Positions 1-64,000 of a stretch of DNA of 64,000 nucleotides are shown here, piece after piece. The first letter of the stretch is position 1. The number at the start of each line of letters is the position of its first letter. The stretch spans positions 35,388 to 99,387 of the forward strand of contig DATBPQ010000102.1 in NCBI GenBank assembly GCA_036561245.1, read 5' to 3'. A model generated the notes under the pieces. The model searched no databases. It was not told the DNA's origin and worked only from the letters and a program-made list of their open reading frames with translations. The translations under genes were made by a program, and so were the position numbers. Source of the DNA: Stellaceae bacterium (GTDB lineage Bacteria; Pseudomonadota; Alphaproteobacteria; ATCC43930; CGMCC-115725).

Positions 1-917
1 AAATTTGCCTCAGGCCGATACACGGCAACGCCGGCGCCGAGCAGTCCGGTGTCGTAGCTTTCGGCAATCTCTTCCGGCATTGGCGCGAAATCGGCCATTC
101 GCTTGAAGTCGCGCAGCGAGGTGCCGGTGCATCGGCTGTCGTCTGTCGGGGCGCCGGTGCGAGCCACAACGTCATCGATATCGACAGTGCGGAAATCGAT
201 ACTCCAACGGGACCAATCTGTTGAATTGGGAATGGTGGAATGGAGTTGCGCCGCCGAAAAAACGATCGTCCCGCCGGGCGGGACAACGAAGCAGACCTGG
301 GGCTCGAGATTCAGCGGCTCCTGCGGATGAGGCTGCGCCCGCGTGTCCTTGCCGATCTCCTTCGCCGCGTTTTTGCGGCCGACGGCGTTCCATTGATAAT
401 AATTGAACTGATCCGAATCGTTGGCGATCGAGCGATTCCAATATTGCGGATGGAAAGCCATGCCCTGTTCCGGCAGAAACTGATAAATCGGCATCCACCA
501 ATTGATCTGCGACTTGGGGGCCGAAAACCAGGTATCGCGATGAACGTGGTGAGCATAAGCGATCCCGCTCGTGAGGAAGTTCGAAGGATAGGCGACGCGG
601 AGCCGAGGCACGTCCTGATAGGTCTTTTGCGGATCGCAGCCATATTCTAACAACACCTGCCGCAATAGCTTCTGGGTGTCGGCATGGTGAATGAAATGAG
701 GTTTCACACGGGTCAGGATCTCGACGCATTCGGCGACCGAAAGATGCTCGTGCGCATGTCGAGGGTCGTGAGGAGCAAAGGCGGCCTCTATAAGGGCGCG
801 CGCATGATCGACAAGCGCCTTGGTCGCTGGCGTCGCACTTAAAATGACAATTTCACCCCGGTAGATTCGGGTGCGCATTTTGTCCGACGAGTATCCGACA
901 TCAATGTGCACATCCAT
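1..917 (-). CDS. Hypothetical protein, possibly an Fe(II)/2-oxoglutarate-dependent (PhyH-like) oxygenase; the 3' end runs off the window
   Basis: Absent from the ORF track because it has no stop in the window. My reverse-strand translation from the ATG at 915-917 reads MDVHIDVGYSSDKMRTRIYRGEIVILSATPATKALVDHARALIEAAF... and stays open to position 1. A GGGAG SD-like motif lies just upstream. HVHRD (H-x-D) and a later QLHS motif fit a 2-His-1-carboxylate triad. Confidence 0.6.
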   Translation of the reverse strand, partial: MDVHIDVGYSSDKMRTRIYRGEIVILSATPATKALVDHARALIEAAFAPHDPRHAHEHLSVAECVEILTRVKPHFIHHADTQKLLRQVLLEYGCDPQKTYQDVPRLRVAYPSNFLTSGIAYAHHVHRDTWFSAPKSQINWWMPIYQFLPEQGMAFHPQYWNRSIANDSDQFNYYQWNAVGRKNAAKEIGKDTRAQPHPQEPLNLEPQVCFVVPPGGTIVFSAAQLHSTIPNSTDWSRWSIDFRTVDIDDVVARTGAPTDDSRCTGTSLRDFKRMADFAPMPEEIAESYDTGLLGAGVAVYRPEAN

Positions 918-1047
918 TGTTAACTCCCTAGCACAGCCGAACATTACGGTTTGGAAAGGTCCGCTGTGTGCTGGGAAAAATAGTAAGGCATGACGCCCGC
1001 GAAGCGTGTGACCTCGGCGTGACTCATAAGCCTTGAGGGTTCCGCTA

Positions 1048-2586
1048 TTACTCAGCCGCGCGCTGCCGCACCTGATAGGCCGGTTCATCGCGCAACGGCT
1101 TTTCCCGCATCGTCGCAAGCAGCACCGCCGCCACCGCGCAGAGGCCCGCATTCGTCAAGAATACCAGCCGGTAGGAATGGGCGAGCGCAGGCGCGAGAAT
1201 TCGGCGCGACGCTTCGGGCAACGCCGCGACCCCGCCGCCGGCATGGCCCAAGATCGCATCGCCAAGCGCCGAGGCGTGTTCGGCGGCAAGCTGGGCGGAC
1301 AGCGAACCGATCAAGATCGACCACAGAATCGCAATGCCGAACGAGCCGCCCAAGGTGCGGAAAAACGCGATCATCGAAGTGACAATGCCGAGATCGCGCA
1401 GCTCGGCGCCGTTCTGTCCCGCCACCATCATCGCCGGGAAGGTCGGGCCGAACCCCAACCCCACCAACGCCATCGTCACCAGGATGACCGGCAGCGACAA
1501 CGACTCCGCCTCGAACGCCAGCAGCAACTGCGCGCAGATCGCGAGGCAGATCGCGAACAACGCGACGGGACGGTAGCGTCCGGTCCGCCGCATGATGCGA
1601 CCCGAACTGAACGAGCCAACCACGGTGCCGACCATCATCGGCAGGATCATGACGCCCGACCCGCCGGCGCTGACCCCGAGGACCAATTGCAGAAAGCTGG
1701 GCATCAGAACGCCGGTCGCGAGCTGCGCCATGGTGATGACGAAGCTGGCGAGCCAAGCCTGCCGTACCACATGATTGGCGAAGAGACGCGGGGCGAGCAG
1801 CGGTTCCGGCGCGCGGCGCTCCTGCAGCACCAACAGCGCCGCAAGCGCGATGCCGCCCGCGATCAGCGCCATCATGGTCGGCGAGGCCCAGGGGAATTGC
1901 CGGCCGCCCGCGGTCAGGACGAACAGCCAGCATGTCACCGCCGCGATCAGCAACACCGCGCCGCCGAAATCGATCGGCCGCCGGAGATGCGGCACCGGCA
2001 GCAGGCGCAGCGCATGGCGGCACAGGAAAAAGGCGATAATGCCAAGCGGCGGGTTGATCCAAAACACCCAGCGCCAGCTCAGATGATCGACGAACAGGCC
2101 GCCGACCACCGGCCCGCCGACCGTGGCGAGCGCGTAGATGCCGCTGAAATAGGCTTGGTACCGGCCGCGCTCGCGCGGCGCGATGATGTCGGCGATGACG
2201 GATTGCGAGGAACTCAGCAATCCGCCGGCGCCGACGCCCTGAAGCGCGCGGAAGGCGACGATCTGCGGCATGTTCTGAGCCAACCCGCACAGCAGCGAGC
2301 CGACCGAAAACACGCCGATCGCGATCAGGATCATCAGGCGGCGACCGTAGAGATCGCCAAGCTTGCCGTAGATCGGGGTCGACGCCGTCGAGGTCAGAAG
2401 ATAGACCGCGACGATCCAGGAGAGACTTTCAAGGCCGCCGAGCGCACGGCCCATCGCCGGCAACGCGGTCGCGACGATGCTTTGATCGAGCGCCGACAGG
2501 AACATGCCGAGCAGCACGCCCGATAGCACGCGATAGATGTCGCGCTGACTGAGGATCGCAGGCGGCAGGGCGGATGAATCGGGCAA
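1048..2586 (-). CDS. MFS transporter, DHA2 (EmrB/QacA-like) drug:H+ antiporter family
   Basis: 512-aa ORF with many hydrophobic spans. N-terminal motifs LDQSIVATALP and GKLGDLYGRR are typical of 14-TMS MFS exporters. Confidence 0.85.
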   Translation of the reverse strand: MPDSSALPPAILSQRDIYRVLSGVLLGMFLSALDQSIVATALPAMGRALGGLESLSWIVAVYLLTSTASTPIYGKLGDLYGRRLMILIAIGVFSVGSLLCGLAQNMPQIVAFRALQGVGAGGLLSSSQSVIADIIAPRERGRYQAYFSGIYALATVGGPVVGGLFVDHLSWRWVFWINPPLGIIAFFLCRHALRLLPVPHLRRPIDFGGAVLLIAAVTCWLFVLTAGGRQFPWASPTMMALIAGGIALAALLVLQERRAPEPLLAPRLFANHVVRQAWLASFVITMAQLATGVLMPSFLQLVLGVSAGGSGVMILPMMVGTVVGSFSSGRIMRRTGRYRPVALFAICLAICAQLLLAFEAESLSLPVILVTMALVGLGFGPTFPAMMVAGQNGAELRDLGIVTSMIAFFRTLGGSFGIAILWSILIGSLSAQLAAEHASALGDAILGHAGGGVAALPEASRRILAPALAHSYRLVFLTNAGLCAVAAVLLATMREKPLRDEPAYQVRQRAAE

Positions 2587-2679
2587 GAGAGGCTCGGCTT
2601 GGGAAACCAGCCCCCTACATGCGCAACTTCGCCCCTTCGCGCAACCCGAGCGCGTGCAACGCCGATATGAGCATAAGAC

Positions 2680-3624
2680 TTAGTGCGCGCGGGCGCGGGG
2701 CCGCATCCCGTAAGCCATCGCGGTGAAGCGCGGCGTCCAGAACACCTTGCCCATGCCGCCATAGACGAGAGCGAGATAACGCTGGGCGCGCGATGGATCG
2801 CGCTTCCACAACAGGAGGCTTAGCGGCAGATACCCGATCATCTGCAATAGGCCGATGACCATCCATTTCGCGATCGCGCCGCGATTGGGCGGTTCGTTCC
2901 AGGAATAAGTCTGGAGGAAAAGCTGGCTCTGGCGCATGCGCCGCCGCAGTCCGTAGGCGAGCTGAGTCCGCGCCTTCGGGACGTATTCGTGCACGATGCC
3001 CTCGGCGCACCACACCACGCGGCAGCCATTGGCCTTGATGGTATAGAAAAAGCGCGTGTCGCTACCGCCAGTCAGGCCCAATGCCGGATCGAACGGCGTG
3101 TCGGTTGGGCAGCAGCGCGACTTGTAGAACAGGCAGTTGCCCGTCCCTGTCGCGCGATAGGTCGAGCCCGATGGCACTTTCTCGTCGTAATCGTAAATCC
3201 AACCCCAGAACGGATCGTTGGGCGGACGGCCATCTTCGAAGATCGGCAGCACCGGGCCGCCGACCGCGTCGGCCTGATATTTGTCGAGCACGGCCAGCAT
3301 GCTGGCCAGCCAATCGGGCTCGGCTTCCTCGTCGTCGTCGATATAGGCGATGAGGTCGGCGCCGGCATTGGCGACGCCGCAATTGCGCGCGCGCGCGATG
3401 CCAGGCCGCGTCTCGCTAACATAGCGGACGAGATAGCCGGCCGTCGCGGCGTCCCGGGTCAACTCGTCGACCGTCGCCTTGGCGGAGCCCTCGGCGCTGT
3501 TGTCGACGATGAGAATCTCGACGGTCGCGGGATCGATGCCGCGCTGTGCGACGACGCTCTTTACCGCGCGGCGCAAGCCCGCGTCGCGGTGAAAGGTCAT
3601 GATCTGAACGCTGATCTTGATCAT
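2680..3624 (-). CDS. Glycosyltransferase family 2
   Basis: 314 aa. Has the GT-A signature ISVQIMTFHR...IVDNSAEGS...RPGIARARN...YIDDDEEAEPDWL and a hydrophobic C-terminal segment. Confidence 0.85.
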   Translation of the reverse strand: MIKISVQIMTFHRDAGLRRAVKSVVAQRGIDPATVEILIVDNSAEGSAKATVDELTRDAATAGYLVRYVSETRPGIARARNCGVANAGADLIAYIDDDEEAEPDWLASMLAVLDKYQADAVGGPVLPIFEDGRPPNDPFWGWIYDYDEKVPSGSTYRATGTGNCLFYKSRCCPTDTPFDPALGLTGGSDTRFFYTIKANGCRVVWCAEGIVHEYVPKARTQLAYGLRRRMRQSQLFLQTYSWNEPPNRGAIAKWMVIGLLQMIGYLPLSLLLWKRDPSRAQRYLALVYGGMGKVFWTPRFTAMAYGMRPRARAH

Positions 3625-3627
3625 CGG

Positions 3628-4641
3628 TCAGGCCCTCGCTTCCGATTGCGCCCCGTTACGGTCGCCATAGCCGATCAGCGTCATGCCGGGGAACCACAAC
3701 AGCTTGCCGAAACCGCCCGCGACCTTCGTGACGCATTTCATCGCGGCCGAGCGGTCGAATAACATGAATACCAGCGACAGCGGCGCAAACACCGTGATCT
3801 GCGCCAGGCCGATCCCCATCCAGGCGGCGAGGCCGATCAGATTCGGCGGGTTCGACCACAGGAACGACTGGACCAGCAACTGGCTTTCGCGAACTTGACG
3901 CTTCAGCGCATAAGTCCAGCGCGAGCGCGACGCGGGGACAAATTCGTTGATGATCGCGTCGGCGCACCAGATGACGCGGCCGCCGCGCTGCGCAACGGAA
4001 TGGAAAAAGCGCGTGTCTTCGCCGCCCGTCAAGCCGAAGGCGGGATCGAACGGTTCCTCGTCGACGCAGCAGGTGCGCTTGAGGATCAGGCAATTATGCG
4101 TACCGGCGCCGCGCTTGGCGATTTCGCCCGACGGCTGCCGCGAATCCGCAGTGAAGTACCAGCGCCAGTACGGATCGCGCGAGGCGCGGTCGAGCTCAAA
4201 CATCGGATAGACCGGGCCGACCACGACGTCGGCGCCGAACTGCGCCTGGCACGTCAGCAGTCGCGCCAGCCAGCGCGGCTCCGCTTCTTCGTCATCATCG
4301 ATGAAGGCGACAAGATCGGACGCGGCAGCGCGCACGCCGGCGTTGCGCGAATGAGAAATACCGGGGCGCGGCTCATGAAGGAACCGCACGGTCAGGCCGA
4401 GCTGTCGGCCCTCTTCCTCGATTTCCTCAACCACGCCACGCGCCGATGCGTTCGGCGAACCGTCGACCACGATAACTTCGACATTGGCGAAATCGACGTC
4501 GCGTTGCCCGAGACAACTCCACAGAGTGCGACGCAGAAACTGCTCGCGATAGAAGGTTACGATAACGACGCTTACCTTAAGGGCCATGTCGATCGGCTCG
4601 GAATTCGCTGCGCGCGCGGATAGTAAGGTTTCGTTAGGCAT
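3628..4641 (-). CDS. Glycosyltransferase family 2, tandem paralogue of the preceding gene
   Basis: Same motif order as 2680..3624 (VSVVIVTFYR, VVDGSPNAS, RPGISHSRN, FIDDDEEAEPRWL). The start is ambiguous: ATG at 4707, 4641 or 4587. I took 4641. The conserved domain begins at MALKVSV (4587). Confidence 0.75.
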   Translation of the reverse strand: MPNETLLSARAANSEPIDMALKVSVVIVTFYREQFLRRTLWSCLGQRDVDFANVEVIVVDGSPNASARGVVEEIEEEGRQLGLTVRFLHEPRPGISHSRNAGVRAAASDLVAFIDDDEEAEPRWLARLLTCQAQFGADVVVGPVYPMFELDRASRDPYWRWYFTADSRQPSGEIAKRGAGTHNCLILKRTCCVDEEPFDPAFGLTGGEDTRFFHSVAQRGGRVIWCADAIINEFVPASRSRWTYALKRQVRESQLLVQSFLWSNPPNLIGLAAWMGIGLAQITVFAPLSLVFMLFDRSAAMKCVTKVAGGFGKLLWFPGMTLIGYGDRNGAQSEARA

Positions 4642-4752
4642 AAAAACTATTCCATGTCGGCGTCTTAATTTGATTTCCGTGCCGTTTCGCCATTTCTCAC
4701 CTAGCAAAGGAAAATGAAGCCAGATACAGTCATTCCCTCGATTTAGAGCAAA
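4642..4752. promoter_or_regulatory. Divergent promoter region between the GT2 pair and the flippase gene
   Basis: Clearly AT-richer than its surroundings (ataaaaactattcc...cttaatttgatttcc...gatttagagcaaa). It separates genes transcribed in opposite directions. Confidence 0.4.
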
Positions 4753-6069
4753 ATGATCAACAATTTATTACGACGCGTCCCGATGCGGGCGCTGCTGAGT
4801 TCAACCATTGCCGGCAACACCGGCGTGATGACGCTCGGCATAGCAATCCAAATCACCCTACAGGCCGTGTATTTCATCGTCGTTACGCGAACGATGGGCG
4901 CGCGGTCCTACGGTGCGTTCGTCAGCGTGTCGGCGTTGGCTTCCATCGTCGCGGCATTTTCGGTGTGGGGCGCGGACCAGTTGTTGATCCGAACCGTCGC
5001 CAACGACCAAAAGGCTTTTCCGCGCGCGTTCGGCGAGGCCGCGATTTACTTTTTGGTAACGGCGCCCGTCTTCACCGTGGCGGCGGCGATCGGATTTCGC
5101 TTCCTGATCGACGCCGAGATTTCCTGGACCACGATCGCGTTGGTCGCGGTTACCGAGATCATCTTCGCGCGCTCCAATTATTTCGCGGTTAATTGCTTCC
5201 AGGCGTTCGAGCGCGGCGGCGACATGGCCATGCTCGGCATTCTGCTCTATGCCGCGCGGGTGATCGCCGCGATCGTCTGGAGCACGACGACGACCGATCC
5301 GACCCCGCTCTCCTGGGCCTGGTTCTACATGACCTCGAGTTTTTGCGCCGGCGCGATCAGCATGTCGATGGTGGCGATCAAGCTCGGCGCGCCGATATGG
5401 CAGCCGCGCTGGAGCGACTGGAAGGAGGGCGGCTTCTTCGCGCTCCAGGTCGGCAGTTTCATCGGTTTCCGCGACATCGACAAACCCGTGGTGGTCGCGC
5501 TGGCCGGTCTCGGCGAAGCCGGACTTTACGCCGCCGCGTTCCGCATCGCGGACGTTGCCGCCGTGCCGGTTCGCGCGCTGATGTATTCGACCTATGTCCG
5601 CTTCTTCCAGCGCGGCGCTCAGGGAACCCGCGGCAGTCTTGCCTTCGCCCGCAGCCTGTTGCCGATCGGGGCGTTGCTTGGCGGCGTTGCCGGGATCAGT
5701 GTCGCCGTGTCCTCAACCTTCGCGACCTATGTCATCGGTCATAACTATGTCGGCGTCGGCCCGGTGCTGTTGCTGCTGGCGCCGCTGCCGCTGCTTTATG
5801 CGCTCTATTATCTCGGCGCCGACGCCTTGATCACCGGCGGTCACGTCGGTTACCGGACCCTCATCCAGCTCATGCTGCCGATCCTCGATATCGGCCTATG
5901 CGCCGTCCTCGTGCCCCGCTACGGCGCGGCAGGCGCGGCCTTGGCGGCCACCTGCACCCATATCGTCCTGGTGACGGTGCTGTGGACCACGCTCCACATC
6001 CTGGCACGCGAACCGCTACACGCGCCGCCTCAGGGCACCGCGACCGCCTTGCCGCCGACCAGCCAGTGA
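4753..6069 (+). CDS. Polysaccharide/oligosaccharide flippase (Wzx-like, MOP/PST superfamily)
   Basis: 438 aa and polytopic throughout. N-terminus (STIAGNTGVMTLGIAIQITLQAVYFIVVTRTMGARSYG) is typical of polysaccharide biosynthesis (Wzx) proteins. Divergent from the two GT2 genes. Confidence 0.75.
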   Translation: MINNLLRRVPMRALLSSTIAGNTGVMTLGIAIQITLQAVYFIVVTRTMGARSYGAFVSVSALASIVAAFSVWGADQLLIRTVANDQKAFPRAFGEAAIYFLVTAPVFTVAAAIGFRFLIDAEISWTTIALVAVTEIIFARSNYFAVNCFQAFERGGDMAMLGILLYAARVIAAIVWSTTTTDPTPLSWAWFYMTSSFCAGAISMSMVAIKLGAPIWQPRWSDWKEGGFFALQVGSFIGFRDIDKPVVVALAGLGEAGLYAAAFRIADVAAVPVRALMYSTYVRFFQRGAQGTRGSLAFARSLLPIGALLGGVAGISVAVSSTFATYVIGHNYVGVGPVLLLLAPLPLLYALYYLGADALITGGHVGYRTLIQLMLPILDIGLCAVLVPRYGAAGAALAATCTHIVLVTVLWTTLHILAREPLHAPPQGTATALPPTSQ

Positions 6070-7172
6070 GTGCAGCGCAGCCGCTTGGCCTCGGCCTTGT
6101 CGCGGCCGGAGCCGAGCGCCGCCACCGTGACCCAGCCCTCGCCGCGCAGTTTGCGCACCAACGCGGGATCGACGCCGGAAGGCACGAATAGACGACGCGC
6201 CGGCGCCGCGTCAGGCAGCGCCTCGACCACCAGGTCGGTATAAATCGTGAAACCGGTGGCCGGCTCGCCACCGCCATTGCCGGTACGATAGCGCCCGCCG
6301 CGCCCTAACTCGCCGCGCACCGCGCGGGCAAAAAACGCGAAACTGATGCCAGTGTGATACTCGAACCCACGATTTTCGACCGGGTCGATGGTCATGGCGA
6401 GCGTCGGCACGCGCGCCTTCACTTCCTTGCAGACTGTCGCGAGGCGCGACAGTTCCGCCGCCGCTTCCTCGGGCAGTTTGAGCGCGGCGAGCGTCTTCAG
6501 TGTCTTGTCCGCCGTTCCTGCCGCCGCCAACAGCTTGCCGAGCAGCGTCGCCGCCTTGCCGCCGACCGCGGCCACGGCAGCCGCATCCTTGTGATCGAGC
6601 GCGGCGCGCACGCGTTCCGCACGCTCGGAATCGAGACCCAAAGCCGCGCAGACAAGCGGCACCAGCGGCGGCAACGTGAGATCGACCGAGAGACCCTTCA
6701 TGCCGACCGCTTCCAGCGCGTCGGCCGCGACAGTCAGCACTTCGATGTCGGCGGCGACCTCGTCGGAACCGATCAGCTCGGCGCCGACCTGGCCCAACTG
6801 ACGCTCGGGATTGAGCTGCCCGCCTTTCACGCGCAGCACCTGCCCGGCATACGAGAGGCGCAGCGGGCGCGGCGATTTGGCGAGCCGCGTCGCGGCGATG
6901 CGGGCGACTTGCGGCGTCATATCGGCGCGCACGCCGATCATGCGCTGCGACACCGGGTCCATCAGCCGGAAAGTCTCTTTGGCCATCGACGCGCCGGCGC
7001 CCGAGAGGAGATTATCTTCGAACTCGACGAGCGGCGGCTCGACGCGCTCATAGCCGTTCGAAGCCAGCGTGGCCATCAGCCGCTCGACCAGCGCCGCTTC
7101 GGCTTCGGCGAGCGGCGGCAGCAGGTCGCGCAAGCCTTGCGGCAACAGACCTTTGTTTACGACGTCATTCAT
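6030..7172 (-). CDS. hisZ: ATP phosphoribosyltransferase regulatory subunit HisZ
   Basis: 380 aa with a HisRS-like catalytic core and no anticodon domain. Motifs: GLLPQGLRDLLPP, YERVEPPLVEFED, FRLMDPVSQRMIGVRADMTPQVARI. Confidence 0.85.
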   Translation of the reverse strand: MNDVVNKGLLPQGLRDLLPPLAEAEAALVERLMATLASNGYERVEPPLVEFEDNLLSGAGASMAKETFRLMDPVSQRMIGVRADMTPQVARIAATRLAKSPRPLRLSYAGQVLRVKGGQLNPERQLGQVGAELIGSDEVAADIEVLTVAADALEAVGMKGLSVDLTLPPLVPLVCAALGLDSERAERVRAALDHKDAAAVAAVGGKAATLLGKLLAAAGTADKTLKTLAALKLPEEAAAELSRLATVCKEVKARVPTLAMTIDPVENRGFEYHTGISFAFFARAVRGELGRGGRYRTGNGGGEPATGFTIYTDLVVEALPDAAPARRLFVPSGVDPALVRKLRGEGWVTVAALGSGRDKAEAKRLRCTHWLVGGKAVAVP

Positions 7173-7177
7173 CGCTC

Positions 7178-7270
7178 AATGGCTTCGTTTCGGGCCGAAA
7201 TTGGCTTCGTTTTGCGGGTCTGGAAGAGATCAATTATTTGATTTCCCTGGATAAATTGGCTTCGTTCTGC
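7178..7270. repeat. Three direct copies of AA(A)TTGGCTTCGTT(T/C)TGC in the serA-hisZ spacer
   Basis: Copies at 7178-7194 (partial), 7198-7218 and 7253-7270. Copies 2 and 3 are nearly identical and 55 bp apart. Copy 1 ends 6 nt from the hisZ start codon. Confidence 0.7.
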
Positions 7271-7358
7271 AAAAAAATTTCTGCCTTCGGACGGCCGCGT
7301 CGGACCCGAGCGGCTCGCCTCTATATACGCAATTTGCGTTTTAGCGTCAAGAGGCGGG

Positions 7359-8933
7359 TCAGAAGCTCATCAGCTTGGTCTGCACCACGTTCGGAATGGC
7401 GTTGACCTTCGCCAGCACCGCGTCGCTTAAATCGGAATCGACGGTGATGAGGCAGATCGCGTTACCGCCGGCGTCGATGCGGCCCATGTTGAAGGTGCCG
7501 ATATTGATGCCGTTGTCGCCGAGCGTCTTGCCGAGATTGCCGACGAAGCCCGGCTTGTCGATATTGCGCACGAACAGAACGCGCGGCCCCAGCTCGGCCT
7601 CAAGCATGATGTCCTCGACGTCGATGAGGCGCGGCTTGGCGCCGAACAGCGTGCCGGTGACGGAGTGGCGTTTGTCGCCGGTGATGGCGGTGACGCGCAT
7701 CATGGTCTGGTAGTTCGACGGTTCGGTGCTGCGCGTTTCGCTGACGCGAATGTCGCGCTCGCGACAGATCATCGACACATTGACGACGTTCACCGTGGTC
7801 AGCGTCGGCGCCAGGAGACCCGCCAGCGCGATCGCGGTCAGCGGCTTCACGTTGAGCTCGGCGACATGGCCTTCATAGGCGATCTCGACCGCGGACACCG
7901 GCGCCTCGATAAGCTGACCGACGAAGCCACCAAGCTGTTTCGCAAGGTTCATATAGGGACCGAGCCGCACCGCTTCTTCCGCCGAGATCGACGGCACGTT
8001 GACGGCATTGGTAACGGCGCCGGCGAGCAGGAAGTCGGACATCTGCTCGGCGATCTGCACCGCGACGTTTTCTTGCGCCTCGCTGGTCGAGGCGCCGAGA
8101 TGCGGCGTCGCCACGACGTTGTCGCGGCCGAACAGGATGTTTTCCTTCGCCGGCTCGACCGGAAACACGTCCAGCGCGGCGCCGGCGACCTTGCCGGAAT
8201 CGAGCGCAGCCTTGAGGTCTTCCTCGACGACGAGGCCGCCGCGCGCGCAATTGACGATCCGCACGCCTTTTTTCATCTTGGCGATCGAAGCGGCGTTGAC
8301 GATGTTGCGCGTCTGGTCCGTCAACGGCGTGTGGAGCGTGATGAAATCGGCGCGCGCGAACAGCTCGTCGAGCTCGACCTTCTCGACGCCGAGCGTCACG
8401 GCGCGCTCCGGCGACAGGAACGGATCGTAGGCGATCACCTTCATTTTGATGCCGAGCGCGCGATCGGCGACGATCGAGCCGATATTGCCGCAGCCGACGA
8501 TGCCGAGCGTCTTGCCGTAGAGCTCGACTCCCATGAAGCGCGATTTTTCCCACTTTCCGGCCTGGGTCGAGGCGTTGGCGGCGGGAATGTCGCGGGCGAG
8601 CGCGAACATCATGGCGATGGCGTGCTCGGCGGTGGTGATGGAATTGCCGAACGGCGTGTTCATCACCACGATGCCGCGCTGGGTCGCGGCGTTGACGTCG
8701 ATCGTGTCCACGCCGATGCCGGCGCGGCCGATGACTTTGAGCTTCGTCGCGGCCTCGATCACCGGCTTCGTGACCTTTGTGGCGGAACGGACGGCAAGCC
8801 CGTCGAATCCGCCGATCATGTCCTTCAATTCCTGCGGCGTGAGGCCCGTCTTGGTGACGGTCTCGACGCCGCGATCCTTGAACACGGCAACGGCTTGCGC
8901 GCTGAGCGCGTCAGCAATCAGGACTTTCGGCAT
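7359..8933 (-). CDS. serA: D-3-phosphoglycerate dehydrogenase
   Basis: 524 aa. Has a 2-hydroxyacid dehydrogenase core (GIVGCGNIGS, NCARGG, TPHLGAST) followed by a long ASB/ACT-type C-terminal regulatory region. Confidence 0.93.
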   Translation of the reverse strand: MPKVLIADALSAQAVAVFKDRGVETVTKTGLTPQELKDMIGGFDGLAVRSATKVTKPVIEAATKLKVIGRAGIGVDTIDVNAATQRGIVVMNTPFGNSITTAEHAIAMMFALARDIPAANASTQAGKWEKSRFMGVELYGKTLGIVGCGNIGSIVADRALGIKMKVIAYDPFLSPERAVTLGVEKVELDELFARADFITLHTPLTDQTRNIVNAASIAKMKKGVRIVNCARGGLVVEEDLKAALDSGKVAGAALDVFPVEPAKENILFGRDNVVATPHLGASTSEAQENVAVQIAEQMSDFLLAGAVTNAVNVPSISAEEAVRLGPYMNLAKQLGGFVGQLIEAPVSAVEIAYEGHVAELNVKPLTAIALAGLLAPTLTTVNVVNVSMICRERDIRVSETRSTEPSNYQTMMRVTAITGDKRHSVTGTLFGAKPRLIDVEDIMLEAELGPRVLFVRNIDKPGFVGNLGKTLGDNGINIGTFNMGRIDAGGNAICLITVDSDLSDAVLAKVNAIPNVVQTKLMSF

Positions 8934-8941
8934 GGCGACCT

Positions 8942-10099
8942 CTACGCGGCGACGGGGGTGCGGATTTCACCGTAAGCCCAATCGAGCCACGGCAGCACGG
9001 CTTCGACGTCGCTGGTCTCGACGGTGGCGCCGCACCAGATGCGCAGGCCCGGCGGCGCGTCGCGATGACCGACGAAGTCGAAGGCGACGCCTTCCTTGTC
9101 GAGCAGCGTTTCCATTTTCTTGAGCGCCGCGCGCTGGGTCTCTTCGGGCTGTTTCTTGAACCAGTCGTCGACCACTTCGAGACAAACCGAGGTCCACGAC
9201 CGGATCGCCTCGTCCCTCACCAGGAATTCGATCCAGGGCGTACGCGCCACCCAGCCCGTCACGGCGTCGAGATTCTGCTGGCAGCGCTTTTTCAGCCCCG
9301 CCGTGCCGCCGACGCCCGCCGCCCATTTCAGGCTGTCGATCGCATCTTCGACCGCCAGCATCGACGGCGTGTTGATGGTCTCGGCCTGGAAGATCGCCTC
9401 GCTGAATTTGCCCTTGGAGGTCAGGCGGAAAATCTTGGGCAACGGCCAGGGCGGTGTGTAGCTCTCAAGCCGTGCCACCGCGCGGGGCGAGAGCGCCAGC
9501 ATGCCGTGCGCCGCCTCGCCGCCGAGCACTTTCTGCCAGGACCAGGTGACGACATCGAGCTTGTCCCACGGCAGGTCCATCGCGAACACCGCCGAGGTCG
9601 CGTCGCAGATCGCAAGGCCTTCGCGGTCGGCGGCGATCCAGTCGCCGTTCGGCACGCGCGCGCCGGAGGTGGTGCCGTTCCACGGAAACACCACGTCATT
9701 GCGCCAATCGACCGCGCGCAGATCGGGCAGCTTGCCGTACGGCGCCTCGAACACGCGCGCGTCTTTGAGCTTGAGCTGCTTCACGACGTCGGTCGCCCAA
9801 CCCTGGCCGAAACTCTCCCAGGTCAGGACGTCGACGCCGCGCGCGCCGAGCATCGACCACAGCGCCATTTCGACGGCGCCGGTATCGGAGGCGGGCACGA
9901 TGCCGAGCCGCCAATCCTTGGGCAGATTGAGCAACGCGCGCGAACGGTCGCACACTTCCTGAAGGCGGGCTTTGCCGACCTTGGCGCGATGCGAGCGCCC
10001 GACGAGCGCGTTCGACAGCGCTTCAGGCGTCCAACCGGGACGCTTGGCGCAAGGACCGGACGAAAAATTGGGAATGCGGGGCCGGACGTTCGGCTTCAT
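8942..10099 (-). CDS. serC: Phosphoserine aminotransferase
   Basis: 385 aa. N-terminus [14 protein letters not shown] is typical of the short alphaproteobacterial SerC type. It sits 8 nt upstream of serA on the same strand. Confidence 0.9.
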
Positions 10100-10228
10100 G
10101 GAGGCTATTCCTTCCAGAATAGATGCGACCCGTTGGGGGGCCGTGTCCCGCGCGCGAAACTAAGGGGCGTTATCGCAACGGTCAACCCTTATACTCGCGA
10201 CAAATCCGCCCTCTTTGGAGGTAATGAG

Positions 10229-10711
10229 ATGTCCGAACAATCGCGGCCCGTGGGGCCGGTGCCCCGCGACGTGCTGCTGTCGTGGCCGGGGCTCGACGTG
10301 TTCCGCCGCATGATCGCAGGCGAGTTGCCGACGCCGCCGGTCTGCGTCACCAGCAATATTTTCCTCGCCGAGGCAGAAGCAGGCCGCGTCGTGTTCGAGG
10401 GCACGCCGACCGACGCGTTCACCAACCCGCTCGGCGGGATACACGGCGGCTGGATCGCGACGCTGCTGGATTCATCGATGGCCTGCGCGGTTCACACCAG
10501 ACTTGCGGCAGGACAGGCCTACACCACGATCGAGTTCAAGCTGAACCTGGTGAAGGCGGTGACGACAGCGAGCGGCAAGCTGCGCTGCGAGGGCCGCGTG
10601 CTTCAATTCGGCAGCCGAATCGCGACCTCGGAAGGATTCGTGCGCGACGCCGCCGGTACGCTCTATGCGCACGGCACCGAGACCTGCCTCATCATGCCGG
10701 CGCGCGGCTAA
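10229..10711 (+). CDS. PaaI-family (hotdog fold) thioesterase
   Basis: Only the last 160 aa of track ORF 9065..10711 look real. ATG at 10229 is preceded by GGAGG at 10217-10221. Motif NPLGGIHGGWIATLLDSSMACAV is the PaaI/DUF4442-type signature. Confidence 0.8.
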   Translation: MSEQSRPVGPVPRDVLLSWPGLDVFRRMIAGELPTPPVCVTSNIFLAEAEAGRVVFEGTPTDAFTNPLGGIHGGWIATLLDSSMACAVHTRLAAGQAYTTIEFKLNLVKAVTTASGKLRCEGRVLQFGSRIATSEGFVRDAAGTLYAHGTETCLIMPARG

Positions 10712-11493
10712 AGCGTCAGCGTGCCTTCGATCACCGGCGCGCACTGGCCGGCGATCAGCACGCGGTCGCCGCGGTCTTCGCACCACAATTCGCCGCCGCG
10801 TTTCGAGACTTGGCGCGCGAACAGTTTGTTCTTGCCAAGACGCGCCGACCAGTACGGCACCAGCGTGCAATGGGCCGACCCGGTGACCGGGTCCTCGTCG
10901 AGCCCCGCCTTCGGCACGAAATAGCGCGACACGAAATCGCAATCCTCGCCCGGTCCGGTCGCGATCACGCCGAACGGTTCGAGCGCGGCCACTTTACGGA
11001 ACTCGGGCTTTAGCGCTCGCACCGCGTGCGCGCTGTCGAACACCGCGAGCGCGTTGCCGTTGCCGGCAAGCAGCATTTCCGTTGGGCGTGCGCCCAGCGC
11101 ATCGGCCGCAGCGTCGATGCCGCCGACCGGCTCGGCGGGTCGCGCGGGAAAATCCAGCACCAGCCGTTCGCCGTCGCGCGTCACAGTGAGCACGCCGGAG
11201 CGGCTGCGAAAATCGATGCTTTCGAGCGGCCAGTCGAAACGGTTGAAGATCACCCACGCGCTCGCCAGCGTGGCGTGGCCGCATAGTTCGACCTCGATGG
11301 CGGGCGTGAACCAGCGCAGATGAAAGCCTTCATCCTCCGGCACGTAGAATGCCGTCTCCGACAGGTTGTTTTCCATGGCGATGGCTTGCATCGTCGCGTC
11401 GTCGAGCCATTCCTCGAGCGGACAGACCGCGGCGGGATTGCCGCCAAAAGGTTTCGCGGTGAAGGCGTCGATCTGATAGAGCGGAATTTTCAT
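10708..11493 (-). CDS. PhzF-family isomerase/epimerase-like protein
   Basis: MKIPLYQIDAFTAKPFGGNPAAVC...SETAF...RWFTP..EVELCGHATLA is the PhzF signature. I chose the internal ATG at 11493 because the upstream 23 codons overlap a REP-like palindrome. Confidence 0.85.
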   Translation of the reverse strand: MKIPLYQIDAFTAKPFGGNPAAVCPLEEWLDDATMQAIAMENNLSETAFYVPEDEGFHLRWFTPAIEVELCGHATLASAWVIFNRFDWPLESIDFRSRSGVLTVTRDGERLVLDFPARPAEPVGGIDAAADALGARPTEMLLAGNGNALAVFDSAHAVRALKPEFRKVAALEPFGVIATGPGEDCDFVSRYFVPKAGLDEDPVTGSAHCTLVPYWSARLGKNKLFARQVSKRGGELWCEDRGDRVLIAGQCAPVIEGTLTL

Positions 11494-11539
11494 GGCGCTA
11501 TAACTCGGGTAGGTCGCCCCGATGTCAATCCCGTGCGGC

Positions 11540-11640
11540 CTTCGAGACGCGATGCTTCGCATCGCTCCTCAGGCTGAGGACTGCCATGAGAAACGATCCT
11601 CATGCTGAGGAGCACGCGAAGCGTGCGTCTCGAAGCACGC
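11540..11640. repeat. REP-like imperfect palindrome (intergenic repeat element)
   Basis: Left arm 11540-11573 (cttcgagacgcgatgcttcgcatcgctcctcagg) pairs with right arm 11604-11635 (gctgaggagcacgcgaagcgtgcgtctcgaag) around a roughly 30-nt centre. It lies between divergent genes. Confidence 0.6.
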
Positions 11641-11677
11641 ACATTGCCTATGCCGTGTCGATCATGGACAATGCGCG

Positions 11678-13387
11678 ATGGCCCGGGACATTTCCCACAT
11701 CGCGCGGCGCATCGACCAGGCGCTGGGCCGCGACGCCGCCGATCTGGTCATCAAGAACACGCGTTTCCTCAATGTCGTGACCGGCGAGATCGCGTCGGGC
11801 GACATTGCGATATCGGGCGACCGCATCGTCGGCACCTATGAGCAATATCGCGGCCGCGTCGAGATCGACGGCGGCGACGCGATCTGCGTCCCGGGTTTCA
11901 TCGACACGCATCTCCATGTCGAATCCACCTTGGTGACGCCGGACGAGTTCGATCGCTGCGCCCTGCCCCGCGGCACCACCACGGCAATCTGCGATCCGCA
12001 CGAAATCACCAACGTGATGGGCGCGCCGGGCCTGCGCTATTTCCTCGACGCGTCGTCGAACATGGCGATGGATCTGCGCGTGCAGCTTCCATCCTGCGTG
12101 CCGGCCACCGAGCTGGAAACCTCGGGCGCGCGCTTGACCGCGGACGATCTCTTGCCATTCCGCGATCATCCCAAAGTGATCGGTCTTGCCGAGTTCATGA
12201 ATTTCCCGGGTCTGTTCGCCAAGGAGCCCGAGGTGCTGGACAAGCTCGCCGCGTTCGAGGGCGGGCATATCGACGGCCACGCGCCGTTCCTCAAAGGCAT
12301 GGAGCTCAACGCCTATCTCTCCTGCGGCATCCGCAATTGCCACGAGACCACGACGGTCGACGAGGCGTGGGAGAAGTTGCGCAAGGGCGTGCATCTCCTG
12401 ATCCGCGACGGCACGGTGTGCAAGGACGTTGCGACGCTGGCGGAAGTGATCGACGCCAAGACCTCGAGCTTTTGCAGTTTCTGCACCGACGACCGCAACC
12501 CGCTCGACATTCTCGAAGAAGGCCATCTCGATCATCTGATCCGCACCGCCATCGCCAAGGGCGCGCCGGTCGCGGACGTGTATCGCGCCGCGACCTGGTC
12601 CGCCGCACGCGGCTTCGGCCTTGCCGATCGCGGCCTGATCGCGCCGGGCCAGCGCGCCGACATCGTGCTGCTCGACCATCTCGCCGAATGCCGCGTGCGC
12701 CAGGTCATCGCCGGCGGTCGCGTCGTCAGCGACGAGACTTTCGCCGGCCGCCGCTTCGCGCCGCCGGTCGGGCTCGACAGCATGAAATTGGACCCGGTCG
12801 GCGCCGCCGATTTCGCAGTGCATCGCGTAACACCGTCGTCGCCGGTGATCGGCGTCACCGCCGGCACGGTGACGACTCAGTTTCTGACCCGCGACTTGCC
12901 GATGCGGAATGGTCTGCGGATCGCCGATCCCGCCAACGACATTCTCAAGGTCTGCGTCGTTGCGCGGCACGGCAAGAACCGCAATATCGGGCGCGGCTTC
13001 GTCACCGGGTTCGGGTTGCGCGGCGTCGCGCTGGCGTCCTCGATCGGGCACGACAGCCATAATGTCTGCGTCATCGGCGACGACGATTCGGACATGGCGC
13101 TCGCGGTGAACCGACTGATCGCGATGGGCGGCGGGTTCGCGGCGGCACGCGGCGGTCGCATCCTCGGCGAGCTGAAGCTGCCGGTCGCGGGCCTGATGAG
13201 CCTTGCACCTTTCGAGGAGGTCGCCGGCTCACTCGCCGGCCTCAAGCGACTCGTGCGCGACCTCGGTTGCCCGTTGCCCGAGCCGTTTCTCCAGCTCGCG
13301 TTCCTGCCCCTGCCGGTGATCCCGCATCTGCGGATCACCGACAGGGGCCTGGTCGATGTCGACCGATTCGAACTGCTCGCCGCCTGA
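11678..13387 (+). CDS. ade: Adenine deaminase
   Basis: 569 aa. Amidohydrolase metal motif PGFIDTHLHVES, plus RGTTTAICDPHEI and SIGHDSHN blocks characteristic of Ade. Confidence 0.9.
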   Translation: MARDISHIARRIDQALGRDAADLVIKNTRFLNVVTGEIASGDIAISGDRIVGTYEQYRGRVEIDGGDAICVPGFIDTHLHVESTLVTPDEFDRCALPRGTTTAICDPHEITNVMGAPGLRYFLDASSNMAMDLRVQLPSCVPATELETSGARLTADDLLPFRDHPKVIGLAEFMNFPGLFAKEPEVLDKLAAFEGGHIDGHAPFLKGMELNAYLSCGIRNCHETTTVDEAWEKLRKGVHLLIRDGTVCKDVATLAEVIDAKTSSFCSFCTDDRNPLDILEEGHLDHLIRTAIAKGAPVADVYRAATWSAARGFGLADRGLIAPGQRADIVLLDHLAECRVRQVIAGGRVVSDETFAGRRFAPPVGLDSMKLDPVGAADFAVHRVTPSSPVIGVTAGTVTTQFLTRDLPMRNGLRIADPANDILKVCVVARHGKNRNIGRGFVTGFGLRGVALASSIGHDSHNVCVIGDDDSDMALAVNRLIAMGGGFAAARGGRILGELKLPVAGLMSLAPFEEVAGSLAGLKRLVRDLGCPLPEPFLQLAFLPLPVIPHLRITDRGLVDVDRFELLAA

Positions 13388-13551
13388 AAAAAGGCGAAAA
13401 TTGCGACAAAAAGCGCTGAAACCCGCCTTGCGGGCGGGAACCTCTCTCATTAACGTAGGGTTGTCTCGGACACAGGCGTGTCAAGAGACGCGGGTTTCCG
13501 TACCACCTGATTTAGTCACGACGACCTTGTGACATTAGCCAGGAGAGAAAA

Positions 13552-13800
13552 ATGCGGTCAGGTTACACAAGATATGGGGTTCTCGCGGTGTTGGTCTCCG
13601 CTCCGTTGTTGCTGACGGGCTGCGCCACCTCCGAACAAATCACCGCGATCCAGAACACCGCGAACGCCGCCAAGGCCGAAGCCGACAAGGCGATGGCGAC
13701 GGCCGAGCAGGCGTTGCAGGTCGCAAACAAGGCCGAGGCCGATGCGCAGGCCGCGAACGAGAAAATCGACCGGATGTTCCAGAAGCATTTGCGAAAGTAA
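13552..13800 (+). CDS. Lpp/OprI-family alanine-zipper outer-membrane lipoprotein
   Basis: 82 aa. Signal peptide with lipobox LLTGC, then a 59-aa Ala/Gln/Lys-rich helical mature part. The C-terminus ...AANEKIDRMFQKHLRK resembles E. coli Lpp ...ARANQRLDNMATKYRK, including the terminal Lys. AGGAGAG SD lies 6 nt upstream. Confidence 0.8.
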   Translation: MRSGYTRYGVLAVLVSAPLLLTGCATSEQITAIQNTANAAKAEADKAMATAEQALQVANKAEADAQAANEKIDRMFQKHLRK

Positions 13801-13867
13801 GTCGGTTCGATTTTCGTTTTATTGGGAGACCCGGCGACGCGATGAGCGGCCGCCGGGTAACCTTCGG

Positions 13868-14863
13868 ATGATTGTGTTCGAGCGCTGGCGAAGCGTCGCC
13901 GTTATCGCCGCACTGATTTTGGTGCCGTCGCTCGCAGGCGCGCGCACCTATGCTTTGACACCCGGCCAGAACGCGATCGGCGGCATCGGTGAGTACGTCG
14001 CCGTCTACAAGGACACGCTGCTCGACGTCGCACGCGACAACGACCTCGGCTATGCCCAGCTGATGCTCGCGAATCCAGGCGTCAATCCGTGGATTCCGGG
14101 CAAGGACAAGCACATCGTCCTGCCAAACCTTTATCTGCTGCCGGATGGGCCGCGCAAAGGTATTGTCCTCAATCTCGCCGAACAGCGTGTGTTTTATTTC
14201 CCACCTGGCGGCAAGACGGTTGAGACGTATCCGATCGGCGCCGGAGTGCAAGGCTGGATCACGCCCACCGGCGTCACGCGTGTCGTCAGCAAGCAGATTC
14301 ATCCAGGATGGACGCCGCCGCCCTCGATCCGCCGCGAGCGCCCGGAACTGCCGGCCTATATGCCACCGGGGCCCGACAATCCGATGGGCGACCTCGCAAT
14401 GGGGCTCGGGTGGCGCGGCTATTACCTTCACGGCACCAACAAGCCTTACGGCGTCGGCCGCAATGTCAGCCATGGCTGCATTCATTTCTATCCCGAGGAT
14501 ATCGACCATTTGTTCCACGAGATTCCAGTCGGCACGCAGGTCCGCGTGATCAACCAGGAAGTCGAGGCGGCGTGGGTGCATAACCGGCTCTATGTCGCGG
14601 TGTTTCCCAACAAATCGCAGGTCGATGAAATCGATATCGAGCATCCGATAACCCGCGTCGTGCCCGACGATCTCGTGCAGCGCGTGCGCGACGTCGCCGG
14701 CGACAGAGCCGATGAGGTCGATTGGGCGCTGGTGACGCGGCTTGGCCTCGAGCGCACCAGCATCCCGACTCCGGTAACGCCGCCGAGTATCGCAGATGCG
14801 GGGCAGCCCGGCGTCACGCCGGTTTCGGCAACGCACCCGATGCCGACGGCGCCGGCAAGATAA
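13868..14863 (+). CDS. L,D-transpeptidase (YkuD/ErfK family) with an N-terminal LysM-like region
   Basis: Catalytic motif HGTNKPYGVGRNVSHGCIHF. Signal peptide MIVFERWRSVAVIAALILVPSLAGA. I chose the ATG at 13868 rather than the track start at 13742, which overlaps the lipoprotein gene. Confidence 0.85.
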   Translation: MIVFERWRSVAVIAALILVPSLAGARTYALTPGQNAIGGIGEYVAVYKDTLLDVARDNDLGYAQLMLANPGVNPWIPGKDKHIVLPNLYLLPDGPRKGIVLNLAEQRVFYFPPGGKTVETYPIGAGVQGWITPTGVTRVVSKQIHPGWTPPPSIRRERPELPAYMPPGPDNPMGDLAMGLGWRGYYLHGTNKPYGVGRNVSHGCIHFYPEDIDHLFHEIPVGTQVRVINQEVEAAWVHNRLYVAVFPNKSQVDEIDIEHPITRVVPDDLVQRVRDVAGDRADEVDWALVTRLGLERTSIPTPVTPPSIADAGQPGVTPVSATHPMPTAPAR

Positions 14864-16205
14864 GCGTCGCGATCAGCCCAGGATCGCCGTCGGCGAATTC
14901 GAGCCGCCCGCCATGCAGCTTGGCGACGGCGGCGACCACGCTGAGACCCAGCCCCACGCCGCTTTTGCCCTTGCCGGCGTCGCCGCGATAGAAGCGGCGC
15001 ACCACCTCGGTCTTTTCCGCGTCGGCGATGCCGGGCCCGCGATCCGTCACGCGCACTTCGGCGGCGCCATCGGCGGTTTGCCTTACGTCGAGCACGACTT
15101 TTCCACCGGCCGGCGAAAATTTTACGGCGTTGTCGACGAGGTTCGAGATCGCCTGCGCCAAGAGGTCGGGGTCGCCTTGCACCGTGACCGCGTCGGCCGG
15201 CGCCGCATAAGCGAGATCGCTGCCTTTGGCCTCCGCGACCGGCCCGTAAAGCTCGGCGACCTCGGCCGCCACGCTGTCGAGCCGCACCTCGCGGAAGCCC
15301 GAGAGACGCGCACCTGAATCGATGTCGGCGAGACGCAGCAGCGCGTTGAAGACGCCGATGACACGGTCGAGATCGCCGACCGAGCCCTGCACCTCGCTCC
15401 ATGCCTCCTCGATCGGCGGGCGGCGGCGAAGTAATTCCTCGAGCCGGTTGCGCAGCTCGGTTAGCGGCGTGCGCAGATCGTGCGCGACGGTGTTGGAAGC
15501 GTTGCGCACGCCTTCGATCAGAACCTGAATCTGCGCCAGCATGCCGTTGATGGTCTGCGACAGCTGGTCGAATTCGTCGGTCGAGTCGTGGGTCGGCAAG
15601 CGCCGCGCCAGATCGCCCCGCACGATCGCGGCGGTTGTGCGGTTGATCGCCTCGACCTGGCGGAGGACGCCGCGCCTGATCAGCATGCCACCCGCGATCG
15701 CGAGCAGAATCGCGATGCCCACGGCCCAGGCCAGCCCGCCGAGGATGGTGCGGCGGATCGCGACACGGTCCTGCACGTCGCGCCCGACCAGCAGGCGATA
15801 GCCTCCGGGCAGCGCGGCATAGATGATCCGCGTCGCATGAAGGCGGCCATTGCGCGCCAGTCCGATCTCGTACCAACCGGGCCCGCCGCCGATCTGCACC
15901 GGCCAGGCGCTGAGATTGCCGGCGAGCGCATGAAGGCCGGGGTCGGCGAGGAGATAGATCGCGTGCTCGTCGGATTCCGCGGCGGCACGGTCGCGCACCG
16001 TTTGGAGCGCGCCGATCAGGCCGAAATCGTGCAGCCGGTCGCCGACCGCCTGCGCGTCGGCGACGATGACGGCATCGACCTCGCGGTCGAGATAGGCCGC
16101 GGTGCGCCACCACAACGCGCCAACCAAGAGGAACGAGGAGAGAATGAAAATCGCGGCATAACCCAGCGCCAAGCGCACCGAGACCGACCGCAACAAGCGG
16201 ATCAT
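14814..16205 (-). CDS. Sensor histidine kinase (two TM segments, HAMP, HisKA, HATPase_c)
   Basis: 463 aa. H-box VAHDLRTPLT, N-box NLVDNAVKF, G-boxes DRGPGI and GVGLGL. The start overlaps the response-regulator stop (ATGA at 16202-16205). Confidence 0.9.
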   Translation of the reverse strand: MIRLLRSVSVRLALGYAAIFILSSFLLVGALWWRTAAYLDREVDAVIVADAQAVGDRLHDFGLIGALQTVRDRAAAESDEHAIYLLADPGLHALAGNLSAWPVQIGGGPGWYEIGLARNGRLHATRIIYAALPGGYRLLVGRDVQDRVAIRRTILGGLAWAVGIAILLAIAGGMLIRRGVLRQVEAINRTTAAIVRGDLARRLPTHDSTDEFDQLSQTINGMLAQIQVLIEGVRNASNTVAHDLRTPLTELRNRLEELLRRRPPIEEAWSEVQGSVGDLDRVIGVFNALLRLADIDSGARLSGFREVRLDSVAAEVAELYGPVAEAKGSDLAYAAPADAVTVQGDPDLLAQAISNLVDNAVKFSPAGGKVVLDVRQTADGAAEVRVTDRGPGIADAEKTEVVRRFYRGDAGKGKSGVGLGLSVVAAVAKLHGGRLEFADGDPGLIATLILPAPSASGALPKPA

Positions 16206-16879
16206 TCAGCGCCGAGCCGGTAACCGACGCCGCGTACCGTGTGCAACAGCGCCGGCGCGAAACCGGCATCGATCTTCTGCCGCAGCTTACTGATATGCAC
16301 ATCGACCACGTTAGTCTGCGGATCGAAATGATATTCCCAGACATGCTCGAGCAGCATGGTCCGCGTCACCACTTGGCCGGCGTGGCGCATCATGAATTCG
16401 AGCAGGGCGAATTCGCGCGGCTTGAGAGCTATCGGCGTGCCGCCGCGCGTCACTCTGTGCGCCAGCAGGTCCATCTTCAGATCGCCGACTTCCAGCGCGG
16501 CGTTGCGGTCGGTGCCTTGCGAGCGGCGCGCCAGCGCGTCGAGCCGCGCCGCCAGCTCGCCGAAAGCGAACGGCTTGGTAAGATAGTCGTCGCCCCCGGC
16601 GCGCAGGCCGCGGATGCGGTCGTCGACCTCGGCCAGCGCGCTGAGGATCAGGATTGGCGTCTTGTTGCCGGTGGTGCGCAGCGTCTCGACGATGCTCAGC
16701 CCGTCGATGCCGCCCGGCAGCATGCGATCCATGACGATGACATCGTATTTTTCGGATGCGGCGAGGAACAACCCGTCACGCCCCGTGCCGGCCTGATCGA
16801 CGGCATGGCCGGCTTCGCGCAGTCCCTTGGCGATGAACTGCGCGACCCGTTCATTGTCTTCCACGACGAGGACTTTCAT
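16202..16879 (-). CDS. OmpR-family DNA-binding response regulator
   Basis: MKVLVVEDNERV...VIVMDRMLPG...KPF receiver domain, then a winged-helix C-terminus (VHISKLRQKI...TVRGVGYRL). I chose the internal ATG at 16879; the track start at 16981 adds 34 non-conserved residues. Confidence 0.9.
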   Translation of the reverse strand: MKVLVVEDNERVAQFIAKGLREAGHAVDQAGTGRDGLFLAASEKYDVIVMDRMLPGGIDGLSIVETLRTTGNKTPILILSALAEVDDRIRGLRAGGDDYLTKPFAFGELAARLDALARRSQGTDRNAALEVGDLKMDLLAHRVTRGGTPIALKPREFALLEFMMRHAGQVVTRTMLLEHVWEYHFDPQTNVVDVHISKLRQKIDAGFAPALLHTVRGVGYRLGAE

Positions 16880-16996
16880 GCACCTCACCGTATTCGTCAT
16901 TGCCGGGGCTTGACCGGCAATCATTTGACGGACCGTCCCGTCGCTCGCTTTAGACCCCCGGGTCACGCCCGGGGGTGACAAAGCAGTTCAACCTCG

Positions 16997-18517
16997 TCAG
17001 CCCCGCTGCAATTGCAGCGCCAGATAATACGTGTTGCCGTTGCGCGTCACCAGCAGCGGCACAGCTTCTTTCTTGTCGCGCTCGGCCTGATGGATTTTCG
17101 CCACCGCCTCGGACGGCGTTGTCACCGATTCGTCACCGACGCGCTGGATCACGTCGCCTTCCTGCAAACCGCTTTCGTCGGCGCGGCTGCCAGGCTGGAC
17201 GTTGGCGACCACGACGCCATTGGCCGACGGATCGAGGCCGAGCTGCTCGCGGGTCTCGCGCGACAGCGGGGCGAGCGCCATGCCGACGCGCTCCTGACTT
17301 TCATGCGAGGCGGCCGACGCGGTCTTTTCTTTCGCCATCGTGCCGATGGTGACGGCGACCGTGCGCTCGCTGCCGCCGCGCCACACGGTGAGGTTCACGC
17401 TGCGTCCGGCAGCGGAGTTGGCGACATCGCGGGCGAGATCGCGCCCGTCTTTGATCGAGATGCCGTTATACGCCAGGATCACGTCACCCTGTTTCAGCTC
17501 GGCGTGCGCCGCCGGAGAATTCGCCGTCACGTCGTCGACCAGGACGCCGCGCGGCTCCTTCATGCCGATCGCTTTGCCCAGCGCCGGCGTCACCGGCTGC
17601 ATCTGAACGCCGAGCCAGCCGCGCGACACGCTGCCATGCTCGCGCAGTTGCGACACGACATGCGACGCGATATTGGACGGGATCGCGAAGCCGATCCCGA
17701 CGCTGCCGCCGTTCGGCGAATAGATCGCGGTGTCGATGCCGATCACCTGGCCCGACTGATTGAACAGCGGCCCGCCGGAATTGCCCGGATTGATCGGCGC
17801 ATCGATCTGGAGGAAATCGTCGTAGGGACCTTCGTTGATGTTGCGGCCGTGCGCCGAGACGATGCCCGCGGTGACGGTGCCGCCGAGGCCAAACGGATTG
17901 CCGACCGCGACCACCCAGTCGCCGACCTGCTCGCCGTCGGAATTGCCGAACGCGACGTAGGGGAGGGTTTTGTGCGCGTCGATCTTCAACAGCGCGAGAT
18001 CGGTCTTGTCGTCGCGGCCGATCACCTTCGCCAGATAGGACGAGCCGTCGTCGAGCGTGACAGTGATCTTGTTGGCGTGATCGATGACGTGGTTGTTGGT
18101 CACGATGTAGCCGGCGGGATCGACGATGAAGCCCGACCCCATCGCGCGCTCAAGCGCACCACCGCCTTGGCCGCCGCGCTGTTGATGCTGAAAGAATTGC
18201 CGCATCATGTCGCCGAACGGCGAATCCTGATCGCCGAAATCCGGCATCTGCTGCATTTCGGTCATGTTCGAGGCATGGGTCACGCCGGCAGTCGAGATGT
18301 TGACCACCGCGGCCTTCACCTGCCGGACCAGCGGCGCGAAGCCGGCCTGGTTGAACACCGGCTGCACCGTGCCGGGCGCGACCTGGATCGGCGCGGCCAA
18401 GGCGGTGCTGCCGTTCGACCAGAAATAACCGCCGGTGGCGAGCGCAGTGCCCGCGAGCAAAGCGGCGGCAAACGCGGTCTTGCGGCCACGGCCCAAACGA
18501 TCGAACAAAGATGTCAT
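16997..18517 (-). CDS. Periplasmic serine endoprotease, DegP/DegQ (HtrA) family, two PDZ domains
   Basis: 506 aa with a signal peptide. Catalytic blocks TNNHV, DLALLK and GNSGGPL, followed by two PDZ-like regions. Confidence 0.9.
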   Translation of the reverse strand: MTSLFDRLGRGRKTAFAAALLAGTALATGGYFWSNGSTALAAPIQVAPGTVQPVFNQAGFAPLVRQVKAAVVNISTAGVTHASNMTEMQQMPDFGDQDSPFGDMMRQFFQHQQRGGQGGGALERAMGSGFIVDPAGYIVTNNHVIDHANKITVTLDDGSSYLAKVIGRDDKTDLALLKIDAHKTLPYVAFGNSDGEQVGDWVVAVGNPFGLGGTVTAGIVSAHGRNINEGPYDDFLQIDAPINPGNSGGPLFNQSGQVIGIDTAIYSPNGGSVGIGFAIPSNIASHVVSQLREHGSVSRGWLGVQMQPVTPALGKAIGMKEPRGVLVDDVTANSPAAHAELKQGDVILAYNGISIKDGRDLARDVANSAAGRSVNLTVWRGGSERTVAVTIGTMAKEKTASAASHESQERVGMALAPLSRETREQLGLDPSANGVVVANVQPGSRADESGLQEGDVIQRVGDESVTTPSEAVAKIHQAERDKKEAVPLLVTRNGNTYYLALQLQRG

Positions 18518-18613
18518 GGCTAAACCCTTCCCAGATGCAATAAACGCTGGGATTGAGGTAGGCCCTTACCCTTCAGCGGAAGGTGAGCGGAACATTAAGA
18601 AATTTTGAGACTC

Positions 18614-19525
18614 CTACTTCCGCCCGTATTTCTTCTTGTCGAGCGCTTCGCGGGCGGCGCGGTATTTCGCCATCGCCTGGCCGCGCTTGGACTGCCCTTC
18701 CTGGTCGGAGTCCTCGGGCGGGAGCGCATCGAGCACCGCCTTGAAACCCATCTCCAGCCCTTTGCGCGATTCGGGATAGGGGATGATGTAGAACTGGTTT
18801 TTCTTCACCGCCTCGAGGACGTGGCCGGCGAGTTCCTCCGGCTCCATGCCCTGGCTGTAGATTTCGTGGAGGGCCTTGATTTCGTCGTCGTCGACCTGGA
18901 AGCCGCTATTGGCGTATTTCGCCGGCCGCGTCTTGATCGATTCCGCGATGTTGGTCTTGATGTTCGCCGGGCACAGGCACGACACGCCGATATCGTATTT
19001 CGCCAGTGCGTCGCGCATCGCCATCGAAATGCCGTGCACCGCGAATTTCGAAGCGCTGTAGATGCCGGCGACGCTGGCGGCGAAGAAGGCGCCGAGCGAG
19101 GCGGTGTTGACGATGTGCCCGCCCTTGCCGTGCGCGATCATGCGCGGCACGAAGGTCTGCATGCCGTTGACCACACCGCCGAAATTGACGCCCATCATCC
19201 AGTCGTAATCGGCGTAGGTCGCCTTCTCCAGCGGGCCGAAGATCGACACGCCGGCGGTGTTGAACAGAAGCTGCACCGGGCCGAGCGCGCGCTCCACCTC
19301 ATCGGCGGCGCGGAGATAGGCGTCTCGGTCGGTGATGTCGAGCCTGACGCCGTGAACCTGCGCGCCGCGCTGTTTCAGCTCGGCGACCGCCTTGTCGAGC
19401 GCATCCTGGCGGATATCGGCGATGGCGATTTTGCAGCCCGCCTTGGAAAACACCTTGGCCTGGCCGAAGCCGGCGCCGCTCGCGCCGCCGGTGATGAATG
19501 CGACTTTGCCCGCAAAATCCTGCAT
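18614..19525 (-). CDS. SDR-family oxidoreductase
   Basis: 303 aa. Has TGGASGAGFG cofactor motif, NTAG, and the YSASK catalytic motif. Confidence 0.85.
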   Translation of the reverse strand: MQDFAGKVAFITGGASGAGFGQAKVFSKAGCKIAIADIRQDALDKAVAELKQRGAQVHGVRLDITDRDAYLRAADEVERALGPVQLLFNTAGVSIFGPLEKATYADYDWMMGVNFGGVVNGMQTFVPRMIAHGKGGHIVNTASLGAFFAASVAGIYSASKFAVHGISMAMRDALAKYDIGVSCLCPANIKTNIAESIKTRPAKYANSGFQVDDDEIKALHEIYSQGMEPEELAGHVLEAVKKNQFYIIPYPESRKGLEMGFKAVLDALPPEDSDQEGQSKRGQAMAKYRAAREALDKKKYGRK

Positions 19526-19550
19526 AGCGATCTCCCAAATCTTGTTCAGT

Positions 19551-19594
19551 CGATTACCGCGCGATCTGCCCGATTACCGCGCGATCTGCCCGAT
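19551..19594. repeat. Tandem 20-bp duplication (2.2 copies) spanning the chrA stop codon
   Basis: cgattaccgcgcgatctgcc occurs at 19551-19570 and again at 19571-19590, followed by cgat. The copy at 19571-19590 contains the real chrA stop (tta at 19574-19576). Confidence 0.9.
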
Positions 19595-20782
19595 GGCAAT
19601 CCCGCCGCCGACCGCAAGCGCCACCACCACGATGGGCGGCGCGCGCCAGACCGTGAGCAACACAAATGCCACCAACGCCAGCGCGAAATCGGGTGCGGCT
19701 TTAACGGCGCTCACCCAAAGCGGGTTGTACAGGGCCGCCGCGAGAATACCGACAACCGCTGCATTGATACCGCGCATTGCGGCCTGCGCGCCGCGACGCT
19801 TTCGGAAATCGTCCCAGAACGGCAATGTGCCCAACAGGATCAGGATGCCCGGGAGGAAGATCGCTATCAGCGCCAACACCGCTCCCGGCACTCCCGCGAT
19901 AACCGTGCCGAGATAGGCGGAGAAAGTGAAAAGCGGGCCGGGCAAAGCCTGCGCCGCGCCGTAGCCGGCCAGAAAGGTGTTTTCGTCGATCCAACCTGGC
20001 GCGACCACCGTGTCGCGCAACAGCGGCAACACGACGTGACCGCCGCCAAACACCAGCGCGCCCGCGCGATAGAATGCATCGAACTCGTTCACGCCGGGCA
20101 CGCCGAGGCGATGCAACAGCGGCAATCCCGCGAGCAACAGGAAGAACAGCGACAACGCCGCGATCCCGACGCGGCGGGATACCGGCAGTCCGAGCGTTCC
20201 GTCGCTCGTCGCGCCTGCCACCCGGCAAACGCGCCAACCGGCGACGCCGCCAGCGACAATGACCAAAAGCGGCGCGATGGTGGAATGCACGAGCAATATC
20301 AGCACGGCCGCCGCCGCGATCGTGGCGCGCTCGCGGTCCGGCGCGAGCGTCCGCGCCATATTCCAAACCGCCTGCGCGACGATGGCGACCGCCACCAGTT
20401 TCAGCCCGTGCAGCACGCCCTGCCCGACCAAGCCGCCGAGGAACACCGCGCCATAGGCGAACAGCACCATCAACACGGCCGATGGAACGGTGAATCCCGT
20501 CCAGGCCGCCAAACCACCGAGATAACCCGCGCGCATCAAGCCGATGGAAAAACCGACCTGGCTCGACGCAGGACCGGGGAGGAATTGACACAATGCGACC
20601 AGGTCGGCGAAGGCCCGGTCGCTCAACCAGCCGCGGCGCGCGACGAACTCGTCTCGAAAATAGCCGATATGGGCGATGGGACCGCCGAAGCAGGTCACGC
20701 CGAGCCGCGCAAAGGCGGCAAGAACCTCGAGTGGCGACCCGGTCGCCGATGCGTCACGATGGCTGAGCGCTCGATCCGCCAT
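19574..20782 (-). CDS. chrA: Chromate efflux transporter (CHR family)
   Basis: 402 aa. GVTCFGGPIAHIGYFRDEFV and LCQFLPGPASSQ motifs occur in the N half and recur in the C half (VFGGGHVVLPLL, ALPGPLFTF), which is the typical bipartite ChrA organisation. Confidence 0.9.
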   Translation of the reverse strand: MADRALSHRDASATGSPLEVLAAFARLGVTCFGGPIAHIGYFRDEFVARRGWLSDRAFADLVALCQFLPGPASSQVGFSIGLMRAGYLGGLAAWTGFTVPSAVLMVLFAYGAVFLGGLVGQGVLHGLKLVAVAIVAQAVWNMARTLAPDRERATIAAAAVLILLVHSTIAPLLVIVAGGVAGWRVCRVAGATSDGTLGLPVSRRVGIAALSLFFLLLAGLPLLHRLGVPGVNEFDAFYRAGALVFGGGHVVLPLLRDTVVAPGWIDENTFLAGYGAAQALPGPLFTFSAYLGTVIAGVPGAVLALIAIFLPGILILLGTLPFWDDFRKRRGAQAAMRGINAAVVGILAAALYNPLWVSAVKAAPDFALALVAFVLLTVWRAPPIVVVALAVGGGIAIGQIAR

Positions 20783-20849
20783 ATGCGGCGGATGAAAGCA
20801 GGTTCAAGACGCCGACGCCAGACGGACCGGAATAGCGGACGAAGCCGCC

Positions 20850-22211
20850 TTAGGCGGCGCGGATCACGGTAATCGGCGTGCGTTGCGGCGCGGCATCGGC
20901 CCAGCCGGCGCCGTCGTAATTCGGGTGGCCGCGCAGGGCGAGATCGCGGCCGACCAGATCGACGACGTGATGATGCGCCGCGAGCTTCGGACGCAGATCG
21001 GCGAACGCCTTGTGGCCGGTGCCGACCACCACGACGTCGCCGCCGCGCAGCGCGGAAGCGAGGTCGTCGACCAACAGATCGTTGAGATGCGGCAGATGCT
21101 GCATCGCGAACCGGCGGTTGGAGCCGACCAGCTTCGCGACCTGGAGATCGCGGTCGTAGATCGTAAGCCGGTAGCCCTTGCCGAGCAGGCGTTCGGCCAG
21201 TTCGACCAGCGGGCTTTCGCGCAGATCGTCGGTGTTCGGCTTGAAGGTCAGGCCCAGCATGGCGACGCTGCGCTTGCCGGTGGCGGCGATGGCCGCGAGC
21301 GCCCGGTCGATCTGCAAATGGTTGACCGCGACGGTGGCGTCGAGGATCGGCGTCGGCGCGTCGACCATCTTGGCGTGATAACGGAGCGCGCGCAGATCCT
21401 TCGGCAGGCACGAGCCGCCGAACGCGAAGCCGGGCTTCATGTAAGCCGGGGAAATGTTGAGCCGCTTATCGGCGCAGAGGATTTCCATGACCTTGTTGCC
21501 GTCGATGCCCGACGCCTTGCAGATCGCGCCCATCTCGTTGGCGAAACTGACCTTCAAGGCGTGCCAGACATTGTTGGCGTATTTGATCGACGCGGCGGTG
21601 CGGCAATCGACCACGAAACTGGTGGCGCCGTTATCCGCGTTGAGGCTTTTGAGCGCGTCGGCTGTGCGCGCATCCATCGCGCCAATCACCGCGACCTGCG
21701 GATTGCGAAAATCCTCGATGGCGGAGCTTTCGCGCAGGAACTCGGGGTAATAGCCGAGGCCGAAATCCTTGCCCGGCTCCTTGCCCGAATGTTCGCGCAG
21801 CAGCGGAATGATCTGGCTCTCCATCACGCCCGGCAGAATCGTCGAGCGCACCACGACCATGTGCCAATCGCGCTTGGTCTTAAGCGACTTGCCGATATCG
21901 GCGGCGATCTGAAGCACGTATTTGAGATCGAGGCTGCCGTTCGGCAGGCTCGGCGTGCCGACGCAGATGAAGCTGAGCTCGGAGTCCGCCATCGCCCGTG
22001 CGACGTCGGCGGTGGCGGACAGCCGCCGCGCTTTCACCGCGCGCTCGATCAGTTCACCGAGACCCGGCTCGACGATCGGCGACTGGCCCGCATTGATGGC
22101 GTCGACCTTCTCGGTCGAGATGTCGACCGCGACGATGTCATGGCCCTCATCCGCCATGCAGGCGGCGACCACGGTGCCGACATACCCAATGCCAAAGACG
22201 CTGACTTTCAT
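20850..22211 (-). CDS. Nucleotide-sugar 6-dehydrogenase, AlgD-like (probable GDP-mannose 6-dehydrogenase)
   Basis: 453 aa. FGIGYVG Rossmann start, then SPIVEPGL, SFICVGTP, NGSLDL, VVVRSTILPG, PEFLRES, GFAFGGSCLPKD (catalytic Cys) and TDDLRESPLVELAE. As I recall the P. aeruginosa AlgD sequence, this motif string matches it better than it matches Ugd. Confidence 0.8.
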   Translation of the reverse strand: MKVSVFGIGYVGTVVAACMADEGHDIVAVDISTEKVDAINAGQSPIVEPGLGELIERAVKARRLSATADVARAMADSELSFICVGTPSLPNGSLDLKYVLQIAADIGKSLKTKRDWHMVVVRSTILPGVMESQIIPLLREHSGKEPGKDFGLGYYPEFLRESSAIEDFRNPQVAVIGAMDARTADALKSLNADNGATSFVVDCRTAASIKYANNVWHALKVSFANEMGAICKASGIDGNKVMEILCADKRLNISPAYMKPGFAFGGSCLPKDLRALRYHAKMVDAPTPILDATVAVNHLQIDRALAAIAATGKRSVAMLGLTFKPNTDDLRESPLVELAERLLGKGYRLTIYDRDLQVAKLVGSNRRFAMQHLPHLNDLLVDDLASALRGGDVVVVGTGHKAFADLRPKLAAHHHVVDLVGRDLALRGHPNYDGAGWADAAPQRTPITVIRAA

Positions 22212-22246
22212 GCCCTGAAACCTATCGGGAGAAGGTTAGTAATCGT

Positions 22247-24235
22247 TTAAGGATCGATTTGGAGGCGGGCGGCCACAACCTCGCCCGCGTTCAAATGGCC
22301 GCTGCCGACGAGGCTGGTGGACGGCTCTTTCTCGTGAAAGGCCGACGAGTACCAGCCCATCATCGGCTCGGTGGCGCCGCGATGCACCTGCCAGCCGAGC
22401 GCCGCCGGCAAGGTCAGGCGTCCGGTATAGCGGCGGCCATTGGCCTGCCAGGCGAGCGCGAAACCATTGCCATCGGCGCGCGCCTCGACGGCGGGGCCGA
22501 GATGATAGGCGAGCCGCACGTCGAATTGGCCCTGCCCCGCGATGCTGTCGGCAATGTCGATGCGCCGCGCGGCGCGGTCGAGCGTGACGCTGCGTTCATG
22601 GATCGGCTGGCCCGGCTTTTTCTTGGCGTAGCCGTCGTGCCGGGCGCGCCAGCGCGCCACCGTGCCGCTGTCCAAGCCTTCGATGGACAATGCTTCGGCG
22701 TTGGGCCCGTCGAGCCACAGGAACGAACCGCCATAAGTCGCGGAATCGGCGCCGCCGATCTCGAGCGTGTTATGCGCGACGGTCGAGCGGAAATAGCGCC
22801 GCGCCACCGGATCGGTCAGATAGCAATAGGTGCCGGGATCGACCAGCAAATCGATTCCGGCGTGACGCACCTCGATCGAGAGCGCGTCGGCGTGAGCATG
22901 CCCAGCGATCGCGAGATAGCCGTGCGGCCCGTGATCGCAGCGCACCCACAATTCGTCGGCTCGTCCGTCGAGATCGCGCAGAAACGCGAGACCGGCGTCG
23001 GGGAACAGGTTGGGCCGTGTTTGCGGCCGCGCGAAGGTAGGGAGTTGGAACGGATGGCGGCGGCACACTTCCTTGAAAATCGCCGAGCCCATATCGCGTG
23101 GCAGTTCCGGCCACCACGGCGCGGCGCCGACGAGAGTGGCGGCTTCGGCGAGAAGGCGCACCGCGCGTTTGTGACGGCCGGGTGGATCGAGCAGCAGCGC
23201 GTAGGCATCGTCGGTGTCGCCCTGGCGCGGCGGACGCAACGCAACATCGAGCGACGCGGCCCAGGCGTCGGCGAGCCGTGCGATCGCGTCATGGAACGGC
23301 GCGCTGAGCGGCCGGCCGGCGAGGATGCCCTCGGCCGCGGCGACCATCAGCAGCTCCATGGTGAAGCCGTTATATTCCGACGCCAGCTCGCGGCCGACAC
23401 CGTCGGCAAACACTTGCAGCCGCGCCTCTTCCTCGAGGCCGGCGCGGCCGATCTCGAGCCAGCGCGCGCTTTCCGCGAACCAGGGAAACGCGGTGGCGCC
23501 GACATAGAGGCCAAGATACTCGGCGATGAGGTGGTTGTTCGCCGACGAGCCGTAGCTGCGCAGGCCGCCGAGATAGAATTGGTGGCGGTAGATCTGGTCG
23601 CGCGCCAGCGCCGAGTTCTCGAAGAGATCGGCGACGCCGGGCCAGCTCGCGAGCAGGCGGCGGGTCCAGGCGAAGGCGACGAGGCGCATGCCGCACTCGA
23701 TGCCGGCGGTCCAATGAATCCCGGTCAGGAAAGGATTGGCGTCCCACCACGATTTCAGCTGCGACGCCGCGAGCTCGGCGAATTCCGCGCGCCCCGTGAG
23801 AGCATAGGCCGCCGCGAGCAGCGTGACATGGATCAGCCGCGAAGGCGTGAAGGTCAGGTTGCCGACAATGCCGGGTTCGCGCGCGTCGATATCGAACGTA
23901 TAGGCTTCGCTGGGCGCGATGCGTCCGGAATCGGGATCGATGAACCAATCGATCGCGCTTTGCGGCAGTGCCATGTCGCGCTCGAACAGGCGGATGCGGC
24001 CGGCGAGAATTTTTTCAGCGGCCGCGACAACATCGCGCGCGGCGGCGGGATCGAGATCGAGTTTCGCCGGATCGAGCGGCGCGAAATGGAACGCGGGTGT
24101 TCCCAGCATCGTCGGCCGCGCCGGCTCGCCCTTGAGGGCGCGCCAGCGGCGCTTCATCACTTCATCGCGCACCCGCCAGGACACTTCCTGCGGAGTCATG
24201 CGGCGAAGCCGATTGAGATACCAATGAATCGACAT
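22247..24235 (-). CDS. Heparinase II/III-like (polysaccharide lyase fold) protein with no signal peptide
   Basis: 662 aa. N-terminus MSIHWYLNRLRRMTPQEVSWRVRD and C-terminal block GHAHADALSIEV...LLVDPGTYCY are typical of the Hepar_II_III_N/Hepar_II_III families found in glycan loci. Confidence 0.75.
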   Translation of the reverse strand: MSIHWYLNRLRRMTPQEVSWRVRDEVMKRRWRALKGEPARPTMLGTPAFHFAPLDPAKLDLDPAAARDVVAAAEKILAGRIRLFERDMALPQSAIDWFIDPDSGRIAPSEAYTFDIDAREPGIVGNLTFTPSRLIHVTLLAAAYALTGRAEFAELAASQLKSWWDANPFLTGIHWTAGIECGMRLVAFAWTRRLLASWPGVADLFENSALARDQIYRHQFYLGGLRSYGSSANNHLIAEYLGLYVGATAFPWFAESARWLEIGRAGLEEEARLQVFADGVGRELASEYNGFTMELLMVAAAEGILAGRPLSAPFHDAIARLADAWAASLDVALRPPRQGDTDDAYALLLDPPGRHKRAVRLLAEAATLVGAAPWWPELPRDMGSAIFKEVCRRHPFQLPTFARPQTRPNLFPDAGLAFLRDLDGRADELWVRCDHGPHGYLAIAGHAHADALSIEVRHAGIDLLVDPGTYCYLTDPVARRYFRSTVAHNTLEIGGADSATYGGSFLWLDGPNAEALSIEGLDSGTVARWRARHDGYAKKKPGQPIHERSVTLDRAARRIDIADSIAGQGQFDVRLAYHLGPAVEARADGNGFALAWQANGRRYTGRLTLPAALGWQVHRGATEPMMGWYSSAFHEKEPSTSLVGSGHLNAGEVVAARLQIDP

Positions 24236-24241
24236 CGGAAA

Positions 24242-25699
24242 TCAGTGCCCGGCGAGAGGGAAAGGACGCAGGGGGCCCGGCCGCAGCTTGAGCGGCGGCG
24301 GCGCGGCGAGGTTGAGGCGCGGGGTCAAAAACGGAGTCGGCGCGGGCGCGAAACGTGCGCGCGGATCGAACTTCGTCAGCGCGGCGCGCGGCGCCTGCCG
24401 CATCGCCTTGGTCATCGCCACGGGCCCGATGATGAGGAACGGCCAGAACAAGGCGGGCGCGCGGATTAAGTCCGCCTCCACCATGTTGAAAATCAGCATC
24501 ATCACCACGATCAGCAGCATGTACGGCGCGTCGACATCGCGGCCTTGGGCGGTGGCGCGCGCGGCGCTGATCAGCATCTGCAACATCTGAATCGCCACCA
24601 CAATGCAGCCGAGCCAGCCCAGCTCGAGATAGGTCTCGATCCAGCCGTTATGGGCGTGCGGCGGCTTGTAGGAATTGAGGATGCGCCAGATTTCCTGGGT
24701 GCGCGGACTATCTTCATGCCAGAACGCGCTGTAACCGTAGCCGAGCCACGGCCTCTTGTCGCCGTAAGGCAGCACGATCTGCCATAGATCGACGCGCCCC
24801 GTCAGGGTCGCGTCCTTGCCGATGAGCGAGGTCAGCGTGCTGAGGTCGTTGAGGATGAACAACGCGAGCGGCACACCGAGCAGCACCAGCCACGCCATCA
24901 CCACAGTCGTGATCGCGGGCCGCCGGTACATGCCGCGTGCTACCACGCAGACGATCACGCCGACCATGCCGGCAACCCAGCTCGTGCGCGACTGCGACAG
25001 ATAGAGCAGCGCGGCGCACAGCAGGATGCCGATTATCCACAAGACTTTGTCGCGGCTGCGCGTGCCGGGCGAGATGATCAGATAGGTCATCGTCGACATG
25101 CCGGTCGCCATGACGATGCCGAGCGTGTTCTTGCCGTCGAGAATGCCGCGCCACCCGATCGTCGAGTCGGGACCGTTGACGTTGACCAGGTCGATCGCAG
25201 TTTCGTGGAACGTCAGGCCGAGCAGCATCGACCCGACGGCAATGATGAAGATGGATTCCGCGATCAGCACAATGACATCGCGCAGACCGAAACGCGACGC
25301 CAGATAGGCGCCCCAGAGCGCGGTAGTGATCGCCGTACCGGAGCGCCGCAGGCTGATGCCCGGATAGTCGGACCAGATCGCCGACGCAATGGCGAGCGCC
25401 AGGAACAGCAGCACCGGCGTCATGCCCGGAATCGCTCGGATGATATTGTCGCGATAGCGGATACCCATCACCGTGCTAACAGCGAGAATCGCAGCCATCG
25501 TCACCGTATTGATGGGGGCGCTGTCGCCGATGCCGACATCCTGCCCGGTCAGAGTGATATAAAGCGGCAGGACGCCGCCGAACTGGGTGACCATCGCGAA
25601 CAGATGGAAATACTTTTCCATCCGGCTCATCGGGACCCGGGTCGGCAGATCGGGCGACGCGTTCGACGCGTCGTAACGCCTTGAAACGGTTTGATACAT
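24242..25699 (-). CDS. O-antigen ligase/polymerase-like (Wzy_C family) membrane protein
   Basis: 485 aa with about 10-12 TM spans and a large loop containing LSQSRTSW...GYGYSAFW...HAHNGWIE. It ends in a Pro-rich tail. The start could alternatively be 25630. Confidence 0.7.
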   Translation of the reverse strand: MYQTVSRRYDASNASPDLPTRVPMSRMEKYFHLFAMVTQFGGVLPLYITLTGQDVGIGDSAPINTVTMAAILAVSTVMGIRYRDNIIRAIPGMTPVLLFLALAIASAIWSDYPGISLRRSGTAITTALWGAYLASRFGLRDVIVLIAESIFIIAVGSMLLGLTFHETAIDLVNVNGPDSTIGWRGILDGKNTLGIVMATGMSTMTYLIISPGTRSRDKVLWIIGILLCAALLYLSQSRTSWVAGMVGVIVCVVARGMYRRPAITTVVMAWLVLLGVPLALFILNDLSTLTSLIGKDATLTGRVDLWQIVLPYGDKRPWLGYGYSAFWHEDSPRTQEIWRILNSYKPPHAHNGWIETYLELGWLGCIVVAIQMLQMLISAARATAQGRDVDAPYMLLIVVMMLIFNMVEADLIRAPALFWPFLIIGPVAMTKAMRQAPRAALTKFDPRARFAPAPTPFLTPRLNLAAPPPLKLRPGPLRPFPLAGH

Positions 25700-25776
25700 G
25701 GCGCCGAGAATGGCGTCCGAGTCGCTAATTTCCGCTTAACATTACCGGCTCATTGCCGAATAAACTCGACGCTGCA

Positions 25777-26304
25777 ATGGGATACGAGCGGTTTCCGTCG
25801 CGTCGGCGGTGTCTCGCGTGGATTGGGGCGGGACTGGGCGGCATGGTCGCGGCGGGCCGGACGGCTCGGGCGGACGAAGATGCTCGTACCACGCACCAGC
25901 AATTCCGGCGCCATAGCGTCGACGCCATCACGATCACGTTCGTCACGCGCACCGGCCATTACGACTTCCTGGTGGCGTATGTCAGCAACCCCGGCACGCC
26001 CGACAGCGCGTTGATTGCGCGCCGCCAAGTACAGCGGGATGAGGGCATTCTCTACGTCAACGACTATGTGCGACCTATAGCGATCTCCAACCAAGGAGTG
26101 CAGTTCCCTACCGACCTGTTTTTCATTGCCAAAGACGGCCGCGTGCTAGAGGTCCACCCCAACATCATGGCGAATGACAGCCAGACAATCGTCTCCGGCT
26201 CGCCGGTCAAAGCGGCGCTCCAGGTTATCGGGGGCACGGCGATGCGCATCTCGGCGATTCCCGGCGACCACCTGCTGAGCCAGATCTTCGGACGGACATT
26301 GTAG
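25777..26304 (+). CDS. Exported DUF192-like protein
   Basis: Twin-arginine-like signal (FPSRRRCLAWIGAGLGGMVAAGRTARA). The C-terminal part (PTDLFFIAKDGRVLEVHPN...VKAALQVIGG) resembles DUF192. Start is ATG at 25777, or TTG at 25753 as in the track. Confidence 0.55.
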   Translation: MGYERFPSRRRCLAWIGAGLGGMVAAGRTARADEDARTTHQQFRRHSVDAITITFVTRTGHYDFLVAYVSNPGTPDSALIARRQVQRDEGILYVNDYVRPIAISNQGVQFPTDLFFIAKDGRVLEVHPNIMANDSQTIVSGSPVKAALQVIGGTAMRISAIPGDHLLSQIFGRTL

Positions 26305-26421
26305 CCTCGGCCCGGTCACAACAAGACATAGCAATAGGTGCTGTGGCGTTGAATCCCACTATATTTGGATATACACTACTTTGATTCCCGCAGGTTCGGG
26401 GTGGCGAGGAACGGTGTCCGA

Positions 26422-27111
26422 ATGACCCGCATTTACGACGCGCTGCAGATCGAGGGGGAGCGGCCGCGCGATTCATTGGCCACGGCCCCGCAAGTCTACG
26501 GCGAGCCGAGCCTCCTGCCGCGCGAGGAATTGATCGCGTTCTATCACACGCTGCGTATGCAGCTGCCGCAGGACGCGCCACCCATCGTCGAGATCACCAG
26601 CTCCAACCGCGGCGAGGGCACGTCGACCCTGGCGCGCGACCTCAGCAACGCGGTCGCCTCGACCCTGGGGCTGCGCGTGCTGCTGGTGGTGGTCGAGACG
26701 CGCGAAGGCATCGAGCCGGGGCTGGAGACGGTCGCGACCGGCGATGCGCTCGCCACCGACGTGATCGCGCCGGCGCGCGACGGGCCGTTCTATCGCGCGA
26801 CGCTGTCGGTGTTTGGCGCCGGCGCGCGATTCCTGTTTGACAGCGGCGGCATGGAGCGCGTCTTTGCCGAGCTGGTCGAGTTGGTGGATATCGTGTTCAT
26901 CGACGCGCCGCCGATCCTCGCCGAGGTCGGCAGCATGGTGCTGACGCGCTGCGTCGGCGGCGTGGTGCTAGTGGTCGAGGCGGAGCGCACGCGCGCCCCG
27001 ATCGTAGAGCAGGCGCGCCGCGCCATCGAGGCCAATGGCGGCCGGTTGCTCGGCGTGGTGATGAATAAGCGGCGTTATCACATTCCGCGCGCAATCTATC
27101 GGCGGCTCTGA
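26422..27111 (+). CDS. BY-kinase-like P-loop protein (CpsD/CapB/Wzc C-terminal-domain type) with degenerate catalytic motifs
   Basis: Starts at MTRIYDAL (ATG at 26422). Walker A reads SSNRGEGTST (Thr where Lys is expected), the A' region reads LLVVVETRE, and Walker B reads IVFIDAPP. There is no C-terminal Tyr cluster. Confidence 0.75.
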   Translation: MTRIYDALQIEGERPRDSLATAPQVYGEPSLLPREELIAFYHTLRMQLPQDAPPIVEITSSNRGEGTSTLARDLSNAVASTLGLRVLLVVVETREGIEPGLETVATGDALATDVIAPARDGPFYRATLSVFGAGARFLFDSGGMERVFAELVELVDIVFIDAPPILAEVGSMVLTRCVGGVVLVVEAERTRAPIVEQARRAIEANGGRLLGVVMNKRRYHIPRAIYRRL

Positions 27112-27113
27112 GC

Positions 27114-28415
27114 TTGTACGCCAACTTCTACGGCTTTCGTACCGAACCGTTCCACGTCACTCCCGACGCATCCTTGGTGTTCCTCACCGCGGCGCATCGC
27201 GAGGCGATCGGCGTGCTCGAGTACGGGCTGCGCGTCCGCAAGGGATTCATCGTCATCACGGGCGAGGTCGGCGTCGGCAAAACCACCGTGCTGCGCCATT
27301 CGCTGCGCCGGCTCGATCCCGCGACCTCGGCCATTGTCTATGTGCTGCAGCCGGCGCTGACGCCGCACCAGCTCCTGACCTTCATCTGGGAAGAGCTGAG
27401 CGGCGAGGCCGATCCGATACCCCAGCCCTGGGCCGCGGATACCGGCGAATTGATCCGACGCCTCCTGTTCCGCCTCAAACAACTTCACACCCAGGGCAAG
27501 CTGATCGTCATCGTCATCGACGAGGCGCAAAACATGCCGGTGGAGACGCTGGAAAGCCTGCGTCTTTTGTCGAACCTCGAAAACGACAAGCAGAAATTCA
27601 TCCAGATCGTGCTCGCCGGTCAGCCCGAGCTGGATGAGAAACTGGCGCGATACGAACTGCGCCAGCTCAATCAGCGCATCGCGGTGCGCACCAAGATCGG
27701 CAATCTGACGCCGCTCGAAGCGCTGTCCTATATCGATTTCCGCATCCAGGCCGCGGCCGGGCGGCGGCTTGAAGTCTTCACTCATTCGGCGCTCGACTAC
27801 ATCGTCGCACGCGCCGGCGGTAATCCGCGCCGGCTCAACATTTTTTGCGACAATGCGCTAATCAACGGCATGGGCCATCGCGCACCGGTGGTGAATCGCG
27901 AGATCGCGCAGGAAGCCGTCGAGCCGCATCTCAGCCACGAGGAGCGCAGCAGCTTCCCCACCCTGCCCGCCTGGATGACGCAGCCGGTACCGCAAGCACG
28001 CCGCATGCGCTATGCGCTGGCCGGCGCCGCGGTGGTCACGGCGCTCGCGCTGTATGTCGGCACCGATCTGTTTCCCGGTGCGGCGCCGGCGGCGCGTACG
28101 ATTGTCCAAACGCGCCGCGAGGCGGCTCAGGTCGCGGTGTTGCCGCGCGAGGAAATGCCCGTGCCCGATGTCGCGCCGAGCCGCGACGTGCTGATCACCG
28201 CGCCGGCACGGCCCGCGCCGCCGCCGGTGGCGAGCTACAAGGTCGAGAACCAGGATTCGCTCGGTCAGCTGTGCCAGCTGGTCTACGGGATTTGCAGCCG
28301 AAATATGTTGCAGAAACTGGCGTCGGCCAACCCGACAATCGACCCCGACAAGCTGGCCACCGGCCAGACCATCTATCTGCCGGTGATCGAGAACCTCAAG
28401 CCGGTCGTTCCGTAA
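27114..28415 (+). CDS. ExeA/GspA-like AAA+ ATPase with a TM segment and a C-terminal LysM domain
   Basis: TTG start 2 nt after the upstream stop. N-terminus MYANFYGFRTEPFHVTPD, Walker A GEVGVGKTT, Walker B VIVIDEAQ, TM segment YALAGAAVVTALALYVG, and LysM-like region YKVENQDSLGQLCQLVYG...DKLATGQTIYLP. Confidence 0.8.
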   Translation: MYANFYGFRTEPFHVTPDASLVFLTAAHREAIGVLEYGLRVRKGFIVITGEVGVGKTTVLRHSLRRLDPATSAIVYVLQPALTPHQLLTFIWEELSGEADPIPQPWAADTGELIRRLLFRLKQLHTQGKLIVIVIDEAQNMPVETLESLRLLSNLENDKQKFIQIVLAGQPELDEKLARYELRQLNQRIAVRTKIGNLTPLEALSYIDFRIQAAAGRRLEVFTHSALDYIVARAGGNPRRLNIFCDNALINGMGHRAPVVNREIAQEAVEPHLSHEERSSFPTLPAWMTQPVPQARRMRYALAGAAVVTALALYVGTDLFPGAAPAARTIVQTRREAAQVAVLPREEMPVPDVAPSRDVLITAPARPAPPPVASYKVENQDSLGQLCQLVYGICSRNMLQKLASANPTIDPDKLATGQTIYLPVIENLKPVVP

Positions 28416-29595
28416 GCCGCACTTTTCCAGAGCGTTGCAGCGCGGCGGCGACACCGTCGTCGAACGAAGCGACCATGCGGCCGAGATCGAGCTTGTCGCG
28501 CGTGATCAGCGCACCGTGCGCCAGCCTCGCCCGCAACTCGGTGTCCTCGGCGAACATGCGGAGCCCGTCGGTGAAGCGGTGCTCCAACAGGACGAGCCCG
28601 TTGGTCCCGGTCTGGACATAGTCGATCTCGGGCGAGTGGAGATCGGACTCGATAGTGATGACCGGCATGCCATGCGCGAAACCGCGATTGACGGCGAGGC
28701 CGACATAACCCGGGATCACCAGCGCGTCGCTGGCGCGATAAATGCGCGAAATCCCGTCGACATCGTGCACCGCGCCAAGGAAATGGCACCACGGTGCGCC
28801 GTCGGCCGCGTCCTCGAGATTGGCGCGCTCCGGCCCGTCGCCGACAATGATCGCCTCGGCGGCGATGCCGTCGTCGCGCAGCGTGGCGACGGCACGGATC
28901 AGATCCTCGACCCGCTTGCCCGCCAGCAGCCGGCCGACGAAGGTGAACACAACCGCGTCCGGCGCAATGTTCCAGTCCTGCCGCAGCGCCGCGCGATCGA
29001 GCGACTGCGCCTTGGCGTGGGCTGCTACCTCGTCGTCAAGATCGATCGTGTTATTCAGTACGCGAATACGGTCGGCCTTCATGCCGGCACGCTCGACGGT
29101 CGCGACGCCGGACTGGGTATAGGCGAGATAGCCCGAGGCCGACCGCACCAGAAGGCGCTTGCCGAAATTGATCAGCCGCGTCATCGCGCGACCGACTTCG
29201 CCGCGCTCCTCGTCCCAGAAATCCTGGCCGCTTCCGAAGCCCCAGAACAGCACGGGCTTGCCCAAGAGTCGGAACCAGAACAGAAGCGCGAGATTCATGA
29301 AATATTTGATCTCGTGCCCGATCACCAGCGCGTCGTAGCCGCCGGTGGCGATGCGCCAGAACACCGGCTGATAGACGAGACGCCGGCCGGCAATGTGAAC
29401 GAACCGGTTGCGCACGAACTCGCTTTTGAACTGGTACGGCGGCGGCGCGGCGACCAAGCCGCTGCCCGGCTCCGGCTCGCCATAGAACACGACATACTCG
29501 CGGTTGCGGATCGCGCCGAGACGGCGGAAAAACGGCTCGCGGTAATTGGGCACGCAGCCCTGGTGGAGGATCGCGATACGTTTGGCGTCGCTCAT
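28396..29595 (-). CDS. Glycosyltransferase family 4 (GT-B fold)
   Basis: I chose the start at MSDAKRIAILHQG (ATG at 29595). It overlaps the upstream stop as ATGA at 29592-29595. The C-terminal half has the GT4 pattern (FTFVGRL..GKR...HFLG...YRASDALVIPGYVGLAVNRGFAHGMPVI). Confidence 0.8.
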   Translation of the reverse strand: MSDAKRIAILHQGCVPNYREPFFRRLGAIRNREYVVFYGEPEPGSGLVAAPPPYQFKSEFVRNRFVHIAGRRLVYQPVFWRIATGGYDALVIGHEIKYFMNLALLFWFRLLGKPVLFWGFGSGQDFWDEERGEVGRAMTRLINFGKRLLVRSASGYLAYTQSGVATVERAGMKADRIRVLNNTIDLDDEVAAHAKAQSLDRAALRQDWNIAPDAVVFTFVGRLLAGKRVEDLIRAVATLRDDGIAAEAIIVGDGPERANLEDAADGAPWCHFLGAVHDVDGISRIYRASDALVIPGYVGLAVNRGFAHGMPVITIESDLHSPEIDYVQTGTNGLVLLEHRFTDGLRMFAEDTELRARLAHGALITRDKLDLGRMVASFDDGVAAALQRSGKVRLTERPA

Positions 29596-30398
29596 GCTGC
29601 AAGCTCCGTCGCGACCGGGAACCGCGCCAGCACGTCGCGGCCCTCGGGATGGAAGAACAGGAAGTTGTTGATATAGGCGTGCTTGCTCCAACCGCCTTCG
29701 CGCCAATTCTCCAAGCGCTGATCGCGGTCCTTGTCAAAATGCGCGACCGGGTGCAGCCCGTCGCGCCAGAAATAACCGCGATAACCGAACCCGGCGAGGA
29801 AACGCACTGTCGAGGCGACAGCGTCTTGCGTGTGACGTTCCTCGCTCTCGATCTGGATCGCCGGGCGGTCGCGCCGGAGCAGATTGGCCGCGCCGCGCAG
29901 CACCGCGCCTTCGTGACCCTCGACATCGATTTTGAGAAAGCCGACGCGCCCGAAATCGATATTGTCGAGCGGCATGGTCTTGATCTCGATCGGCCGCAGT
30001 TCGGCGTCGGGATTGGCGTCCCGCCGCAACGAAGCGCGCGTGTTGAAGACCACGCCGCCGATCGACGGAATATAGAGCGTATGCCTGCCTTCGCTATCAG
30101 ACGCCGCCACCGGCATCACCGTGACGTTGACGGGCGCGGTCTTGCGCAGCCAGTCGACCATGTCCGGCACCGGTTCCAGCGCGAAGACGCGACCGGCATA
30201 GCGCGAGGCGACGTAGGAATAGATGCCGAGATTGGCGCCGACATCGACGGTGGCGGAATCCTTGTCGCACAGCCGGTCGAGCAGCAGAAGTTCCGCCTCG
30301 CCATGCTTCATCTCGCTGGCGACGATGTGCTTCATCATCACCTTCGGCGGCAACAGGCCCCGGATCACGCGTTTGGCGGCGGCAATAGCGGTCGTCAT
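29592..30398 (-). CDS. FkbM-family SAM-dependent methyltransferase
   Basis: 268 aa. Motifs DVGANLGIYS, FALEP, and FLKIDVEGHEGAVLRGA, the last being the FkbM signature. Confidence 0.85.
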   Translation of the reverse strand: MTTAIAAAKRVIRGLLPPKVMMKHIVASEMKHGEAELLLLDRLCDKDSATVDVGANLGIYSYVASRYAGRVFALEPVPDMVDWLRKTAPVNVTVMPVAASDSEGRHTLYIPSIGGVVFNTRASLRRDANPDAELRPIEIKTMPLDNIDFGRVGFLKIDVEGHEGAVLRGAANLLRRDRPAIQIESEERHTQDAVASTVRFLAGFGYRGYFWRDGLHPVAHFDKDRDQRLENWREGGWSKHAYINNFLFFHPEGRDVLARFPVATELAA

Positions 30399-30416
30399 GG
30401 CAAGTCCCTGGTACGG

Positions 30417-32294
30417 TTAGTAACTCAAGCGAAATTGGCGCTGGAACAATTCGAGATTGACCAGAATCCAGATCAGCTTCTCATGGTTCTGCCGGCCGCT
30501 TTCATGTTCGGTGAGGGTGCGGTCGATGGTGGCGCGGTCGCACAGCGTGCGCGTCAGCGACGCGGGCGCGTCGATGAGTTCGCGCACGAAGCCGCGCATC
30601 GGGCCGCGGAACCATTCGTTGATCGGCACGCGGAACCCGACCTTGGGCCGCTCCAGGATGGCGCGGGGCAGGATGTTTTCCATCGCGCGACGCAAAATGT
30701 ATTTCCGTGTCAGGCCGCGGATGCGCCACTTGTCCGGCAGGCGCGACATGAAGCGTGCCAAGTCGATATCCATGAACGGCATGCGCGCCTCGATCGACGC
30801 CGCCATGGTGATGCGGTCGCCGCGCTCGAGGAGATTGTCGGGCAGCCACGAGGTCTGATCGAAATAGAGCACGCGCTCCAGGGCGGAACGCCGCCCGTCG
30901 ACCCGGAACGGATCCGGGTCGACGGGTCGCCGCTCAGGCACCCCCGACAGAAGCTGGTCGCGTTCGCCATAGGTCAGCGCGCCCATCCAGCGCGCCATGC
31001 GCTCGGCCGGATCGCGCAGCGCGATCGAGGCCGCGAGAATCTTGATGCGCCGGAATCGATACGGCAGCGCGCTGATCAGCGGCGCTACGACGCGGTCATG
31101 GGCGCAGGCCGGCACCAGGCGCTGATAGATCGCAGCGTAGCGTTCGGCCGAATGTTTGGGATAGCCGCCAAGCAACTCGTCCGAGCCTTCGCCGGTCAGC
31201 ACCATCTTCACGCTCTTCGCCGCTTCGCGCGAGATCAGATAGATCGGGATGTTCGACGCCTCGGCGACCGGCGCGTCCTGATGATCGATCAGCAACGGCA
31301 GATGCTGCATCAGATCGTCGGCCGCGATGGTCAGCTCGGTGTGGTTGGTGTTGAACTGGCGCGCGACGGTCGCGGCGTAAGACAGCTCGGAATAACGTGC
31401 TTCGCGGAAACCGACCGCGAATGTATTGATCGGCTGCGCCGAGTGGCGGCTCATCAGTGCGACGATGGCGGAGGAATCGAGCCCGCCCGACAGGAAAGCG
31501 CCGAACGGCACGTCAGACACCATGCGGATGCGCACCGCCTCGTCCAGCTTGTCGGCGAAGGCGGCGACCGGGTCGGAAATCGCGGCGAGGTCGGGCGCGT
31601 CGCCGTAGGGCGGATGGTAGAAGGCCGTCTCGGTCAGATGCCCTTTCTCCCACACGGCGTAGGAGCCCGGCATCAGCTTGCGGATGCCGGCGAACAGCGT
31701 GTGCGGCGCCGGCACGTAACGATAGACGAAATAATCGGCGAGCGAGGCGCGGTCGAGCGACGGCGTCGCGTCGCCGAACGACAGGATCGCCTTGATCTCC
31801 GAGCCGAACAGAACCTTGCCGCTGCTTTCCTGGATGAACAGCGGCTTCTTGCCGAAATGATCGCGCGCCAACATCAGGCGCTGATGCTTGTCGTCCCATA
31901 GCGCGAAAACGAACATGCCGCGGAACCGCTCGACACAGCGCGGCCCCCATTCGACATAGGCTTCGAGCAGCACTTCGGTGTCGGAGGTGGTGCGGAAGCG
32001 GTGGCCCTTGGTTTCGAGCTCGGCGCGCAATTCGCGGAAATTGTAGATCTCGCCGTTGAACACCAGCGTCACGCCGCCCGACTGGTGCGTGATCGGCTGG
32101 TCGCCGGTCGCGAGGTCGATGATGGCGAGGCGGCGATGGCCGAGGCCGATCGCGTAGCGGCCGTCGGCGCTGCTTTGCAGGAAGAAACCTTCGCCGTCGG
32201 GACCGCGATGACGGATGCGGTCGGTCATCGCCTTGAGGCGCTGCCCCGCGTCGCGCGGCTGACCCGGCAGGATGAACCCGGCTACTCCGCACAT
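30417..32294 (-). CDS. asnB: Asparagine synthase (glutamine-hydrolysing) family amidotransferase
   Basis: 625 aa. Ntn start MCGVAGF and the SGGLDSS PP-loop. Embedded in a glycan operon, so it may act as a sugar-amidating paralogue rather than a housekeeping AsnB. Confidence 0.88.
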   Translation of the reverse strand: MCGVAGFILPGQPRDAGQRLKAMTDRIRHRGPDGEGFFLQSSADGRYAIGLGHRRLAIIDLATGDQPITHQSGGVTLVFNGEIYNFRELRAELETKGHRFRTTSDTEVLLEAYVEWGPRCVERFRGMFVFALWDDKHQRLMLARDHFGKKPLFIQESSGKVLFGSEIKAILSFGDATPSLDRASLADYFVYRYVPAPHTLFAGIRKLMPGSYAVWEKGHLTETAFYHPPYGDAPDLAAISDPVAAFADKLDEAVRIRMVSDVPFGAFLSGGLDSSAIVALMSRHSAQPINTFAVGFREARYSELSYAATVARQFNTNHTELTIAADDLMQHLPLLIDHQDAPVAEASNIPIYLISREAAKSVKMVLTGEGSDELLGGYPKHSAERYAAIYQRLVPACAHDRVVAPLISALPYRFRRIKILAASIALRDPAERMARWMGALTYGERDQLLSGVPERRPVDPDPFRVDGRRSALERVLYFDQTSWLPDNLLERGDRITMAASIEARMPFMDIDLARFMSRLPDKWRIRGLTRKYILRRAMENILPRAILERPKVGFRVPINEWFRGPMRGFVRELIDAPASLTRTLCDRATIDRTLTEHESGRQNHEKLIWILVNLELFQRQFRLSY

Positions 32295-32296
32295 GG

Positions 32297-33556
32297 CTAT
32301 TCGGCCGCCTGTCGCGGGACGGAAGCCGGCCGCGGCGCCGACAACGCGCGCGGTGCGAACGCCTTGTCATAGGCGGCAAGCAGCGGCGGCACGGAAAATT
32401 CCCAGGCCAGCTTGGCGCGCAGCCGCTCCATTCCGAAGTCATGCATCTGTTGGCGGCGCTTGGGGTCGCCGATCAGCCGCAGCACGCCGCGCGCCAAGGC
32501 GCTGTCGTCGTTGGGCTCGACATAAAGCGCGGCAGCATCGGCCGAAACGCGCGCTTCCTTGAGGTCGTAACACACGATCGGCAGGCCGAAATACATGTAC
32601 TCGATGATCTTGTTCATCGTGCTCTGGTTGGACCAGTCGTTCAGCGGATCGGGATCGATCGCGATGTCGGCCGATGACAGGATGCGGCACAGATCGTCGT
32701 CGCTGACGCGGCCGGTGAAGGTGCAGTATTCCGCGACGCCCTGATCGGTGGCGTATTGCTTGATCTGGGGCTGATGCGGCCCGCCGCCAACGAACACGGC
32801 ATGAAAATCCTTGAAGCCGAACGCCTCGGTCAAATGCTTGACCGCGCGCACCATGTGGTCGACGCCGTCCTGCTCGCAGATCTCGCCAAGATAAACCATC
32901 ATGAAGCGCGCGCCTTTGCGCCACGCGGGATCGGGCGCGTAGAGCTTGAAACGGTCGAGGCTCGGGCCCGACCGTACGACGTAAACGTCCTCGGGACGCT
33001 TGCCGCCGCGCGTCACCGCGATCTCCTTGTGGCTGTCGTTGGTGGTGATGACCAGGTCGGCCTCGCGGAACGTCATGCGCTCCATCCACAACAGCGCGCG
33101 CGAAATCAGCCCGGTGTCTTTGCCGCCGAACTTCACTGCGTACATTTCCGGCGACAGATCGTGATGGTCGAAAATGAAGCGCTTGCCGAACAGGCGCCAG
33201 AACATGCCGAGCGGCCAATAGATCTCGGGCGGATTGCAGACATGGAGCACGTCGAAGCCGCTTCCCATCGCGACGCGCAGCGACAACACCGCGGCGGCCA
33301 CGAAGCACCACAGGAATTCGGCGACAAACGAAAGCTTGGCGGCGCCGAAATCAGGCAGCCGATAGCGGTGGATGGCGACGCCCTCCAGCACCTCGGAGGA
33401 TTTGTTGAAGCCCTTCATCTTGGGGCAGATGACGCTGACGGCGTGGCCGTGCCGGGCCAGGGTCGTGGCCTCGAGCCAGACCCGGCGGTCGAACGGTACG
33501 GGCAGGTTCTGGACGACGATCAGGACCCGGCGGCGGGCGGAATGGATGACAGTCAT
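32297..33556 (-). CDS. Glycosyltransferase family 4 (WbuB-like)
   Basis: 419 aa. N-terminus RRVLIVVQNLPVPFDRRVWLEATTLARHGHAVSVICP and GT-B C-terminal half (VFVGGGP...FTGRV...DIAIDPDP...KIIEYMYFGLPIV). Its stop lies 2 nt from the asnB start. Confidence 0.85.
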   Translation of the reverse strand: MTVIHSARRRVLIVVQNLPVPFDRRVWLEATTLARHGHAVSVICPKMKGFNKSSEVLEGVAIHRYRLPDFGAAKLSFVAEFLWCFVAAAVLSLRVAMGSGFDVLHVCNPPEIYWPLGMFWRLFGKRFIFDHHDLSPEMYAVKFGGKDTGLISRALLWMERMTFREADLVITTNDSHKEIAVTRGGKRPEDVYVVRSGPSLDRFKLYAPDPAWRKGARFMMVYLGEICEQDGVDHMVRAVKHLTEAFGFKDFHAVFVGGGPHQPQIKQYATDQGVAEYCTFTGRVSDDDLCRILSSADIAIDPDPLNDWSNQSTMNKIIEYMYFGLPIVCYDLKEARVSADAAALYVEPNDDSALARGVLRLIGDPKRRQQMHDFGMERLRAKLAWEFSVPPLLAAYDKAFAPRALSAPRPASVPRQAAE

Positions 33557-33793
33557 GGATTTTCTGCCCGGTTCTCGGGGACGACTCGGCTTTCTACTTT
33601 ATGCTTTGCAAAAAAAGCGTTGCCGCGTATATAGATAGTTGGCAACTCTTGAGACACTATAGAAGGTATGTTCAGGATTCGGCGTGGCAAGGGGTTAGCT
33701 CCGAATTCAGGCCGTCTGCAACCCATGGGAATTGTGGATAAGTTGCGCGACTTTCATCGTAACAATGAAACGTTAACAAACTCGAACGGGAGG
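33557..33793. promoter_or_regulatory. Divergent control region between the GT4-asnB-fkbM-GT4 operon and the wza-like/PCP operon
   Basis: 237-bp spacer, visibly AT-richer than its flanks. Contains the inverted repeat GTTGCC-N16-GGCAAC (33619-33646) around a TATATAGATAG core. Confidence 0.4.
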
Positions 33794-34513
33794 ATGACGG
33801 GACGGGTGGCCCGGTTCCTGGCGGGATGCGCGCTATTGCTGCCCTTTCTGGTGCTCGCCGGTTGCGCCGATCGGCCCGAGACCGTGCCCTACCCGCCCCG
33901 GGCGGCTAACCTGCCACCCCCCGTCTATCGCGTGCAGGCTGGCGACACGCTGTCGGTCAAGTTCCTGTACACGCCCGAGCTCAACGAGGAGCAGACGGTT
34001 CAGATCGACGGACATGCTTCGTTCCAATACGCCCCCGACCTGACGTTGGCCGGTCGCACCTTGCCGGACGCGCGGCGGATCGTGATGTCGGCCTACAGCA
34101 AGACCCTGAACAATCCGGCCCTCGAATTGACCGTAAAAGGACCGATCCAGTGGAAGGTCTATGTCGTCGGCGAAGTCGGAACGCCGGGCGAATTCTCGAC
34201 CACGGGCGCTCCGATGACTCTGACCCAGGCGATCGCCCGCGCCGGCGGCCTCAAGGAATCCGCCGACGGCGACAATGTTGTGCTGTTGCGGCGCGACGGG
34301 AATGTCGAACGCGCCTACGACGTCAGCTTCAACGACGCCGCCGGCCATCATGCGGGCGGTCAAGCCGACATTCAGCTCGCCGACCATGACGTGCTTTATG
34401 TGCCGCGCACCGACGTGGCACAGGCCGGCGTCAACTGGCGTCAGTATGTGATGCAGTTCGTACCACCCAATGTAAGCGTGCTGCTCGGGTCTTCCGGCGG
34501 CGTGATTCCCTGA
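33794..34513 (+). CDS. Polysaccharide export outer-membrane lipoprotein (Wza-like; Poly_export + SLBB)
   Basis: ATG at 33794 is preceded by GGGAGG. Lipobox VLAGC. Motifs YRVQAGDTLSVKF and VYVVGEVGTPGEF...MTLTQAIARAGG. Confidence 0.85.
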   Translation: MTGRVARFLAGCALLLPFLVLAGCADRPETVPYPPRAANLPPPVYRVQAGDTLSVKFLYTPELNEEQTVQIDGHASFQYAPDLTLAGRTLPDARRIVMSAYSKTLNNPALELTVKGPIQWKVYVVGEVGTPGEFSTTGAPMTLTQAIARAGGLKESADGDNVVLLRRDGNVERAYDVSFNDAAGHHAGGQADIQLADHDVLYVPRTDVAQAGVNWRQYVMQFVPPNVSVLLGSSGGVIP

Positions 34514-34534
34514 CCTGATGCCAGGACGGACCCG

Positions 34535-35995
34535 ATGATCGTCGAAGCCACGCCACGCAGCTTGCTCAATGTGGTGTTCCGTCACCGCGTCAAGTTCATT
34601 GCCGCGGTCGCAACTTGCCTGTTCCTGGCCGCCGCCTACTGCCTGGTCGCCACGCCGAAATACAAAAGCACCGCCGAACTCCTTGTCCGCTTCGGCTCGG
34701 GCCAGCAACAGTCGCGTGCCGGCGCCCCCGGCGTGACGCCCGAGATCACGGCGCAGCAGCAGGAGCGCAAGGAAATCGTCAATTCGCAAATCGCGCTGTT
34801 GCAGAGCCACGATCTTTTGGCCGACGTCCTGCGCACGGTCGGTATCGGGCGCATTTACCCGAACATGGCTGCGAACAATCCCGCGGAGCTCGAGAACAAG
34901 GCGATCGAGCAGTTGGGACACGACCTGGTGCCGGAGGGCGGTAAGGATTCAGACGTTATCGACCTGTCGCTGCTCAACCCCGACCCCAACGTGGCGGCCG
35001 AGACGTTGCGGGCGGTTATCGGCAAGTTCCAAAAGCGCGAAGCCTCGATCTACCAGTCGCAGCAATTGCCGTTCCTGCAGGACCAATTGCAGCAGGCGCG
35101 CGCCGCGTTGACCGCTTCCCGCAACGCGGTCGAGACCTTCAAGACCGGCGCCGGCATTTCCTCGCTCGACGAGGAGCGCTCGCTGATCTTGCATCAGCGC
35201 TCCGACACGCGGCAGAAACTGGTGCAGTTGATCAGCACCGAGCAGGAAGCGGAACAGCGCTACCAGCGCATCGAGGAAGCGCTCAAAAAGCTTCCCGAAG
35301 TCATCACCCTTGCCAATGAAGCCGACCGTTTCAAGCCGGTGGACGACGCGCGCGAACGGCTCAGCGAGCTGCGGCAGCGCGAATATGAAATGTCGCTGAA
35401 CTACAAGGAAAACAGCGTCCCCATCGTCAATCTGCGCAAGCAAATTTCCAACGGCGAAGAGGAATTGGCGCGGCTCGCGAGGGAGGGCGTGGCCCGGCTG
35501 CGCACCGGGCCCAATCCGGTTTATCAGGATCTGCAAAAGGCGGCGCTGACGGCGGCGGGCGACGAAGCGGCCGCCGCGGGCGCGCGCAAACCGCTCGAGG
35601 CCGAATTGGAGCGCCTCGACGCGCGCCTCGACGAACTGGGCCAGAAGACCGGCAAGCTCAACGAACTCGAACTGCAACAGCAGGTCGACGAGGAAAATTT
35701 CCGCAACTATCTGCAAGGCGTCGAGACCGCTCGCCTGACCAACGACCTGAACCGCGAAGGCATTACCAGCGTCGCCATCGTCCAGGAGCCGACGCTGCCG
35801 ACCAAGATCGCGCAGCCGAAAATTTCGATTATCATGCTGCTCGCGCTGATCTTCGGCATTGCCATCGGCATCGCCGTGAGCTTCTTTGCCGAAATGACCG
35901 ACGAGGCCTTCAGCATGCCGAGCCAAATCGAATCCGTGATCGGCGTGCCGGTGCTGGCGGTGTTCCCGCAAGCCGCCACGCCAGGGCATCGTTGA
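34535..35995 (+). CDS. Polysaccharide co-polymerase / chain-length determinant (GumC/Wzz-like) without a kinase domain
   Basis: 486 aa. N-terminal TM plus a Wzz motif (PKYKSTAELLV), a long coiled-coil middle and a C-terminal TM (ISIIMLLALIFGIAIGIAVSFF). Confidence 0.8.
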   Translation: MIVEATPRSLLNVVFRHRVKFIAAVATCLFLAAAYCLVATPKYKSTAELLVRFGSGQQQSRAGAPGVTPEITAQQQERKEIVNSQIALLQSHDLLADVLRTVGIGRIYPNMAANNPAELENKAIEQLGHDLVPEGGKDSDVIDLSLLNPDPNVAAETLRAVIGKFQKREASIYQSQQLPFLQDQLQQARAALTASRNAVETFKTGAGISSLDEERSLILHQRSDTRQKLVQLISTEQEAEQRYQRIEEALKKLPEVITLANEADRFKPVDDARERLSELRQREYEMSLNYKENSVPIVNLRKQISNGEEELARLAREGVARLRTGPNPVYQDLQKAALTAAGDEAAAAGARKPLEAELERLDARLDELGQKTGKLNELELQQQVDEENFRNYLQGVETARLTNDLNREGITSVAIVQEPTLPTKIAQPKISIIMLLALIFGIAIGIAVSFFAEMTDEAFSMPSQIESVIGVPVLAVFPQAATPGHR

Positions 35996-36008
35996 CGGCG
36001 CCGACGCG

Positions 36009-36380
36009 GTGATCGGCGCTCGTCATTATTCGTTAATCCTTCTCCTCGCGATCCTCCTGGCCGCCGCGGTTCCGACCCACGCCCAGGTCATCCCGGATCC
36101 CAATCGCGGATACCAGCTTTATATCCGCAATATCGCGGGTCGCGTCGTCGAGCGTTTACAGCCGGTCGGCGATCGATACGATCTCTATGATTTAAAACGG
36201 CAATTCACGCCGATCGGGTACGCGAAAATCCTCGGTCGCCGGCTCATCATTTACAACATGAACAATCATCCGATAGCGTCGGTCCGCGCCGAACTTCTGC
36301 CGCCGGATTCCAGCCTCGCCGCCATATCCATTGTGCGGGACAACCATGGCCAGGCAATCGGCGTGCTCGAACATTATTGA
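36009..36380 (+). CDS. Small exported hypothetical protein
   Basis: 123 aa. GTG start 13 nt after the PCP stop. Signal peptide LILLLAILLAAAVPTHA-QV. I recognise no family. It is called only from its position inside the operon and its coding-like composition. Confidence 0.5.
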   Translation: MIGARHYSLILLLAILLAAAVPTHAQVIPDPNRGYQLYIRNIAGRVVERLQPVGDRYDLYDLKRQFTPIGYAKILGRRLIIYNMNNHPIASVRAELLPPDSSLAAISIVRDNHGQAIGVLEHY

Positions 36381-36475
36381 TCGCCGGCAGCCGTTCCCGC
36401 CCCCGCGCTAAGAACTCGTTAACCCCCGATAGCTAAAGTTTTGGCCGAGCAAATTGATTTTGTTCGGGAAAACTC

Positions 36476-38059
36476 TTGGCACAGGTTCGGACCCTTCGCG
36501 GCGACGAAGCCACCGGCACTTATGGTGCCGCGGCGAGCAAGCGCGCCGCCGACATTGAACATGATCGGCGCGCGCCCGAGATTCATGACGCAACGACGCT
36601 CGCCCTCGGTGACAATGTCGTCGCGCGCGATTATCCACCCGCTGCCGTCACCGCGCTGCTGATCGCCGAAACGGTCGCGATTTTCTGCATCGGCAGCCTC
36701 GCCGCCGCTTTGTTCAATGTCAGCATGGGCGCGGGCCCGTTCGGCGCGCACCGCGTCACTATCGCCGCGGCCGCCGTGATGTTCCCCATCCTCGCCAGTT
36801 TCCAGGGCAGCTTCACCGGCCGCGTCGCGAACATCCGAGCGCTGTGGGGCTTGCGGCTCCTGGCGCCGCTCGCCGTCGGGCAATGGATCGCCGTCACCGG
36901 CTTCTCGGTGCTGTACCCGGCCACGATCGGCGCCGCCGCCGAACCCGCGGTCCTGCATTGGCTTGGCGCCTGGTTCGTCGCCTCGTATATCGCGTGCGGC
37001 GCCGTTAACACAGGGTTCGAAGCGTTGATTCGCCGCCGCGACCGTCTGGGCAAATCGGTGCGCCACGTTGTCGTTTATGGTGGCAGCTCGCACGGCCAAC
37101 GGTTCATCGCGGCGCTGTCGCGGCAGCCCAACCGCTGCCTGACGATCGACGCCTTCTTCGACGAGCGCGCCAGCGCGGTGCCGAATCGGATCGGCGAGAT
37201 TCCGTTCGGCGGCGGCGCCGACGAACTCATTACCTATGTCCAGCGCAACGCCATCGATGAGATTTTTGTAGCGCTGCCCTGGTCGGCGGACAGCCGTATC
37301 CTCGATATCCTTCGCATGTTCCGGCAACTGCCCGCGTCGGTGCGGCTGGCGCCGGAATCGACGCTGCTCCATCCGGCGCTGAGCCCCGACACGGCCACGC
37401 TGGCTCCCGTCATCCGCCGCACGCCGTTGACGCCGTGGGGCGTTTTCTTCAAGAGCATTCTCGACCGCACCCTCGCGGCCGTCGCCCTGCTATGGTTCTC
37501 GCCGCTGTTCGCCGGCATTGCCATCGCAATCAAGCTGACCAGCCGCGGGCCAGTGTTCTTCCGCCAGAACCGGCTTGGCTTCAACAATCTACCGTTCTCG
37601 GTCTACAAGTTCCGCACCATGCGCGTCGCCACCACCGAGGATCAGACGCTGAAGCAGGCGCGGCGCAAGGATTCGCGCGTTACCGAGGTCGGCGCGTTCC
37701 TGCGGCGCTGGAGCCTCGACGAGCTGCCCCAAATCCTCAACGTCTTGAAGGGCGACATGTCGCTGGTGGGGCCGCGGCCGCATCCGATGTGGCGCAAGGC
37801 GAGCGATTTGTGGGAACAGGGCGGCAGCGAACCGATCGAAGCCATCGTCCACGAATATGCCGCGCGCCATCGCGTGAAACCCGGCATCACCGGCTGGGCC
37901 CAGATTTCCGGCTATCGCGGCGAGACGGCCACCATCGACCGCATGCATAAGCGCGTGGAGCTCGATATCTACTACATCGACCATTGGTCGCTGTGGTTCG
38001 ACGTCAAGATCATCCTCCGCACCTTCATCGCGCTGTTCAAATCCGAAGGCGTCTATTGA
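36476..38059 (+). CDS. Undecaprenyl-phosphate sugar phosphotransferase (WbaP/EpsB-type priming transferase)
   Basis: 527 aa. N-terminal TM bundle and central Rossmann-like region. C-terminal bacterial sugar transferase domain (LDRTLAAVALLWFSPLF...GPVFFRQNRLGFNNLPFSVYKFRTM...DELPQILNVLKGDMSLVGPRP). The only in-frame start before TM1 is the TTG at 36476. Confidence 0.85.
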   Translation: MAQVRTLRGDEATGTYGAAASKRAADIEHDRRAPEIHDATTLALGDNVVARDYPPAAVTALLIAETVAIFCIGSLAAALFNVSMGAGPFGAHRVTIAAAAVMFPILASFQGSFTGRVANIRALWGLRLLAPLAVGQWIAVTGFSVLYPATIGAAAEPAVLHWLGAWFVASYIACGAVNTGFEALIRRRDRLGKSVRHVVVYGGSSHGQRFIAALSRQPNRCLTIDAFFDERASAVPNRIGEIPFGGGADELITYVQRNAIDEIFVALPWSADSRILDILRMFRQLPASVRLAPESTLLHPALSPDTATLAPVIRRTPLTPWGVFFKSILDRTLAAVALLWFSPLFAGIAIAIKLTSRGPVFFRQNRLGFNNLPFSVYKFRTMRVATTEDQTLKQARRKDSRVTEVGAFLRRWSLDELPQILNVLKGDMSLVGPRPHPMWRKASDLWEQGGSEPIEAIVHEYAARHRVKPGITGWAQISGYRGETATIDRMHKRVELDIYYIDHWSLWFDVKIILRTFIALFKSEGVY

Positions 38060-38070
38060 GAGCCGGAACG

Positions 38071-40383
38071 ATGGGGATCGCCCACCTCCGGCCACGGTCC
38101 CGCCCGCTCGCGACGATGCTCGCCGCGGCGGCGATGTCGCTTGCCGCCGGCCCGCTCGGCGCGGCGACATCGGAAATGTGTCAACCGCCGCCGCCCGCGA
38201 GCCAGCGTTTCCAGCCGCTGACCGCGGCGCCGCCGCGTCCCTGGAGCGCACCGACGATCCGGCGCGACCATCCGCGATTGTTCTTCGATCCGGCCCATCT
38301 GGCGCGCTTCCGGGCGCATTGGACCGATCCGGCCTATGCCTCCGTGGTGAAAGAATACAAATTCGACGTCGGGCTCGACCCGGTGAGCGAAGCGTTGCGC
38401 GGTCTCGCCATCGAAGACGAAGCCGCGTGCCGGCTCGCCGCGCGTACCGTCGCATCCGCCGGATGGAAGCCGAAAAAGAATCTGTCGAGCGGGCCGCCTG
38501 GCGGCTTCGACTGGAATATCTTCGGCCCGCCCGACTATGTCTACGGTGACGCCGAGGCGCTGGTGTTCGACTGGTGCTATTTCGCGCTGACGCCGGAGCT
38601 GAAGGCGCGGCTGATCGCCAAGATCGAAGCGGCGAACGCAAAGCGCGAGGCATCACTCAACAAGAAATTCCAATGGCACGAGGCGCATTTCCTCGGTCTC
38701 CACGGCTATCTCATGGGCGTGCTCGCCGTCGCGGGCGAGCCCGGCGCAAGCGACCGGCTGCAAAAGGCGCAGAACGCGCTCCAGAATTTCACCGACATCG
38801 GCAACGAGCTGCATGGTGACGGCGGCTACAAGACCTATTCCTATCAGGACACGTTCCTGATCGTGCCGTCGATCCTGTGGAGCATGGCGACCGGCCAGGA
38901 CGTGGTGCGCCGCAACCAGTTCGTCATGCATCATGCAGATTTCCTGCTGCGCCGCCTGTCGCAGGACGGCGACGATTTCATCGCCGGCCCCGGCGACCAA
39001 GCCTCGGATCAGCGCGGCATGGTTATCCGGCTGCAAAACCCGTCTGCGCTCGGCCCGCTGATGATCGCCGATTATCTCCATGACGGGTTCGCGCAATGGC
39101 TCGGCCAGTTCCTCCTGGAAAAACAGGGGTTCGGCAAGCGCTGGGACAATCCGCGCTGGCTCGACCTGATTTTCCACGACGACAAACTGACGCCCGTGCC
39201 GCCAGCGCGCGCTGACATCCCGCCGGTGCGTTACTTGGCCCGTGAAGGCATGGTCGATTTCCGCTCGGGCTGGAACACCGGCAAGGCCGGCGCCGAGGAC
39301 ATCGACGCCTGGTTCTATCTCGGGCCGATGACCGAGCACGCCGAAACCGACGCCGGGCATTTCACGCTATGGCGCGGCAACGACGATCTCATCGTCGAGG
39401 GCGCGAACTATCTGAGCCGGCCGACCCGCTATCACCTTCTGTGGAGCGCGCTATCGCTTGCACGCAACACCGAAGTGTTTTCGCCTGTCGGCAGCAAATC
39501 GCCCGATCTCGACGGCGCCGAGCTGCCGCCGCCGACCATGGTCTATGACGACGGCCGCCAGTTCGGCGATGTCGGCGCCGAGCGGCTGGTCAAGAGCCAG
39601 TCCGACGCGACGCGGTCGCGCCTCGCGACTTTGTCGGCCGAGGCCTATCCGGTCGCCAACCGCATCATCTGGTACCCGGAATATGCCGCCTATCTCGGCC
39701 GGATTGATGACTTCTCCGACACCGGCGCGATCGCGCAAGCGACCGGCGACGCCACCGCCGCCTACGACCCGAACCACGTCCTGTCGTTCCGGCGCAGCGT
39801 GATCGACGTCAAACCGGATTTTTTCATTGTCCGCGACCGCTATCGCCTGCGCGACGTCGCCAGCGCGCGTATGTTCTTTCACACCCGCGACAAGCCCGTC
39901 GCCGCCGGCCTGCGCGTCATAGAAGGCAGCGAAACCGCCGGTGTCCTCGAAGGACGCGGCAACCGTGTCACCGTCGTGCGCGGCCAGAGCCAGGCGGTGA
40001 TCCAGATCTTGTCGCCGGCCGACGCCGTCATCCGTCTGGTAGGAGGTCCCGGCTATGAGAACTATGTCGACGGCACCAATGTCGAGGCTCGCGGCAATAC
40101 CGCCGATTGGCTAACGAAGCAGCCGGACTTCGCCGCGCGGATCGCGCGCATCACCGGCACTTGGCGCATTGAAATCGAAAACCTCCATCCCGGCCGCGAC
40201 GGCGAGACGATTGTCGCCATCGCCGTTGGCGCGCGCGGTGCGGCACCGCCTGCGGTCCACCTCGTTCGCGCCGGAAGCGGCGAGACCGTGGAGCTGCGCC
40301 GCGGCAACGGCCGACCTATTGCCGTCAGCCTATCCGACACCAAGGAGTCCGATCGTGACATCGCTGCCTGCGTCACCAATTGA
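38071..40383 (+). CDS. Exported heparinase II/III-like (polysaccharide lyase fold) protein
   Basis: I chose the ATG at 38071 (MGIAHLRPRSRPLATMLAAAAMSLAAGPLGAA signal). The block TEHAETDAGHFTLWRGNDDLIVEGANY resembles the heparinase II/III C-terminal motif. About 770 aa. Confidence 0.62.
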   Translation: MGIAHLRPRSRPLATMLAAAAMSLAAGPLGAATSEMCQPPPPASQRFQPLTAAPPRPWSAPTIRRDHPRLFFDPAHLARFRAHWTDPAYASVVKEYKFDVGLDPVSEALRGLAIEDEAACRLAARTVASAGWKPKKNLSSGPPGGFDWNIFGPPDYVYGDAEALVFDWCYFALTPELKARLIAKIEAANAKREASLNKKFQWHEAHFLGLHGYLMGVLAVAGEPGASDRLQKAQNALQNFTDIGNELHGDGGYKTYSYQDTFLIVPSILWSMATGQDVVRRNQFVMHHADFLLRRLSQDGDDFIAGPGDQASDQRGMVIRLQNPSALGPLMIADYLHDGFAQWLGQFLLEKQGFGKRWDNPRWLDLIFHDDKLTPVPPARADIPPVRYLAREGMVDFRSGWNTGKAGAEDIDAWFYLGPMTEHAETDAGHFTLWRGNDDLIVEGANYLSRPTRYHLLWSALSLARNTEVFSPVGSKSPDLDGAELPPPTMVYDDGRQFGDVGAERLVKSQSDATRSRLATLSAEAYPVANRIIWYPEYAAYLGRIDDFSDTGAIAQATGDATAAYDPNHVLSFRRSVIDVKPDFFIVRDRYRLRDVASARMFFHTRDKPVAAGLRVIEGSETAGVLEGRGNRVTVVRGQSQAVIQILSPADAVIRLVGGPGYENYVDGTNVEARGNTADWLTKQPDFAARIARITGTWRIEIENLHPGRDGETIVAIAVGARGAAPPAVHLVRAGSGETVELRRGNGRPIAVSLSDTKESDRDIAACVTN

Positions 40384-41425
40384 CGCGCCCCGCGCCGCCA
40401 AGCGCATCCTCGCCTGGCCGCGCGACCTGCGGCTCAACCCGATGCCGGGCATGGTCTATGACGACATGGAGCAGGGTTTCGGCTGGCGCGTCCGGCGCTT
40501 TAACTATTGGCGCGCGCTGATCGGCAGCGAGGCCATTCTGCATGTCAGCTTCCCCAACGTCGTGTTCCGCAACCGCTCCAAGGTCGTGACGCTGGCGCGC
40601 TATGCCCTGTCGGCAACGTCGCTGCGCGCCGCGCGGTTTCTGGGCCGGCGCTTGGTCTGGACGGTGCACAATCTCGCCGACCATGAGAGTTATCACCCGC
40701 GTCTCGAGGCGCGATTCATGGATTTTTACACCCGGCTGGTCGATCTCGCCGTGCATTTGAGCGAGGCCGGTCGCGAGGTCACGATGGCGCGCTATCCGCG
40801 TCTCGGCGCCATCCAAAACACCGTGATTCCGCATCCGCATTACGGCGAGATCATCGGCGAGCGGATGTCGCGCGAGGCGGCGCTGGCACGGCTCGGCCTG
40901 CCGCCCGACTGCAAGCTGATCCTCGCTTTCGGCGTGGTGCGGCGATACAAGAACCTGCTCAAGCTGATCCGCGCCTTCAACGACATGCCGGGCAACGATA
41001 CCCGGCTGTTGATCGCGGGCATGCCGCTCGATGCCGGCATCGCCGACGCGATGAAGCGGGTCGCCGGCGATGGCCGCGTCACGTTGATGCTGCGTACCAT
41101 CAAGGAGCCGGAGATCGCGACCCTGTTCAGCGCGGCAACGCTGGTGGTGGCGCCCTATCTCGAAATTCTCAATTCCGGCACCGCGTTCATGAGCCTGACC
41201 TACGGCCGGCCGATCCTGGTGCCGGATCGCGGCGCGCTCAAGGAATTGCGGACTCACGTCGGCGACGCATGGATCAAGCTGTTCGACGCGCCGCTGACGC
41301 CGCTGGAGCTCGGCGACGCGCTTTATTGGGCGCAGCAACCGCGTCCGCCGGCGCCGAATCTCAGCCGTTTCGCGCCGGAACGGATCGCCGCTTCCTACGA
41401 CGAGGCGTTCGCCGCCCTCATTTAA
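40355..41425 (+). CDS. Glycosyltransferase (GT-B, group 1-like)
   Basis: GTG at 40355 is preceded by AAGGAG 7 nt upstream. The C-terminal half (ILAFGVVRRYKN...LLIAG...ATLVVAPYLEILNSGTAFMSLTYGRPILVP) fits GT4-type donor-binding motifs. It overlaps the upstream gene by 29 nt. Confidence 0.7.
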   Translation: MTSLPASPIDAPRAAKRILAWPRDLRLNPMPGMVYDDMEQGFGWRVRRFNYWRALIGSEAILHVSFPNVVFRNRSKVVTLARYALSATSLRAARFLGRRLVWTVHNLADHESYHPRLEARFMDFYTRLVDLAVHLSEAGREVTMARYPRLGAIQNTVIPHPHYGEIIGERMSREAALARLGLPPDCKLILAFGVVRRYKNLLKLIRAFNDMPGNDTRLLIAGMPLDAGIADAMKRVAGDGRVTLMLRTIKEPEIATLFSAATLVVAPYLEILNSGTAFMSLTYGRPILVPDRGALKELRTHVGDAWIKLFDAPLTPLELGDALYWAQQPRPPAPNLSRFAPERIAASYDEAFAALI

Positions 41426-43430
41426 CCGTCGCGGTGTAGACGCCATCCCAGTCGGGCGGCGGCGGCGCTGCTTCGAACTCGCGGATGCGATGTTCGTAGA
41501 GCGCGTAAAACGGCATCACGAGTTCGGGCGCCTCGGCGCGGCAGGCATGAAGATGACGCCGCGCCTCCGCCCATTGCTGCGCGCGATAGGCCGCAAGCAA
41601 AGCATCGTGCGAGATCTTGAGCGCGACGAACGCCGGATTGGTCGCGACCGCCTCGTCGCCGACCAGCGTGAAAATGCGCACGGGCTTGGTCTTGCCCTTC
41701 ACCAGGATCAGGTCGAGCTCAAGATAGGCGAAGCCGGGACATTCGTTCGCCGTCGGCTCGTTGACGACGATATCGACGCCGTAGGTCTTGGACTGACCTT
41801 CAAGCCGCGAGCAGACATTCACTTCGTCGCCGAGCACGGAATAGTTGAGGCGCTGCGGCGTGCCCATGTTGCCGACACAACATTCGCCGGTGTTGATGCC
41901 GATGCCGATACGTACCGCGGTGTAGGGATGATGCGCCGCTTCGGCCTCGGCCTTGAGGCCGGCGTTGAACCGCACCAACTCCGAGCGCATCGCCAGCGCG
42001 GCGCGGCAGGCATGCTCGGCATGGGCGGGGTCGTCCACCGGCGCGTTCCAGAACGCCATGATCGCGTCGCCCATGTATTTGTCGATGGTGCCGCCGGCCG
42101 CGAGGATCGCGTCGCTCATCGGCGTCATGAAGCGGTTGACGAAATGCGTCAACTCCTGGGCGTTGAAGCGCTCGGAGATCGTGGTAAAGCTGCGGATGTC
42201 GCTGAACATCAGCGTCAGGTCGCGCATCTCGCCGCCGAGCTTCAGCATGCCTGGGTCGTCGGCGAGCCGCTTCACCAGTTGCGGATTGAGATAGCGCGCG
42301 AACGCCGACTGGATGAATTCGCGCTGGCGCCGCGCCTGCCGGCCGGTGATGGCGTCGGTGCCCCACAACGACAGCAGGAACGCGACGCTTGGCTCCAGAA
42401 GCGGCACCATCACGCCGGTGAAATAGGTCGCCGCGAAACCCGCCACCCAGAGCACGACGAGAATCACGGCGCCGACCGCAAGATAAAAACCGAAATGGCG
42501 GTGCAGCAAGCCGAACCCGGCGCCAAGCGCGGCCATGAACAGCACGAGCAGAATCTCGCCTGTGAGATCGAGCCGCTGTGAGTGGTGCCCGGCCAGCAAC
42601 TGCGCGACCGCGTCCGCATGTATCTCGACGCCCGGCAATTGGCCGCGCAGACCCGGATAAACCACATGGAACGGCGTGCGGTGGCGGTCGGTCAGGCTGA
42701 CGATTTCGCCGATCATGACCACCTTCCCGGCGAACCAGGATGCCGGCAAGAGCGGTGCGACATGGGCCGGATAAATCTTGAACGGACTCGTCTTGCTGTC
42801 GGGACGGCCATGCCAGACGATTTCTTCCTGCACCGCCGGCGTCTTGATCCCGGCGCTTGCCGCCACCGCGCGTGCCAGGCCGGGGATATATTTTCCGTCC
42901 GTCCCTTCGGCGCCCGGGAAAATCCAGCGCACCGTGCCATCCACCGGGTCGACCGCGAATTCCGCGCGCGCACGCAGGCGCGGCGGCAGGAAATCGTTGA
43001 GATATTTGAGTTGCGCCGAGTCGACAAATTGCCGGTTGTCGCTGTAGGAGACGTGAAGCGGCGTCTTGAGCGCAGCCATCGTGTCTTTCAGCGCCTTGTC
43101 CTTGTCCGGCTCGGTCGCCTGGTCGAACAGCACGTCGAGGCCGATGGCGCGCGGCTTCTTGGCATCGAGGCTGGCGAGGAGTTTCGCGAGGAAGCCGCGA
43201 TCGACCGGCGAGCGGTACGGAAACTGCTTAAGCGTATCCTCGTTGATCGCGACGATCACCACGTTGGGGTCCTGCGGCTCCGGCGGCAACATGGTCGCGA
43301 TGCGGATGTCGGCGACGATACGTTCGAGCTGAGTTAGAACCGCGATCTTGTGCGCCGCCACCATCGCGGCGGCGGTCACGATCAACGTAACGGCGGCAAA
43401 GACGACGAGAGCCCGCCATTTGAACTTCAT
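41418..43430 (-). CDS. CHASE2 sensor-domain class III adenylate/guanylate cyclase (predicted adenylate cyclase)
   Basis: 670 aa. TM1, then a periplasmic CHASE2 domain (VVIVAINEDTLKQFPYRSPVDRGFLAKLL...AIGLDVLFDQ), three TMs, then the cyclase domain (LTLMFSDIRSFTT, IDKYMGDAIMAFWNAP, IGINTGECCVGNMG, LGDEVNVCSRLE). Confidence 0.9.
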   Translation of the reverse strand: MKFKWRALVVFAAVTLIVTAAAMVAAHKIAVLTQLERIVADIRIATMLPPEPQDPNVVIVAINEDTLKQFPYRSPVDRGFLAKLLASLDAKKPRAIGLDVLFDQATEPDKDKALKDTMAALKTPLHVSYSDNRQFVDSAQLKYLNDFLPPRLRARAEFAVDPVDGTVRWIFPGAEGTDGKYIPGLARAVAASAGIKTPAVQEEIVWHGRPDSKTSPFKIYPAHVAPLLPASWFAGKVVMIGEIVSLTDRHRTPFHVVYPGLRGQLPGVEIHADAVAQLLAGHHSQRLDLTGEILLVLFMAALGAGFGLLHRHFGFYLAVGAVILVVLWVAGFAATYFTGVMVPLLEPSVAFLLSLWGTDAITGRQARRQREFIQSAFARYLNPQLVKRLADDPGMLKLGGEMRDLTLMFSDIRSFTTISERFNAQELTHFVNRFMTPMSDAILAAGGTIDKYMGDAIMAFWNAPVDDPAHAEHACRAALAMRSELVRFNAGLKAEAEAAHHPYTAVRIGIGINTGECCVGNMGTPQRLNYSVLGDEVNVCSRLEGQSKTYGVDIVVNEPTANECPGFAYLELDLILVKGKTKPVRIFTLVGDEAVATNPAFVALKISHDALLAAYRAQQWAEARRHLHACRAEAPELVMPFYALYEHRIREFEAAPPPPDWDGVYTATVK

Positions 43431-43437
43431 TCCGCGA

Positions 43438-44151
43438 CTAGCGGGCGGCTTGCAGCAGCGACTTTACTTGGGGCACGCAGCCGACCTGGATCATCCAGGC
43501 GGCACGCATCGCGTCGTTGCTCACGGCGGCGGGCATCGTCACCAACGTCACCGCGGTTTCCTTGTTGCCGACCCTGATCACATAGGTCTGGCGATTGCGC
43601 AGCGGCACGGCGGCGCCGAGCGGCAGGCGATCGGTCCCCGCCTGCCATTCGGTGCGCACCAGCCAGCTCCTGTCGTAGGGCGCGATGGTCACGGCTGACG
43701 CCCCGCCACCGCCAGGCCGCCAGAAAACGACCGGGTAGTTAGCGGGCAGGCAGCGCGTGCCGTCGCGCGTGACGTCGACCAGCCATGGCTGGGGCGGCAC
43801 CGGATCGTCGGCGGCGCCGCGCACCACGCCAAGTTCGGAATTGTCGGCCAGTTCCTGCGTCACCAGAGTCCGCAGCGCGCCCTTCACGTCCACCGTCGAG
43901 CCGCCCTGGCTCGGCGCTGGCGCGGCGTTCGACGGACCATGCAACTTGATGATTTCCCCGCTCGGCGAGATCAGGGTCACAACCTGCCCGTCCTTGAGCG
44001 CCAACGGCTTGCTGCCGTCGATCTCGGCGCCAGGCTTCAAATCGATGCCGCGCGCCTCGACCACGACGAGGTTGGCGGCGCGCGCAGCCGCGGCGCCCAT
44101 CGTCACGGCCAACAGGGTAACCGCCGCCATCGTGAGAAGTCGAGCGAGCAT
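43438..44151 (-). CDS. Exported 237-aa protein of unknown family (possible FecR-like N-terminal and DUF928-like C-terminal regions)
   Basis: The start ATG at 44149-44151 overlaps the CHAT stop (TGATG). Signal peptide MLARLLTMAAVTLLAVTMGAAAARA-AN. The longer track ORF (to 44622) overlaps the CHAT gene out of frame and is not credible. Confidence 0.7.
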   Translation of the reverse strand: MLARLLTMAAVTLLAVTMGAAAARAANLVVVEARGIDLKPGAEIDGSKPLALKDGQVVTLISPSGEIIKLHGPSNAAPAPSQGGSTVDVKGALRTLVTQELADNSELGVVRGAADDPVPPQPWLVDVTRDGTRCLPANYPVVFWRPGGGGASAVTIAPYDRSWLVRTEWQAGTDRLPLGAAVPLRNRQTYVIRVGNKETAVTLVTMPAAVSNDAMRAAWMIQVGCVPQVKSLLQAAR

Positions 44152-47100
44152 CAGTGCATCTCCCTCGTCGTCAGCGAGGACTGCCGCGTCGGCGCCGCAC
44201 CGGCCATGCCGCGATCGCCGTCGCCCAGCACGGTAAACGCGGCCCAATAGAACGGATTGGCGGTCCCCGGTTGACTTATGAGCGCCAGTTGCGATTGGCG
44301 CAAGGCCTGGGCGGTACCGCCGCTGCCGCCAAGGCGCTGGAACATGCCGACCATGAGCGAGGCGGTCGCGGCCGACGGCACCTGCCAGTGGCTCGCCACC
44401 AGCGTACGGGCGCCGGCGAAGAAGAAGGCCTGCGCCACGCCCGACAGCGCCTCGCCGCCGAGCTTCGTGCCGCCCTCGGCGGTATTGCAGGCCGACAGCA
44501 CGACGAGATCGGCGTTGAGCCGCAGCCCGGCGATTTCGCTGGCATCGAGCAACCCGTCCTCGGCCCGGGTCGCGGCCGGCGTCGCCGGTGGCGACAGCGC
44601 CAGCGCCGGCTGGGTCTGGCAATTGAGCTCGCCTGGCAGCAGGCCGTGGGTCGCGAAATAGAGGACGCGGAACTGGTCGAGCGGCTCCCGGCGGAACGCG
44701 GCTTCGGTCGCGCCCCGACCGGTCAGCAGATCGCCCGGCCCGGCACCCAGCGTCTGCGCCACGCGCTGCAATTCGCCGGCGGTGTCGGGCAGCGGCGCCA
44801 GCGCACGCAGCATCTGCGGCGGGATCGGCCCATCACCGGCGCAATGCGCGGCCAGCGCTTCGAGGCCGGTGCCGCGGCCCTTGGCAGAACCTGCGAAATC
44901 GGGATTGCCAACGCCAAGGAACGGCCGCGCGGCATGGGTAACGGCGGCCTTGTCGCGCAACGTCGTGAAGGCGCGCACCGACGGCACGACGCTGCCGGCA
45001 AAGCGGCGCACCAGCCAGGAAGCCCGGGCATAGTCGCGCGCTCCGCCCGGCGGCTGCGTCACCAGCAGCGCCAGCGGCAGGCTGGCGAGCGACTGACCGG
45101 GCGCCACGATCAGACTGTCGATGCCGGCGAGTTGGTTTTCGATCGGGCCGAACAGGGTGCGGTAAAGCTTGTAGACATCCGTCGCGTCGAATTCCTGGAT
45201 ACGGCCCTGGCGGATGTCGAGCGTGCGGCGGATGCCGCGCACCGCGGCGGCGATCTGGGTGCGGTCGGACTGGACCGGCCGCGCGACGAATCCGTGCGCC
45301 GTCACCAGGATCACGGCGGCGTGGTCGCGGCCGAACTCGAACTCGACAAGCGCCTCGTTCGGCGCCAGGCGCTTTTGCAGCGCCGCGAGTTCGACCGGCT
45401 CGGGGCTGGCGAGACGGAAATAGCCGGGGAACTGCTTGCGGATTTGCGCCTCGAGCGCCGCGTTACGCGCGGTCTCCTGGTTCACCTGGGCAAGCAGCGT
45501 GTTTTCCTTGTCGGCGCCGCGCTGCGCCTGCGGCAGCGAGCTCTCATAGGCCAGCATCAGCCGCGCATTGTCGCGTCGGCGCTCGGACTCTTGCAGGTCG
45601 CGCACCAGTTTTTCGGTCGCCGGATCGCGCGCCGCAAGCCGCGCCGACGCGCGCGCCACGGTCTGATCGGCGACGCTCGCCGACATGTATTGCAGCGCCT
45701 TGAAGAGCACGCCGTCGAGCTCGGCGCGGCGGTTCGGGAACTGCTTGCCAAGCGCGTTGTCGATTGCAACCAGCGGCGCGATCTGGTCGTAAACCAGAAG
45801 AGAACGCGTGACATCGTCCTTGGCGATGATGTCGAGCGCGAATTCGTAGGTGCGCAACGCCTCGTCGTAGAGCTTGTCGGCCGCGTAGACCCGGCCGATC
45901 GCCAGCGCCGTCATCGCGGTCGGCGCCGAATTGCCAAACAGGCGCTGATTGAAGATCAAGGCGCCGCGCAGGCTTTCCTCGGCTTCACGCAGCCGGCCTT
46001 CGCGCGCCAGCACGTCGCCGAGCGTCATCAACACGTCGGGCCCCCACCATGGCGGCAGATCGTGCTCCTCGCCGATGATGCCGAGCGCTTCCTTGGCCGC
46101 GGCCTCTGCGTAGGCGACATCGTTGGTGCGCCAAGCCATTGCGGCCGCGAGATTGAGCGTGTGCGCCAGCTCGCCGCGCATTGCGTCACGGGCTTCGCTG
46201 CCGCCGGCCAGTTCCTCGATGCCGGATTTTTTTTGCGCGATCAGATCGCGCCACATCGCCGCAGCGCTTTTGGCGTATCGCAACGCGTCGGCAAATTTGT
46301 CTCGATTGGCGGCGTCGAAACCGAGATAGACGAAATTGCGCGCGCGGTAGATCGGATTGTCCGACGCCTGGATGATCGGATCGGCGCGGCGGAACAGACC
46401 CGCCGCTTCCTCGAATCGGCCCTGGTTGCTGACCACGATGCCAAGATTCAAGAGCGTGGTCGCGACACCGATGGTTTCGGGACCGAAAGCGCGCACCTGA
46501 ATGTCGAGCGCCTCGCGATAGGCCTTTTCCGCGGCGGGATAATTCATCCGGCTGCTGTAGAGACGCGCCTGCTCGACCAGATCGCCATAGCGATTGAAGG
46601 AAGCGCCGCCGGAAATCTTGAGTTTATTGCCGAACGCCCCCTCAAGATCGCTTCGCGCGGCGTCGGTGCCGCCGAACGCAAAACCGGACGCCGGGCTGTA
46701 GCCGGCAAGCGACGCCATTTCCGCTTCGAGCGCCGGCATCAGCGTCGGCAGTCCGTCGCCTTGCACCAAATATCGCCCGAGCGCGGCGACGATCCGCACT
46801 TGCGGCCAGTCGCCGTCGACCATCGCGCAGGATTGCACCAACAGCTCGACGCCGTCTGGGGTGCGGGTCCATTTGCCCGCCTGACACACCATGCGGCTGG
46901 CGGAGTCGCGTCCGGCCGGGGCCTCGGCGGCGGCGCGCTCGATGGCGGCATGTCGCGCGGGTCCGGCCGGCGGCAGGGTCAGCGGCAGCACGATGGCGGA
47001 CACCGCGCCGCTGGGCCGGTTGCTGCTTTCGCCGCAGATGAGATAGACGGGCGCGGGCGCGCCTGGATCGGGCGCGATGTCGGCGCGCGGGGCGGTGCGG

Positions 47101-47213
47101 CACGCTTCGCCATTCAAGTCGCTCATGCCAACCGGCTTGTTGGCCGCGTGCGCCGGAACGCCTGCCAGCAGAACGATCGCGCCGAGCGCCGCGATGCCGG
47201 CCGCCCTTACCAT
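44151..47213 (-). CDS. Sec-exported TPR-repeat CHAT-domain (caspase-like) protease
   Basis: 1020 aa. Signal peptide IAALGAIVLLAGVPAHA-AN, a roughly 200-aa Cys-containing N-domain, TPR-like helical repeats, and a C-terminal CHAT domain. The catalytic dyad is present: YFATHG (His856, codon 44646-44648) and VLSACNT (Cys909, codon 44487-44489). Confidence 0.9.
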   Translation of the reverse strand: MVRAAGIAALGAIVLLAGVPAHAANKPVGMSDLNGEACRTAPRADIAPDPGAPAPVYLICGESSNRPSGAVSAIVLPLTLPPAGPARHAAIERAAAEAPAGRDSASRMVCQAGKWTRTPDGVELLVQSCAMVDGDWPQVRIVAALGRYLVQGDGLPTLMPALEAEMASLAGYSPASGFAFGGTDAARSDLEGAFGNKLKISGGASFNRYGDLVEQARLYSSRMNYPAAEKAYREALDIQVRAFGPETIGVATTLLNLGIVVSNQGRFEEAAGLFRRADPIIQASDNPIYRARNFVYLGFDAANRDKFADALRYAKSAAAMWRDLIAQKKSGIEELAGGSEARDAMRGELAHTLNLAAAMAWRTNDVAYAEAAAKEALGIIGEEHDLPPWWGPDVLMTLGDVLAREGRLREAEESLRGALIFNQRLFGNSAPTAMTALAIGRVYAADKLYDEALRTYEFALDIIAKDDVTRSLLVYDQIAPLVAIDNALGKQFPNRRAELDGVLFKALQYMSASVADQTVARASARLAARDPATEKLVRDLQESERRRDNARLMLAYESSLPQAQRGADKENTLLAQVNQETARNAALEAQIRKQFPGYFRLASPEPVELAALQKRLAPNEALVEFEFGRDHAAVILVTAHGFVARPVQSDRTQIAAAVRGIRRTLDIRQGRIQEFDATDVYKLYRTLFGPIENQLAGIDSLIVAPGQSLASLPLALLVTQPPGGARDYARASWLVRRFAGSVVPSVRAFTTLRDKAAVTHAARPFLGVGNPDFAGSAKGRGTGLEALAAHCAGDGPIPPQMLRALAPLPDTAGELQRVAQTLGAGPGDLLTGRGATEAAFRREPLDQFRVLYFATHGLLPGELNCQTQPALALSPPATPAATRAEDGLLDASEIAGLRLNADLVVLSACNTAEGGTKLGGEALSGVAQAFFFAGARTLVASHWQVPSAATASLMVGMFQRLGGSGGTAQALRQSQLALISQPGTANPFYWAAFTVLGDGDRGMAGAAPTRQSSLTTREMH

Positions 47214-50200
47214 AGCGCGCTGTTGCCCGACAGCGAGTAGCCAAAGGAAATGCCTGGCACACCGTTATGCGGCACCGACGGGATCAGCATCTGGTTGAGG
47301 TAGGCGCCAAGCGGATGGACGGTCTGCGGATGATATTCCGCGTTGGCAGCCGGCTTCTGCGACCCCTGATTGAGATAAGCGGTGAGGGTCGGATCCGAAT
47401 CCGAGGGCGTCTCCGGCGGAGGCTGATCCGGCGGCGAGGGCGGTAAAACGATGTCGACCGGCTGAGGCGGCGGCGGAAGCACCGGCGGCGGCGTGAACGC
47501 GGTCGGCGGCGGCGACGGGTTACCGCCTCCGGCGCTGCCGTCGGCGACGCCGTTGAACGTGCAGCCTGCGCAGCCGTTATTGGCAGTGACGTACTGGGCC
47601 GCGCCGTTGCCACTCTGGCCGTTGACCGTACCGGTCAGCGACGAAGTACCGGCATTGATGGTCAGGAAATCGCCCTTGCCGAGATTGACGCTGGTGATGC
47701 CGTTGGTGCCGTTCACGCCGCCGGTTCCACCAGCGTCGAGCGTCAGATTGCCGGTGCCCGGATCCTTGTTGATCGGATCGGCGGTGATCGAGCTGCCGAT
47801 GATGGTCAGCGGCGCGTCGAAGGTGAAGTCGTGCGTGGTGACGGCGCCGGTCTGCTGAGCCCCCGTGCTCACGTTGGCGTGCGACCCGATCGTCACCATG
47901 CTCGGCGAGCTGCCGTCGAGGAACGCGAGCTCGGCCGCGTTCAGGAGGAAGGACACCAGAGAGACGGGCGCGTTGCCGCCCAGGGTCACGGCGGTGTTCG
48001 CGGTGGTCGGGTAGAGATTGCGCGCGCCGGTGCCGCTCCAATTGCCGGCGAGAACGACGGCGTCGGACGAGACCGTGACGCTGTGGGCGCCCGTGGCGAC
48101 CGGCCCGAGCAACTCGATAACTCCGCCGGTGGCGTCGGTTTTCAGCGTGGTATTGGCGCCGAGGACCAGGTTGCCGGTATAGGTTTGCAGTGTCGTCGTC
48201 GTGGCGCCGCCGTTGTTGAGGTCGATCTCGCCGCCCTGCAAAACCAAGCCCGCCAATTCGTGGATGCCCGTGGTGCCGAGTTGGGACGTGCCGCCGACGG
48301 TGATCGTCCCCGTCCCCGCCAACATGGTGAAGCTTTCGCCGGCGGCGCTCGGGATGATCGAACCGATGAGATTGATCGGATCGTTCACCGCGCTGGCATC
48401 GAAGGTCGCGCTGCCGATCAGATTGAGATCGTCGTCGATCTTGAAGCACGGGCCGGTGCAGCCGTTATGTGTGCCCGGATTGAAGCCGCTCTTGAATGTA
48501 AACGTACCGGCCACATAAACCGGCCCCTTGCCCGGATCGAAAGACGAGGTGAACGTGCCGCCTTTCTTGAACTCCACGGCGACACTGTCGTCGTTCATGT
48601 CGGTCGCGCCGTTATAGTTGGCGACGTTCACCGCGCCGAGATAGATTGCCGCCGTCGTGGTCAGGGTCGGACTGGCATAGAGGCGCTGATCGACGATGTT
48701 GTTCGCGGTCACGGCACCGTCGAACGTGATGACGCCGCCATTGCCGCCCGTTAAACCTTCGGGCAGCGTGTTGGCATTACCGTTGATGTCGGCGCCGCAG
48801 CAACCGAGCACGATATTGTTCAGGTTGCTGACGTCGCCCGTGACGTGCGCAGAACCGTTTTCGACCAGTAGCCGAAGATTTTCGGTACCGTTGGCGCCCT
48901 GGATTGGCCCCCCGAGATACACCTTGCCGCCGAAACCCGGCGCGCCGCCCGCAGCCACGATTTCGACCGTCGCGCCGCCATACTGGTTCGAGTAGCTGCT
49001 GTTATCGACGAGTTGGATGTAGCTCGAGCCGAGCAGCGGCGAGGCATTGCCATGACCGTCGTCGCTGCTCTCGATGGTGATGGCACCGGCGGTCGCACCG
49101 AGCGAAAGTAGCGCGGGATGGCCGATCGAACTGAGGTCGGTTGCCTGCGGATCGTCGCCATTGCCGAAGATCGTCACCGCCGCTCCGCTGGTGGCGGTTG
49201 CAATCAGCTTGATATTACCGCCGTTGCCCAGCGTGCCGCCGGCCGACGACTGTCCGCCGCTGCTTTCGATAAATGCAAACGACAGCGAGGTGGCGCTGAT
49301 GACGATGTCGCCGCCGGCGCCGCCGTTACCGCCGGCGGCATTTCCGCCGCTCGACTGGAGCCCGACAAGACTGCCGGTCGCCGCGCTGCCGAGGGTGACG
49401 TTGCCGTTGGTGGCCGTCAGCGAAATGGCGCCGCCCTTGCCGCCGTTGGCCGTCGCCTCCGTCAAATCCGCGCCGCCGCCGGTGCTGCTGGCGCCTTGAT
49501 ACAGATTGATGCTGGCGCCCGTCAGGGTGATCGCGCCGCCATCGCCAGGCGTCTGTTCGGGACTGACGATCTGGGCGCCGTCGGCCGCGATGCTGCGGGG
49601 CGAAGTGGCGAACGTCTGGGAGCCGGAGCCCTGAGTCGTCAGAGCGATGGCCGAGCCGATATTGATGGCGCCACCGGCATTGATGGTCACCGCGCCACCG
49701 TTGCCCATCGTCTCGTTACCGGTGCCGTTGCCGCCAACCGCGAAGATGTTCTGGCCGATGTTGACGTCGCCCGTGGTCACGATGTTGATCGCGCCGGCAT
49801 CGCCGCCGGTGTTGGTGCTGATGAACGAGGTGGTGGTGAGGGACGCGGCGCCGGGCGTGGTGCCGTTCACGTCACCATTGCCCTCGATAATGAATTGACC
49901 AACCGAAAAGCCGTCGCCGTTCGGGCCGAGCGGCATGGTCAGATTGACGTTGTTGGCGCTGGTGATGATGACCGCAGCCGGCGGCGAGCCGCTGTCGTTC
50001 ACGAAATCAGTGCCATTGATGTACTCGGTGCCGACACGGCCGGCGAAGGTGATGTCGCCGTTCCCCGCGCTCAGCGACAGGGTGTGTGTCAGCGACGTGG
50101 AGTCGTCGAGTGTGCCGTTGAACGAGATCGCGGCACCGTCGTTTTTGAAGGTCGTGTCGATAGTGATGCTATTCTCGAGCACGGTCGGGCCGTTGAGCGT

Positions 50201-53200
50201 CACGCTGCCGCCAGCGGTCGTGATGTTGCCGCCAAGATTGATGCCACCGGCGCCACTGAGGGTCAGAGTGCCGGTCGGCGTCGTACCGCCGATCGTGGCG
50301 TACATGTCGATCGTGCCGGTGCCGGCATTCATGCTGATGCCATAGAACCCGGCCTGTCCATCCGCGTTGTCGATCGAGGCAAGTTGGTTCGAGGCGCCGA
50401 ATTGGATATTCGCGCCCGACGACCCCACGGTCGTGGTGTCGATGGTGACGGCGCCCTCGAGCACCACCGCACCCTGCATCGTGACGGCGCCGTTGCCGCC
50501 GGCGCCGAAAGTATTGATGGTGAGACCGTCGGTCGCGCCGCCGCCGAGCTGGATGGTTTGACCGGCGAGCATCAGGTTTCCAATCGGAGCGGTCTGTCCG
50601 ATCTCGGCTTCAAGATCGACCGTGCCGGCGCCGGCGCTGAGCATCAGCGCGTCGCTGCCCGTGATGAGATCGTCGATATGGCCGATGGATTTACCCGGCC
50701 CGCCATTGCCCGCGATGACGATATCGGCGCCGGCGGTGCTCCCGCCCGCGGTGGTATCGATCACCGGGTCGCCGCCGATGGGACCGACGTTGTTGCCGCC
50801 TGCCACCAACAGGATGTTGCCGTTGATATTGACCGAACCCGAAATTGCGGTGCCGGCGGTCGTGATGTTCGCGCCCAGCGCGACGGTGTCCGCCGTCAGA
50901 GTCACCGTGCCGAGCGGAACGCCGCCGCCCCAATCGCCGCGAATGGCAATATTGCCGGCACCGGCGTTTACGGTGAGGGCGGAGTAGCTCTGCTCGTCAC
51001 ATTCACAGCCGGGGCTGTCGACCGTGCCGTTGAACGTCACGTTCGCGCCGGCGCTCGAACCGTACGTGGTGTCGATCGTCAGACCGCTGTTCTGCAGAAC
51101 CAGGCCGCCGTTTATCGTGACGGCGCCGCCCTTGGTAAACAAATTGCCGTAGAGATCGATTTCCTCGTTGCTGGTCAGCGTCACGGCGCCCAGCGGCGTG
51201 GACGATCCGACATTGCCGTTGAATGCAATCAAGTCGCCACCGGCATTGATCGTCAGAGCCTGGCCGCCGCTCGCGCCGCCGTCGACCGTGTTGTGGAAAT
51301 TGACATAGCCGCCATTGCCGGAATCGAACACCGTCGTGTCGATCGCGAGGTTGCCGGCGAGCGTGACGGGCCCATAGACGTCGACGGCGCCGCTCTCTGT
51401 CGAGATCGTGCCGCCCATCGTGACCCCGGCGCCCGCGCCCGCCGTGAGGGTAACGCCGCCGGCGCCCGCGCCGTAAAACACCGGCGAGCCGATGCTGTGC
51501 ACTTCGACGGGATTTCCGGAGAGCGCCGTCACCTGCACTCCGCCGAACGGCGCCGCGTCGCCGATGGTGCCGAATACCGTCACGCCGGTCGTGCTGTTCT
51601 GGGTTTGCGTGATCGACAGTGTCGGCGGGCTGGCACCGCGGCCGATCATGTCGATTGTCGAAAACACCGTCAGGTCGTGACCGGGCGTGTCGTTGTTGAT
51701 GACGATCGCCGTCGCGTTCGGATCGTCGATCAGAATGTGCTCGGACGAAAAGAGAGCGAGAACATCGAGGGTGAACGTCGGGTCGGTGCTGATGTACTCG
51801 TTCGTCATGCCTTCGACACAAGTCGCGGCCGGGCATCCCGTGACGCCGCCGCCGCTCTGGTTCTGCAAGACCGTTCCGCCGATCGCGATCAGGCCGTTGC
51901 CCGCATTGAGCGTCAGGTTGCCCAGATTGCCGGTGAGGTTGCCGTTGACCAGAATTTCCCCGCCGGCGATCGTGCCATTCGTCGTGACGGTCACCGGATC
52001 GCTGCCGGCCACGTTCACATTGCCGATGAATTGAATGTCGCTGCCGGCGGTGTGAGTCGCAGGGATGACGCCGCTGCCCGCCGTCAGGTTGCCGTTCAGT
52101 GTAACTGTGCCCTGGTTCACGCCGACGCCGTTCGCGACGTAATACTGCGATCCGGTAGTCGTGACGTTTTGCAGCGAAATGTCGCCGCCGCGCACTAGCA
52201 GCGTGTTAAGCGCCTCGCCGCTGCCGACGTCGCCCGCGAAAGTGACCGTGCCGGGGGCGCCAGCCCCGCCGCCGCAACTCTCCCCAGCGCAACCCTGACC
52301 ACCCGCGTTGACGGTCAGCGCCTGCACGCCCGACGAGAGAGCGTCGACGGTTCCATTGAACGTCACGTCGCCGCCTGGGACGTTGAATCCCTGACCGCCG
52401 GCCGTGTTGATGGCGATGCTATTTTGTAGCACCACCGGCCCGTCGAACTCGACTTTGTTGCTTTGAGTCGTGATGTCCGAATAGAGGTTGATCAACGACG
52501 CCGTCACGGTGAGATCGCCGATCGGTGTCGTGCCGCCGATCTTGCCGTTGAGCGCAACCGACCCGCCGCCGCCGGTTTGAAGGAACAGGCCGACTTGGCC
52601 TGAGTTCTGGGAATCGATGGTCGAATTGAAGACAATGGTGCCGTCCGTGGCGCCATCGGCGTTGGTCGCGACCACGATCTGCGACCCGGTGAAACTCGAC
52701 GACAACACGACCGGCGCGTTGAACGCGATCGTGCCGCCCGCCGAATTGATGCCGGCGCCGAGCAGCACCTGATTGGCTGACACGAGGAAATTGTCGACCG
52801 GGACATTGGCGCCGATCGGCGCCGCGATGTCGATCCGCCCCGCCGTGCCCGCGGCCAGCGTCAGCGACGAGCCGCCCGGGATGGCCACGTCGACCGGCAA
52901 GCCGAGATTGATCGCGGCGCCGAGAGTCTGGAAGTTGCCGGTCGTATCGATGGTCAAATCGTTCTGGGCGACGATATTGCCGAGGATGGTCGGGTCACCT
53001 TCGCCGCCGCCACCGATCTGCGCACCGCCGAACGTCACGTTCTTGCCGGCGGTGACGAGGCTGGTGGACCCGGTGGGGTCGTTGAAAGTGACCGTTCCGG
53101 CGGTCAGCACGTTGACCTGCCCCAGCGGCTCCAACGAGCCGAGACTGCCGTTGAAGGTCACCGGGCCCGCGCCGGAGAAGATCGACAAGGCGCGCGGCGA

Positions 53201-56200
53201 CGACGAACTATCGCTGTCGATATTGCCGGTCAGCATGATCGGCGCGCCGGCCGAATATTGTCCGCCGGTCGTGTCGATGGTGAGGTCGGAACCGAGCGTG
53301 ATCTTCCCGCCATCCGCCTCGATCATCACTCGCGCGTTGTCGGTAACGATCGTGCCGCCCTTCAGGGTGATGTCGTTACCCTGCAATTGGACATGGCCAA
53401 TCGGCGCGCTATAGGTGCCGAGCGGGCCGTTGATGACGATATCGCCGGCACCGGCGAGGACGACGAGACCGTGTTCCGAATCCGGGGAGACGCCGCCGTT
53501 AAGCGTGACGTCGGCGCCAGCACCGCCAACAATGGTAGCGATCGGTCCGCCGTTCGACCGCTGATCGAGGCTGGCGTTGATGGTCACCGGCGCGCTTTGC
53601 GTGGCGAGAAAACCGTAAAGCTTCAACACATCGGCGCTGACGGTCACGCCGCCGGCGGAGGTCACGCCGCCCAATGCGATCGAGCCGATGCCATGCAGCC
53701 CGACATTCTGTCCGGCGAGCGCGGTAATGGTGACATCGTCGACCGCGTTGCCGCCGCCGATCGTGCCGAACAGCTTGATGCCGCCGGTGGAATTGGCCTG
53801 CTGCGTCACGGTCAGCGCCGCGCTGTCGCCGGGCGCGGCGTCGATGCTTGGCATGATCCGCAGATTGCCGGAATCGTTGACGAAGGTCGTGTCGTCGCTC
53901 AACAGGATGTGCTTGGTCTGGTCGAGCGTCGACGTGTCGATCGTGCCGCTCAGCGTCTGGGTCTGGCCGCATGTGTTCGGCGCGCCGCAAGCGAGCGCCC
54001 CATTCTCCCACACCAGACCCTGCCCCGCGTTCAGCGTGATCGCGGCGCCGCCGAGCGATCCGTCGAGCACGATATTGCCGCTGCTGACCGTGCCGTTGGT
54101 GGTGATCGTCAGGTTCGGTTGCGCAACATTGATGGCGCCGCTCAACACAATGTCGGCGCCGGCACCCGTGGCGGTCAGGTTGCCATTGAGCGCGATACTG
54201 GGCGTCAAGCCATCGATATAGGTCTGCGCGCCGGTGGTGGTGACCGCCTGCAACGAGATCGCGTTCGCGACGACAAGCACCGAGCCGAGCGCGTTGGTCT
54301 GACCGACAGCCGCGCCAAAGGTCACCGTGCCTGAGGTCGGACTAAGCTGCGCGGAATCCGGACTTGTAAACAGGTTCAACCCGAAGCCGCTGTTCGCAAC
54401 GGCTTCGTTCACCGGGCCGTTGAAGGTTATGTCGCCGCCGTTGGTGTGGATTTCCAGATCGTCGGTGAGTTGAACCGGCGCCGAGAAGGTGACGCTGCCA
54501 TTGCACGGCGTCGAGGTGCAGTTGAGGACCGAAATCTGATGGGTATGGATGCTGTCGCCGATCAGCATCGGCGACGTGCTCTTGAACGACACATAGGTCA
54601 ACGGCGTCAGGTCGCCGATATTGCCGCCGACCGTAATAGCGCCACCTTGGACACGCAGCCCCTCAGTCCCCGCGTCGCCTTCAATCGGGCCGAGCAGGTT
54701 GATCGCCCCGGCATTTCCCGTACCGCCGGCGGCGAGAATGAAGACGGTGGAACCGCCGTTGAAGAAGTCGGGAGAGAGACTGTTATCCGCGAGCCTGACG
54801 TAAGCCGCGCCTTGCAGCGGATCGCCGGAACTGTCGCCTTGAAGCGTTATGTTACCCGCAGCGCCGGTAATCACGGTGCTGGCATTGCTGTCCAGCTTGA
54901 TCAGGTTGGTGCCGGCGACGGCGAGGGTCTTGCCGCCGCGCGAGTCCAGCGTCGCCTGACTCGGCGTCGACGTGTCGCGCGCATCGCTTTCGCCGAGCAG
55001 CGTGATCGCGGGACCGATGGTCGCCGTCGCGGTCAGCGTAATATTGCCGCCCTTACCGGCGCCGGTGCTCTGCGTGGTGTCGCCGCCTTCGGTGTAGACA
55101 TGCGTCACGGTGAGCTGCTTACCGCTGATCGAAACATCGGCGCCGTCACCGGCATTGCCGTTGGCCGCGCTGCCGCCGAAAGCATCGACGCCAATCATGT
55201 TGCCGCTGTTGCCGTTCGACGTCGGCGCACCGACCGAGACGTTGCCACCCGTCGAGGCCAGCGTGACCGAACCGGCCTTGCCGCCGTTGCCGATCGCGCT
55301 GTTGAGGATCGCGGCGCCGCCGTTGGCGACCACGCCGTTCGGCAGCGTGATGTCGCCGCCGGCGGTGATGCTGACGATGCCGCCGTTGCCCGCGGACTGG
55401 CCGGGGCCGCTGTTGAAACCCGAAGAATAGCCGCCCGCAAAGACGCTGATATATTGAATCAGCGGCAGCGCGCCGTTCGTCGAACAGGGAGAAGCGTCGC
55501 ATACCACCGAACCGAGCTGGTCGCCGATCGAGACCCTGCCGCCGGCATTGATGGTGATGTTGCCGCCGCTCTTGCCCGTTGTGCCGTTCAGTCCGCCGCC
55601 AGCGAACAGGTCACGGCCGATCTCGACATTGCCGGTGATGTTGATGTTCACCGCGCCGGCATTGCCGGTGGGATTGAAGGTGCTGATGTAGCTGCCCGGC
55701 GCGTTGATGCTGGCCGCGCCATTGACGCAATCTGTCGTGCAGTTGGCGTTGCCGGTGCCCTCGACGACGAACTGGCCGACATGGAAGCCGTCGAAGTTCG
55801 GCGCGTTCAGCGGAATGTTGAGGTTGACGTTCTCGGCGCTGGTGATGGTGATGCCGGCGGGCGTGATGCCGGTCGTGCCGCCGGCGCTATTGTTGGCGCC
55901 GACACGGCCGTTGAAATTGATGTCGCCCGCGGTGCCTGCCGCCAGCGTCAGCGTGTGGGAGAACGCGACGCTATCGTCGAGCGTGTCGCTGAACGTGATG
56001 GTCGCGCCGGCGTAAGCGCCGCCGCCCGTCGTATCGATGCGGGTATCGCCGGCCAGCACCGCCGCGTCATCGAACGTGACCTGGCCGCCGGCGGTGGTGA
56101 TGTTGCCGCCCACCGCGATCGAAGCGCCACTCAACTCGACCGCGCCGATAGAGCCGGGAAGGACCGGCGAGCCGATGCCCCCCGTGACGGTGGCCGTGCC

Positions 56201-58543
56201 GTCGGTCGCCGTGACCGTGACGCTGGCGAACGGCGACGCCGTGCCGATAGTGCCGTACAGCGTCACGGCCGTGCCGGTGGCCGTCAGCGGAATGGGGCCG
56301 TTCACCACGGGTGGCGAGGCCATGTCGATGGTCGGAATCACCGATATGCCGCCGCCGCCAACGGCTACGATGTCCACGAGCGTAGAGGCCGGGTCGATCA
56401 GGATGTGCCTCGTTTGATCGAGCGTCTCGGTAATGTCGACATCGCCCCCTTCGTCGATGGAAAGGAGCTGGGTAGGACCCTCCTTATAGGTGACGTTGGA
56501 CGGGAAGTTGGCGTCCGCGCCCGAAACGGGAGTCAAATTGTCGCCGTTGTTCTGAAGCACCGTGCCGCCGATCGCGATCAGGCCGCCGCTGGTGGTGCCG
56601 TTCGCGGTCGCATCCAAAGTCAGATTGCCGGTGTTCCCCGTCAGCGCGCCGGTGATCAGGATTTCGCCGCCGCTGATCGTGCCGTTGGTGACCACGCTGA
56701 TCGGGCTGGTTGCGGCGACATCGACATTGCCGACGAACTGGATGTCGCTCCCAGGTGTGCAGGCTTCCTGGTCGCAGGGCGGGGTCACGCCTTTTCCGGC
56801 GGTCAGATTGCCGTTGAGCGTGATCGTGCCAAGCGCGTTTTCGGCGCCCTTGGCGACGTAATATTGCGAGCCGCCGGTGGTGACGTCGGCGCCGATAGCG
56901 ATGGCGGTACCGGTCAACAGGACGTTGCCGCCGAGCGCCGTGCCGCCGTCGCCCGTGGTATTCAGCGCGGCGTTGAGCGTGATCGCGCCGTTGCCGCTCG
57001 GCGTCTCCCCCGGATCGTTGGCCGAGAGCTTGATGTTTCCGCCATTGGTGGTGATCGAGCCGTTGACCACGATGCTGTTGCCGGCGAGGGCCGCGATGGC
57101 GACGCCCGGGGCCGCGATGTCGACCGGATCGGTGAAGGTGATGTTGTTCGTCGCCTGGAGCACCACGTTGCTGGTCGCGGCGTCGATGGTCGCGGGCGTG
57201 ACCGTGCCGCCGGTATTGGCGACGATCACGTTGAGCGGATCGAGCAGCCAAGTGCCAACAGCGCCGTGCGGCGCGCGCGTGTCGACCGTGCCGGTGCCGA
57301 TGGTGAGGTCGGCGGCGCTCGAGGTTTCGACGTCGCCGCCGTTGCCGCCGTTGGGACCGCCCCGCGCGGTAATCGTGCCGTTGAAAGCGGTGTGCTGCTG
57401 CGACCACACCGCGACCTGGCCGCCGTTGCCGTTGTCGGTCGCGTCGGCGGCGATGGTCGCGCCTTGCGCGATCGTCACGGTCTGCGCGTTGGGCAGCGGG
57501 CCGGCGCCGTGGAAATTGCCACCGATCAGCACGAGACCGCCGCCGGCCTGGCCCGAGGCGTTGATGTTGGCGCCGATGGTCAGGTCGATGGTTGCGCCCG
57601 TCACCTGCACTGTGCCGCCGGTGCTGCCCGGCGTCAGGCCCTGCGCACTGACCGTGCCGCCGACCGAGACCGTGCCGCTCGCGCCGCCGTCGAGAATGAC
57701 GGTGCCGTTCTTGATGCTGACCGAGTTGGCCTGAACGATGCCAGTGGTGTTGATGACGTTGTCGACGATATTGCCGACCGACCGCGCGGTGAGCTGAACC
57801 GTGCCGCCGTCCGCGGCGATGGTGCCGGCGTTCTTGATCTGCGCGTTCGCGGCCGGCGCGCTGACCGCGAAGCTCAGGAGGTTGTCGCCGTCGAAATCGA
57901 CCGCGAAGGTCTTGCCGGCGCCGACGGCCACCGTGCCGAGCTTCGCGGAGATGGTGCCTTCGTTATCGACATTCGGCGCGGCCAGCACCGTCGAGCCGCC
58001 TTGCGTGTTGATTGTCCCGTAATTGGCGATGCCGGCGCCGGCATTGGGTGACGCGATCCCGAACTGATACTTGCCGGCCAGGAAATCGGAATTCGCAATG
58101 TCGGCGGTGGTCGCGAGCAGGCCGGCGGCGTTGACCGTCGAGCCCTTGCCGAACAGCACGCCGTTGGGATCGACCAGCCAGACCTGACCGTTCGATTGAA
58201 TCGTGCCGAGCACGGTGGCGGCTTGGCCGCCGAGCACGCGGTTGAGCGAAATGGATTTGGAATTCGGCTCCTGATAGATGACCGACTGGCCTTTCAGGAC
58301 CTTGTACGAATTCCAGTTGATGATCGATTTCTGCGTGCTCTGCTTGATGAGCGTTTCTTGATTGAGCGTCTGGATGATCGCCTGGCCGCCGACCACCTGG
58401 CCGCCTTGCGGTCCCGCCCATGCCGGAGTCGTGATGAGAGACGCCGCCGCGGCCAGCGCGACGCACGCTCGCAATGCTCGGGCGCGTTCCCGCACCCAGC
58501 TCCGGATCCGTTCAGGCCCTCCAAGCCCGAATGACCAATTCAA
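47207..58543 (-). CDS. Giant two-partner-secretion exoprotein (TpsA; filamentous haemagglutinin N-terminal domain protein), 3778 aa
   Basis: TTG start at 58543 with GGAGG 5 nt upstream. Extended signal peptide, then a TPS domain (IINWNSYKV...LNRVLGG...VWLVDPNGVLFG). The Gly/Thr/Asn-rich body is consistent with a beta-helix and carries internal super-repeats. It ends in a Pro-rich C-terminal region. Confidence 0.9.
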   Translation of the reverse strand: MNWSFGLGGPERIRSWVRERARALRACVALAAAASLITTPAWAGPQGGQVVGGQAIIQTLNQETLIKQSTQKSIINWNSYKVLKGQSVIYQEPNSKSISLNRVLGGQAATVLGTIQSNGQVWLVDPNGVLFGKGSTVNAAGLLATTADIANSDFLAGKYQFGIASPNAGAGIANYGTINTQGGSTVLAAPNVDNEGTISAKLGTVAVGAGKTFAVDFDGDNLLSFAVSAPAANAQIKNAGTIAADGGTVQLTARSVGNIVDNVINTTGIVQANSVSIKNGTVILDGGASGTVSVGGTVSAQGLTPGSTGGTVQVTGATIDLTIGANINASGQAGGGLVLIGGNFHGAGPLPNAQTVTIAQGATIAADATDNGNGGQVAVWSQQHTAFNGTITARGGPNGGNGGDVETSSAADLTIGTGTVDTRAPHGAVGTWLLDPLNVIVANTGGTVTPATIDAATSNVVLQATNNITFTDPVDIAAPGVAIAALAGNSIVVNGSITTNGGNIKLSANDPGETPSGNGAITLNAALNTTGDGGTALGGNVLLTGTAIAIGADVTTGGSQYYVAKGAENALGTITLNGNLTAGKGVTPPCDQEACTPGSDIQFVGNVDVAATSPISVVTNGTISGGEILITGALTGNTGNLTLDATANGTTSGGLIAIGGTVLQNNGDNLTPVSGADANFPSNVTYKEGPTQLLSIDEGGDVDITETLDQTRHILIDPASTLVDIVAVGGGGISVIPTIDMASPPVVNGPIPLTATGTAVTLYGTIGTASPFASVTVTATDGTATVTGGIGSPVLPGSIGAVELSGASIAVGGNITTAGGQVTFDDAAVLAGDTRIDTTGGGAYAGATITFSDTLDDSVAFSHTLTLAAGTAGDINFNGRVGANNSAGGTTGITPAGITITSAENVNLNIPLNAPNFDGFHVGQFVVEGTGNANCTTDCVNGAASINAPGSYISTFNPTGNAGAVNINITGNVEIGRDLFAGGGLNGTTGKSGGNITINAGGRVSIGDQLGSVVCDASPCSTNGALPLIQYISVFAGGYSSGFNSGPGQSAGNGGIVSITAGGDITLPNGVVANGGAAILNSAIGNGGKAGSVTLASTGGNVSVGAPTSNGNSGNMIGVDAFGGSAANGNAGDGADVSISGKQLTVTHVYTEGGDTTQSTGAGKGGNITLTATATIGPAITLLGESDARDTSTPSQATLDSRGGKTLAVAGTNLIKLDSNASTVITGAAGNITLQGDSSGDPLQGAAYVRLADNSLSPDFFNGGSTVFILAAGGTGNAGAINLLGPIEGDAGTEGLRVQGGAITVGGNIGDLTPLTYVSFKSTSPMLIGDSIHTHQISVLNCTSTPCNGSVTFSAPVQLTDDLEIHTNGGDITFNGPVNEAVANSGFGLNLFTSPDSAQLSPTSGTVTFGAAVGQTNALGSVLVVANAISLQAVTTTGAQTYIDGLTPSIALNGNLTATGAGADIVLSGAINVAQPNLTITTNGTVSSGNIVLDGSLGGAAITLNAGQGLVWENGALACGAPNTCGQTQTLSGTIDTSTLDQTKHILLSDDTTFVNDSGNLRIMPSIDAAPGDSAALTVTQQANSTGGIKLFGTIGGGNAVDDVTITALAGQNVGLHGIGSIALGGVTSAGGVTVSADVLKLYGFLATQSAPVTINASLDQRSNGGPIATIVGGAGADVTLNGGVSPDSEHGLVVLAGAGDIVINGPLGTYSAPIGHVQLQGNDITLKGGTIVTDNARVMIEADGGKITLGSDLTIDTTGGQYSAGAPIMLTGNIDSDSSSSPRALSIFSGAGPVTFNGSLGSLEPLGQVNVLTAGTVTFNDPTGSTSLVTAGKNVTFGGAQIGGGGEGDPTILGNIVAQNDLTIDTTGNFQTLGAAINLGLPVDVAIPGGSSLTLAAGTAGRIDIAAPIGANVPVDNFLVSANQVLLGAGINSAGGTIAFNAPVVLSSSFTGSQIVVATNADGATDGTIVFNSTIDSQNSGQVGLFLQTGGGGSVALNGKIGGTTPIGDLTVTASLINLYSDITTQSNKVEFDGPVVLQNSIAINTAGGQGFNVPGGDVTFNGTVDALSSGVQALTVNAGGQGCAGESCGGGAGAPGTVTFAGDVGSGEALNTLLVRGGDISLQNVTTTGSQYYVANGVGVNQGTVTLNGNLTAGSGVIPATHTAGSDIQFIGNVNVAGSDPVTVTTNGTIAGGEILVNGNLTGNLGNLTLNAGNGLIAIGGTVLQNQSGGGVTGCPAATCVEGMTNEYISTDPTFTLDVLALFSSEHILIDDPNATAIVINNDTPGHDLTVFSTIDMIGRGASPPTLSITQTQNSTTGVTVFGTIGDAAPFGGVQVTALSGNPVEVHSIGSPVFYGAGAGGVTLTAGAGAGVTMGGTISTESGAVDVYGPVTLAGNLAIDTTVFDSGNGGYVNFHNTVDGGASGGQALTINAGGDLIAFNGNVGSSTPLGAVTLTSNEEIDLYGNLFTKGGAVTINGGLVLQNSGLTIDTTYGSSAGANVTFNGTVDSPGCECDEQSYSALTVNAGAGNIAIRGDWGGGVPLGTVTLTADTVALGANITTAGTAISGSVNINGNILLVAGGNNVGPIGGDPVIDTTAGGSTAGADIVIAGNGGPGKSIGHIDDLITGSDALMLSAGAGTVDLEAEIGQTAPIGNLMLAGQTIQLGGGATDGLTINTFGAGGNGAVTMQGAVVLEGAVTIDTTTVGSSGANIQFGASNQLASIDNADGQAGFYGISMNAGTGTIDMYATIGGTTPTGTLTLSGAGGINLGGNITTAGGSVTLNGPTVLENSITIDTTFKNDGAAISFNGTLDDSTSLTHTLSLSAGNGDITFAGRVGTEYINGTDFVNDSGSPPAAVIITSANNVNLTMPLGPNGDGFSVGQFIIEGNGDVNGTTPGAASLTTTSFISTNTGGDAGAINIVTTGDVNIGQNIFAVGGNGTGNETMGNGGAVTINAGGAINIGSAIALTTQGSGSQTFATSPRSIAADGAQIVSPEQTPGDGGAITLTGASINLYQGASSTGGGADLTEATANGGKGGAISLTATNGNVTLGSAATGSLVGLQSSGGNAAGGNGGAGGDIVISATSLSFAFIESSGGQSSAGGTLGNGGNIKLIATATSGAAVTIFGNGDDPQATDLSSIGHPALLSLGATAGAITIESSDDGHGNASPLLGSSYIQLVDNSSYSNQYGGATVEIVAAGGAPGFGGKVYLGGPIQGANGTENLRLLVENGSAHVTGDVSNLNNIVLGCCGADINGNANTLPEGLTGGNGGVITFDGAVTANNIVDQRLYASPTLTTTAAIYLGAVNVANYNGATDMNDDSVAVEFKKGGTFTSSFDPGKGPVYVAGTFTFKSGFNPGTHNGCTGPCFKIDDDLNLIGSATFDASAVNDPINLIGSIIPSAAGESFTMLAGTGTITVGGTSQLGTTGIHELAGLVLQGGEIDLNNGGATTTTLQTYTGNLVLGANTTLKTDATGGVIELLGPVATGAHSVTVSSDAVVLAGNWSGTGARNLYPTTANTAVTLGGNAPVSLVSFLLNAAELAFLDGSSPSMVTIGSHANVSTGAQQTGAVTTHDFTFDAPLTIIGSSITADPINKDPGTGNLTLDAGGTGGVNGTNGITSVNLGKGDFLTINAGTSSLTGTVNGQSGNGAAQYVTANNGCAGCTFNGVADGSAGGGNPSPPPTAFTPPPVLPPPPQPVDIVLPPSPPDQPPPETPSDSDPTLTAYLNQGSQKPAANAEYHPQTVHPLGAYLNQMLIPSVPHNGVPGISFGYSLSGNSALW

Positions 58544-58686
58544 TTCTGCCTCCGACCGACCTCGTCTCGCAGGGCGGTACGCCGTTATACGGTTCCTAGC
58601 CTCACCCCAATCCGCGCAGTGGCAAGCATGGCGCTATAATAAGTAAAATACCAACAAATTAACGTCCGGCGGCACCCGTCTTAGTA

Positions 58687-60384
58687 TTAAAACTTCACCG
58701 ATCCGTTGAATAGGACGCGCATCGCCTTTTTGCCGAAATCGCTGGTCTGCACCTGTTTCAGCGGAAACGCGGCTTCGAGCCCCAGCGACAGCCGATCCTC
58801 GACGATCATACGCGCGCCAAAGCCGGTCGAGGCGATGTAGTCCGGCGAGACAATGCCGCTGTGCTGCCAAACCTTGGCCGCGTCGTAAAAGGCATACAGC
58901 TCGGCGTGATTGATCTTGATGTTCGGACTGTCGATATGCTTGCCGTCGATCCCCTCCAAATCCCACCGTACCTCGGCGTCGCCGCCGATGCCGATATCGC
59001 CGGTGATCGCCGCCGGGTCGTAGCCGCGCCCGATCTGGGCGCCCCCGAAACTGATCTCCTCGCCGACATAGAGCGTGTCGAAACCGTACTGGCCGGTGCC
59101 GGTAAGAGCGAGACTCAGCGGCCCGTAAAGCTGCTGGATGCGGCGCACCACGGCGCTGAGCTTGGTGAAATCGGGCACCGCGCCCAAATGCGACACGTTA
59201 GGCGCGCCGGCATGCGAGGCGCCGAATATCGGCAGGCCCTGGGTCAGGTCGAGCGTCGCGGTGGTGGTGCCGTTGAGCGTGCCGTTATTCTCGAACACCA
59301 GCGCGACATCGACTTCACGCCACTGGTCCTCGTCGTTGATGAGGCCGGCAAGCTCGTGCAGCAACGATTGCTGCCAGGTGAAGCCGGCGTCGATCGACAG
59401 CTTGGTCTGGCGCGAGTTGATCAACGGATAGGTCAGGCGTGCGCCGAACGCCTGGTTGTCGGAAGTAAAATCGGTGGCACCCGCAACGCCGGCGGGCTGG
59501 CCGTGCGCATTGAGCGCGCTGAGCGTCAGCGTCAAGCCGCTGTCGCCGAGCGGATAGAGATACTTGATCGATTCCGAATTGCGGATATGCGCCTGGTCCG
59601 GCGCCGCGGCGAGATCGAGCAGAACGACGCCGCCTTCGTTGAACGGCGAGCGGATCGCGACATCGGCCGACGCTGTCCATATATCCGTAAGCGCGGCACC
59701 GCGATTGTCGATCGACAGCAGCACCGAGACGCGCTCGGACGAAATTGTCGCGACGAGGTCCGACGCACCCGGCTGGTTGGGCGACGGCCGCAACAGGCCC
59801 GAAACGCCGGCGCCATAGCCGCTGTTGGCGCGGGTCAACGCATCCTCGATCACCTCGAGCCTCAATGGCCGCGATTGCGTCACCGGCGCCAAGAGGTGCT
59901 CGACCCGGGCGCGCTCGCTTTCGCTGCCGCCGGTCACCGAGACGGCGGCGACATAGCCCTCGACCACCGAAATCGTGAAGATGCCGTTATTGACGCTTTG
60001 CGCCGGCACGTAGACACGCGTCAGCACATAACCGTCGGTGCGGTACTTCTTTTCGATCTCGTCGGCGACACGGATGATGTCGGAGAGATGCACGCTCTTG
60101 CCGATCAGCGGCTCGATCAGCGAGCGGAACGCGTTCGGGCCATAGACCTTGGCGCCGGTGACGCGGATATCCTTGATCTTGAACGACAGTTCCTCGACGG
60201 CGCGCGGCACCGGCGACGGGCGCGGCGCCTCGATGCGGAAATCGAATTGCGGCGGCGTTGCTTCAGGGATCGGCCGGGTCTGGCCGGGCGAGATCTGGCC
60301 GGACGGGGTGATGTTTTGCGCATGCGCCGCGACGGCCAATGCCAGACCCACAACGGTGGCCGCGGTCGCCTGGAACAGACGCAA
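58687..60384 (-). CDS. TpsB outer-membrane transporter (ShlB/FhaC/HecB family, POTRA + 16-strand barrel)
   Basis: 565 aa. TTG start at 60384. Signal peptide VVGLALAVAAHA-QN, POTRA_2-like region (FKIKDIRVTGAKVY...FTISVVEGYV), and a barrel ending in ...LFNGSVKF with a terminal aromatic residue. Confidence 0.9.
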   Translation of the reverse strand: MRLFQATAATVVGLALAVAAHAQNITPSGQISPGQTRPIPEATPPQFDFRIEAPRPSPVPRAVEELSFKIKDIRVTGAKVYGPNAFRSLIEPLIGKSVHLSDIIRVADEIEKKYRTDGYVLTRVYVPAQSVNNGIFTISVVEGYVAAVSVTGGSESERARVEHLLAPVTQSRPLRLEVIEDALTRANSGYGAGVSGLLRPSPNQPGASDLVATISSERVSVLLSIDNRGAALTDIWTASADVAIRSPFNEGGVVLLDLAAAPDQAHIRNSESIKYLYPLGDSGLTLTLSALNAHGQPAGVAGATDFTSDNQAFGARLTYPLINSRQTKLSIDAGFTWQQSLLHELAGLINDEDQWREVDVALVFENNGTLNGTTTATLDLTQGLPIFGASHAGAPNVSHLGAVPDFTKLSAVVRRIQQLYGPLSLALTGTGQYGFDTLYVGEEISFGGAQIGRGYDPAAITGDIGIGGDAEVRWDLEGIDGKHIDSPNIKINHAELYAFYDAAKVWQHSGIVSPDYIASTGFGARMIVEDRLSLGLEAAFPLKQVQTSDFGKKAMRVLFNGSVKF

Positions 60385-60467
60385 ATTTCCCCCCGTGCCG
60401 AAGATCGCGCTAACCTAGCGCAACCAGACCGCCATATCGATACAAAACTCCGATTCGCACGTGCGCG
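60385..60467. promoter_or_regulatory. Candidate promoter/operator region upstream of tpsB
   Basis: 83-bp spacer with three short palindromes: GCGCTA-ACC-TAGCGC (60407-60421), TATCGATA (60435-60442) and CGCACGTGCG (60456-60465). Confidence 0.35.
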
Positions 60468-61298
60468 TCAAACGGCGAAAGTGTCGGCGATGGCATTGAC
60501 CAGCGGCTTCAGAAAATAGCTGTCTCTTGGAGCGATGGCCACTGCGACGCCGACCTTTTCCAGCGCCGCCGTCACCACCGGACCGATCGCCGCCACCTTG
60601 GTCCGCGCCAATCCCTGCTTGAGCCGATCCGTCAGCGCCGCCGCGTCAGCCACCGCGAACAGCCGCCGCACCTGCGGCCCGCTGGTGAAGGCGACGACGT
60701 CGACCGTGCCGCCCGCCAGCCGCCCGATGAATTCCTCGACGCGGCGATCCTCCGCCGCCGAGGCATAGACATAGGGCGTGACCGGGTCGGCGGTGGCGCC
60801 CGCCGCCGCGATGTAGCCGAGCAGCTTCGTATGCGCATTGTCGGGATAAAGCTGCACGCCGACCTGCCGCCCTTTGAGGTCGAGCGTCATCAGCGCGGCA
60901 ATCACGCCGTCGGTGGTGGGCACATCCGCCGGCAGGGTCGCGCGCAGGCCGAGCTCGCGCAGCGCCTTAGCCGGCTTCGGCCCGCGCGTGACGGTGCGCA
61001 CCGCACCGAGCCGCGCGACGAATTGCTGTTCGATCCCCGCCCGCAACGCGAACCCCGCGAGGCGGCGCAGTCCCTCGCCCGTCAGCAAAATCAAATCGTC
61101 ACAACCGCCGTCATTGAATCGCTTGAGCCACGCCTCGACCGGGGCCGCATCGGGTGCGTCGTGGATCGCGATCAGCGGACAACGCAGCGTCGCCGCCCCG
61201 CGCTCCTCCAGCATGCGCGCGAACAGGTCGAGCTCGCGCGTCTCGGGAATGGCGACGACGCGCCCCGCGAGCGGCGCGGCGCTATCCGGCTTTGCCAT
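60468..61298 (-). CDS. Uroporphyrinogen-III synthase (HemD/HEM4) family protein
   Basis: Two-lobed HEM4-like pattern (GRVVAIPETRE...LILLTGEG...VGVQLYPD...VDVVAFTSGPQV...KVAAIGPVT). I chose the start at MAKPDSA (61298), which overlaps the upstream esterase stop by 17 nt. Confidence 0.72.
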   Translation of the reverse strand: MAKPDSAAPLAGRVVAIPETRELDLFARMLEERGAATLRCPLIAIHDAPDAAPVEAWLKRFNDGGCDDLILLTGEGLRRLAGFALRAGIEQQFVARLGAVRTVTRGPKPAKALRELGLRATLPADVPTTDGVIAALMTLDLKGRQVGVQLYPDNAHTKLLGYIAAAGATADPVTPYVYASAAEDRRVEEFIGRLAGGTVDVVAFTSGPQVRRLFAVADAAALTDRLKQGLARTKVAAIGPVVTAALEKVGVAVAIAPRDSYFLKPLVNAIADTFAV

Positions 61299-62799
61299 CA
61301 AAGAAGCGATCGAGAAACTCCATCTTGTCACGCCGCCAGTTTGACGCGGCGCGGACCGGCTCGCCGAGTTCGAGATGATTGTCTTGCGCCGCGTCGTAAC
61401 GCGGCCAATCGACGCCCGCGCCGTTGGGATCGGCGGTGCGCGCGAACCGCACCCAGAGTTTCATCATGATCTCGGACAGCGACGCGTCGCTGGCATCGAA
61501 ATTGCTGCCCTTGCGCGACGGCGCGCCAAGCGAGCCGAACGCGAACGCCACTTCGTCGCCGTGATGAGGCCCGTCGGCCTGTCCCGCGCGGCGCTTTAGG
61601 AACAGATAGCGCCACGTGCCCTTGCCGCTTTTCGCCATCGCGCGCGACAAGGCCCAGACGCCGTAGTTGAATTGCGTATCGGCGAACATCTCGGCGACTT
61701 TCGGCAATACCTCCGCATCCGTCGCCGCGGGATATTGCTTCAGCGCCGCCTCGGTCGCAGCGCCGAAATTTTCCCGCGTGAAAGCGCTATAGGCGGCGAG
61801 ATCCTTCACCGGCCAGGCGCCGACGAAGCTCGAGCCTTCGTCGCGGTTGCTGCCGACAATGATCGGCATTGCGTGATAGTGGCCGGCGGCGAAGGCATCG
61901 CGCTCGTCCTGCGGAATGATCCAACCGTCGCGGATCGGCCGCAGCACCCGTGGCGTCGTGAGGCCGCGCACTTTCGGCACGAATAGCGGCGTCTTTTCCA
62001 GCAACTCCGCCACCGACATGCGGCGCAGCGCGCCAATGTCGGTGCCGAGCTTCAATCCGTATCCCTCGGCGTCGGCGAGACTGGCGAGCGGGCGGAACGC
62101 GCCGGGGCTTTCGAGAATCGCCTGCTGAAACATTCCCTTCCCCAGCGGAGACGTCAGCAGCAGCGACACCGACGCCGATCCGGCGGACACGCCGAACACC
62201 GTGACGCGGCCGGGATCGCCGCCGAAATTCGCAATGTTGTCGCGGATCCAGCGCAGCGCCGCGAGCTGGTCGAGCAGCGCGTAATTGCTCGACGACCGAT
62301 GCGGCGATTCCGACGTGAGACCCGGATGGGCGAGAAAGCCGAACACACCGACGCGATAGGTCGCGGTGATGAGGATCACGTCCTGCTTCGCGAATTTCTC
62401 GCCGTCGAACAGCACGTCGGACGCACTGCCGACCAGGAAGCTGCCGCCGAACAGCCACAGCATCACCGGCAATTTCTCGCCGGGCTTCGTCGGCGGCGCC
62501 CAGATGTTGAGGTTGAGGCAGTCCTCGCTTTGCTTGCCCGCGCGCGAGCTCGACGGGCCGCCCGGCGGCGGCGCGGGCTGCGGACAATCGGGGCCCCACT
62601 CCGTCACCTTGCGCACGCCGCTCCAATGGAGCGGCAGGCCGGGCGGACGCCAGCGCATTTCGCCGACCGGCGGCGCCGCGAACGGCACGCCTTTGAACAC
62701 GCGCACGCCGCCGTCGAGGGTCGCGCCTTGCAGCCAGCCCGCTTCGGTCGAAACGGTCAAGCCGCTCTCGCTGTTGTTGTTTCCTTGTCCTTCGGCCAT
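61282..62799 (-). CDS. Carboxylesterase type B (para-nitrobenzyl esterase-like)
   Basis: 505 aa. Motifs GVPFAAPPVGEMRW, EDCLNLNIW, WLFGGSF and the nucleophile elbow VTVFGVSAGSAS. Confidence 0.85.
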   Translation of the reverse strand: MAEGQGNNNSESGLTVSTEAGWLQGATLDGGVRVFKGVPFAAPPVGEMRWRPPGLPLHWSGVRKVTEWGPDCPQPAPPPGGPSSSRAGKQSEDCLNLNIWAPPTKPGEKLPVMLWLFGGSFLVGSASDVLFDGEKFAKQDVILITATYRVGVFGFLAHPGLTSESPHRSSSNYALLDQLAALRWIRDNIANFGGDPGRVTVFGVSAGSASVSLLLTSPLGKGMFQQAILESPGAFRPLASLADAEGYGLKLGTDIGALRRMSVAELLEKTPLFVPKVRGLTTPRVLRPIRDGWIIPQDERDAFAAGHYHAMPIIVGSNRDEGSSFVGAWPVKDLAAYSAFTRENFGAATEAALKQYPAATDAEVLPKVAEMFADTQFNYGVWALSRAMAKSGKGTWRYLFLKRRAGQADGPHHGDEVAFAFGSLGAPSRKGSNFDASDASLSEIMMKLWVRFARTADPNGAGVDWPRYDAAQDNHLELGEPVRAASNWRRDKMEFLDRFFDGKAG

Positions 62800-62898
62800 G
62801 CACGGCTCCTATGCGGCTGTTTATTCGCCCTGCGAAGTCATACTATCTTGCTCAATAGCGGACGTTGCAAAGTTTCCGCGCATAACGGGGAGGACAGA

Positions 62899-64000
62899 AT
62901 GAAGCGTCTCATCGGAATCGGCATTGTCGGATTTGCCGTCGCTTGGGCTGGCATGGCTTCGGCGGAAACCGTCAAGGTTGGCCTGATCATACCGTTCTCC
63001 GGCTCTTACGCGCAGTGGGGCGCGGAGACCAAAGGCGGCGTCAGGGTTTATCAGGAACTGCACGGCACCAAGGTCAACGGCAACGAGATCGAGATTGTCT
63101 TTCGCGACGAAGGCGGCATCGATCCGGCGCGCTCCAAGCAGCTCGCGACCGAGCTGATCCTGCGTGACCACGTCAATTTCCTGATGGGCTTCACGTTTAG
63201 CCCCGATGCGCTGTCGGTCGCCGACATCATCACCCAGGCGAAGATGCCGACCATCATCACCAACGCCGCGACCGGCTTTATCGTTCGCAAATCGCCTTAT
63301 TACGTGCGGGTGAGCTTCACCTTGCAGCAGGAATCGGCGCCGCTCGGCACCTGGGCGGCGAAGAACGGCATCAAGTCGGTGGACTCGGTGATCGCCGACT
63401 ATATTTCGGGCAAGGATTCCGAAGCCGGTTTCGTCAAAGCCTACACCGACGGCGGCGGCAAGGTGATTCAGGAAATCAAATATCCGACCACCGTCGCCGA
63501 CATCACGCCCTATTACGAGCGCGTGTTGCAGGACAAGCCTCAAGCGATCCAGGTGTTTGGCACCGGCGGTACCAACTCGCTGATGATGGTGAAGACCTGG
63601 GCGGCGCGGCTGCGTCCGCAAGGCATCGGCTTTATCGGCGCGTTGCAGATTCAGGAAAGCGACCTGCCGAGCATCGGCGACGCCGCCATCGGCCTGGTCT
63701 CGACGACGCACTATCCCGAACACGCGGACAACAAGCTGAACAAGGCGCTGCGGGCGCAATGGTTCAAGGATTACGGCGCCGATACGCAGCTGGTGCCCGA
63801 CATTGCGACCTGCTCCGCTTACGATGCGATGGAACTGATCTATCGCGCCGTCGCCAAGTTCGGCCCGAAAGTCACCGGCGACCAGGCGATCGGCTTTTAC
63901 AAGGGCATGACGATCGATAGTCCGCGCGGCTCGATCACGATCGACCCCAAGACCCGCGACGTGATTCAGAACATCTACGTCCAGAAAGTTGAGAAGGTGA
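62899..64000 (+). CDS. ABC transporter substrate-binding protein, LivJ/branched-chain amino-acid type (3' end outside the window)
   Basis: Not in the ORF track because it has no stop in the window. ATG at 62899 is preceded by GGGGAGG. My translation reads MKRLIGIGIVGFAVAWAGMASAETVKVGLIIPFSGSYAQWGAETKGGVRVYQELHG... and stays open to position 64000. Confidence 0.85.
   Translation, partial: MKRLIGIGIVGFAVAWAGMASAETVKVGLIIPFSGSYAQWGAETKGGVRVYQELHGTKVNGNEIEIVFRDEGGIDPARSKQLATELILRDHVNFLMGFTFSPDALSVADIITQAKMPTIITNAATGFIVRKSPYYVRVSFTLQQESAPLGTWAAKNGIKSVDSVIADYISGKDSEAGFVKAYTDGGGKVIQEIKYPTTVADITPYYERVLQDKPQAIQVFGTGGTNSLMMVKTWAARLRPQGIGFIGALQIQESDLPSIGDAAIGLVSTTHYPEHADNKLNKALRAQWFKDYGADTQLVPDIATCSAYDAMELIYRAVAKFGPKVTGDQAIGFYKGMTIDSPRGSITIDPKTRDVIQNIYVQKVEKV

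Follow-up and report, generated by a model that had tools for sequence, protein, structure and literature searches.

A two-partner secretion, CHAT protease and CHASE2 cyclase gene module in Alphaproteobacteria points to a possible new link between the cell surface and cAMP

What a two-partner secretion (TPS) exoprotein might have to do with cAMP is the question raised by a five-gene locus in the 64,000-nt stretch of Stellaceae bacterium DNA that was analyzed here (the window). Known TPS cargoes are adhesins, cytolysins, and CDI toxins, and we know of no such system that feeds a second-messenger pathway. Likewise, to our knowledge, CHASE2 has no established ligand or mechanism, with NsrA-CyaK of rhizobia as the only genetic handle, and a single periplasmic caspase-like protease, DdvA, has been studied, likewise with no established signal. 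One operon here joins these three open questions of TPS signaling, CHASE2 input, and periplasmic caspase-like proteases, and it hints at a hitherto undescribed connection between the cell surface and cAMP. No published description of such a module was found in the literature.

The minus strand, to which all coordinates below refer, carries five ORFs head to tail: tpsB (58687 to 60384; 565 amino acids [aa], TTG start), tpsA (47207 to 58543; 3,778 aa, TTG start), a TPR-CHAT protease gene (44151 to 47213; 1,020 aa), the gene of a small exported protein (43438 to 44151; 237 aa), and that of a CHASE2 class III adenylate/guanylate cyclase (41418 to 43430; 670 aa). The coordinates and strands given in the initial annotation all match the sequence, and its domain calls were borne out by Pfam (POTRA_2, ShlB, TPS, TPR_12, CHAT, CHASE2, and Guanylate_cyc). 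It had also claimed that four junctions leave no room for separate promoters, which is true of three: the end of tpsA, AGC GCG CTA TGG TAA, holds the protease start codon as ATGGTAA (a 7-nt overlap), the protease gene and the small ORF overlap by 1 nt in TGATG, and a 7-nt gap separates the TAG of the small ORF from the cyclase ATG. The claim does not extend to the AT-rich tpsB-tpsA spacer of 143 nt (58544 to 58686), the sole junction where an internal promoter or processing site could lie. A consensus scan of this spacer found neither a promoter nor a terminator, and it matches no Rfam family; elsewhere it measures 67 nt (L001), and in another locus the two genes overlap. A 357-aa minus-strand ORF (40373 to 41446) overlapping the cyclase stop codon was rejected as a sixth gene, being the Arg-rich antisense of a plus-strand glycosyltransferase.

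TpsB matches POTRA_2 (6e-20) and ShlB (4e-23), as an Omp85-type outer-membrane transporter does; its ribosome-binding site GGGGGAAA and signal peptide MRLFQATAATVVGLALAVAAHA were read from the sequence. In TpsA, which is rich in G, T, A, and N, the TPS secretion domain (aa 45 to 294; 57662 to 58411) is the only Pfam match (PF05860, 5.8e-29) and is also recognized by TIGR01901 (3.8e-17). Residues 22 to 414 match the ETEC adhesin EtpA (E = 4e-76), followed by HMW1 and HxuA. A TpsB with POTRA and ShlB domains next to a TpsA with an N-terminal TPS domain places the pair in type Vb secretion, and it follows from homology that TpsB would export TpsA as an EtpA-like filament.

The extreme C terminus of TpsA, behind a proline-rich linker (about aa 3674 to 3716; 47396 to 47524; PSPPPTAFTPPPVLPPPPQPVDIVLPPSPPDQPPPETP), forms a conserved tail of 45 residues (47210 to 47344) that ends in LGAYLNQMLIPSVPHNGVPGISFGYSLSGNSALW-COOH and carries the motif [FY]S.[SW]G[ND].A[LR]W. 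When 40-residue segments of over 25 independent loci were aligned, P25, G35, and W40 (segment numbering) proved invariant and the sequence upstream of the tail unalignable, with low-complexity linkers at the equivalent position in TpsA orthologs. The motif is kept in every module-linked TpsA, also where TpsB intervenes before the next module gene (L041) and where nothing separates that gene from tpsA (L066 and L084). It sits at the C terminus or 1 to 3 residues from it in nearly all loci; in Sphingobium TpsA, 21 further residues follow. In L066 and L084, the small gene comes directly after the tail-bearing adhesin, and the available contig stretch contains no CHAT gene. We propose that the tail, a concrete handle on the system, is a periplasmic recognition or cleavage element.

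The protease consists of a signal peptide (residues 1 to 23), an N-terminal alpha/beta domain (~30 to 170), a TPR solenoid (~183 to 615), and a CHAT domain (~620 to 1000); Pfam detects the latter as PF12770 (2.1e-63) and also matches TPR_12. With its predicted structure (AF2, pLDDT 84.3) as the query, the top Foldseek matches were DdvA, Craspase Csx29, and separase, DdvA being the closest solved structure (E = 6e-13) and the other two having E values of about 1e-11 to 1e-9. The TPR segment matches the TPRs of kinesin light chain (E = 9e-18), a likeness that may be merely one of TPR_12 repeat type. Kinesin light chain TPRs bind W-acidic and C-terminal Y-acidic peptides, and the TpsA tail (DEDYSSWGNEALW / GYSLSGNSALW) is a peptide of this sort.

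The catalytic Cys909 (codon 44487 to 44489; S907-A908-C909) and its partner His856 (codon 44646 to 44648) lie in the motifs LSACNTA and FATHG, respectively, and are invariant in 43 orthologs. Both dyad residues are lost in the decayed locus L007, where TpsA is lost as well. The protease had also been described as exported; consistently, every CHAT ortholog has a signal peptide or a lipobox, and three Cys pairs are conserved. Two CHAT orthologs have precomputed Peptidase_C25 matches, and in three distant loci (L094, L107, and L086) an exported Peptidase_C14 caspase stands in for CHAT.

The small protein has a signal peptide, two beta-sandwich domains, C-terminal helices, and two invariant cysteines (C134 and C225). 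No relative was found in Pfam, NCBIfam, or the PDB, and its predicted structure (AF2, pLDDT 84.5) gave only generic Ig/FN3-like fold matches. The family comprises 1,608 clusters at 50% identity and has no Pfam or NCBIfam model. This large family, like the TpsA tail and the fold match to DdvA, was absent from the initial annotation. An identity with DUF928 was rejected: none of 37 members matched PF06051 even at E ≤ 10, and hhalign gave a probability of 0.4 to 0.6% against a DUF928 profile shallow enough (3 sequences) for remote homology to escape it. Nor was similarity to FecR detected in a comparison with the N terminus of a FecR+TPR protein of S. meliloti (hhalign probability 0.16%). The small gene is common to every module variant and adjoins the cyclase gene in 41 of about 50 informative clusters, irrespective of the side on which the latter is located.

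The cyclase matches CHASE2 (9.8e-32) and Guanylate_cyc (5.5e-20). An N-terminal transmembrane (TM) segment is followed by a predicted periplasmic CHASE2 domain (aa 21 to 304; 42519 to 43370), a TM bundle (~287 to 342), and a predicted cytoplasmic cyclase domain (aa 403 to 583; 41682 to 42224), the hydrophobic segments spanning residues 3 to 33 and 287 to 342. This is the layout of CHASE2 receptor cyclases of the CyaK/CyaD type. Rhizobial CHASE2 cyclases are the nearest relatives, and the pSymB cyclase of S. meliloti that occupies the cyaK position is ~37% identical. The window holds no Crp-type gene; Crp-like, PilZ, or cNMP-binding genes adjoin the module in L023, L029, L108, L001, and the P0077 contig.

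Is this arrangement peculiar to one genome? The gene set recurs across soil Alphaproteobacteria. Components were counted in the 27 non-redundant loci that extend 2.5 kb or more to either side of the small gene: 25 have a caspase-fold (clan-CD) protease, 23 a cyclase, and 22 both; TpsA is present in about 22. Metagenome contigs and metagenome-assembled genomes show the same five-gene order at 42 to 52% small-protein identity, as does the isolate Niveispirillum cyanobacteriorum TH16 at 37% (tblastn). All five components are also found in Sphingobium herbicidovorans MH, reordered as CHAT, cyclase, small protein, TpsB, and TpsA, where homology of the small protein is indicated by an hhalign probability of 99.2%; the module is at hand in these two cultured carriers. 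Further gene orders occur in L039, L041, and L042, and permutation in several metagenome contigs. The expectation that linkage would be conserved beyond near relatives thus holds down to ~27 to 30% small-protein identity and across Rhodospirillales, Rhizomicrobium, and Sphingomonadales, also with permuted order.

The five genes are nevertheless not an obligate unit, as is evident from two kinds of loci. A clade formed by L003, L040, L052, L076, and relatives has TpsA, CHAT, and the small protein without an adjacent cyclase; TpsA processing can therefore stand alone. Conversely, in loci such as L029, L090, and L094, some of which have a protease, the cyclase and the small protein occur with no TPS gene within 10 kb, so that TPS can be regarded as one input among possible others that the module can do without. 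The trio of protease, small protein, and cyclase is retained where a C14 caspase substitutes for CHAT, which argues for a real functional link from protease to cyclase. Judged by this comparative evidence, functional coupling of the five genes is highly probable.

How the parts might work together can be outlined with less assurance. The initial annotation had proposed a relay of surface or secretion status through CHAT cleavage and CHASE2 to cAMP. The likeliest reading of this conserved, envelope-spanning module is indeed a cell-surface signaling device, in which information would pass outside-in from the TpsA tail through CHAT and the small protein to CHASE2 and cAMP; we rate this specific mechanism at somewhat below an even chance. 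With the filament exported by TpsB, the proline-rich linker and the W-ended tail would stay in the periplasm, like the prodomain of FhaB, and would be bound there by TPR-CHAT, the small protein, or both. Upon a change in the surface filament, CHAT with its intact His856/Cys909 dyad would cut the tail or a partner, and the small protein, as the invariant partner of the cyclase, would relay this event to periplasmic CHASE2. The class III cyclase would then make cAMP, to be read by Crp-type or other cNMP receptors such as those encoded nearby in several relatives. Should this relay prove true, it would reveal what a bacterial CHAT protease acts on, with what CHASE2 partners, and what is done by a family of >1,000 clusters that no Pfam or NCBIfam model covers, and bacteria would have a way to convey surface-filament status to cAMP. 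A bolder version, which we regard as somewhat unlikely, is a new outside-in class: the filament would remain threaded in the TpsB pore with the tail as a tethered ligand or substrate, and its engagement, tension, or loss would trigger TPR-CHAT proteolysis and, through a new periplasmic adaptor family and CHASE2, cAMP synthesis. The protease-adaptor-CHASE2 core (>1,000 family clusters) would then be a general periplasmic proteolytic sensing unit whose inputs differ by lineage.

Several known systems resemble parts of the module. Like the module protease, DdvA is a periplasmic TPR-CHAT protein with a His-Cys dyad, and it has been proposed to sense a protein signal and to start transmembrane signaling by proteolysis (PMC11506125). 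DdvA, however, combines TPR-CHAT with a TM helix and a zinc anti-sigma domain in one fusion protein and acts on an ECF sigma factor as its output, whereas the module has a free periplasmic protease or lipoprotein and a separate CHASE2 cyclase, with a TPS exoprotein and a small beta-sandwich protein attached. The module protease was accordingly rejected as a DdvA-type anti-sigma factor: its N terminus is a signal peptide or lipobox, and the window contains no sigma or anti-sigma gene. The S. meliloti CHASE2 cyclases CyaK, CyaD1, and CyaD2 receive a protein signal via outer-membrane NsrA (PMC13001267). There, a FecR+TPR gene at the nsrA position (1,219 aa) lies immediately upstream of the cyclase gene and is translationally coupled to it, so that both loci encode a TPR-bearing partner alongside a related CHASE2 cyclase. 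The NsrA-CyaK locus, however, has this single partner and no TPS pair, CHAT, or small-protein family member, and no Pfam match to FecR was found within the module.

FhaB/FhaC of Bordetella is similar in layout only, having a TPS exoprotein with a proline-rich stretch and a conserved extreme C terminus; the FhaB prodomain is periplasmic, and its extreme C terminus controls regulated degradation (PMC4542190). That prodomain is ~1,200 aa long and is degraded by general proteases, DegP and then others (PMC4542190; PMC8263021), whereas the tail described here has ~45 aa, a dedicated CHAT is encoded alongside, and a cyclase is attached. Craspase (type III-E Csx29) and separase, which share the TPR-CHAT architecture, are switchable, substrate-specific signaling proteases, but they are cytoplasmic and activated by RNA or the cell cycle, while the module protease is exported; no Cas7-11/gRAMP, Csx30, or Csx31 was found in the window or related loci. 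The LapD/LapG/LapA system also has a giant surface adhesin that passes through a pore in the outer membrane, a periplasmic cysteine protease that determines what becomes of it, and an inner-membrane-spanning protein of cyclic-nucleotide signaling. The likeness is one of analogy only: Lap works inside-out, with c-di-GMP controlling the protease; its T1SS adhesin has its retention module at the N terminus, and the protease belongs to an unrelated family.

The relay has to be weighed against other readings of the same genes. CHAT and the small protein might serve processing only, with CHAT, aided by the small protein, as a dedicated periplasmic maturation, release, or quality-control protease for TpsA comparable to SphB1, DegP, and CtpA on FhaB or LapG on LapA, and the CHASE2 cyclase as a separate environmental sensor that merely regulates the operon or shares its regulon and does not read the proteolytic event. 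The cyclase-less clade fits this, as do the coconservation and translational coupling of tail and CHAT, the coincidence of a dead CHAT with TpsA loss in L007, and the precedent of FhaB prodomain degradation (PMC4542190; PMC8263021). We nonetheless consider it unlikely, given that the small gene keeps to the side of the cyclase, that the protease-small-cyclase trio outlives both TPS loss and the swap of CHAT for C14, and that the parts stay together in permuted orders.

The tail could also be a C-terminal sorting signal, removed by a clan-CD enzyme in the manner of PorU or GPI transamidase, which would attach TpsA, or hand it over, to an envelope anchor while the cyclase monitors. Clan-CD enzymes that process C-terminal signals exist, and the position of the motif at or near the C terminus and the two Peptidase_C25 matches agree with such a role. 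Yet the tail lacks the hydrophobic or basic pattern of an anchor, the Sphingobium motif is followed by 21 residues, and no candidate anchor-synthesis gene is conserved nearby; moreover, TPS substrates leave through TpsB N terminus first, so that a C-terminal export signal would be needless. We judge this reading improbable. Only slightly lower stands a conflict or defense sensor, in which TPR-CHAT would sense an invader protein (e.g., a phage component), the cyclase would make a nucleotide alarm, and TpsA would be a surface decoy or receptor. Defense systems often contain CHAT and caspase domains, and Pycsar PycC profiles recognize the cyclase domain (best E = 1.2e-28); DdvA (PMC11506125) also heads the structural matches. 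This PycC match, however, is no more specific than class III similarity in general, the cyclase has a CHASE2 sensor and is nearest to rhizobial CHASE2 cyclases, and no effector gene is present, on which grounds a Pycsar identity was rejected. PADLOC, too, returned nothing beyond a generic TPR match for four of the five proteins, and the locus is chromosomal, lies beside housekeeping and polysaccharide genes, and is vertically conserved across orders.

A tpsBA pair with a very large exoprotein would suit a CDI-like or cytolysin system in which CHAT and the small protein provide accessory or immunity functions, but we give this almost no credence. The initial annotation had noted the absence of a VENN-type toxin tip and of an immunity gene, and indeed no VENN or VDNN motif, other pretoxin motif, or toxin Pfam domain was found in TpsA and no immunity-like ORF is present. 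Furthermore, the TpsA C terminus is conserved across clades instead of being polymorphic, and the genes downstream encode conserved, exported proteins, which immunity genes do not; an identity with CdiB/CdiA/CdiI was rejected on this basis. Adjacency by coincidence or annotation artifact, for which no supporting point was found, is hardly credible and is refuted by the comparative data, because recurrence in dozens of independent loci, with permuted orders, puts the arrangement far beyond chance, and GC3 is 0.83 to 0.84, as in real genes, in the four ORFs other than the small one.

A related combination occurs outside the Proteobacteria. The initial annotation mentioned CHAT, CHASE2, DUF928, and haemagglutinin-type genes side by side in cyanobacteria; the first three do occur together on Nostocales plasmids, but no haemagglutinin-type or other TPS genes were seen beside the three sampled clusters (Nostoc punctiforme pNPUN01 and Tolypothrix and Aulosira plasmids). 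In these loci, a clan-CD protease is combined with a membrane protein bearing CHASE2 and with a small (~240-aa) exported protein. The one CHASE2 protein scanned, from Nostoc, has no cyclase domain, and its N-terminal region weakly resembles CHAT; the cyanobacterial small-protein gene overlaps the end of the CHASE2 gene.

Five ORFs on the minus strand of the window were found at exactly the coordinates proposed in the initial annotation, and profile-HMM searches matched all of the domains predicted there: POTRA_2 and ShlB in TpsB (565 aa; 60384 to 58687), the TPS domain, which is the sole Pfam match, in TpsA (3778 aa; 58543 to 47207), TPR and CHAT in the CHAT protein (1020 aa; 47213 to 44151), and CHASE2 plus a class III cyclase domain in the cyclase (670 aa; 43430 to 41418). 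Between the CHAT and cyclase genes lies a small gene (44151 to 43438) for an exported 237-aa product. The claim that four junctions are too tight for promoters holds for three of them, as read in the sequence: tpsA and CHAT overlap as ATGGTAA, CHAT and the small gene overlap as TGATG, and 7 nt separate the TAG of the small gene from the ATG of the cyclase. It does not hold for tpsB-tpsA, whose AT-rich spacer of 143 nt could house a promoter. No consensus promoter was matched in this spacer, promoter and terminator scans were not above shuffles, and Rfam gave no element within the module. The G+C content of the window is ~65%. The names borne by the nearest homologs indicate Stellaceae (Rhodospirillales, Alphaproteobacteria), and identical copies of its proteins occur on soil-metagenome contigs.

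Upstream of the module are hemD and a carboxylesterase gene, while a plus-strand polysaccharide-biosynthesis cluster converges on its downstream end. A 357-aa ORF (40373-41446, minus strand), which shares 29 nt with the 3' end of the cyclase gene, was considered as a sixth coupled gene and rejected as noise, being the Arg-rich antisense of a plus-strand glycosyltransferase gene (40169-41425). Public gene calls differ in the start of the small gene (window 44130-44151 and homologous loci L113 to L116), giving 237 aa from the ATG overlapping the CHAT stop versus 230 aa from Met8. TpsA is called as 3460 to 3755 aa on near-identical contigs, several of these calls overrunning the end of the fetched locus.

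A neighborhood survey drawing on direct look-ups, 13 genome loci, 80 metagenome loci, and annotated plasmids established that the linkage is widely conserved and that the gene orders are permuted. The loci, numbered with the prefix L, were annotated by tblastn with three reference protein sets and collapsed to 79 clusters at 90% identity. Among clusters with at least 900 nt upstream, the gene directly preceding the small gene is CHAT in 36/52, a cyclase in 10/52, and another gene in 6/52, the last group including one C14 caspase and two adhesins that carry the C-terminal tail of TpsA. CHASE2 is encoded directly downstream in 31 of 51 clusters. Where at least 2.5 kb is available on each side, a clan-CD protease is present in 25 of the 27 clusters, a cyclase in 23, both in 22, and TpsA in ~22, as judged from BLAST detection of a TPS domain or TpsB, or where a very large open frame immediately preceding CHAT closes with the tail.

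The order TpsB-TpsA-CHAT-small-cyclase recurs down to ~37 to 42% identity of the small protein, including in the isolate Niveispirillum cyanobacteriorum TH16. On plasmid pMSHV of Sphingobium herbicidovorans, where the small protein is a clear homolog (hhalign probability 99.2%), the order is Crp/Fnr, CHAT, CHASE2 cyclase, small, TpsB, TpsA. TpsB sits between TpsA and CHAT in L041 and L042, and between the small gene and the cyclase in L039. One clade (L003, L040, L052, L076, and others) has TpsA-CHAT-small with no cyclase within 10 kb. In distant members (29 to 36% identity) the small gene follows the cyclase. This pair is accompanied by CHAT in L029 and L102, and neither CHAT nor C14 was seen with it in L090 and L108. 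Beside the pair in L094 (5431-6915, minus strand) and L107 (544-2634, plus strand), CHAT is replaced by an exported Peptidase_C14 caspase, as it is, with the other gene order, in L086 (3-1562, plus strand). A decayed module (L007/L008/L056, ~6780-12700) retains an intact small gene and cyclase, a 338-aa TpsB fragment, and a 618-aa CHAT protein in which the catalytic His and Cys are both replaced; TpsA is gone, with a tail remnant (...EDFSNWG...) readable upstream. The permuted orders, the protease swap, and the loss of the catalytic dyad where TpsA is lost argue for functional coupling rather than inherited synteny alone. We regard the coupling as real and widely conserved.

TpsB is, by homology, the predicted exporter of TpsA. 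EtpA, an adhesin of enterotoxigenic E. coli (ETEC), matches TpsA residues 22-414 with an E value of 4e-76, followed by HMW1 and HxuA, and the abundance of G, T, A, and N in the remainder suggests a beta-helix. The C terminus of TpsA consists of a proline-rich linker and then a short tail (...GVPGISFGYSLSGNSALW), whose codons run into the CHAT start codon in the window. Exoprotein length varies across loci from 1768 to 3778 aa, and the C-terminal linkers are not alignable, yet the final 40 to 45 residues are conserved across clades, with the consensus ...IPG(V/L)L..., then ...GVP..., then [FY]S.[SW]G[ND].A[LR]W. Variants of the tail include SGNSALW, WGNEALW, WGNEARW, and LGRVW. The Trp is the final residue or lies 1 to 3 residues before the end; the Sphingobium tail has GAGNEDLW and 21 further residues. 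The tail is kept in L041 despite the intervening TpsB, and it also terminates adhesins with MBG_2 and YDG domains (L066 2-1321, ...EFSNWGNEAFWQ; L084 2-1318, ...ELSSWGNDASWQ). In both loci the next gene is the small gene itself, and no CHAT gene intervenes. Tail sequences were gathered from the loci rather than by protein search; a search with a 40-aa tail profile returned only 11 contig-end fragments and zero full TpsA proteins. This tail is the best candidate for what physically joins the exoprotein to the periplasmic proteins, be it to CHAT, to the small protein, or to both.

The CHAT protein of the window starts with an ordinary signal peptide. Some of its orthologs share this feature and others have a lipobox (LTGC, AAGC, LSAC), the lipoprotein type occurring in L001, L003, and L022, so the protease is membrane anchored or, probably, soluble depending on the lineage. 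His856, Cys909, and three Cys pairs are conserved. An AF2 model (pLDDT 84.3) has three parts: an N-terminal alpha/beta domain (~30-170), a TPR solenoid (~183-615), and the CHAT domain (~620-1000). The best structural match is the periplasmic TPR-CHAT of the Myxococcus anti-sigma factor DdvA, followed by Craspase Csx29 and separase. Kinesin light chain TPRs match the TPR segment at an E value of 9e-18; because the tail is acidic and aromatic and the TPR is kinesin-light-chain-like, we suggest, as a suggestion only, that the tail may bind this TPR.

The small protein begins with a signal peptide, and its invariant positions include two Cys and several Trp, Arg, and Asp. Its AF2 model (pLDDT 84.5) consists of two beta-sandwich domains and C-terminal helices, for which Foldseek found only generic Ig/FN3-like matches with TM scores below 0.3 and no specific fold relative. 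No match was obtained in Pfam (37 members, even at E<=10), NCBIfam, PADLOC, or PDB sequences, and no relationship was detected to FecR (hhalign probability 0.16%) or to DUF928 (0.4-0.6%, with a DUF928 profile of 3 sequences). A first homolog search gave Alphaproteobacteria only. When 1.84 billion representative proteins were searched with a profile, the family proved to be large, with 1608 clusters (E<=1e-3) or, more strictly, 1070 (E<=1e-10). In L090, where a second CHASE2 cyclase gene accompanies the small gene, a 300-aa exported protein (10790-11692, minus strand) is encoded convergently beside both. It resembles DUF928 weakly (hhalign E 0.0034, probability 9.6%), has a P.F.W...Y.W pattern, and may link DUF928 to the small proteins associated with CHASE2.

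In the cyclase, CHASE2 lies between two hydrophobic segments (3-33 and 287-342), which places CHASE2 in the periplasm and the cyclase domain in the cytoplasm. Homology assigns the CHAT and small proteins to the periplasmic side. Crp-type regulators, PilZ, or a cNMP-binding channel adjoin the module in several related loci, and candidate readers of the signal beside it (L001 12760-15385; contig P0077 12667-14103; L023 9785-10423; L029 1-703; L108 4669-5385) comprise PilZ, a second (dCache) cyclase, an MscS channel with a cNMP-binding domain, and Crp/Fnr-type regulators. The window itself holds no Crp-type, PilZ, or cNMP-binding reader gene.

The reading put forward in the initial annotation is supported in part: the coupling is borne out, and the relay of surface or secretion status through CHAT cleavage and CHASE2 to cAMP is a plausible hypothesis. 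The tail would stay in the periplasm as the FhaB prodomain does, CHAT would recognize or cut the tail or a partner, and the small protein would couple this event to CHASE2, with cAMP as the output. That the module embodies a distinct kind of TPS-to-second-messenger signaling is less likely than not, yet a serious possibility. The main rival, in which CHAT serves processing or release and the cyclase is a separable add-on, follows from the cyclase-less clade, where TpsA-CHAT-small can work alone. In Bordetella, the FhaB prodomain stays periplasmic, its extreme C terminus controls regulated degradation, and DegP starts this degradation (PMC4542190; PMC8263021). The present genome has a general periplasmic protease as well: 23 kb from the module, a minus-strand locus (14814-18517) encodes one of DegP/HtrA type (Trypsin_2 plus two PDZ domains) along with a HAMP/HisKA sensor kinase and a 259-aa ORF. 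A sortase-like role for the clan-CD enzyme is possible and less well supported, as is a defense-sensor role, against which PADLOC matched only generic cyclase and TPR domains. The data exclude CDI and cytolysin functions; TpsA has neither a VENN motif nor a toxin domain.

Compared with known systems, we class the module, under the relay reading, as akin to envelope signaling based on periplasmic proteases or outer-membrane partners. The periplasmic TPR-CHAT of DdvA has been proposed to act as a protein sensor that sets off signaling through proteolysis (PMC11506125). Sinorhizobium meliloti CHASE2 cyclases answer a protein signal via the outer-membrane protein NsrA (PMC13001267). On S. meliloti pSymB (L028 3186-8794), the gene at the nsrA position encodes a 1219-aa FecR and TPR protein; stop and start codons overlap where this gene meets that of the CHASE2 cyclase, a translational coupling like that in the window. 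In Campylobacterota, FecR-domain and TPR proteins are found clustered with CHASE2 cyclases (PMC9239204). The cyanobacterial CHAT/CHASE2/DUF928 neighborhoods mentioned in the initial annotation do exist and give the impression of a parallel arrangement. Neither TPS nor haemagglutinin-type genes were seen in the three loci sampled, and a cyclase domain, present in the CHASE2 protein of the window, is lacking from the single cyanobacterial one that was scanned. Full-text literature searches returned no paper in which two-partner secretion is linked to CHAT or CHASE2 genes, nor any in which a module of this kind was studied functionally. Its parts belong to known families, and the assembly is a member of no described system. 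What this analysis newly contributes is the conserved tail, the extent of the small-protein family, the CHAT/C14 interchange, the permuted orders, the structural link to DdvA, and two cultured hosts suited to experiments, N. cyanobacteriorum TH16 and S. herbicidovorans MH.

The polysaccharide-biosynthesis and export locus convergent with the module is large (18600-41425, both strands) and encodes a UDP-glucose dehydrogenase, a heparinase II/III-like protein, a Wzy-like polymerase, several glycosyltransferases, and asparagine-synthase-like, FkbM methyltransferase, AAA_22 ATPase, Poly_export/SLBB, Wzz/GNVR, and Bac_transf proteins, a set that we take to resemble exosortase-type EPS loci. It is speculation that this locus might be a target of the cAMP output. 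Within the cluster, a 799-aa ORF (37984-40383, plus strand) is gene-like (GC3 0.80) and has no Pfam match. Elsewhere in the window, an Rfam serC leader (RF00517, 47 bits; 10100-10153, minus strand) lies directly upstream of a 385-aa ORF (8942-10099), after which comes a serA-like dehydrogenase gene (7359-8933).

Follow-up and report, generated by a model that had tools for sequence, protein, structure and literature searches.

A putatively exported TPR-CHAT cysteine protease encoded with a two-partner secretion pair and a CHASE2 cyclase in Alpha- and Betaproteobacteria

Proteases in which a TPR array is followed by a caspase-fold CHAT domain with a His/Cys dyad are exemplified by Csx29 (Craspase, type III-E CRISPR) and separase, which carry out allosterically controlled, substrate-specific cleavage. 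Both are cytoplasmic or nuclear, have no leader, and are partnered with Cas7-11 or securin. In two-partner secretion, the C-terminal prodomain of Bordetella FhaB remains in the periplasm or comes back to it, and FhaB is processed for release or display by DegP, CtpA and SphB1; these periplasmic or surface proteases, which handle the FhaB end, are serine proteases, none is known to come from a third gene coupled to the pair, and a CHASE2 cyclase is not known to take part. A periplasmic TPR-CHAT domain, that of the Myxococcus anti-sigma factor DdvA, was solved by cryo-EM and described in 2024 (PMC11506125). DdvA has an N-terminal zinc-binding anti-sigma domain, is anchored by a membrane helix, controls an ECF sigma factor, and is proposed to work as a protease in the periplasm that, once activated by a signal, sets off signalling across the membrane; catalytic activity of its CHAT domain has not been demonstrated (PMC11506125). 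Among CHASE2 cyclases, Sinorhizobium meliloti CyaK makes cAMP when a protein signal is perceived by way of NsrA (PMC13001267, PMC7529298). NsrA combines, in one polypeptide, a barrel in the outer membrane with FecR and TPR parts on the periplasmic side; in the NsrA-CyaK system (and for CyaD1/D2) the cyclase is encoded directly after the barrel protein and depends on it.

The protein compared with these systems is encoded on contig DATBPQ010000102.1 of a Stellaceae bacterium, in a 64,000-nt stretch referred to here as the window (Table 1). An earlier note had located the ORF without giving its strand, which is minus; its coordinates were right, and the residues it had picked out (the leader, four N-terminal cysteines, His856 and Cys909) all lie where it had placed them. 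The window protein and DdvA have in common a ~900-aa extracytoplasmic scaffold, a TPR and CHAT arrangement and nearly equal dyad positions (H862/C907 in DdvA, H856/C909 here), the CHAT domains being compared by sequence. Unlike DdvA, the window protein has a predicted cleavable leader, a different N-terminal domain and a two-partner secretion/CHASE2 operon; unlike Csx29 and separase, it has a leader and is linked to secretion genes. The earlier note had presented an extracytoplasmic CHAT as a departure from cytoplasmic ones. Export is well supported, but DdvA is a published precedent (PMC11506125).

The CHAT ORF is a genuine gene and did not arise as an open frame by chance: 175 homologues match it at E<1e-10, and its GC content by codon position (0.71/0.52/0.83) is a normal coding pattern for this 65% G+C genome. 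On the other strand, an ORF of equal length (44154-47240, plus) has an inverted codon-position pattern and was rejected as a shadow ORF.

Table 1. Features of the locus; positions are those of the 64,000-nt window.
Feature	Position	Strand	Details and basis
tpsB, outer-membrane transporter of two-partner secretion pair	58687..60384	-	565 aa; Pfam ShlB PF03865 (E 4e-23), POTRA_2 PF08479 (E 6e-20)
tpsA, exoprotein	47207..58543	-	3778 aa; Pfam TPS PF05860 (secretion domain, residues 45-294, E 5.8e-29) and TIGR01901
TpsA extreme C-terminus	47210..47344	-	Last 45 aa, ...LIPSVPHNGVPGISFGYSLSGNSALW; alignment of 12 orthologous loci
Predicted exported N-domain/TPR/CHAT cysteine protease precursor	44151..47213	-	1020 aa, ATG start
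Predicted Sec/signal-peptidase-I type leader	47145..47213	-	Residues 1-23; direct reading and orthologue conservation
Family-specific N-terminal alpha/beta domain	46569..47132	-	Residues 28-215 (~190 aa); AlphaFold2 model, four invariant Cys
TPR array, kinesin-light-chain type TPR_12/TPR_10	45804..46571	-	Roughly residues 215-470; Pfam
CHAT caspase-fold protease domain	44220..45170	-	Residues 682-998; PF12770
Catalytic His856 (YFATHG), codon	44646-44648	-	
Catalytic Cys909 (LSACNT), codon	44487-44489	-	
Uncharacterised secreted protein (small protein)	43438..44151	-	237 aa; leader AARA↓AN, invariant Cys134 and Cys225
CHASE2 receptor adenylate cyclase	41418..43430	-	670 aa; Pfam CHASE2 (E 9.8e-32), Guanylate_cyc (E 5.5e-20)

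Five genes are translationally coupled here, in the order tpsB, tpsA, CHAT, small gene and CHASE2 cyclase, with CHAT in third place. The order CHAT, small gene, cyclase is constant in loci from Stellaceae, Rhizomicrobium, Tagaea, Sphingomonas, Phenylobacterium and Burkholderiaceae, where TpsB and TpsA adjoin the block; 19 of the 30 closest loci carry a homologue of TpsB or of the TpsA N-terminus next to CHAT. The five-gene set occurs in Alpha- and Betaproteobacteria with varying order, and is conserved and apparently undescribed: no paper that ties CHAT to two-partner secretion or to CHASE2 came up in a literature search. The earlier note had missed this larger unit, in which tpsB upstream and the small gene and cyclase gene downstream all travel with the CHAT gene. 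Because they do so, the CHAT protein is more likely to be part of a trans-envelope signalling or processing module than a protease that acts alone.

Judged from its genes, the set may link a giant protein of the cell surface, along with the transporter that takes it across the outer membrane, to a membrane-bound cyclase predicted to make cAMP. TpsA is rich in Gly, Thr, Ala and Asn and contains many closely spaced Cys pairs; its C-terminal part consists of a proline-rich stretch and then a short conserved extreme C-terminus. Across 12 loci the latter follows the pattern PG-(L/V)L ... G(V/T)P(G/P)..(D/E)..(F/Y)(S/P)..G....W-stop, in an alignment that is loose (short motif, mean column identity 30%), and the sequence preceding it is not conserved. 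Because this conserved terminal motif comes after a non-conserved proline-rich region, the TpsA end is a probable CHAT partner, and a candidate docking or cleavage element for periplasmic partner proteins. The cyclase has, by hydropathy, a membrane helix at its N-terminus, a CHASE2 domain in the periplasm, a cluster of membrane helices at ~287-355 and, in the cytoplasm, its class III cyclase domain. Since it is 37% identical to CyaK over 588 aa spanning both domains (E 7e-87), and CyaK answers a protein signal via NsrA, it may be the read-out of an envelope protein signal; unlike this module, NsrA comes with no CHAT, TpsA partner or small beta-sandwich protein.

We therefore favor, at about even odds of its being right, a model in which the CHAT protein is a Sec-exported, disulfide-stabilised periplasmic TPR-CHAT cysteine protease and a dedicated accessory of a TpsB/TpsA/CHAT/two-beta-sandwich/CHASE2 module. 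TpsB would thread TpsA, a giant filament, through to the surface, while the proline-rich C-terminal end and its terminal motif would remain in, or return to, the periplasm. There the CHAT protein would capture the end through its TPR array, its N-terminal domain or both, and its CHAT domain would cut that end, or else cut the small partner protein. The small protein, together with the CHASE2 domain on the periplasmic side, would sense the outcome, and the cyclase would alter cAMP synthesis. The most likely CHAT substrate would be a periplasmic partner, the TpsA C-terminus; proteolysis may in turn be linked to cyclase output. Some orthologues, judging from a lipobox, are probably tethered in the periplasm as lipoproteins.

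Alternatively, the CHAT protein could be purely a maturation or release protease that trims a TpsA C-terminal pro-region, with the cyclase and small protein forming an independent pair that shares the operon. CHAT-TPS linkage is indeed broader than CHAT-cyclase linkage. Distant CHAT lipoproteins (~30% identity) are still located after tpsB-tpsA, and in 30 more distant loci tpsB/tpsA lie beside the CHAT lipoprotein in 14, a CHASE2 cyclase in 2 and the small gene in none. Two close loci, L003 and L017, have the CHAT and small genes without an adjacent cyclase, so the cyclase is not obligatory. Since the TPS genes shift position relative to the other three, and distant TPS-linked CHATs lack the small gene and cyclase, the five genes may represent two coupled sub-modules, not one pathway. 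The proline-rich region and conserved terminal motif of TpsA also recall the prodomain layout of FhaB in the FhaB/FhaC pair. However, the close family fixes the overlapping or near-abutting order CHAT, small gene, cyclase more strongly than it does the position of the TPS genes, and Sphingobium pMSHV keeps all five genes although in a different order, adjoining a Crp/Fnr regulator. We consider it unlikely that maturation is the whole function.

Of the genes around CHAT, that of the small protein is linked to it most tightly. It lies directly downstream of CHAT in 25 of the 30 closest loci; in the window its ATG, preceded by a GAGGGAG ribosome-binding site, has one base in common with the CHAT stop codon (TGATG), and the cyclase gene, next in line in 22 of those 30 loci, follows after a gap of 7 nt. 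The AlphaFold2 model of the small protein (pLDDT 84) comprises two beta-sandwich domains with a helix between them, and Foldseek matched it to generic Ig/FN3-like sandwiches only. No match was found in Pfam, NCBIfam or PADLOC, no similarity to the NsrA N-terminus was detectable, and all 135 homologues are annotated 'hypothetical'. Such tight linkage would suit a protease directed at the receptor, cutting the small protein or the CHASE2 ectodomain in a site-1-like manner, with TpsA/TpsB serving only as surface sensor or signal conduit. Signal-induced CHAT cleavage opens a membrane signalling cascade in the DdvA model, and CHASE2 cyclases answer protein signals perceived at the outer membrane. 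This arrangement does not account for CHAT lipoproteins that are linked to TPS genes in the absence of both the small gene and a CHASE2 gene, and we regard it as quite unlikely.

Within the CHAT protein, PF12770 is matched at 214.9 bits against a cut-off of 24 (E 2.1e-63), over profile positions 6-289 of 289. Searched against PDB chains, the protein matched TPR proteins only (e.g. kinesin light chain, E 5.5e-17), with no detectable sequence similarity outside the TPRs. The N-terminal domain is predicted with high confidence (AlphaFold2, 57 sequences; pLDDT 94.6, pTM 0.91). It has no Pfam or NCBIfam match, and Foldseek found no PDB match at E<1e-3; the best matches (SciW/EagT6, PsbP, LpqN, DcrB, TiME; E about 0.01, TM 0.3-0.4) are all Mog1/PsbP-like folds, so that the modelled domain weakly resembles PsbP/DcrB-like domains. 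Its profile gave 293 matches among 1.84 billion representatives; those listed all lie at the N-terminus of ~1000-aa proteins or of fragments, and by these matches the domain appears restricted to this TPR-CHAT family. The earlier note had set aside residues 25-220 as a region of no assignable family and called for structure prediction and searching; it is a discrete domain, with weak fold matches only.

These matches include chaperones and adaptors (EagT6/SciW, PsbP, DcrB), and TPRs are protein-binding modules, so the N-terminal domain and TPR array might simply hold unfolded TpsA or its C-terminus, with CHAT acting in binding or regulation as a non-catalytic scaffold; DdvA, the only studied periplasmic TPR-CHAT, comes without demonstrated cleavage or CHAT catalysis. 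We compared 115 full-length orthologous CHAT proteins (43-100% identity). The dyad, which the earlier note had called intact, is kept in 114 of them, and because this conservation, down to 43% identity, is hard to explain otherwise, catalysis is favored and a non-catalytic scaffold seems improbable. Protease activity is accordingly predicted from the sequence for the favored model.

It is more improbable still that the locus is a conflict or defence system, with TpsA as contact-dependent toxin or phage sensor, CHAT as releasing peptidase and the cyclase as a Pycsar-like signal generator. CHAT proteases are frequent in defence systems, DdvA governs a defence island (PMC11506125), and the cyclase domain matches PADLOC Pycsar cyclase models (best E 1.2e-28). 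These last matches, however, reflect generic class III homology, CyaK being much closer. The CHAT domain and the small protein match no PADLOC model, and the CHAT protein matches a generic TPR model only (E 6.2e-05). No Pycsar effector, C-terminal toxin domain or immunity gene was found, nor, in TpsA, VENN or another CdiA-type toxin demarcation motif, and the surrounding genes are for polysaccharide synthesis and housekeeping.

Export of the CHAT protein is well supported by sequence features. The leader, read directly as MVRAAGIAALGAIVLLAGVPAHA followed by ANK, was assessed with the n/h/c-region and -3/-1 rules and by how well it is kept among orthologues: it has Arg3, a 16-residue hydrophobic core AAGIAALGAIVLLAGV and then A-H-A↓A. 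A hydrophobic leader is present in 107 of the 115 orthologues, its sequence not being conserved, and ~30 have a lipoprotein lipobox instead (e.g. LLLAAC, LLLASC, LVAGC), in agreement with the Sec signal proposed in the earlier note. A periplasmic location is the probable outcome. Besides the catalytic residue, Cys38 (GEACRT), Cys60 (LICGES), Cys110 (MVCQAG) and Cys129 (VQSCAM) in the N-terminal domain and Cys791 in the CHAT domain are each kept in 115/115 orthologues and Cys865, also in the CHAT domain, in 114/115; exactly seven cysteines per protein are found in 107/115. Six invariant non-catalytic cysteines would fit three disulfides and an oxidising compartment.

A cytoplasmic protein translated from Met30 without a signal peptide is scarcely credible: Met30 exists (GMSDL) and the ATG at 47213 has no strong Shine-Dalgarno sequence before it, but Met30 is not conserved, the segment upstream of it keeps the hydrophobic or lipobox character just described, the six cysteines suit an oxidising compartment, and an 'MV' start over the tpsA stop recurs at orthologous loci. 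In the window this overlap is 7 nt (ATGGTAA, with the CHAT ATG at 47213-47211 and the tpsA TAA at 47209-47207). The earlier note had read it as stoichiometric co-expression with the exoprotein; the overlap holds, and translational coupling suggests that tpsA and the CHAT gene are co-expressed, which does not imply a 1:1 ratio.

The CHAT gene lies in a module of five genes, in which tpsB and tpsA precede it and a small gene (for a predicted secreted protein of 237 aa) and a CHASE2 adenylate cyclase gene follow. Positions of these genes, of neighbouring features and of rejected open reading frames are listed in the table. As the earlier note had observed, the ATG of the CHAT gene is inside the last codons of tpsA (ATGGTAA, a 7-nt overlap), and wherever tpsA directly precedes a CHAT gene the overlap is 1-10 nt. 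GC content by codon position is 0.71/0.52/0.83 in the minus-strand frame of the CHAT gene and is inverted in the opposite-strand frame, which identifies the 1028-aa ORF on the other strand as a shadow ORF; a plus-strand reading of the CHAT interval itself gives an Arg/Gly/Ala-rich nonsense translation. Long spurious ORFs, like the three in the table, are typical for a genome of 65% G+C.

Module genes, neighbouring features and rejected ORFs in the window
Feature	Coordinates	Strand	Remarks
tpsB	58687-60384	-	POTRA_2 (PF08479) and ShlB (PF03865), Pfam
tpsA	47207-58543	-	3778 aa; TPS domain (PF05860, TIGR01901)
CHAT gene	44151-47213	-	1020 aa; ATG start; TPR and CHAT, Pfam
Small gene	43438-44151	-	237 aa; ATG and CHAT stop have one base in common (TGATG); GAGGGAG precedes the ATG
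CHASE2 cyclase	41418-43430	-	CHASE2 and class III cyclase domains; begins 7 nt past the small gene
Polysaccharide region	1-41425	mostly + from 33668	synthesis and export; adjoins the module
DegP/HtrA-type serine protease	16997-18517	-	Trypsin_2 and two PDZ domains
HAMP histidine kinase	14814-16205		adjoins the DegP/HtrA-type gene
Rejected ORF, 1028 aa	44154-47240	+	shadow opposite the CHAT gene
Rejected ORF, 394 aa	43438-44622	-	TTG start; upstream extension of the real small gene, overlapping the CHAT 3' end
Rejected ORF, 357 aa	40373-41446	-	artefact; overlaps a real plus-strand glycosyltransferase gene

Pfam places the CHAT domain (PF12770) at residues 682-998 of the protein (214.9 bits, cut-off 24; E 2.1e-63; profile positions 6-289 of 289), and kinesin-light-chain-type TPRs start at about residue 215. 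The intact dyad read earlier from the sequence, His856 (YFATHG) and Cys909 (LSACNT), was recovered at these residues. At E<1e-10 a word-index search recovered 175 homologues, the majority of them full-length (~1020 aa) and 43-100% identical; each dyad residue is present in 114 of the 115 full-length orthologues. Sequence searches of the PDB with the whole-family profile or with the CHAT half alone returned TPR proteins only or nothing, and recovered none of DdvA, Csx29 and separase.

Export was assessed by classical signal-peptide rules and by comparison of orthologues. The leader, MVRAAGIAALGAIVLLAGVPAHA, would be cut before ANK. It contains Arg3, a 16-residue hydrophobic core (AAGIAALGAIVLLAGV) and then A-H-A|A, with Ala at -3 and -1, and so has the basic n-region, the h-region of at least 10 residues and the small -3/-1 residues of a Sec/signal-peptidase-I substrate. 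By these rules the Sec signal peptide that had been claimed for this protein is present, and a strongly hydrophobic N-terminal segment is kept in 107/115 full-length orthologues, its sequence not being conserved. A lipobox (e.g. LLLAAC, LLLASC or LVAGC) replaces the signal-peptidase-I site in about 30 of the 115, which marks those orthologues as lipoproteins. The cysteines give a further indication. Cys38, Cys60, Cys110 and Cys129, the four singled out in the earlier note, are invariant together with Cys791 (115/115), Cys865 is found in 114/115, and exactly seven cysteines follow the leader in 107/115. The six invariant non-catalytic residues would fit three structural disulfides, probably 38-60, 110-129 and 791-865, with Cys909 left free. 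Such bonds are usual for periplasmic proteins and rare in cytoplasmic ones, and the pattern points to export. As judged from these rules and comparisons, export of the CHAT protein is very likely and catalysis likely.

Residues 28-215, which hold the first four of these cysteines and which the earlier note could assign to no family, gave no match in Pfam (E up to 10) or NCBIfam. AlphaFold2, run on these residues with a 57-sequence alignment, returned a compact alpha/beta domain (pLDDT 94.6, pTM 0.91) in which all four cysteines are within beta-strands. A search of the model against the PDB with Foldseek gave nothing at E<1e-3, and the confident, discrete fold is matched only weakly (E 0.009-0.05, TM 0.29-0.42), by SciW/EagT6, PsbP, LpqN, DcrB, TiME and MTC28. 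Despite these values the top matches consistently represent one fold class, Mog1/PsbP-like, whose members here are mostly extracytoplasmic protein-binding modules. We treat this fold as a lead suggested by the model and make no assignment. When a profile of the domain was compared with 1.84 billion representative proteins, 293 matches were obtained at E<=0.001; among the 150 listed, all lie at the N-terminus of ~1000-aa proteins or fragments, and hence the domain appears to be specific to the CHAT-protein family.

The TPS domain of TpsA (PF05860, 102.2 bits, cut-off 33.5; TIGR01901, 62 bits, cut-off 29.1) and the adjacent TpsB, with POTRA and a ShlB/FhaC-type barrel, identify a two-partner secretion (type Vb) system. 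Pfam found no domain past TPS in TpsA, which is repetitive and rich in Gly/Thr/Ala/Asn. Eleven closely spaced cysteine pairs along the repeat region (e.g. 590/595, 935/939, 1015/1020, 2085/2090 and 3658/3661) suggest small disulfide loops that may punctuate a beta-helix. TpsA ends with a proline-rich stretch followed by ...HNGVPGISFGYSLSGNSALW; orthologous loci share a loose terminal pattern, PG(L/V)L ... G(V/T)P(G/P)..(D/E)..(F/Y)(S/P)..G....W-stop, and the sequence before it is otherwise unconserved. A CdiA/CdiB/CdiI identity was rejected: TpsA has no VENN, ELYN or related CdiA demarcation motif at which a toxin would begin, its Pro-rich C-terminus carries a short conserved motif, and the next gene encodes the CHAT protease.

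The 237-aa protein has a leader and invariant Cys134 and Cys225, and belongs to a family of ~235 aa whose 135 homologues found here are each annotated 'hypothetical'. Neither Pfam (E up to 10) nor NCBIfam gave a match; the predicted model consists of two beta-sandwich domains, with generic Ig/FN3-like Foldseek matches only.

In the cyclase, hydrophobic segments at ~3-33 and 287-355 place the CHASE2 domain (PF05226, 111 bits) between membrane helices, with the class III domain (PF00211, 72 bits) after them. With cAMP as the presumed product, inspection by eye located the metal-binding Asp in FSDIRSF and MGDAIMA, and further presumed catalytic residues, namely Lys in IDKYMGD, Asn and Arg in VNVCSRLE, and a Ser in YSVLGD that matches YSALGD of Sinorhizobium CyaK. 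The two cyclases are 37% identical over 588 residues (E 7e-87). CyaK and CyaD1/D2 make cAMP upon a protein signal, ribosomal protein uL2, received by way of the outer-membrane protein NsrA, whose gene is directly upstream of cyaK (PMC13001267, PMC7529298). In S. meliloti pSymB (L084, 5243-10794), Pfam detects FecR (66-160) and TPRs (378-587) before the NsrA barrel, and the stop codon of nsrA overlaps the start of cyaK. Both systems thus combine a CHASE2 cyclase with an outer-membrane barrel and a periplasmic element that contains TPRs. Of the two, only the window module has a CHAT protease, a TpsA filament and a small beta-sandwich protein; a profile comparison of the 237-aa protein with the FecR-containing NsrA N-terminus was negative. 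An independent association of caspase-fold proteases with CHASE2 sensors is seen in Trichodesmium erythraeum, for which a metacaspase fused to a CHASE2 domain has been reported (gene 638105709; PMC2853523).

Domain architecture, conservation, gene coupling and homologies are shown directly by the sequences, and we infer a location, an activity and a substrate for the CHAT protein, and a link from proteolysis to cAMP. The protein is most likely an exported, disulfide-stabilised TPR-CHAT protease dedicated to the module. In the model that we prefer, and to which we give an even chance, it acts on a module partner and the cyclase reads the result. The TPR array, the N-terminal domain or both would bind TpsA at its periplasmic C-terminal end; this end, or the small partner protein instead, would be cleaved by the CHAT domain; and the small protein and the CHASE2 domain would sense the outcome, upon which the cyclase would adjust cAMP.

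The gene set was followed in a scan of one genome per species, which gave 80 loci that were compared with the window proteins by tblastn. Among the 30 closest loci, the small gene directly follows the CHAT gene in 25, making it the tightest genomic partner, a CHASE2 cyclase is found in 22, and TpsB and/or TpsA are within 10 kb in 19, counts that are lowered by incomplete contigs at several of these loci. Carriers in this group include Stellaceae, Rhizomicrobium, Tagaea, Niveispirillum, Sphingomonas, Phenylobacterium and Burkholderiaceae, and tpsB is sometimes relocated downstream of the cyclase. In the next 30 loci, whose CHAT proteins are ~30% identical, the corresponding counts are 0, 2 and 14, and the CHAT proteins inspected (L031, L033, L036 and L059) are lipoproteins. 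At two of the close loci, L003 and L017, no CHASE2 cyclase adjoins the CHAT and small genes, indicating that in some cases the output component is unlinked or missing; L017 is one of two CHAT/TPS copies in Niveispirillum sp. SYP-B3756, the other being L027. In Sphingobium herbicidovorans pMSHV (L082, 12785-27730) the annotated order is Crp/Fnr regulator, CHAT, CHASE2, 239-aa hypothetical, ShlB/FhaC and 2092-aa hypothetical. These are the same five gene families, rearranged next to a cAMP-type regulator that is a plausible cAMP-responsive output; Pfam found no TPS domain at E<0.01 in the 2092-aa protein. A TPR-CHAT gene of Agrobacterium vitis showed no TPS linkage, so the association is not universal among TPR-CHAT proteins. 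The picture that emerges from these comparisons is of a core CHAT-TPS association that the window's family supplements with a small-protein/CHASE2 output. A protease purely for TpsA maturation, with the co-operonic cyclase unrelated, is a rival reading that we regard as unlikely.

The nearest precedent is DdvA, a Myxococcus anti-sigma factor with a periplasmic TPR-CHAT, a cryo-EM structure and a dyad, H862/C907, whose self-cleavage is proposed, not shown, to initiate regulated intramembrane proteolysis (PMC11506125). The window protein is likewise a predicted periplasmic TPR-CHAT. It falls outside the DdvA definition, as it lacks an anti-sigma domain, a membrane helix and a sigma partner: only 23 leader residues precede the mature protein, and none of the genes scanned with Pfam in the region around the CHAT gene showed a sigma or anti-sigma domain. 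A DdvA-style protease directed at the small protein or at the CHASE2 ectodomain, the former so closely tied to the CHAT gene, has a slim chance of being correct. A scaffold or chaperone acting without catalysis, in a family with TPRs and a dyad kept almost throughout, is improbable. A role in conflict or defence is very unlikely, as PADLOC gave generic TPR and class III cyclase (Pycsar-type) similarity only, and the locus is not read as a defence system. Met30 is the sole alternative start and is not conserved among orthologues, and a cytoplasmic protein with a mis-called start is scarcely credible.

DdvA also bears on novelty. The earlier note had presented a CHAT domain outside the cytoplasm as a departure from the usual setting; export is supported by the leader and the cysteines, but given DdvA (PMC11506125) such a location is not new in itself, and while the observation stands, its interpretation is upheld in part only. 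A search of the full-text literature gave nothing relevant that ties CHAT to two-partner secretion, TpsB/ShlB, hemagglutinin or CHASE2, and CHAT, caspase and cyclase are all absent from a TPS review. We found no published description of the conserved TPS/CHAT/CHASE2-cyclase module; periplasmic TPR-CHAT as such is already known. The module would provide a second, far more widespread context after DdvA for caspase-like proteases outside the bacterial cytoplasm, and here the predicted protease is soluble or lipid-anchored and disulfide-stabilised.

The module offers a handle on two questions, the activation of CHASE2 receptors and the role of proteolysis in two-partner secretion. Few activating ligands of CHASE2 receptors are known. 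Sinorhizobium CyaK/CyaD, the cases studied best, depend on a protein signal and on an outer-membrane protein, but the periplasmic step is a black box; with its CHASE2 cyclase tied firmly to a predicted periplasmic protease and to a surface filament, the module provides a concrete relay, open to testing. More speculatively, and with a low probability in our estimate, the module could be a new trans-envelope device that turns surface events into cAMP. The giant TpsA filament would sense extracellular contact or a ligand, a surface change would make its conserved periplasmic C-terminus accessible to the TPR-CHAT protease, and the cleavage product, or a cleaved beta-sandwich protein, would be the long-sought ligand that activates the CHASE2 receptor.

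Accounts of two-partner secretion usually name two genes. Here a caspase-fold protease joins them as a third partner that is widespread, and there is often a fourth and a fifth. The pattern suggests that TpsA proteins undergo regulated periplasmic proteolysis more generally than in the one example of Bordetella, in which the FhaB prodomain is degraded by proteases including DegP. A DegP/HtrA-type gene is present in the window, ~27 kb from the module.

The module ends at the cyclase. Beyond it, the first real gene is convergent, lies on the plus strand and encodes a glycosyltransferase of a large polysaccharide cluster. This region encodes a Wza-like Poly_export/SLBB protein, Wzz, a Bac_transf priming transferase, several glycosyltransferases, a Wzy_C ligase/polymerase, UDP-glucose dehydrogenase, heparinase II/III-like proteins and asparagine synthase.
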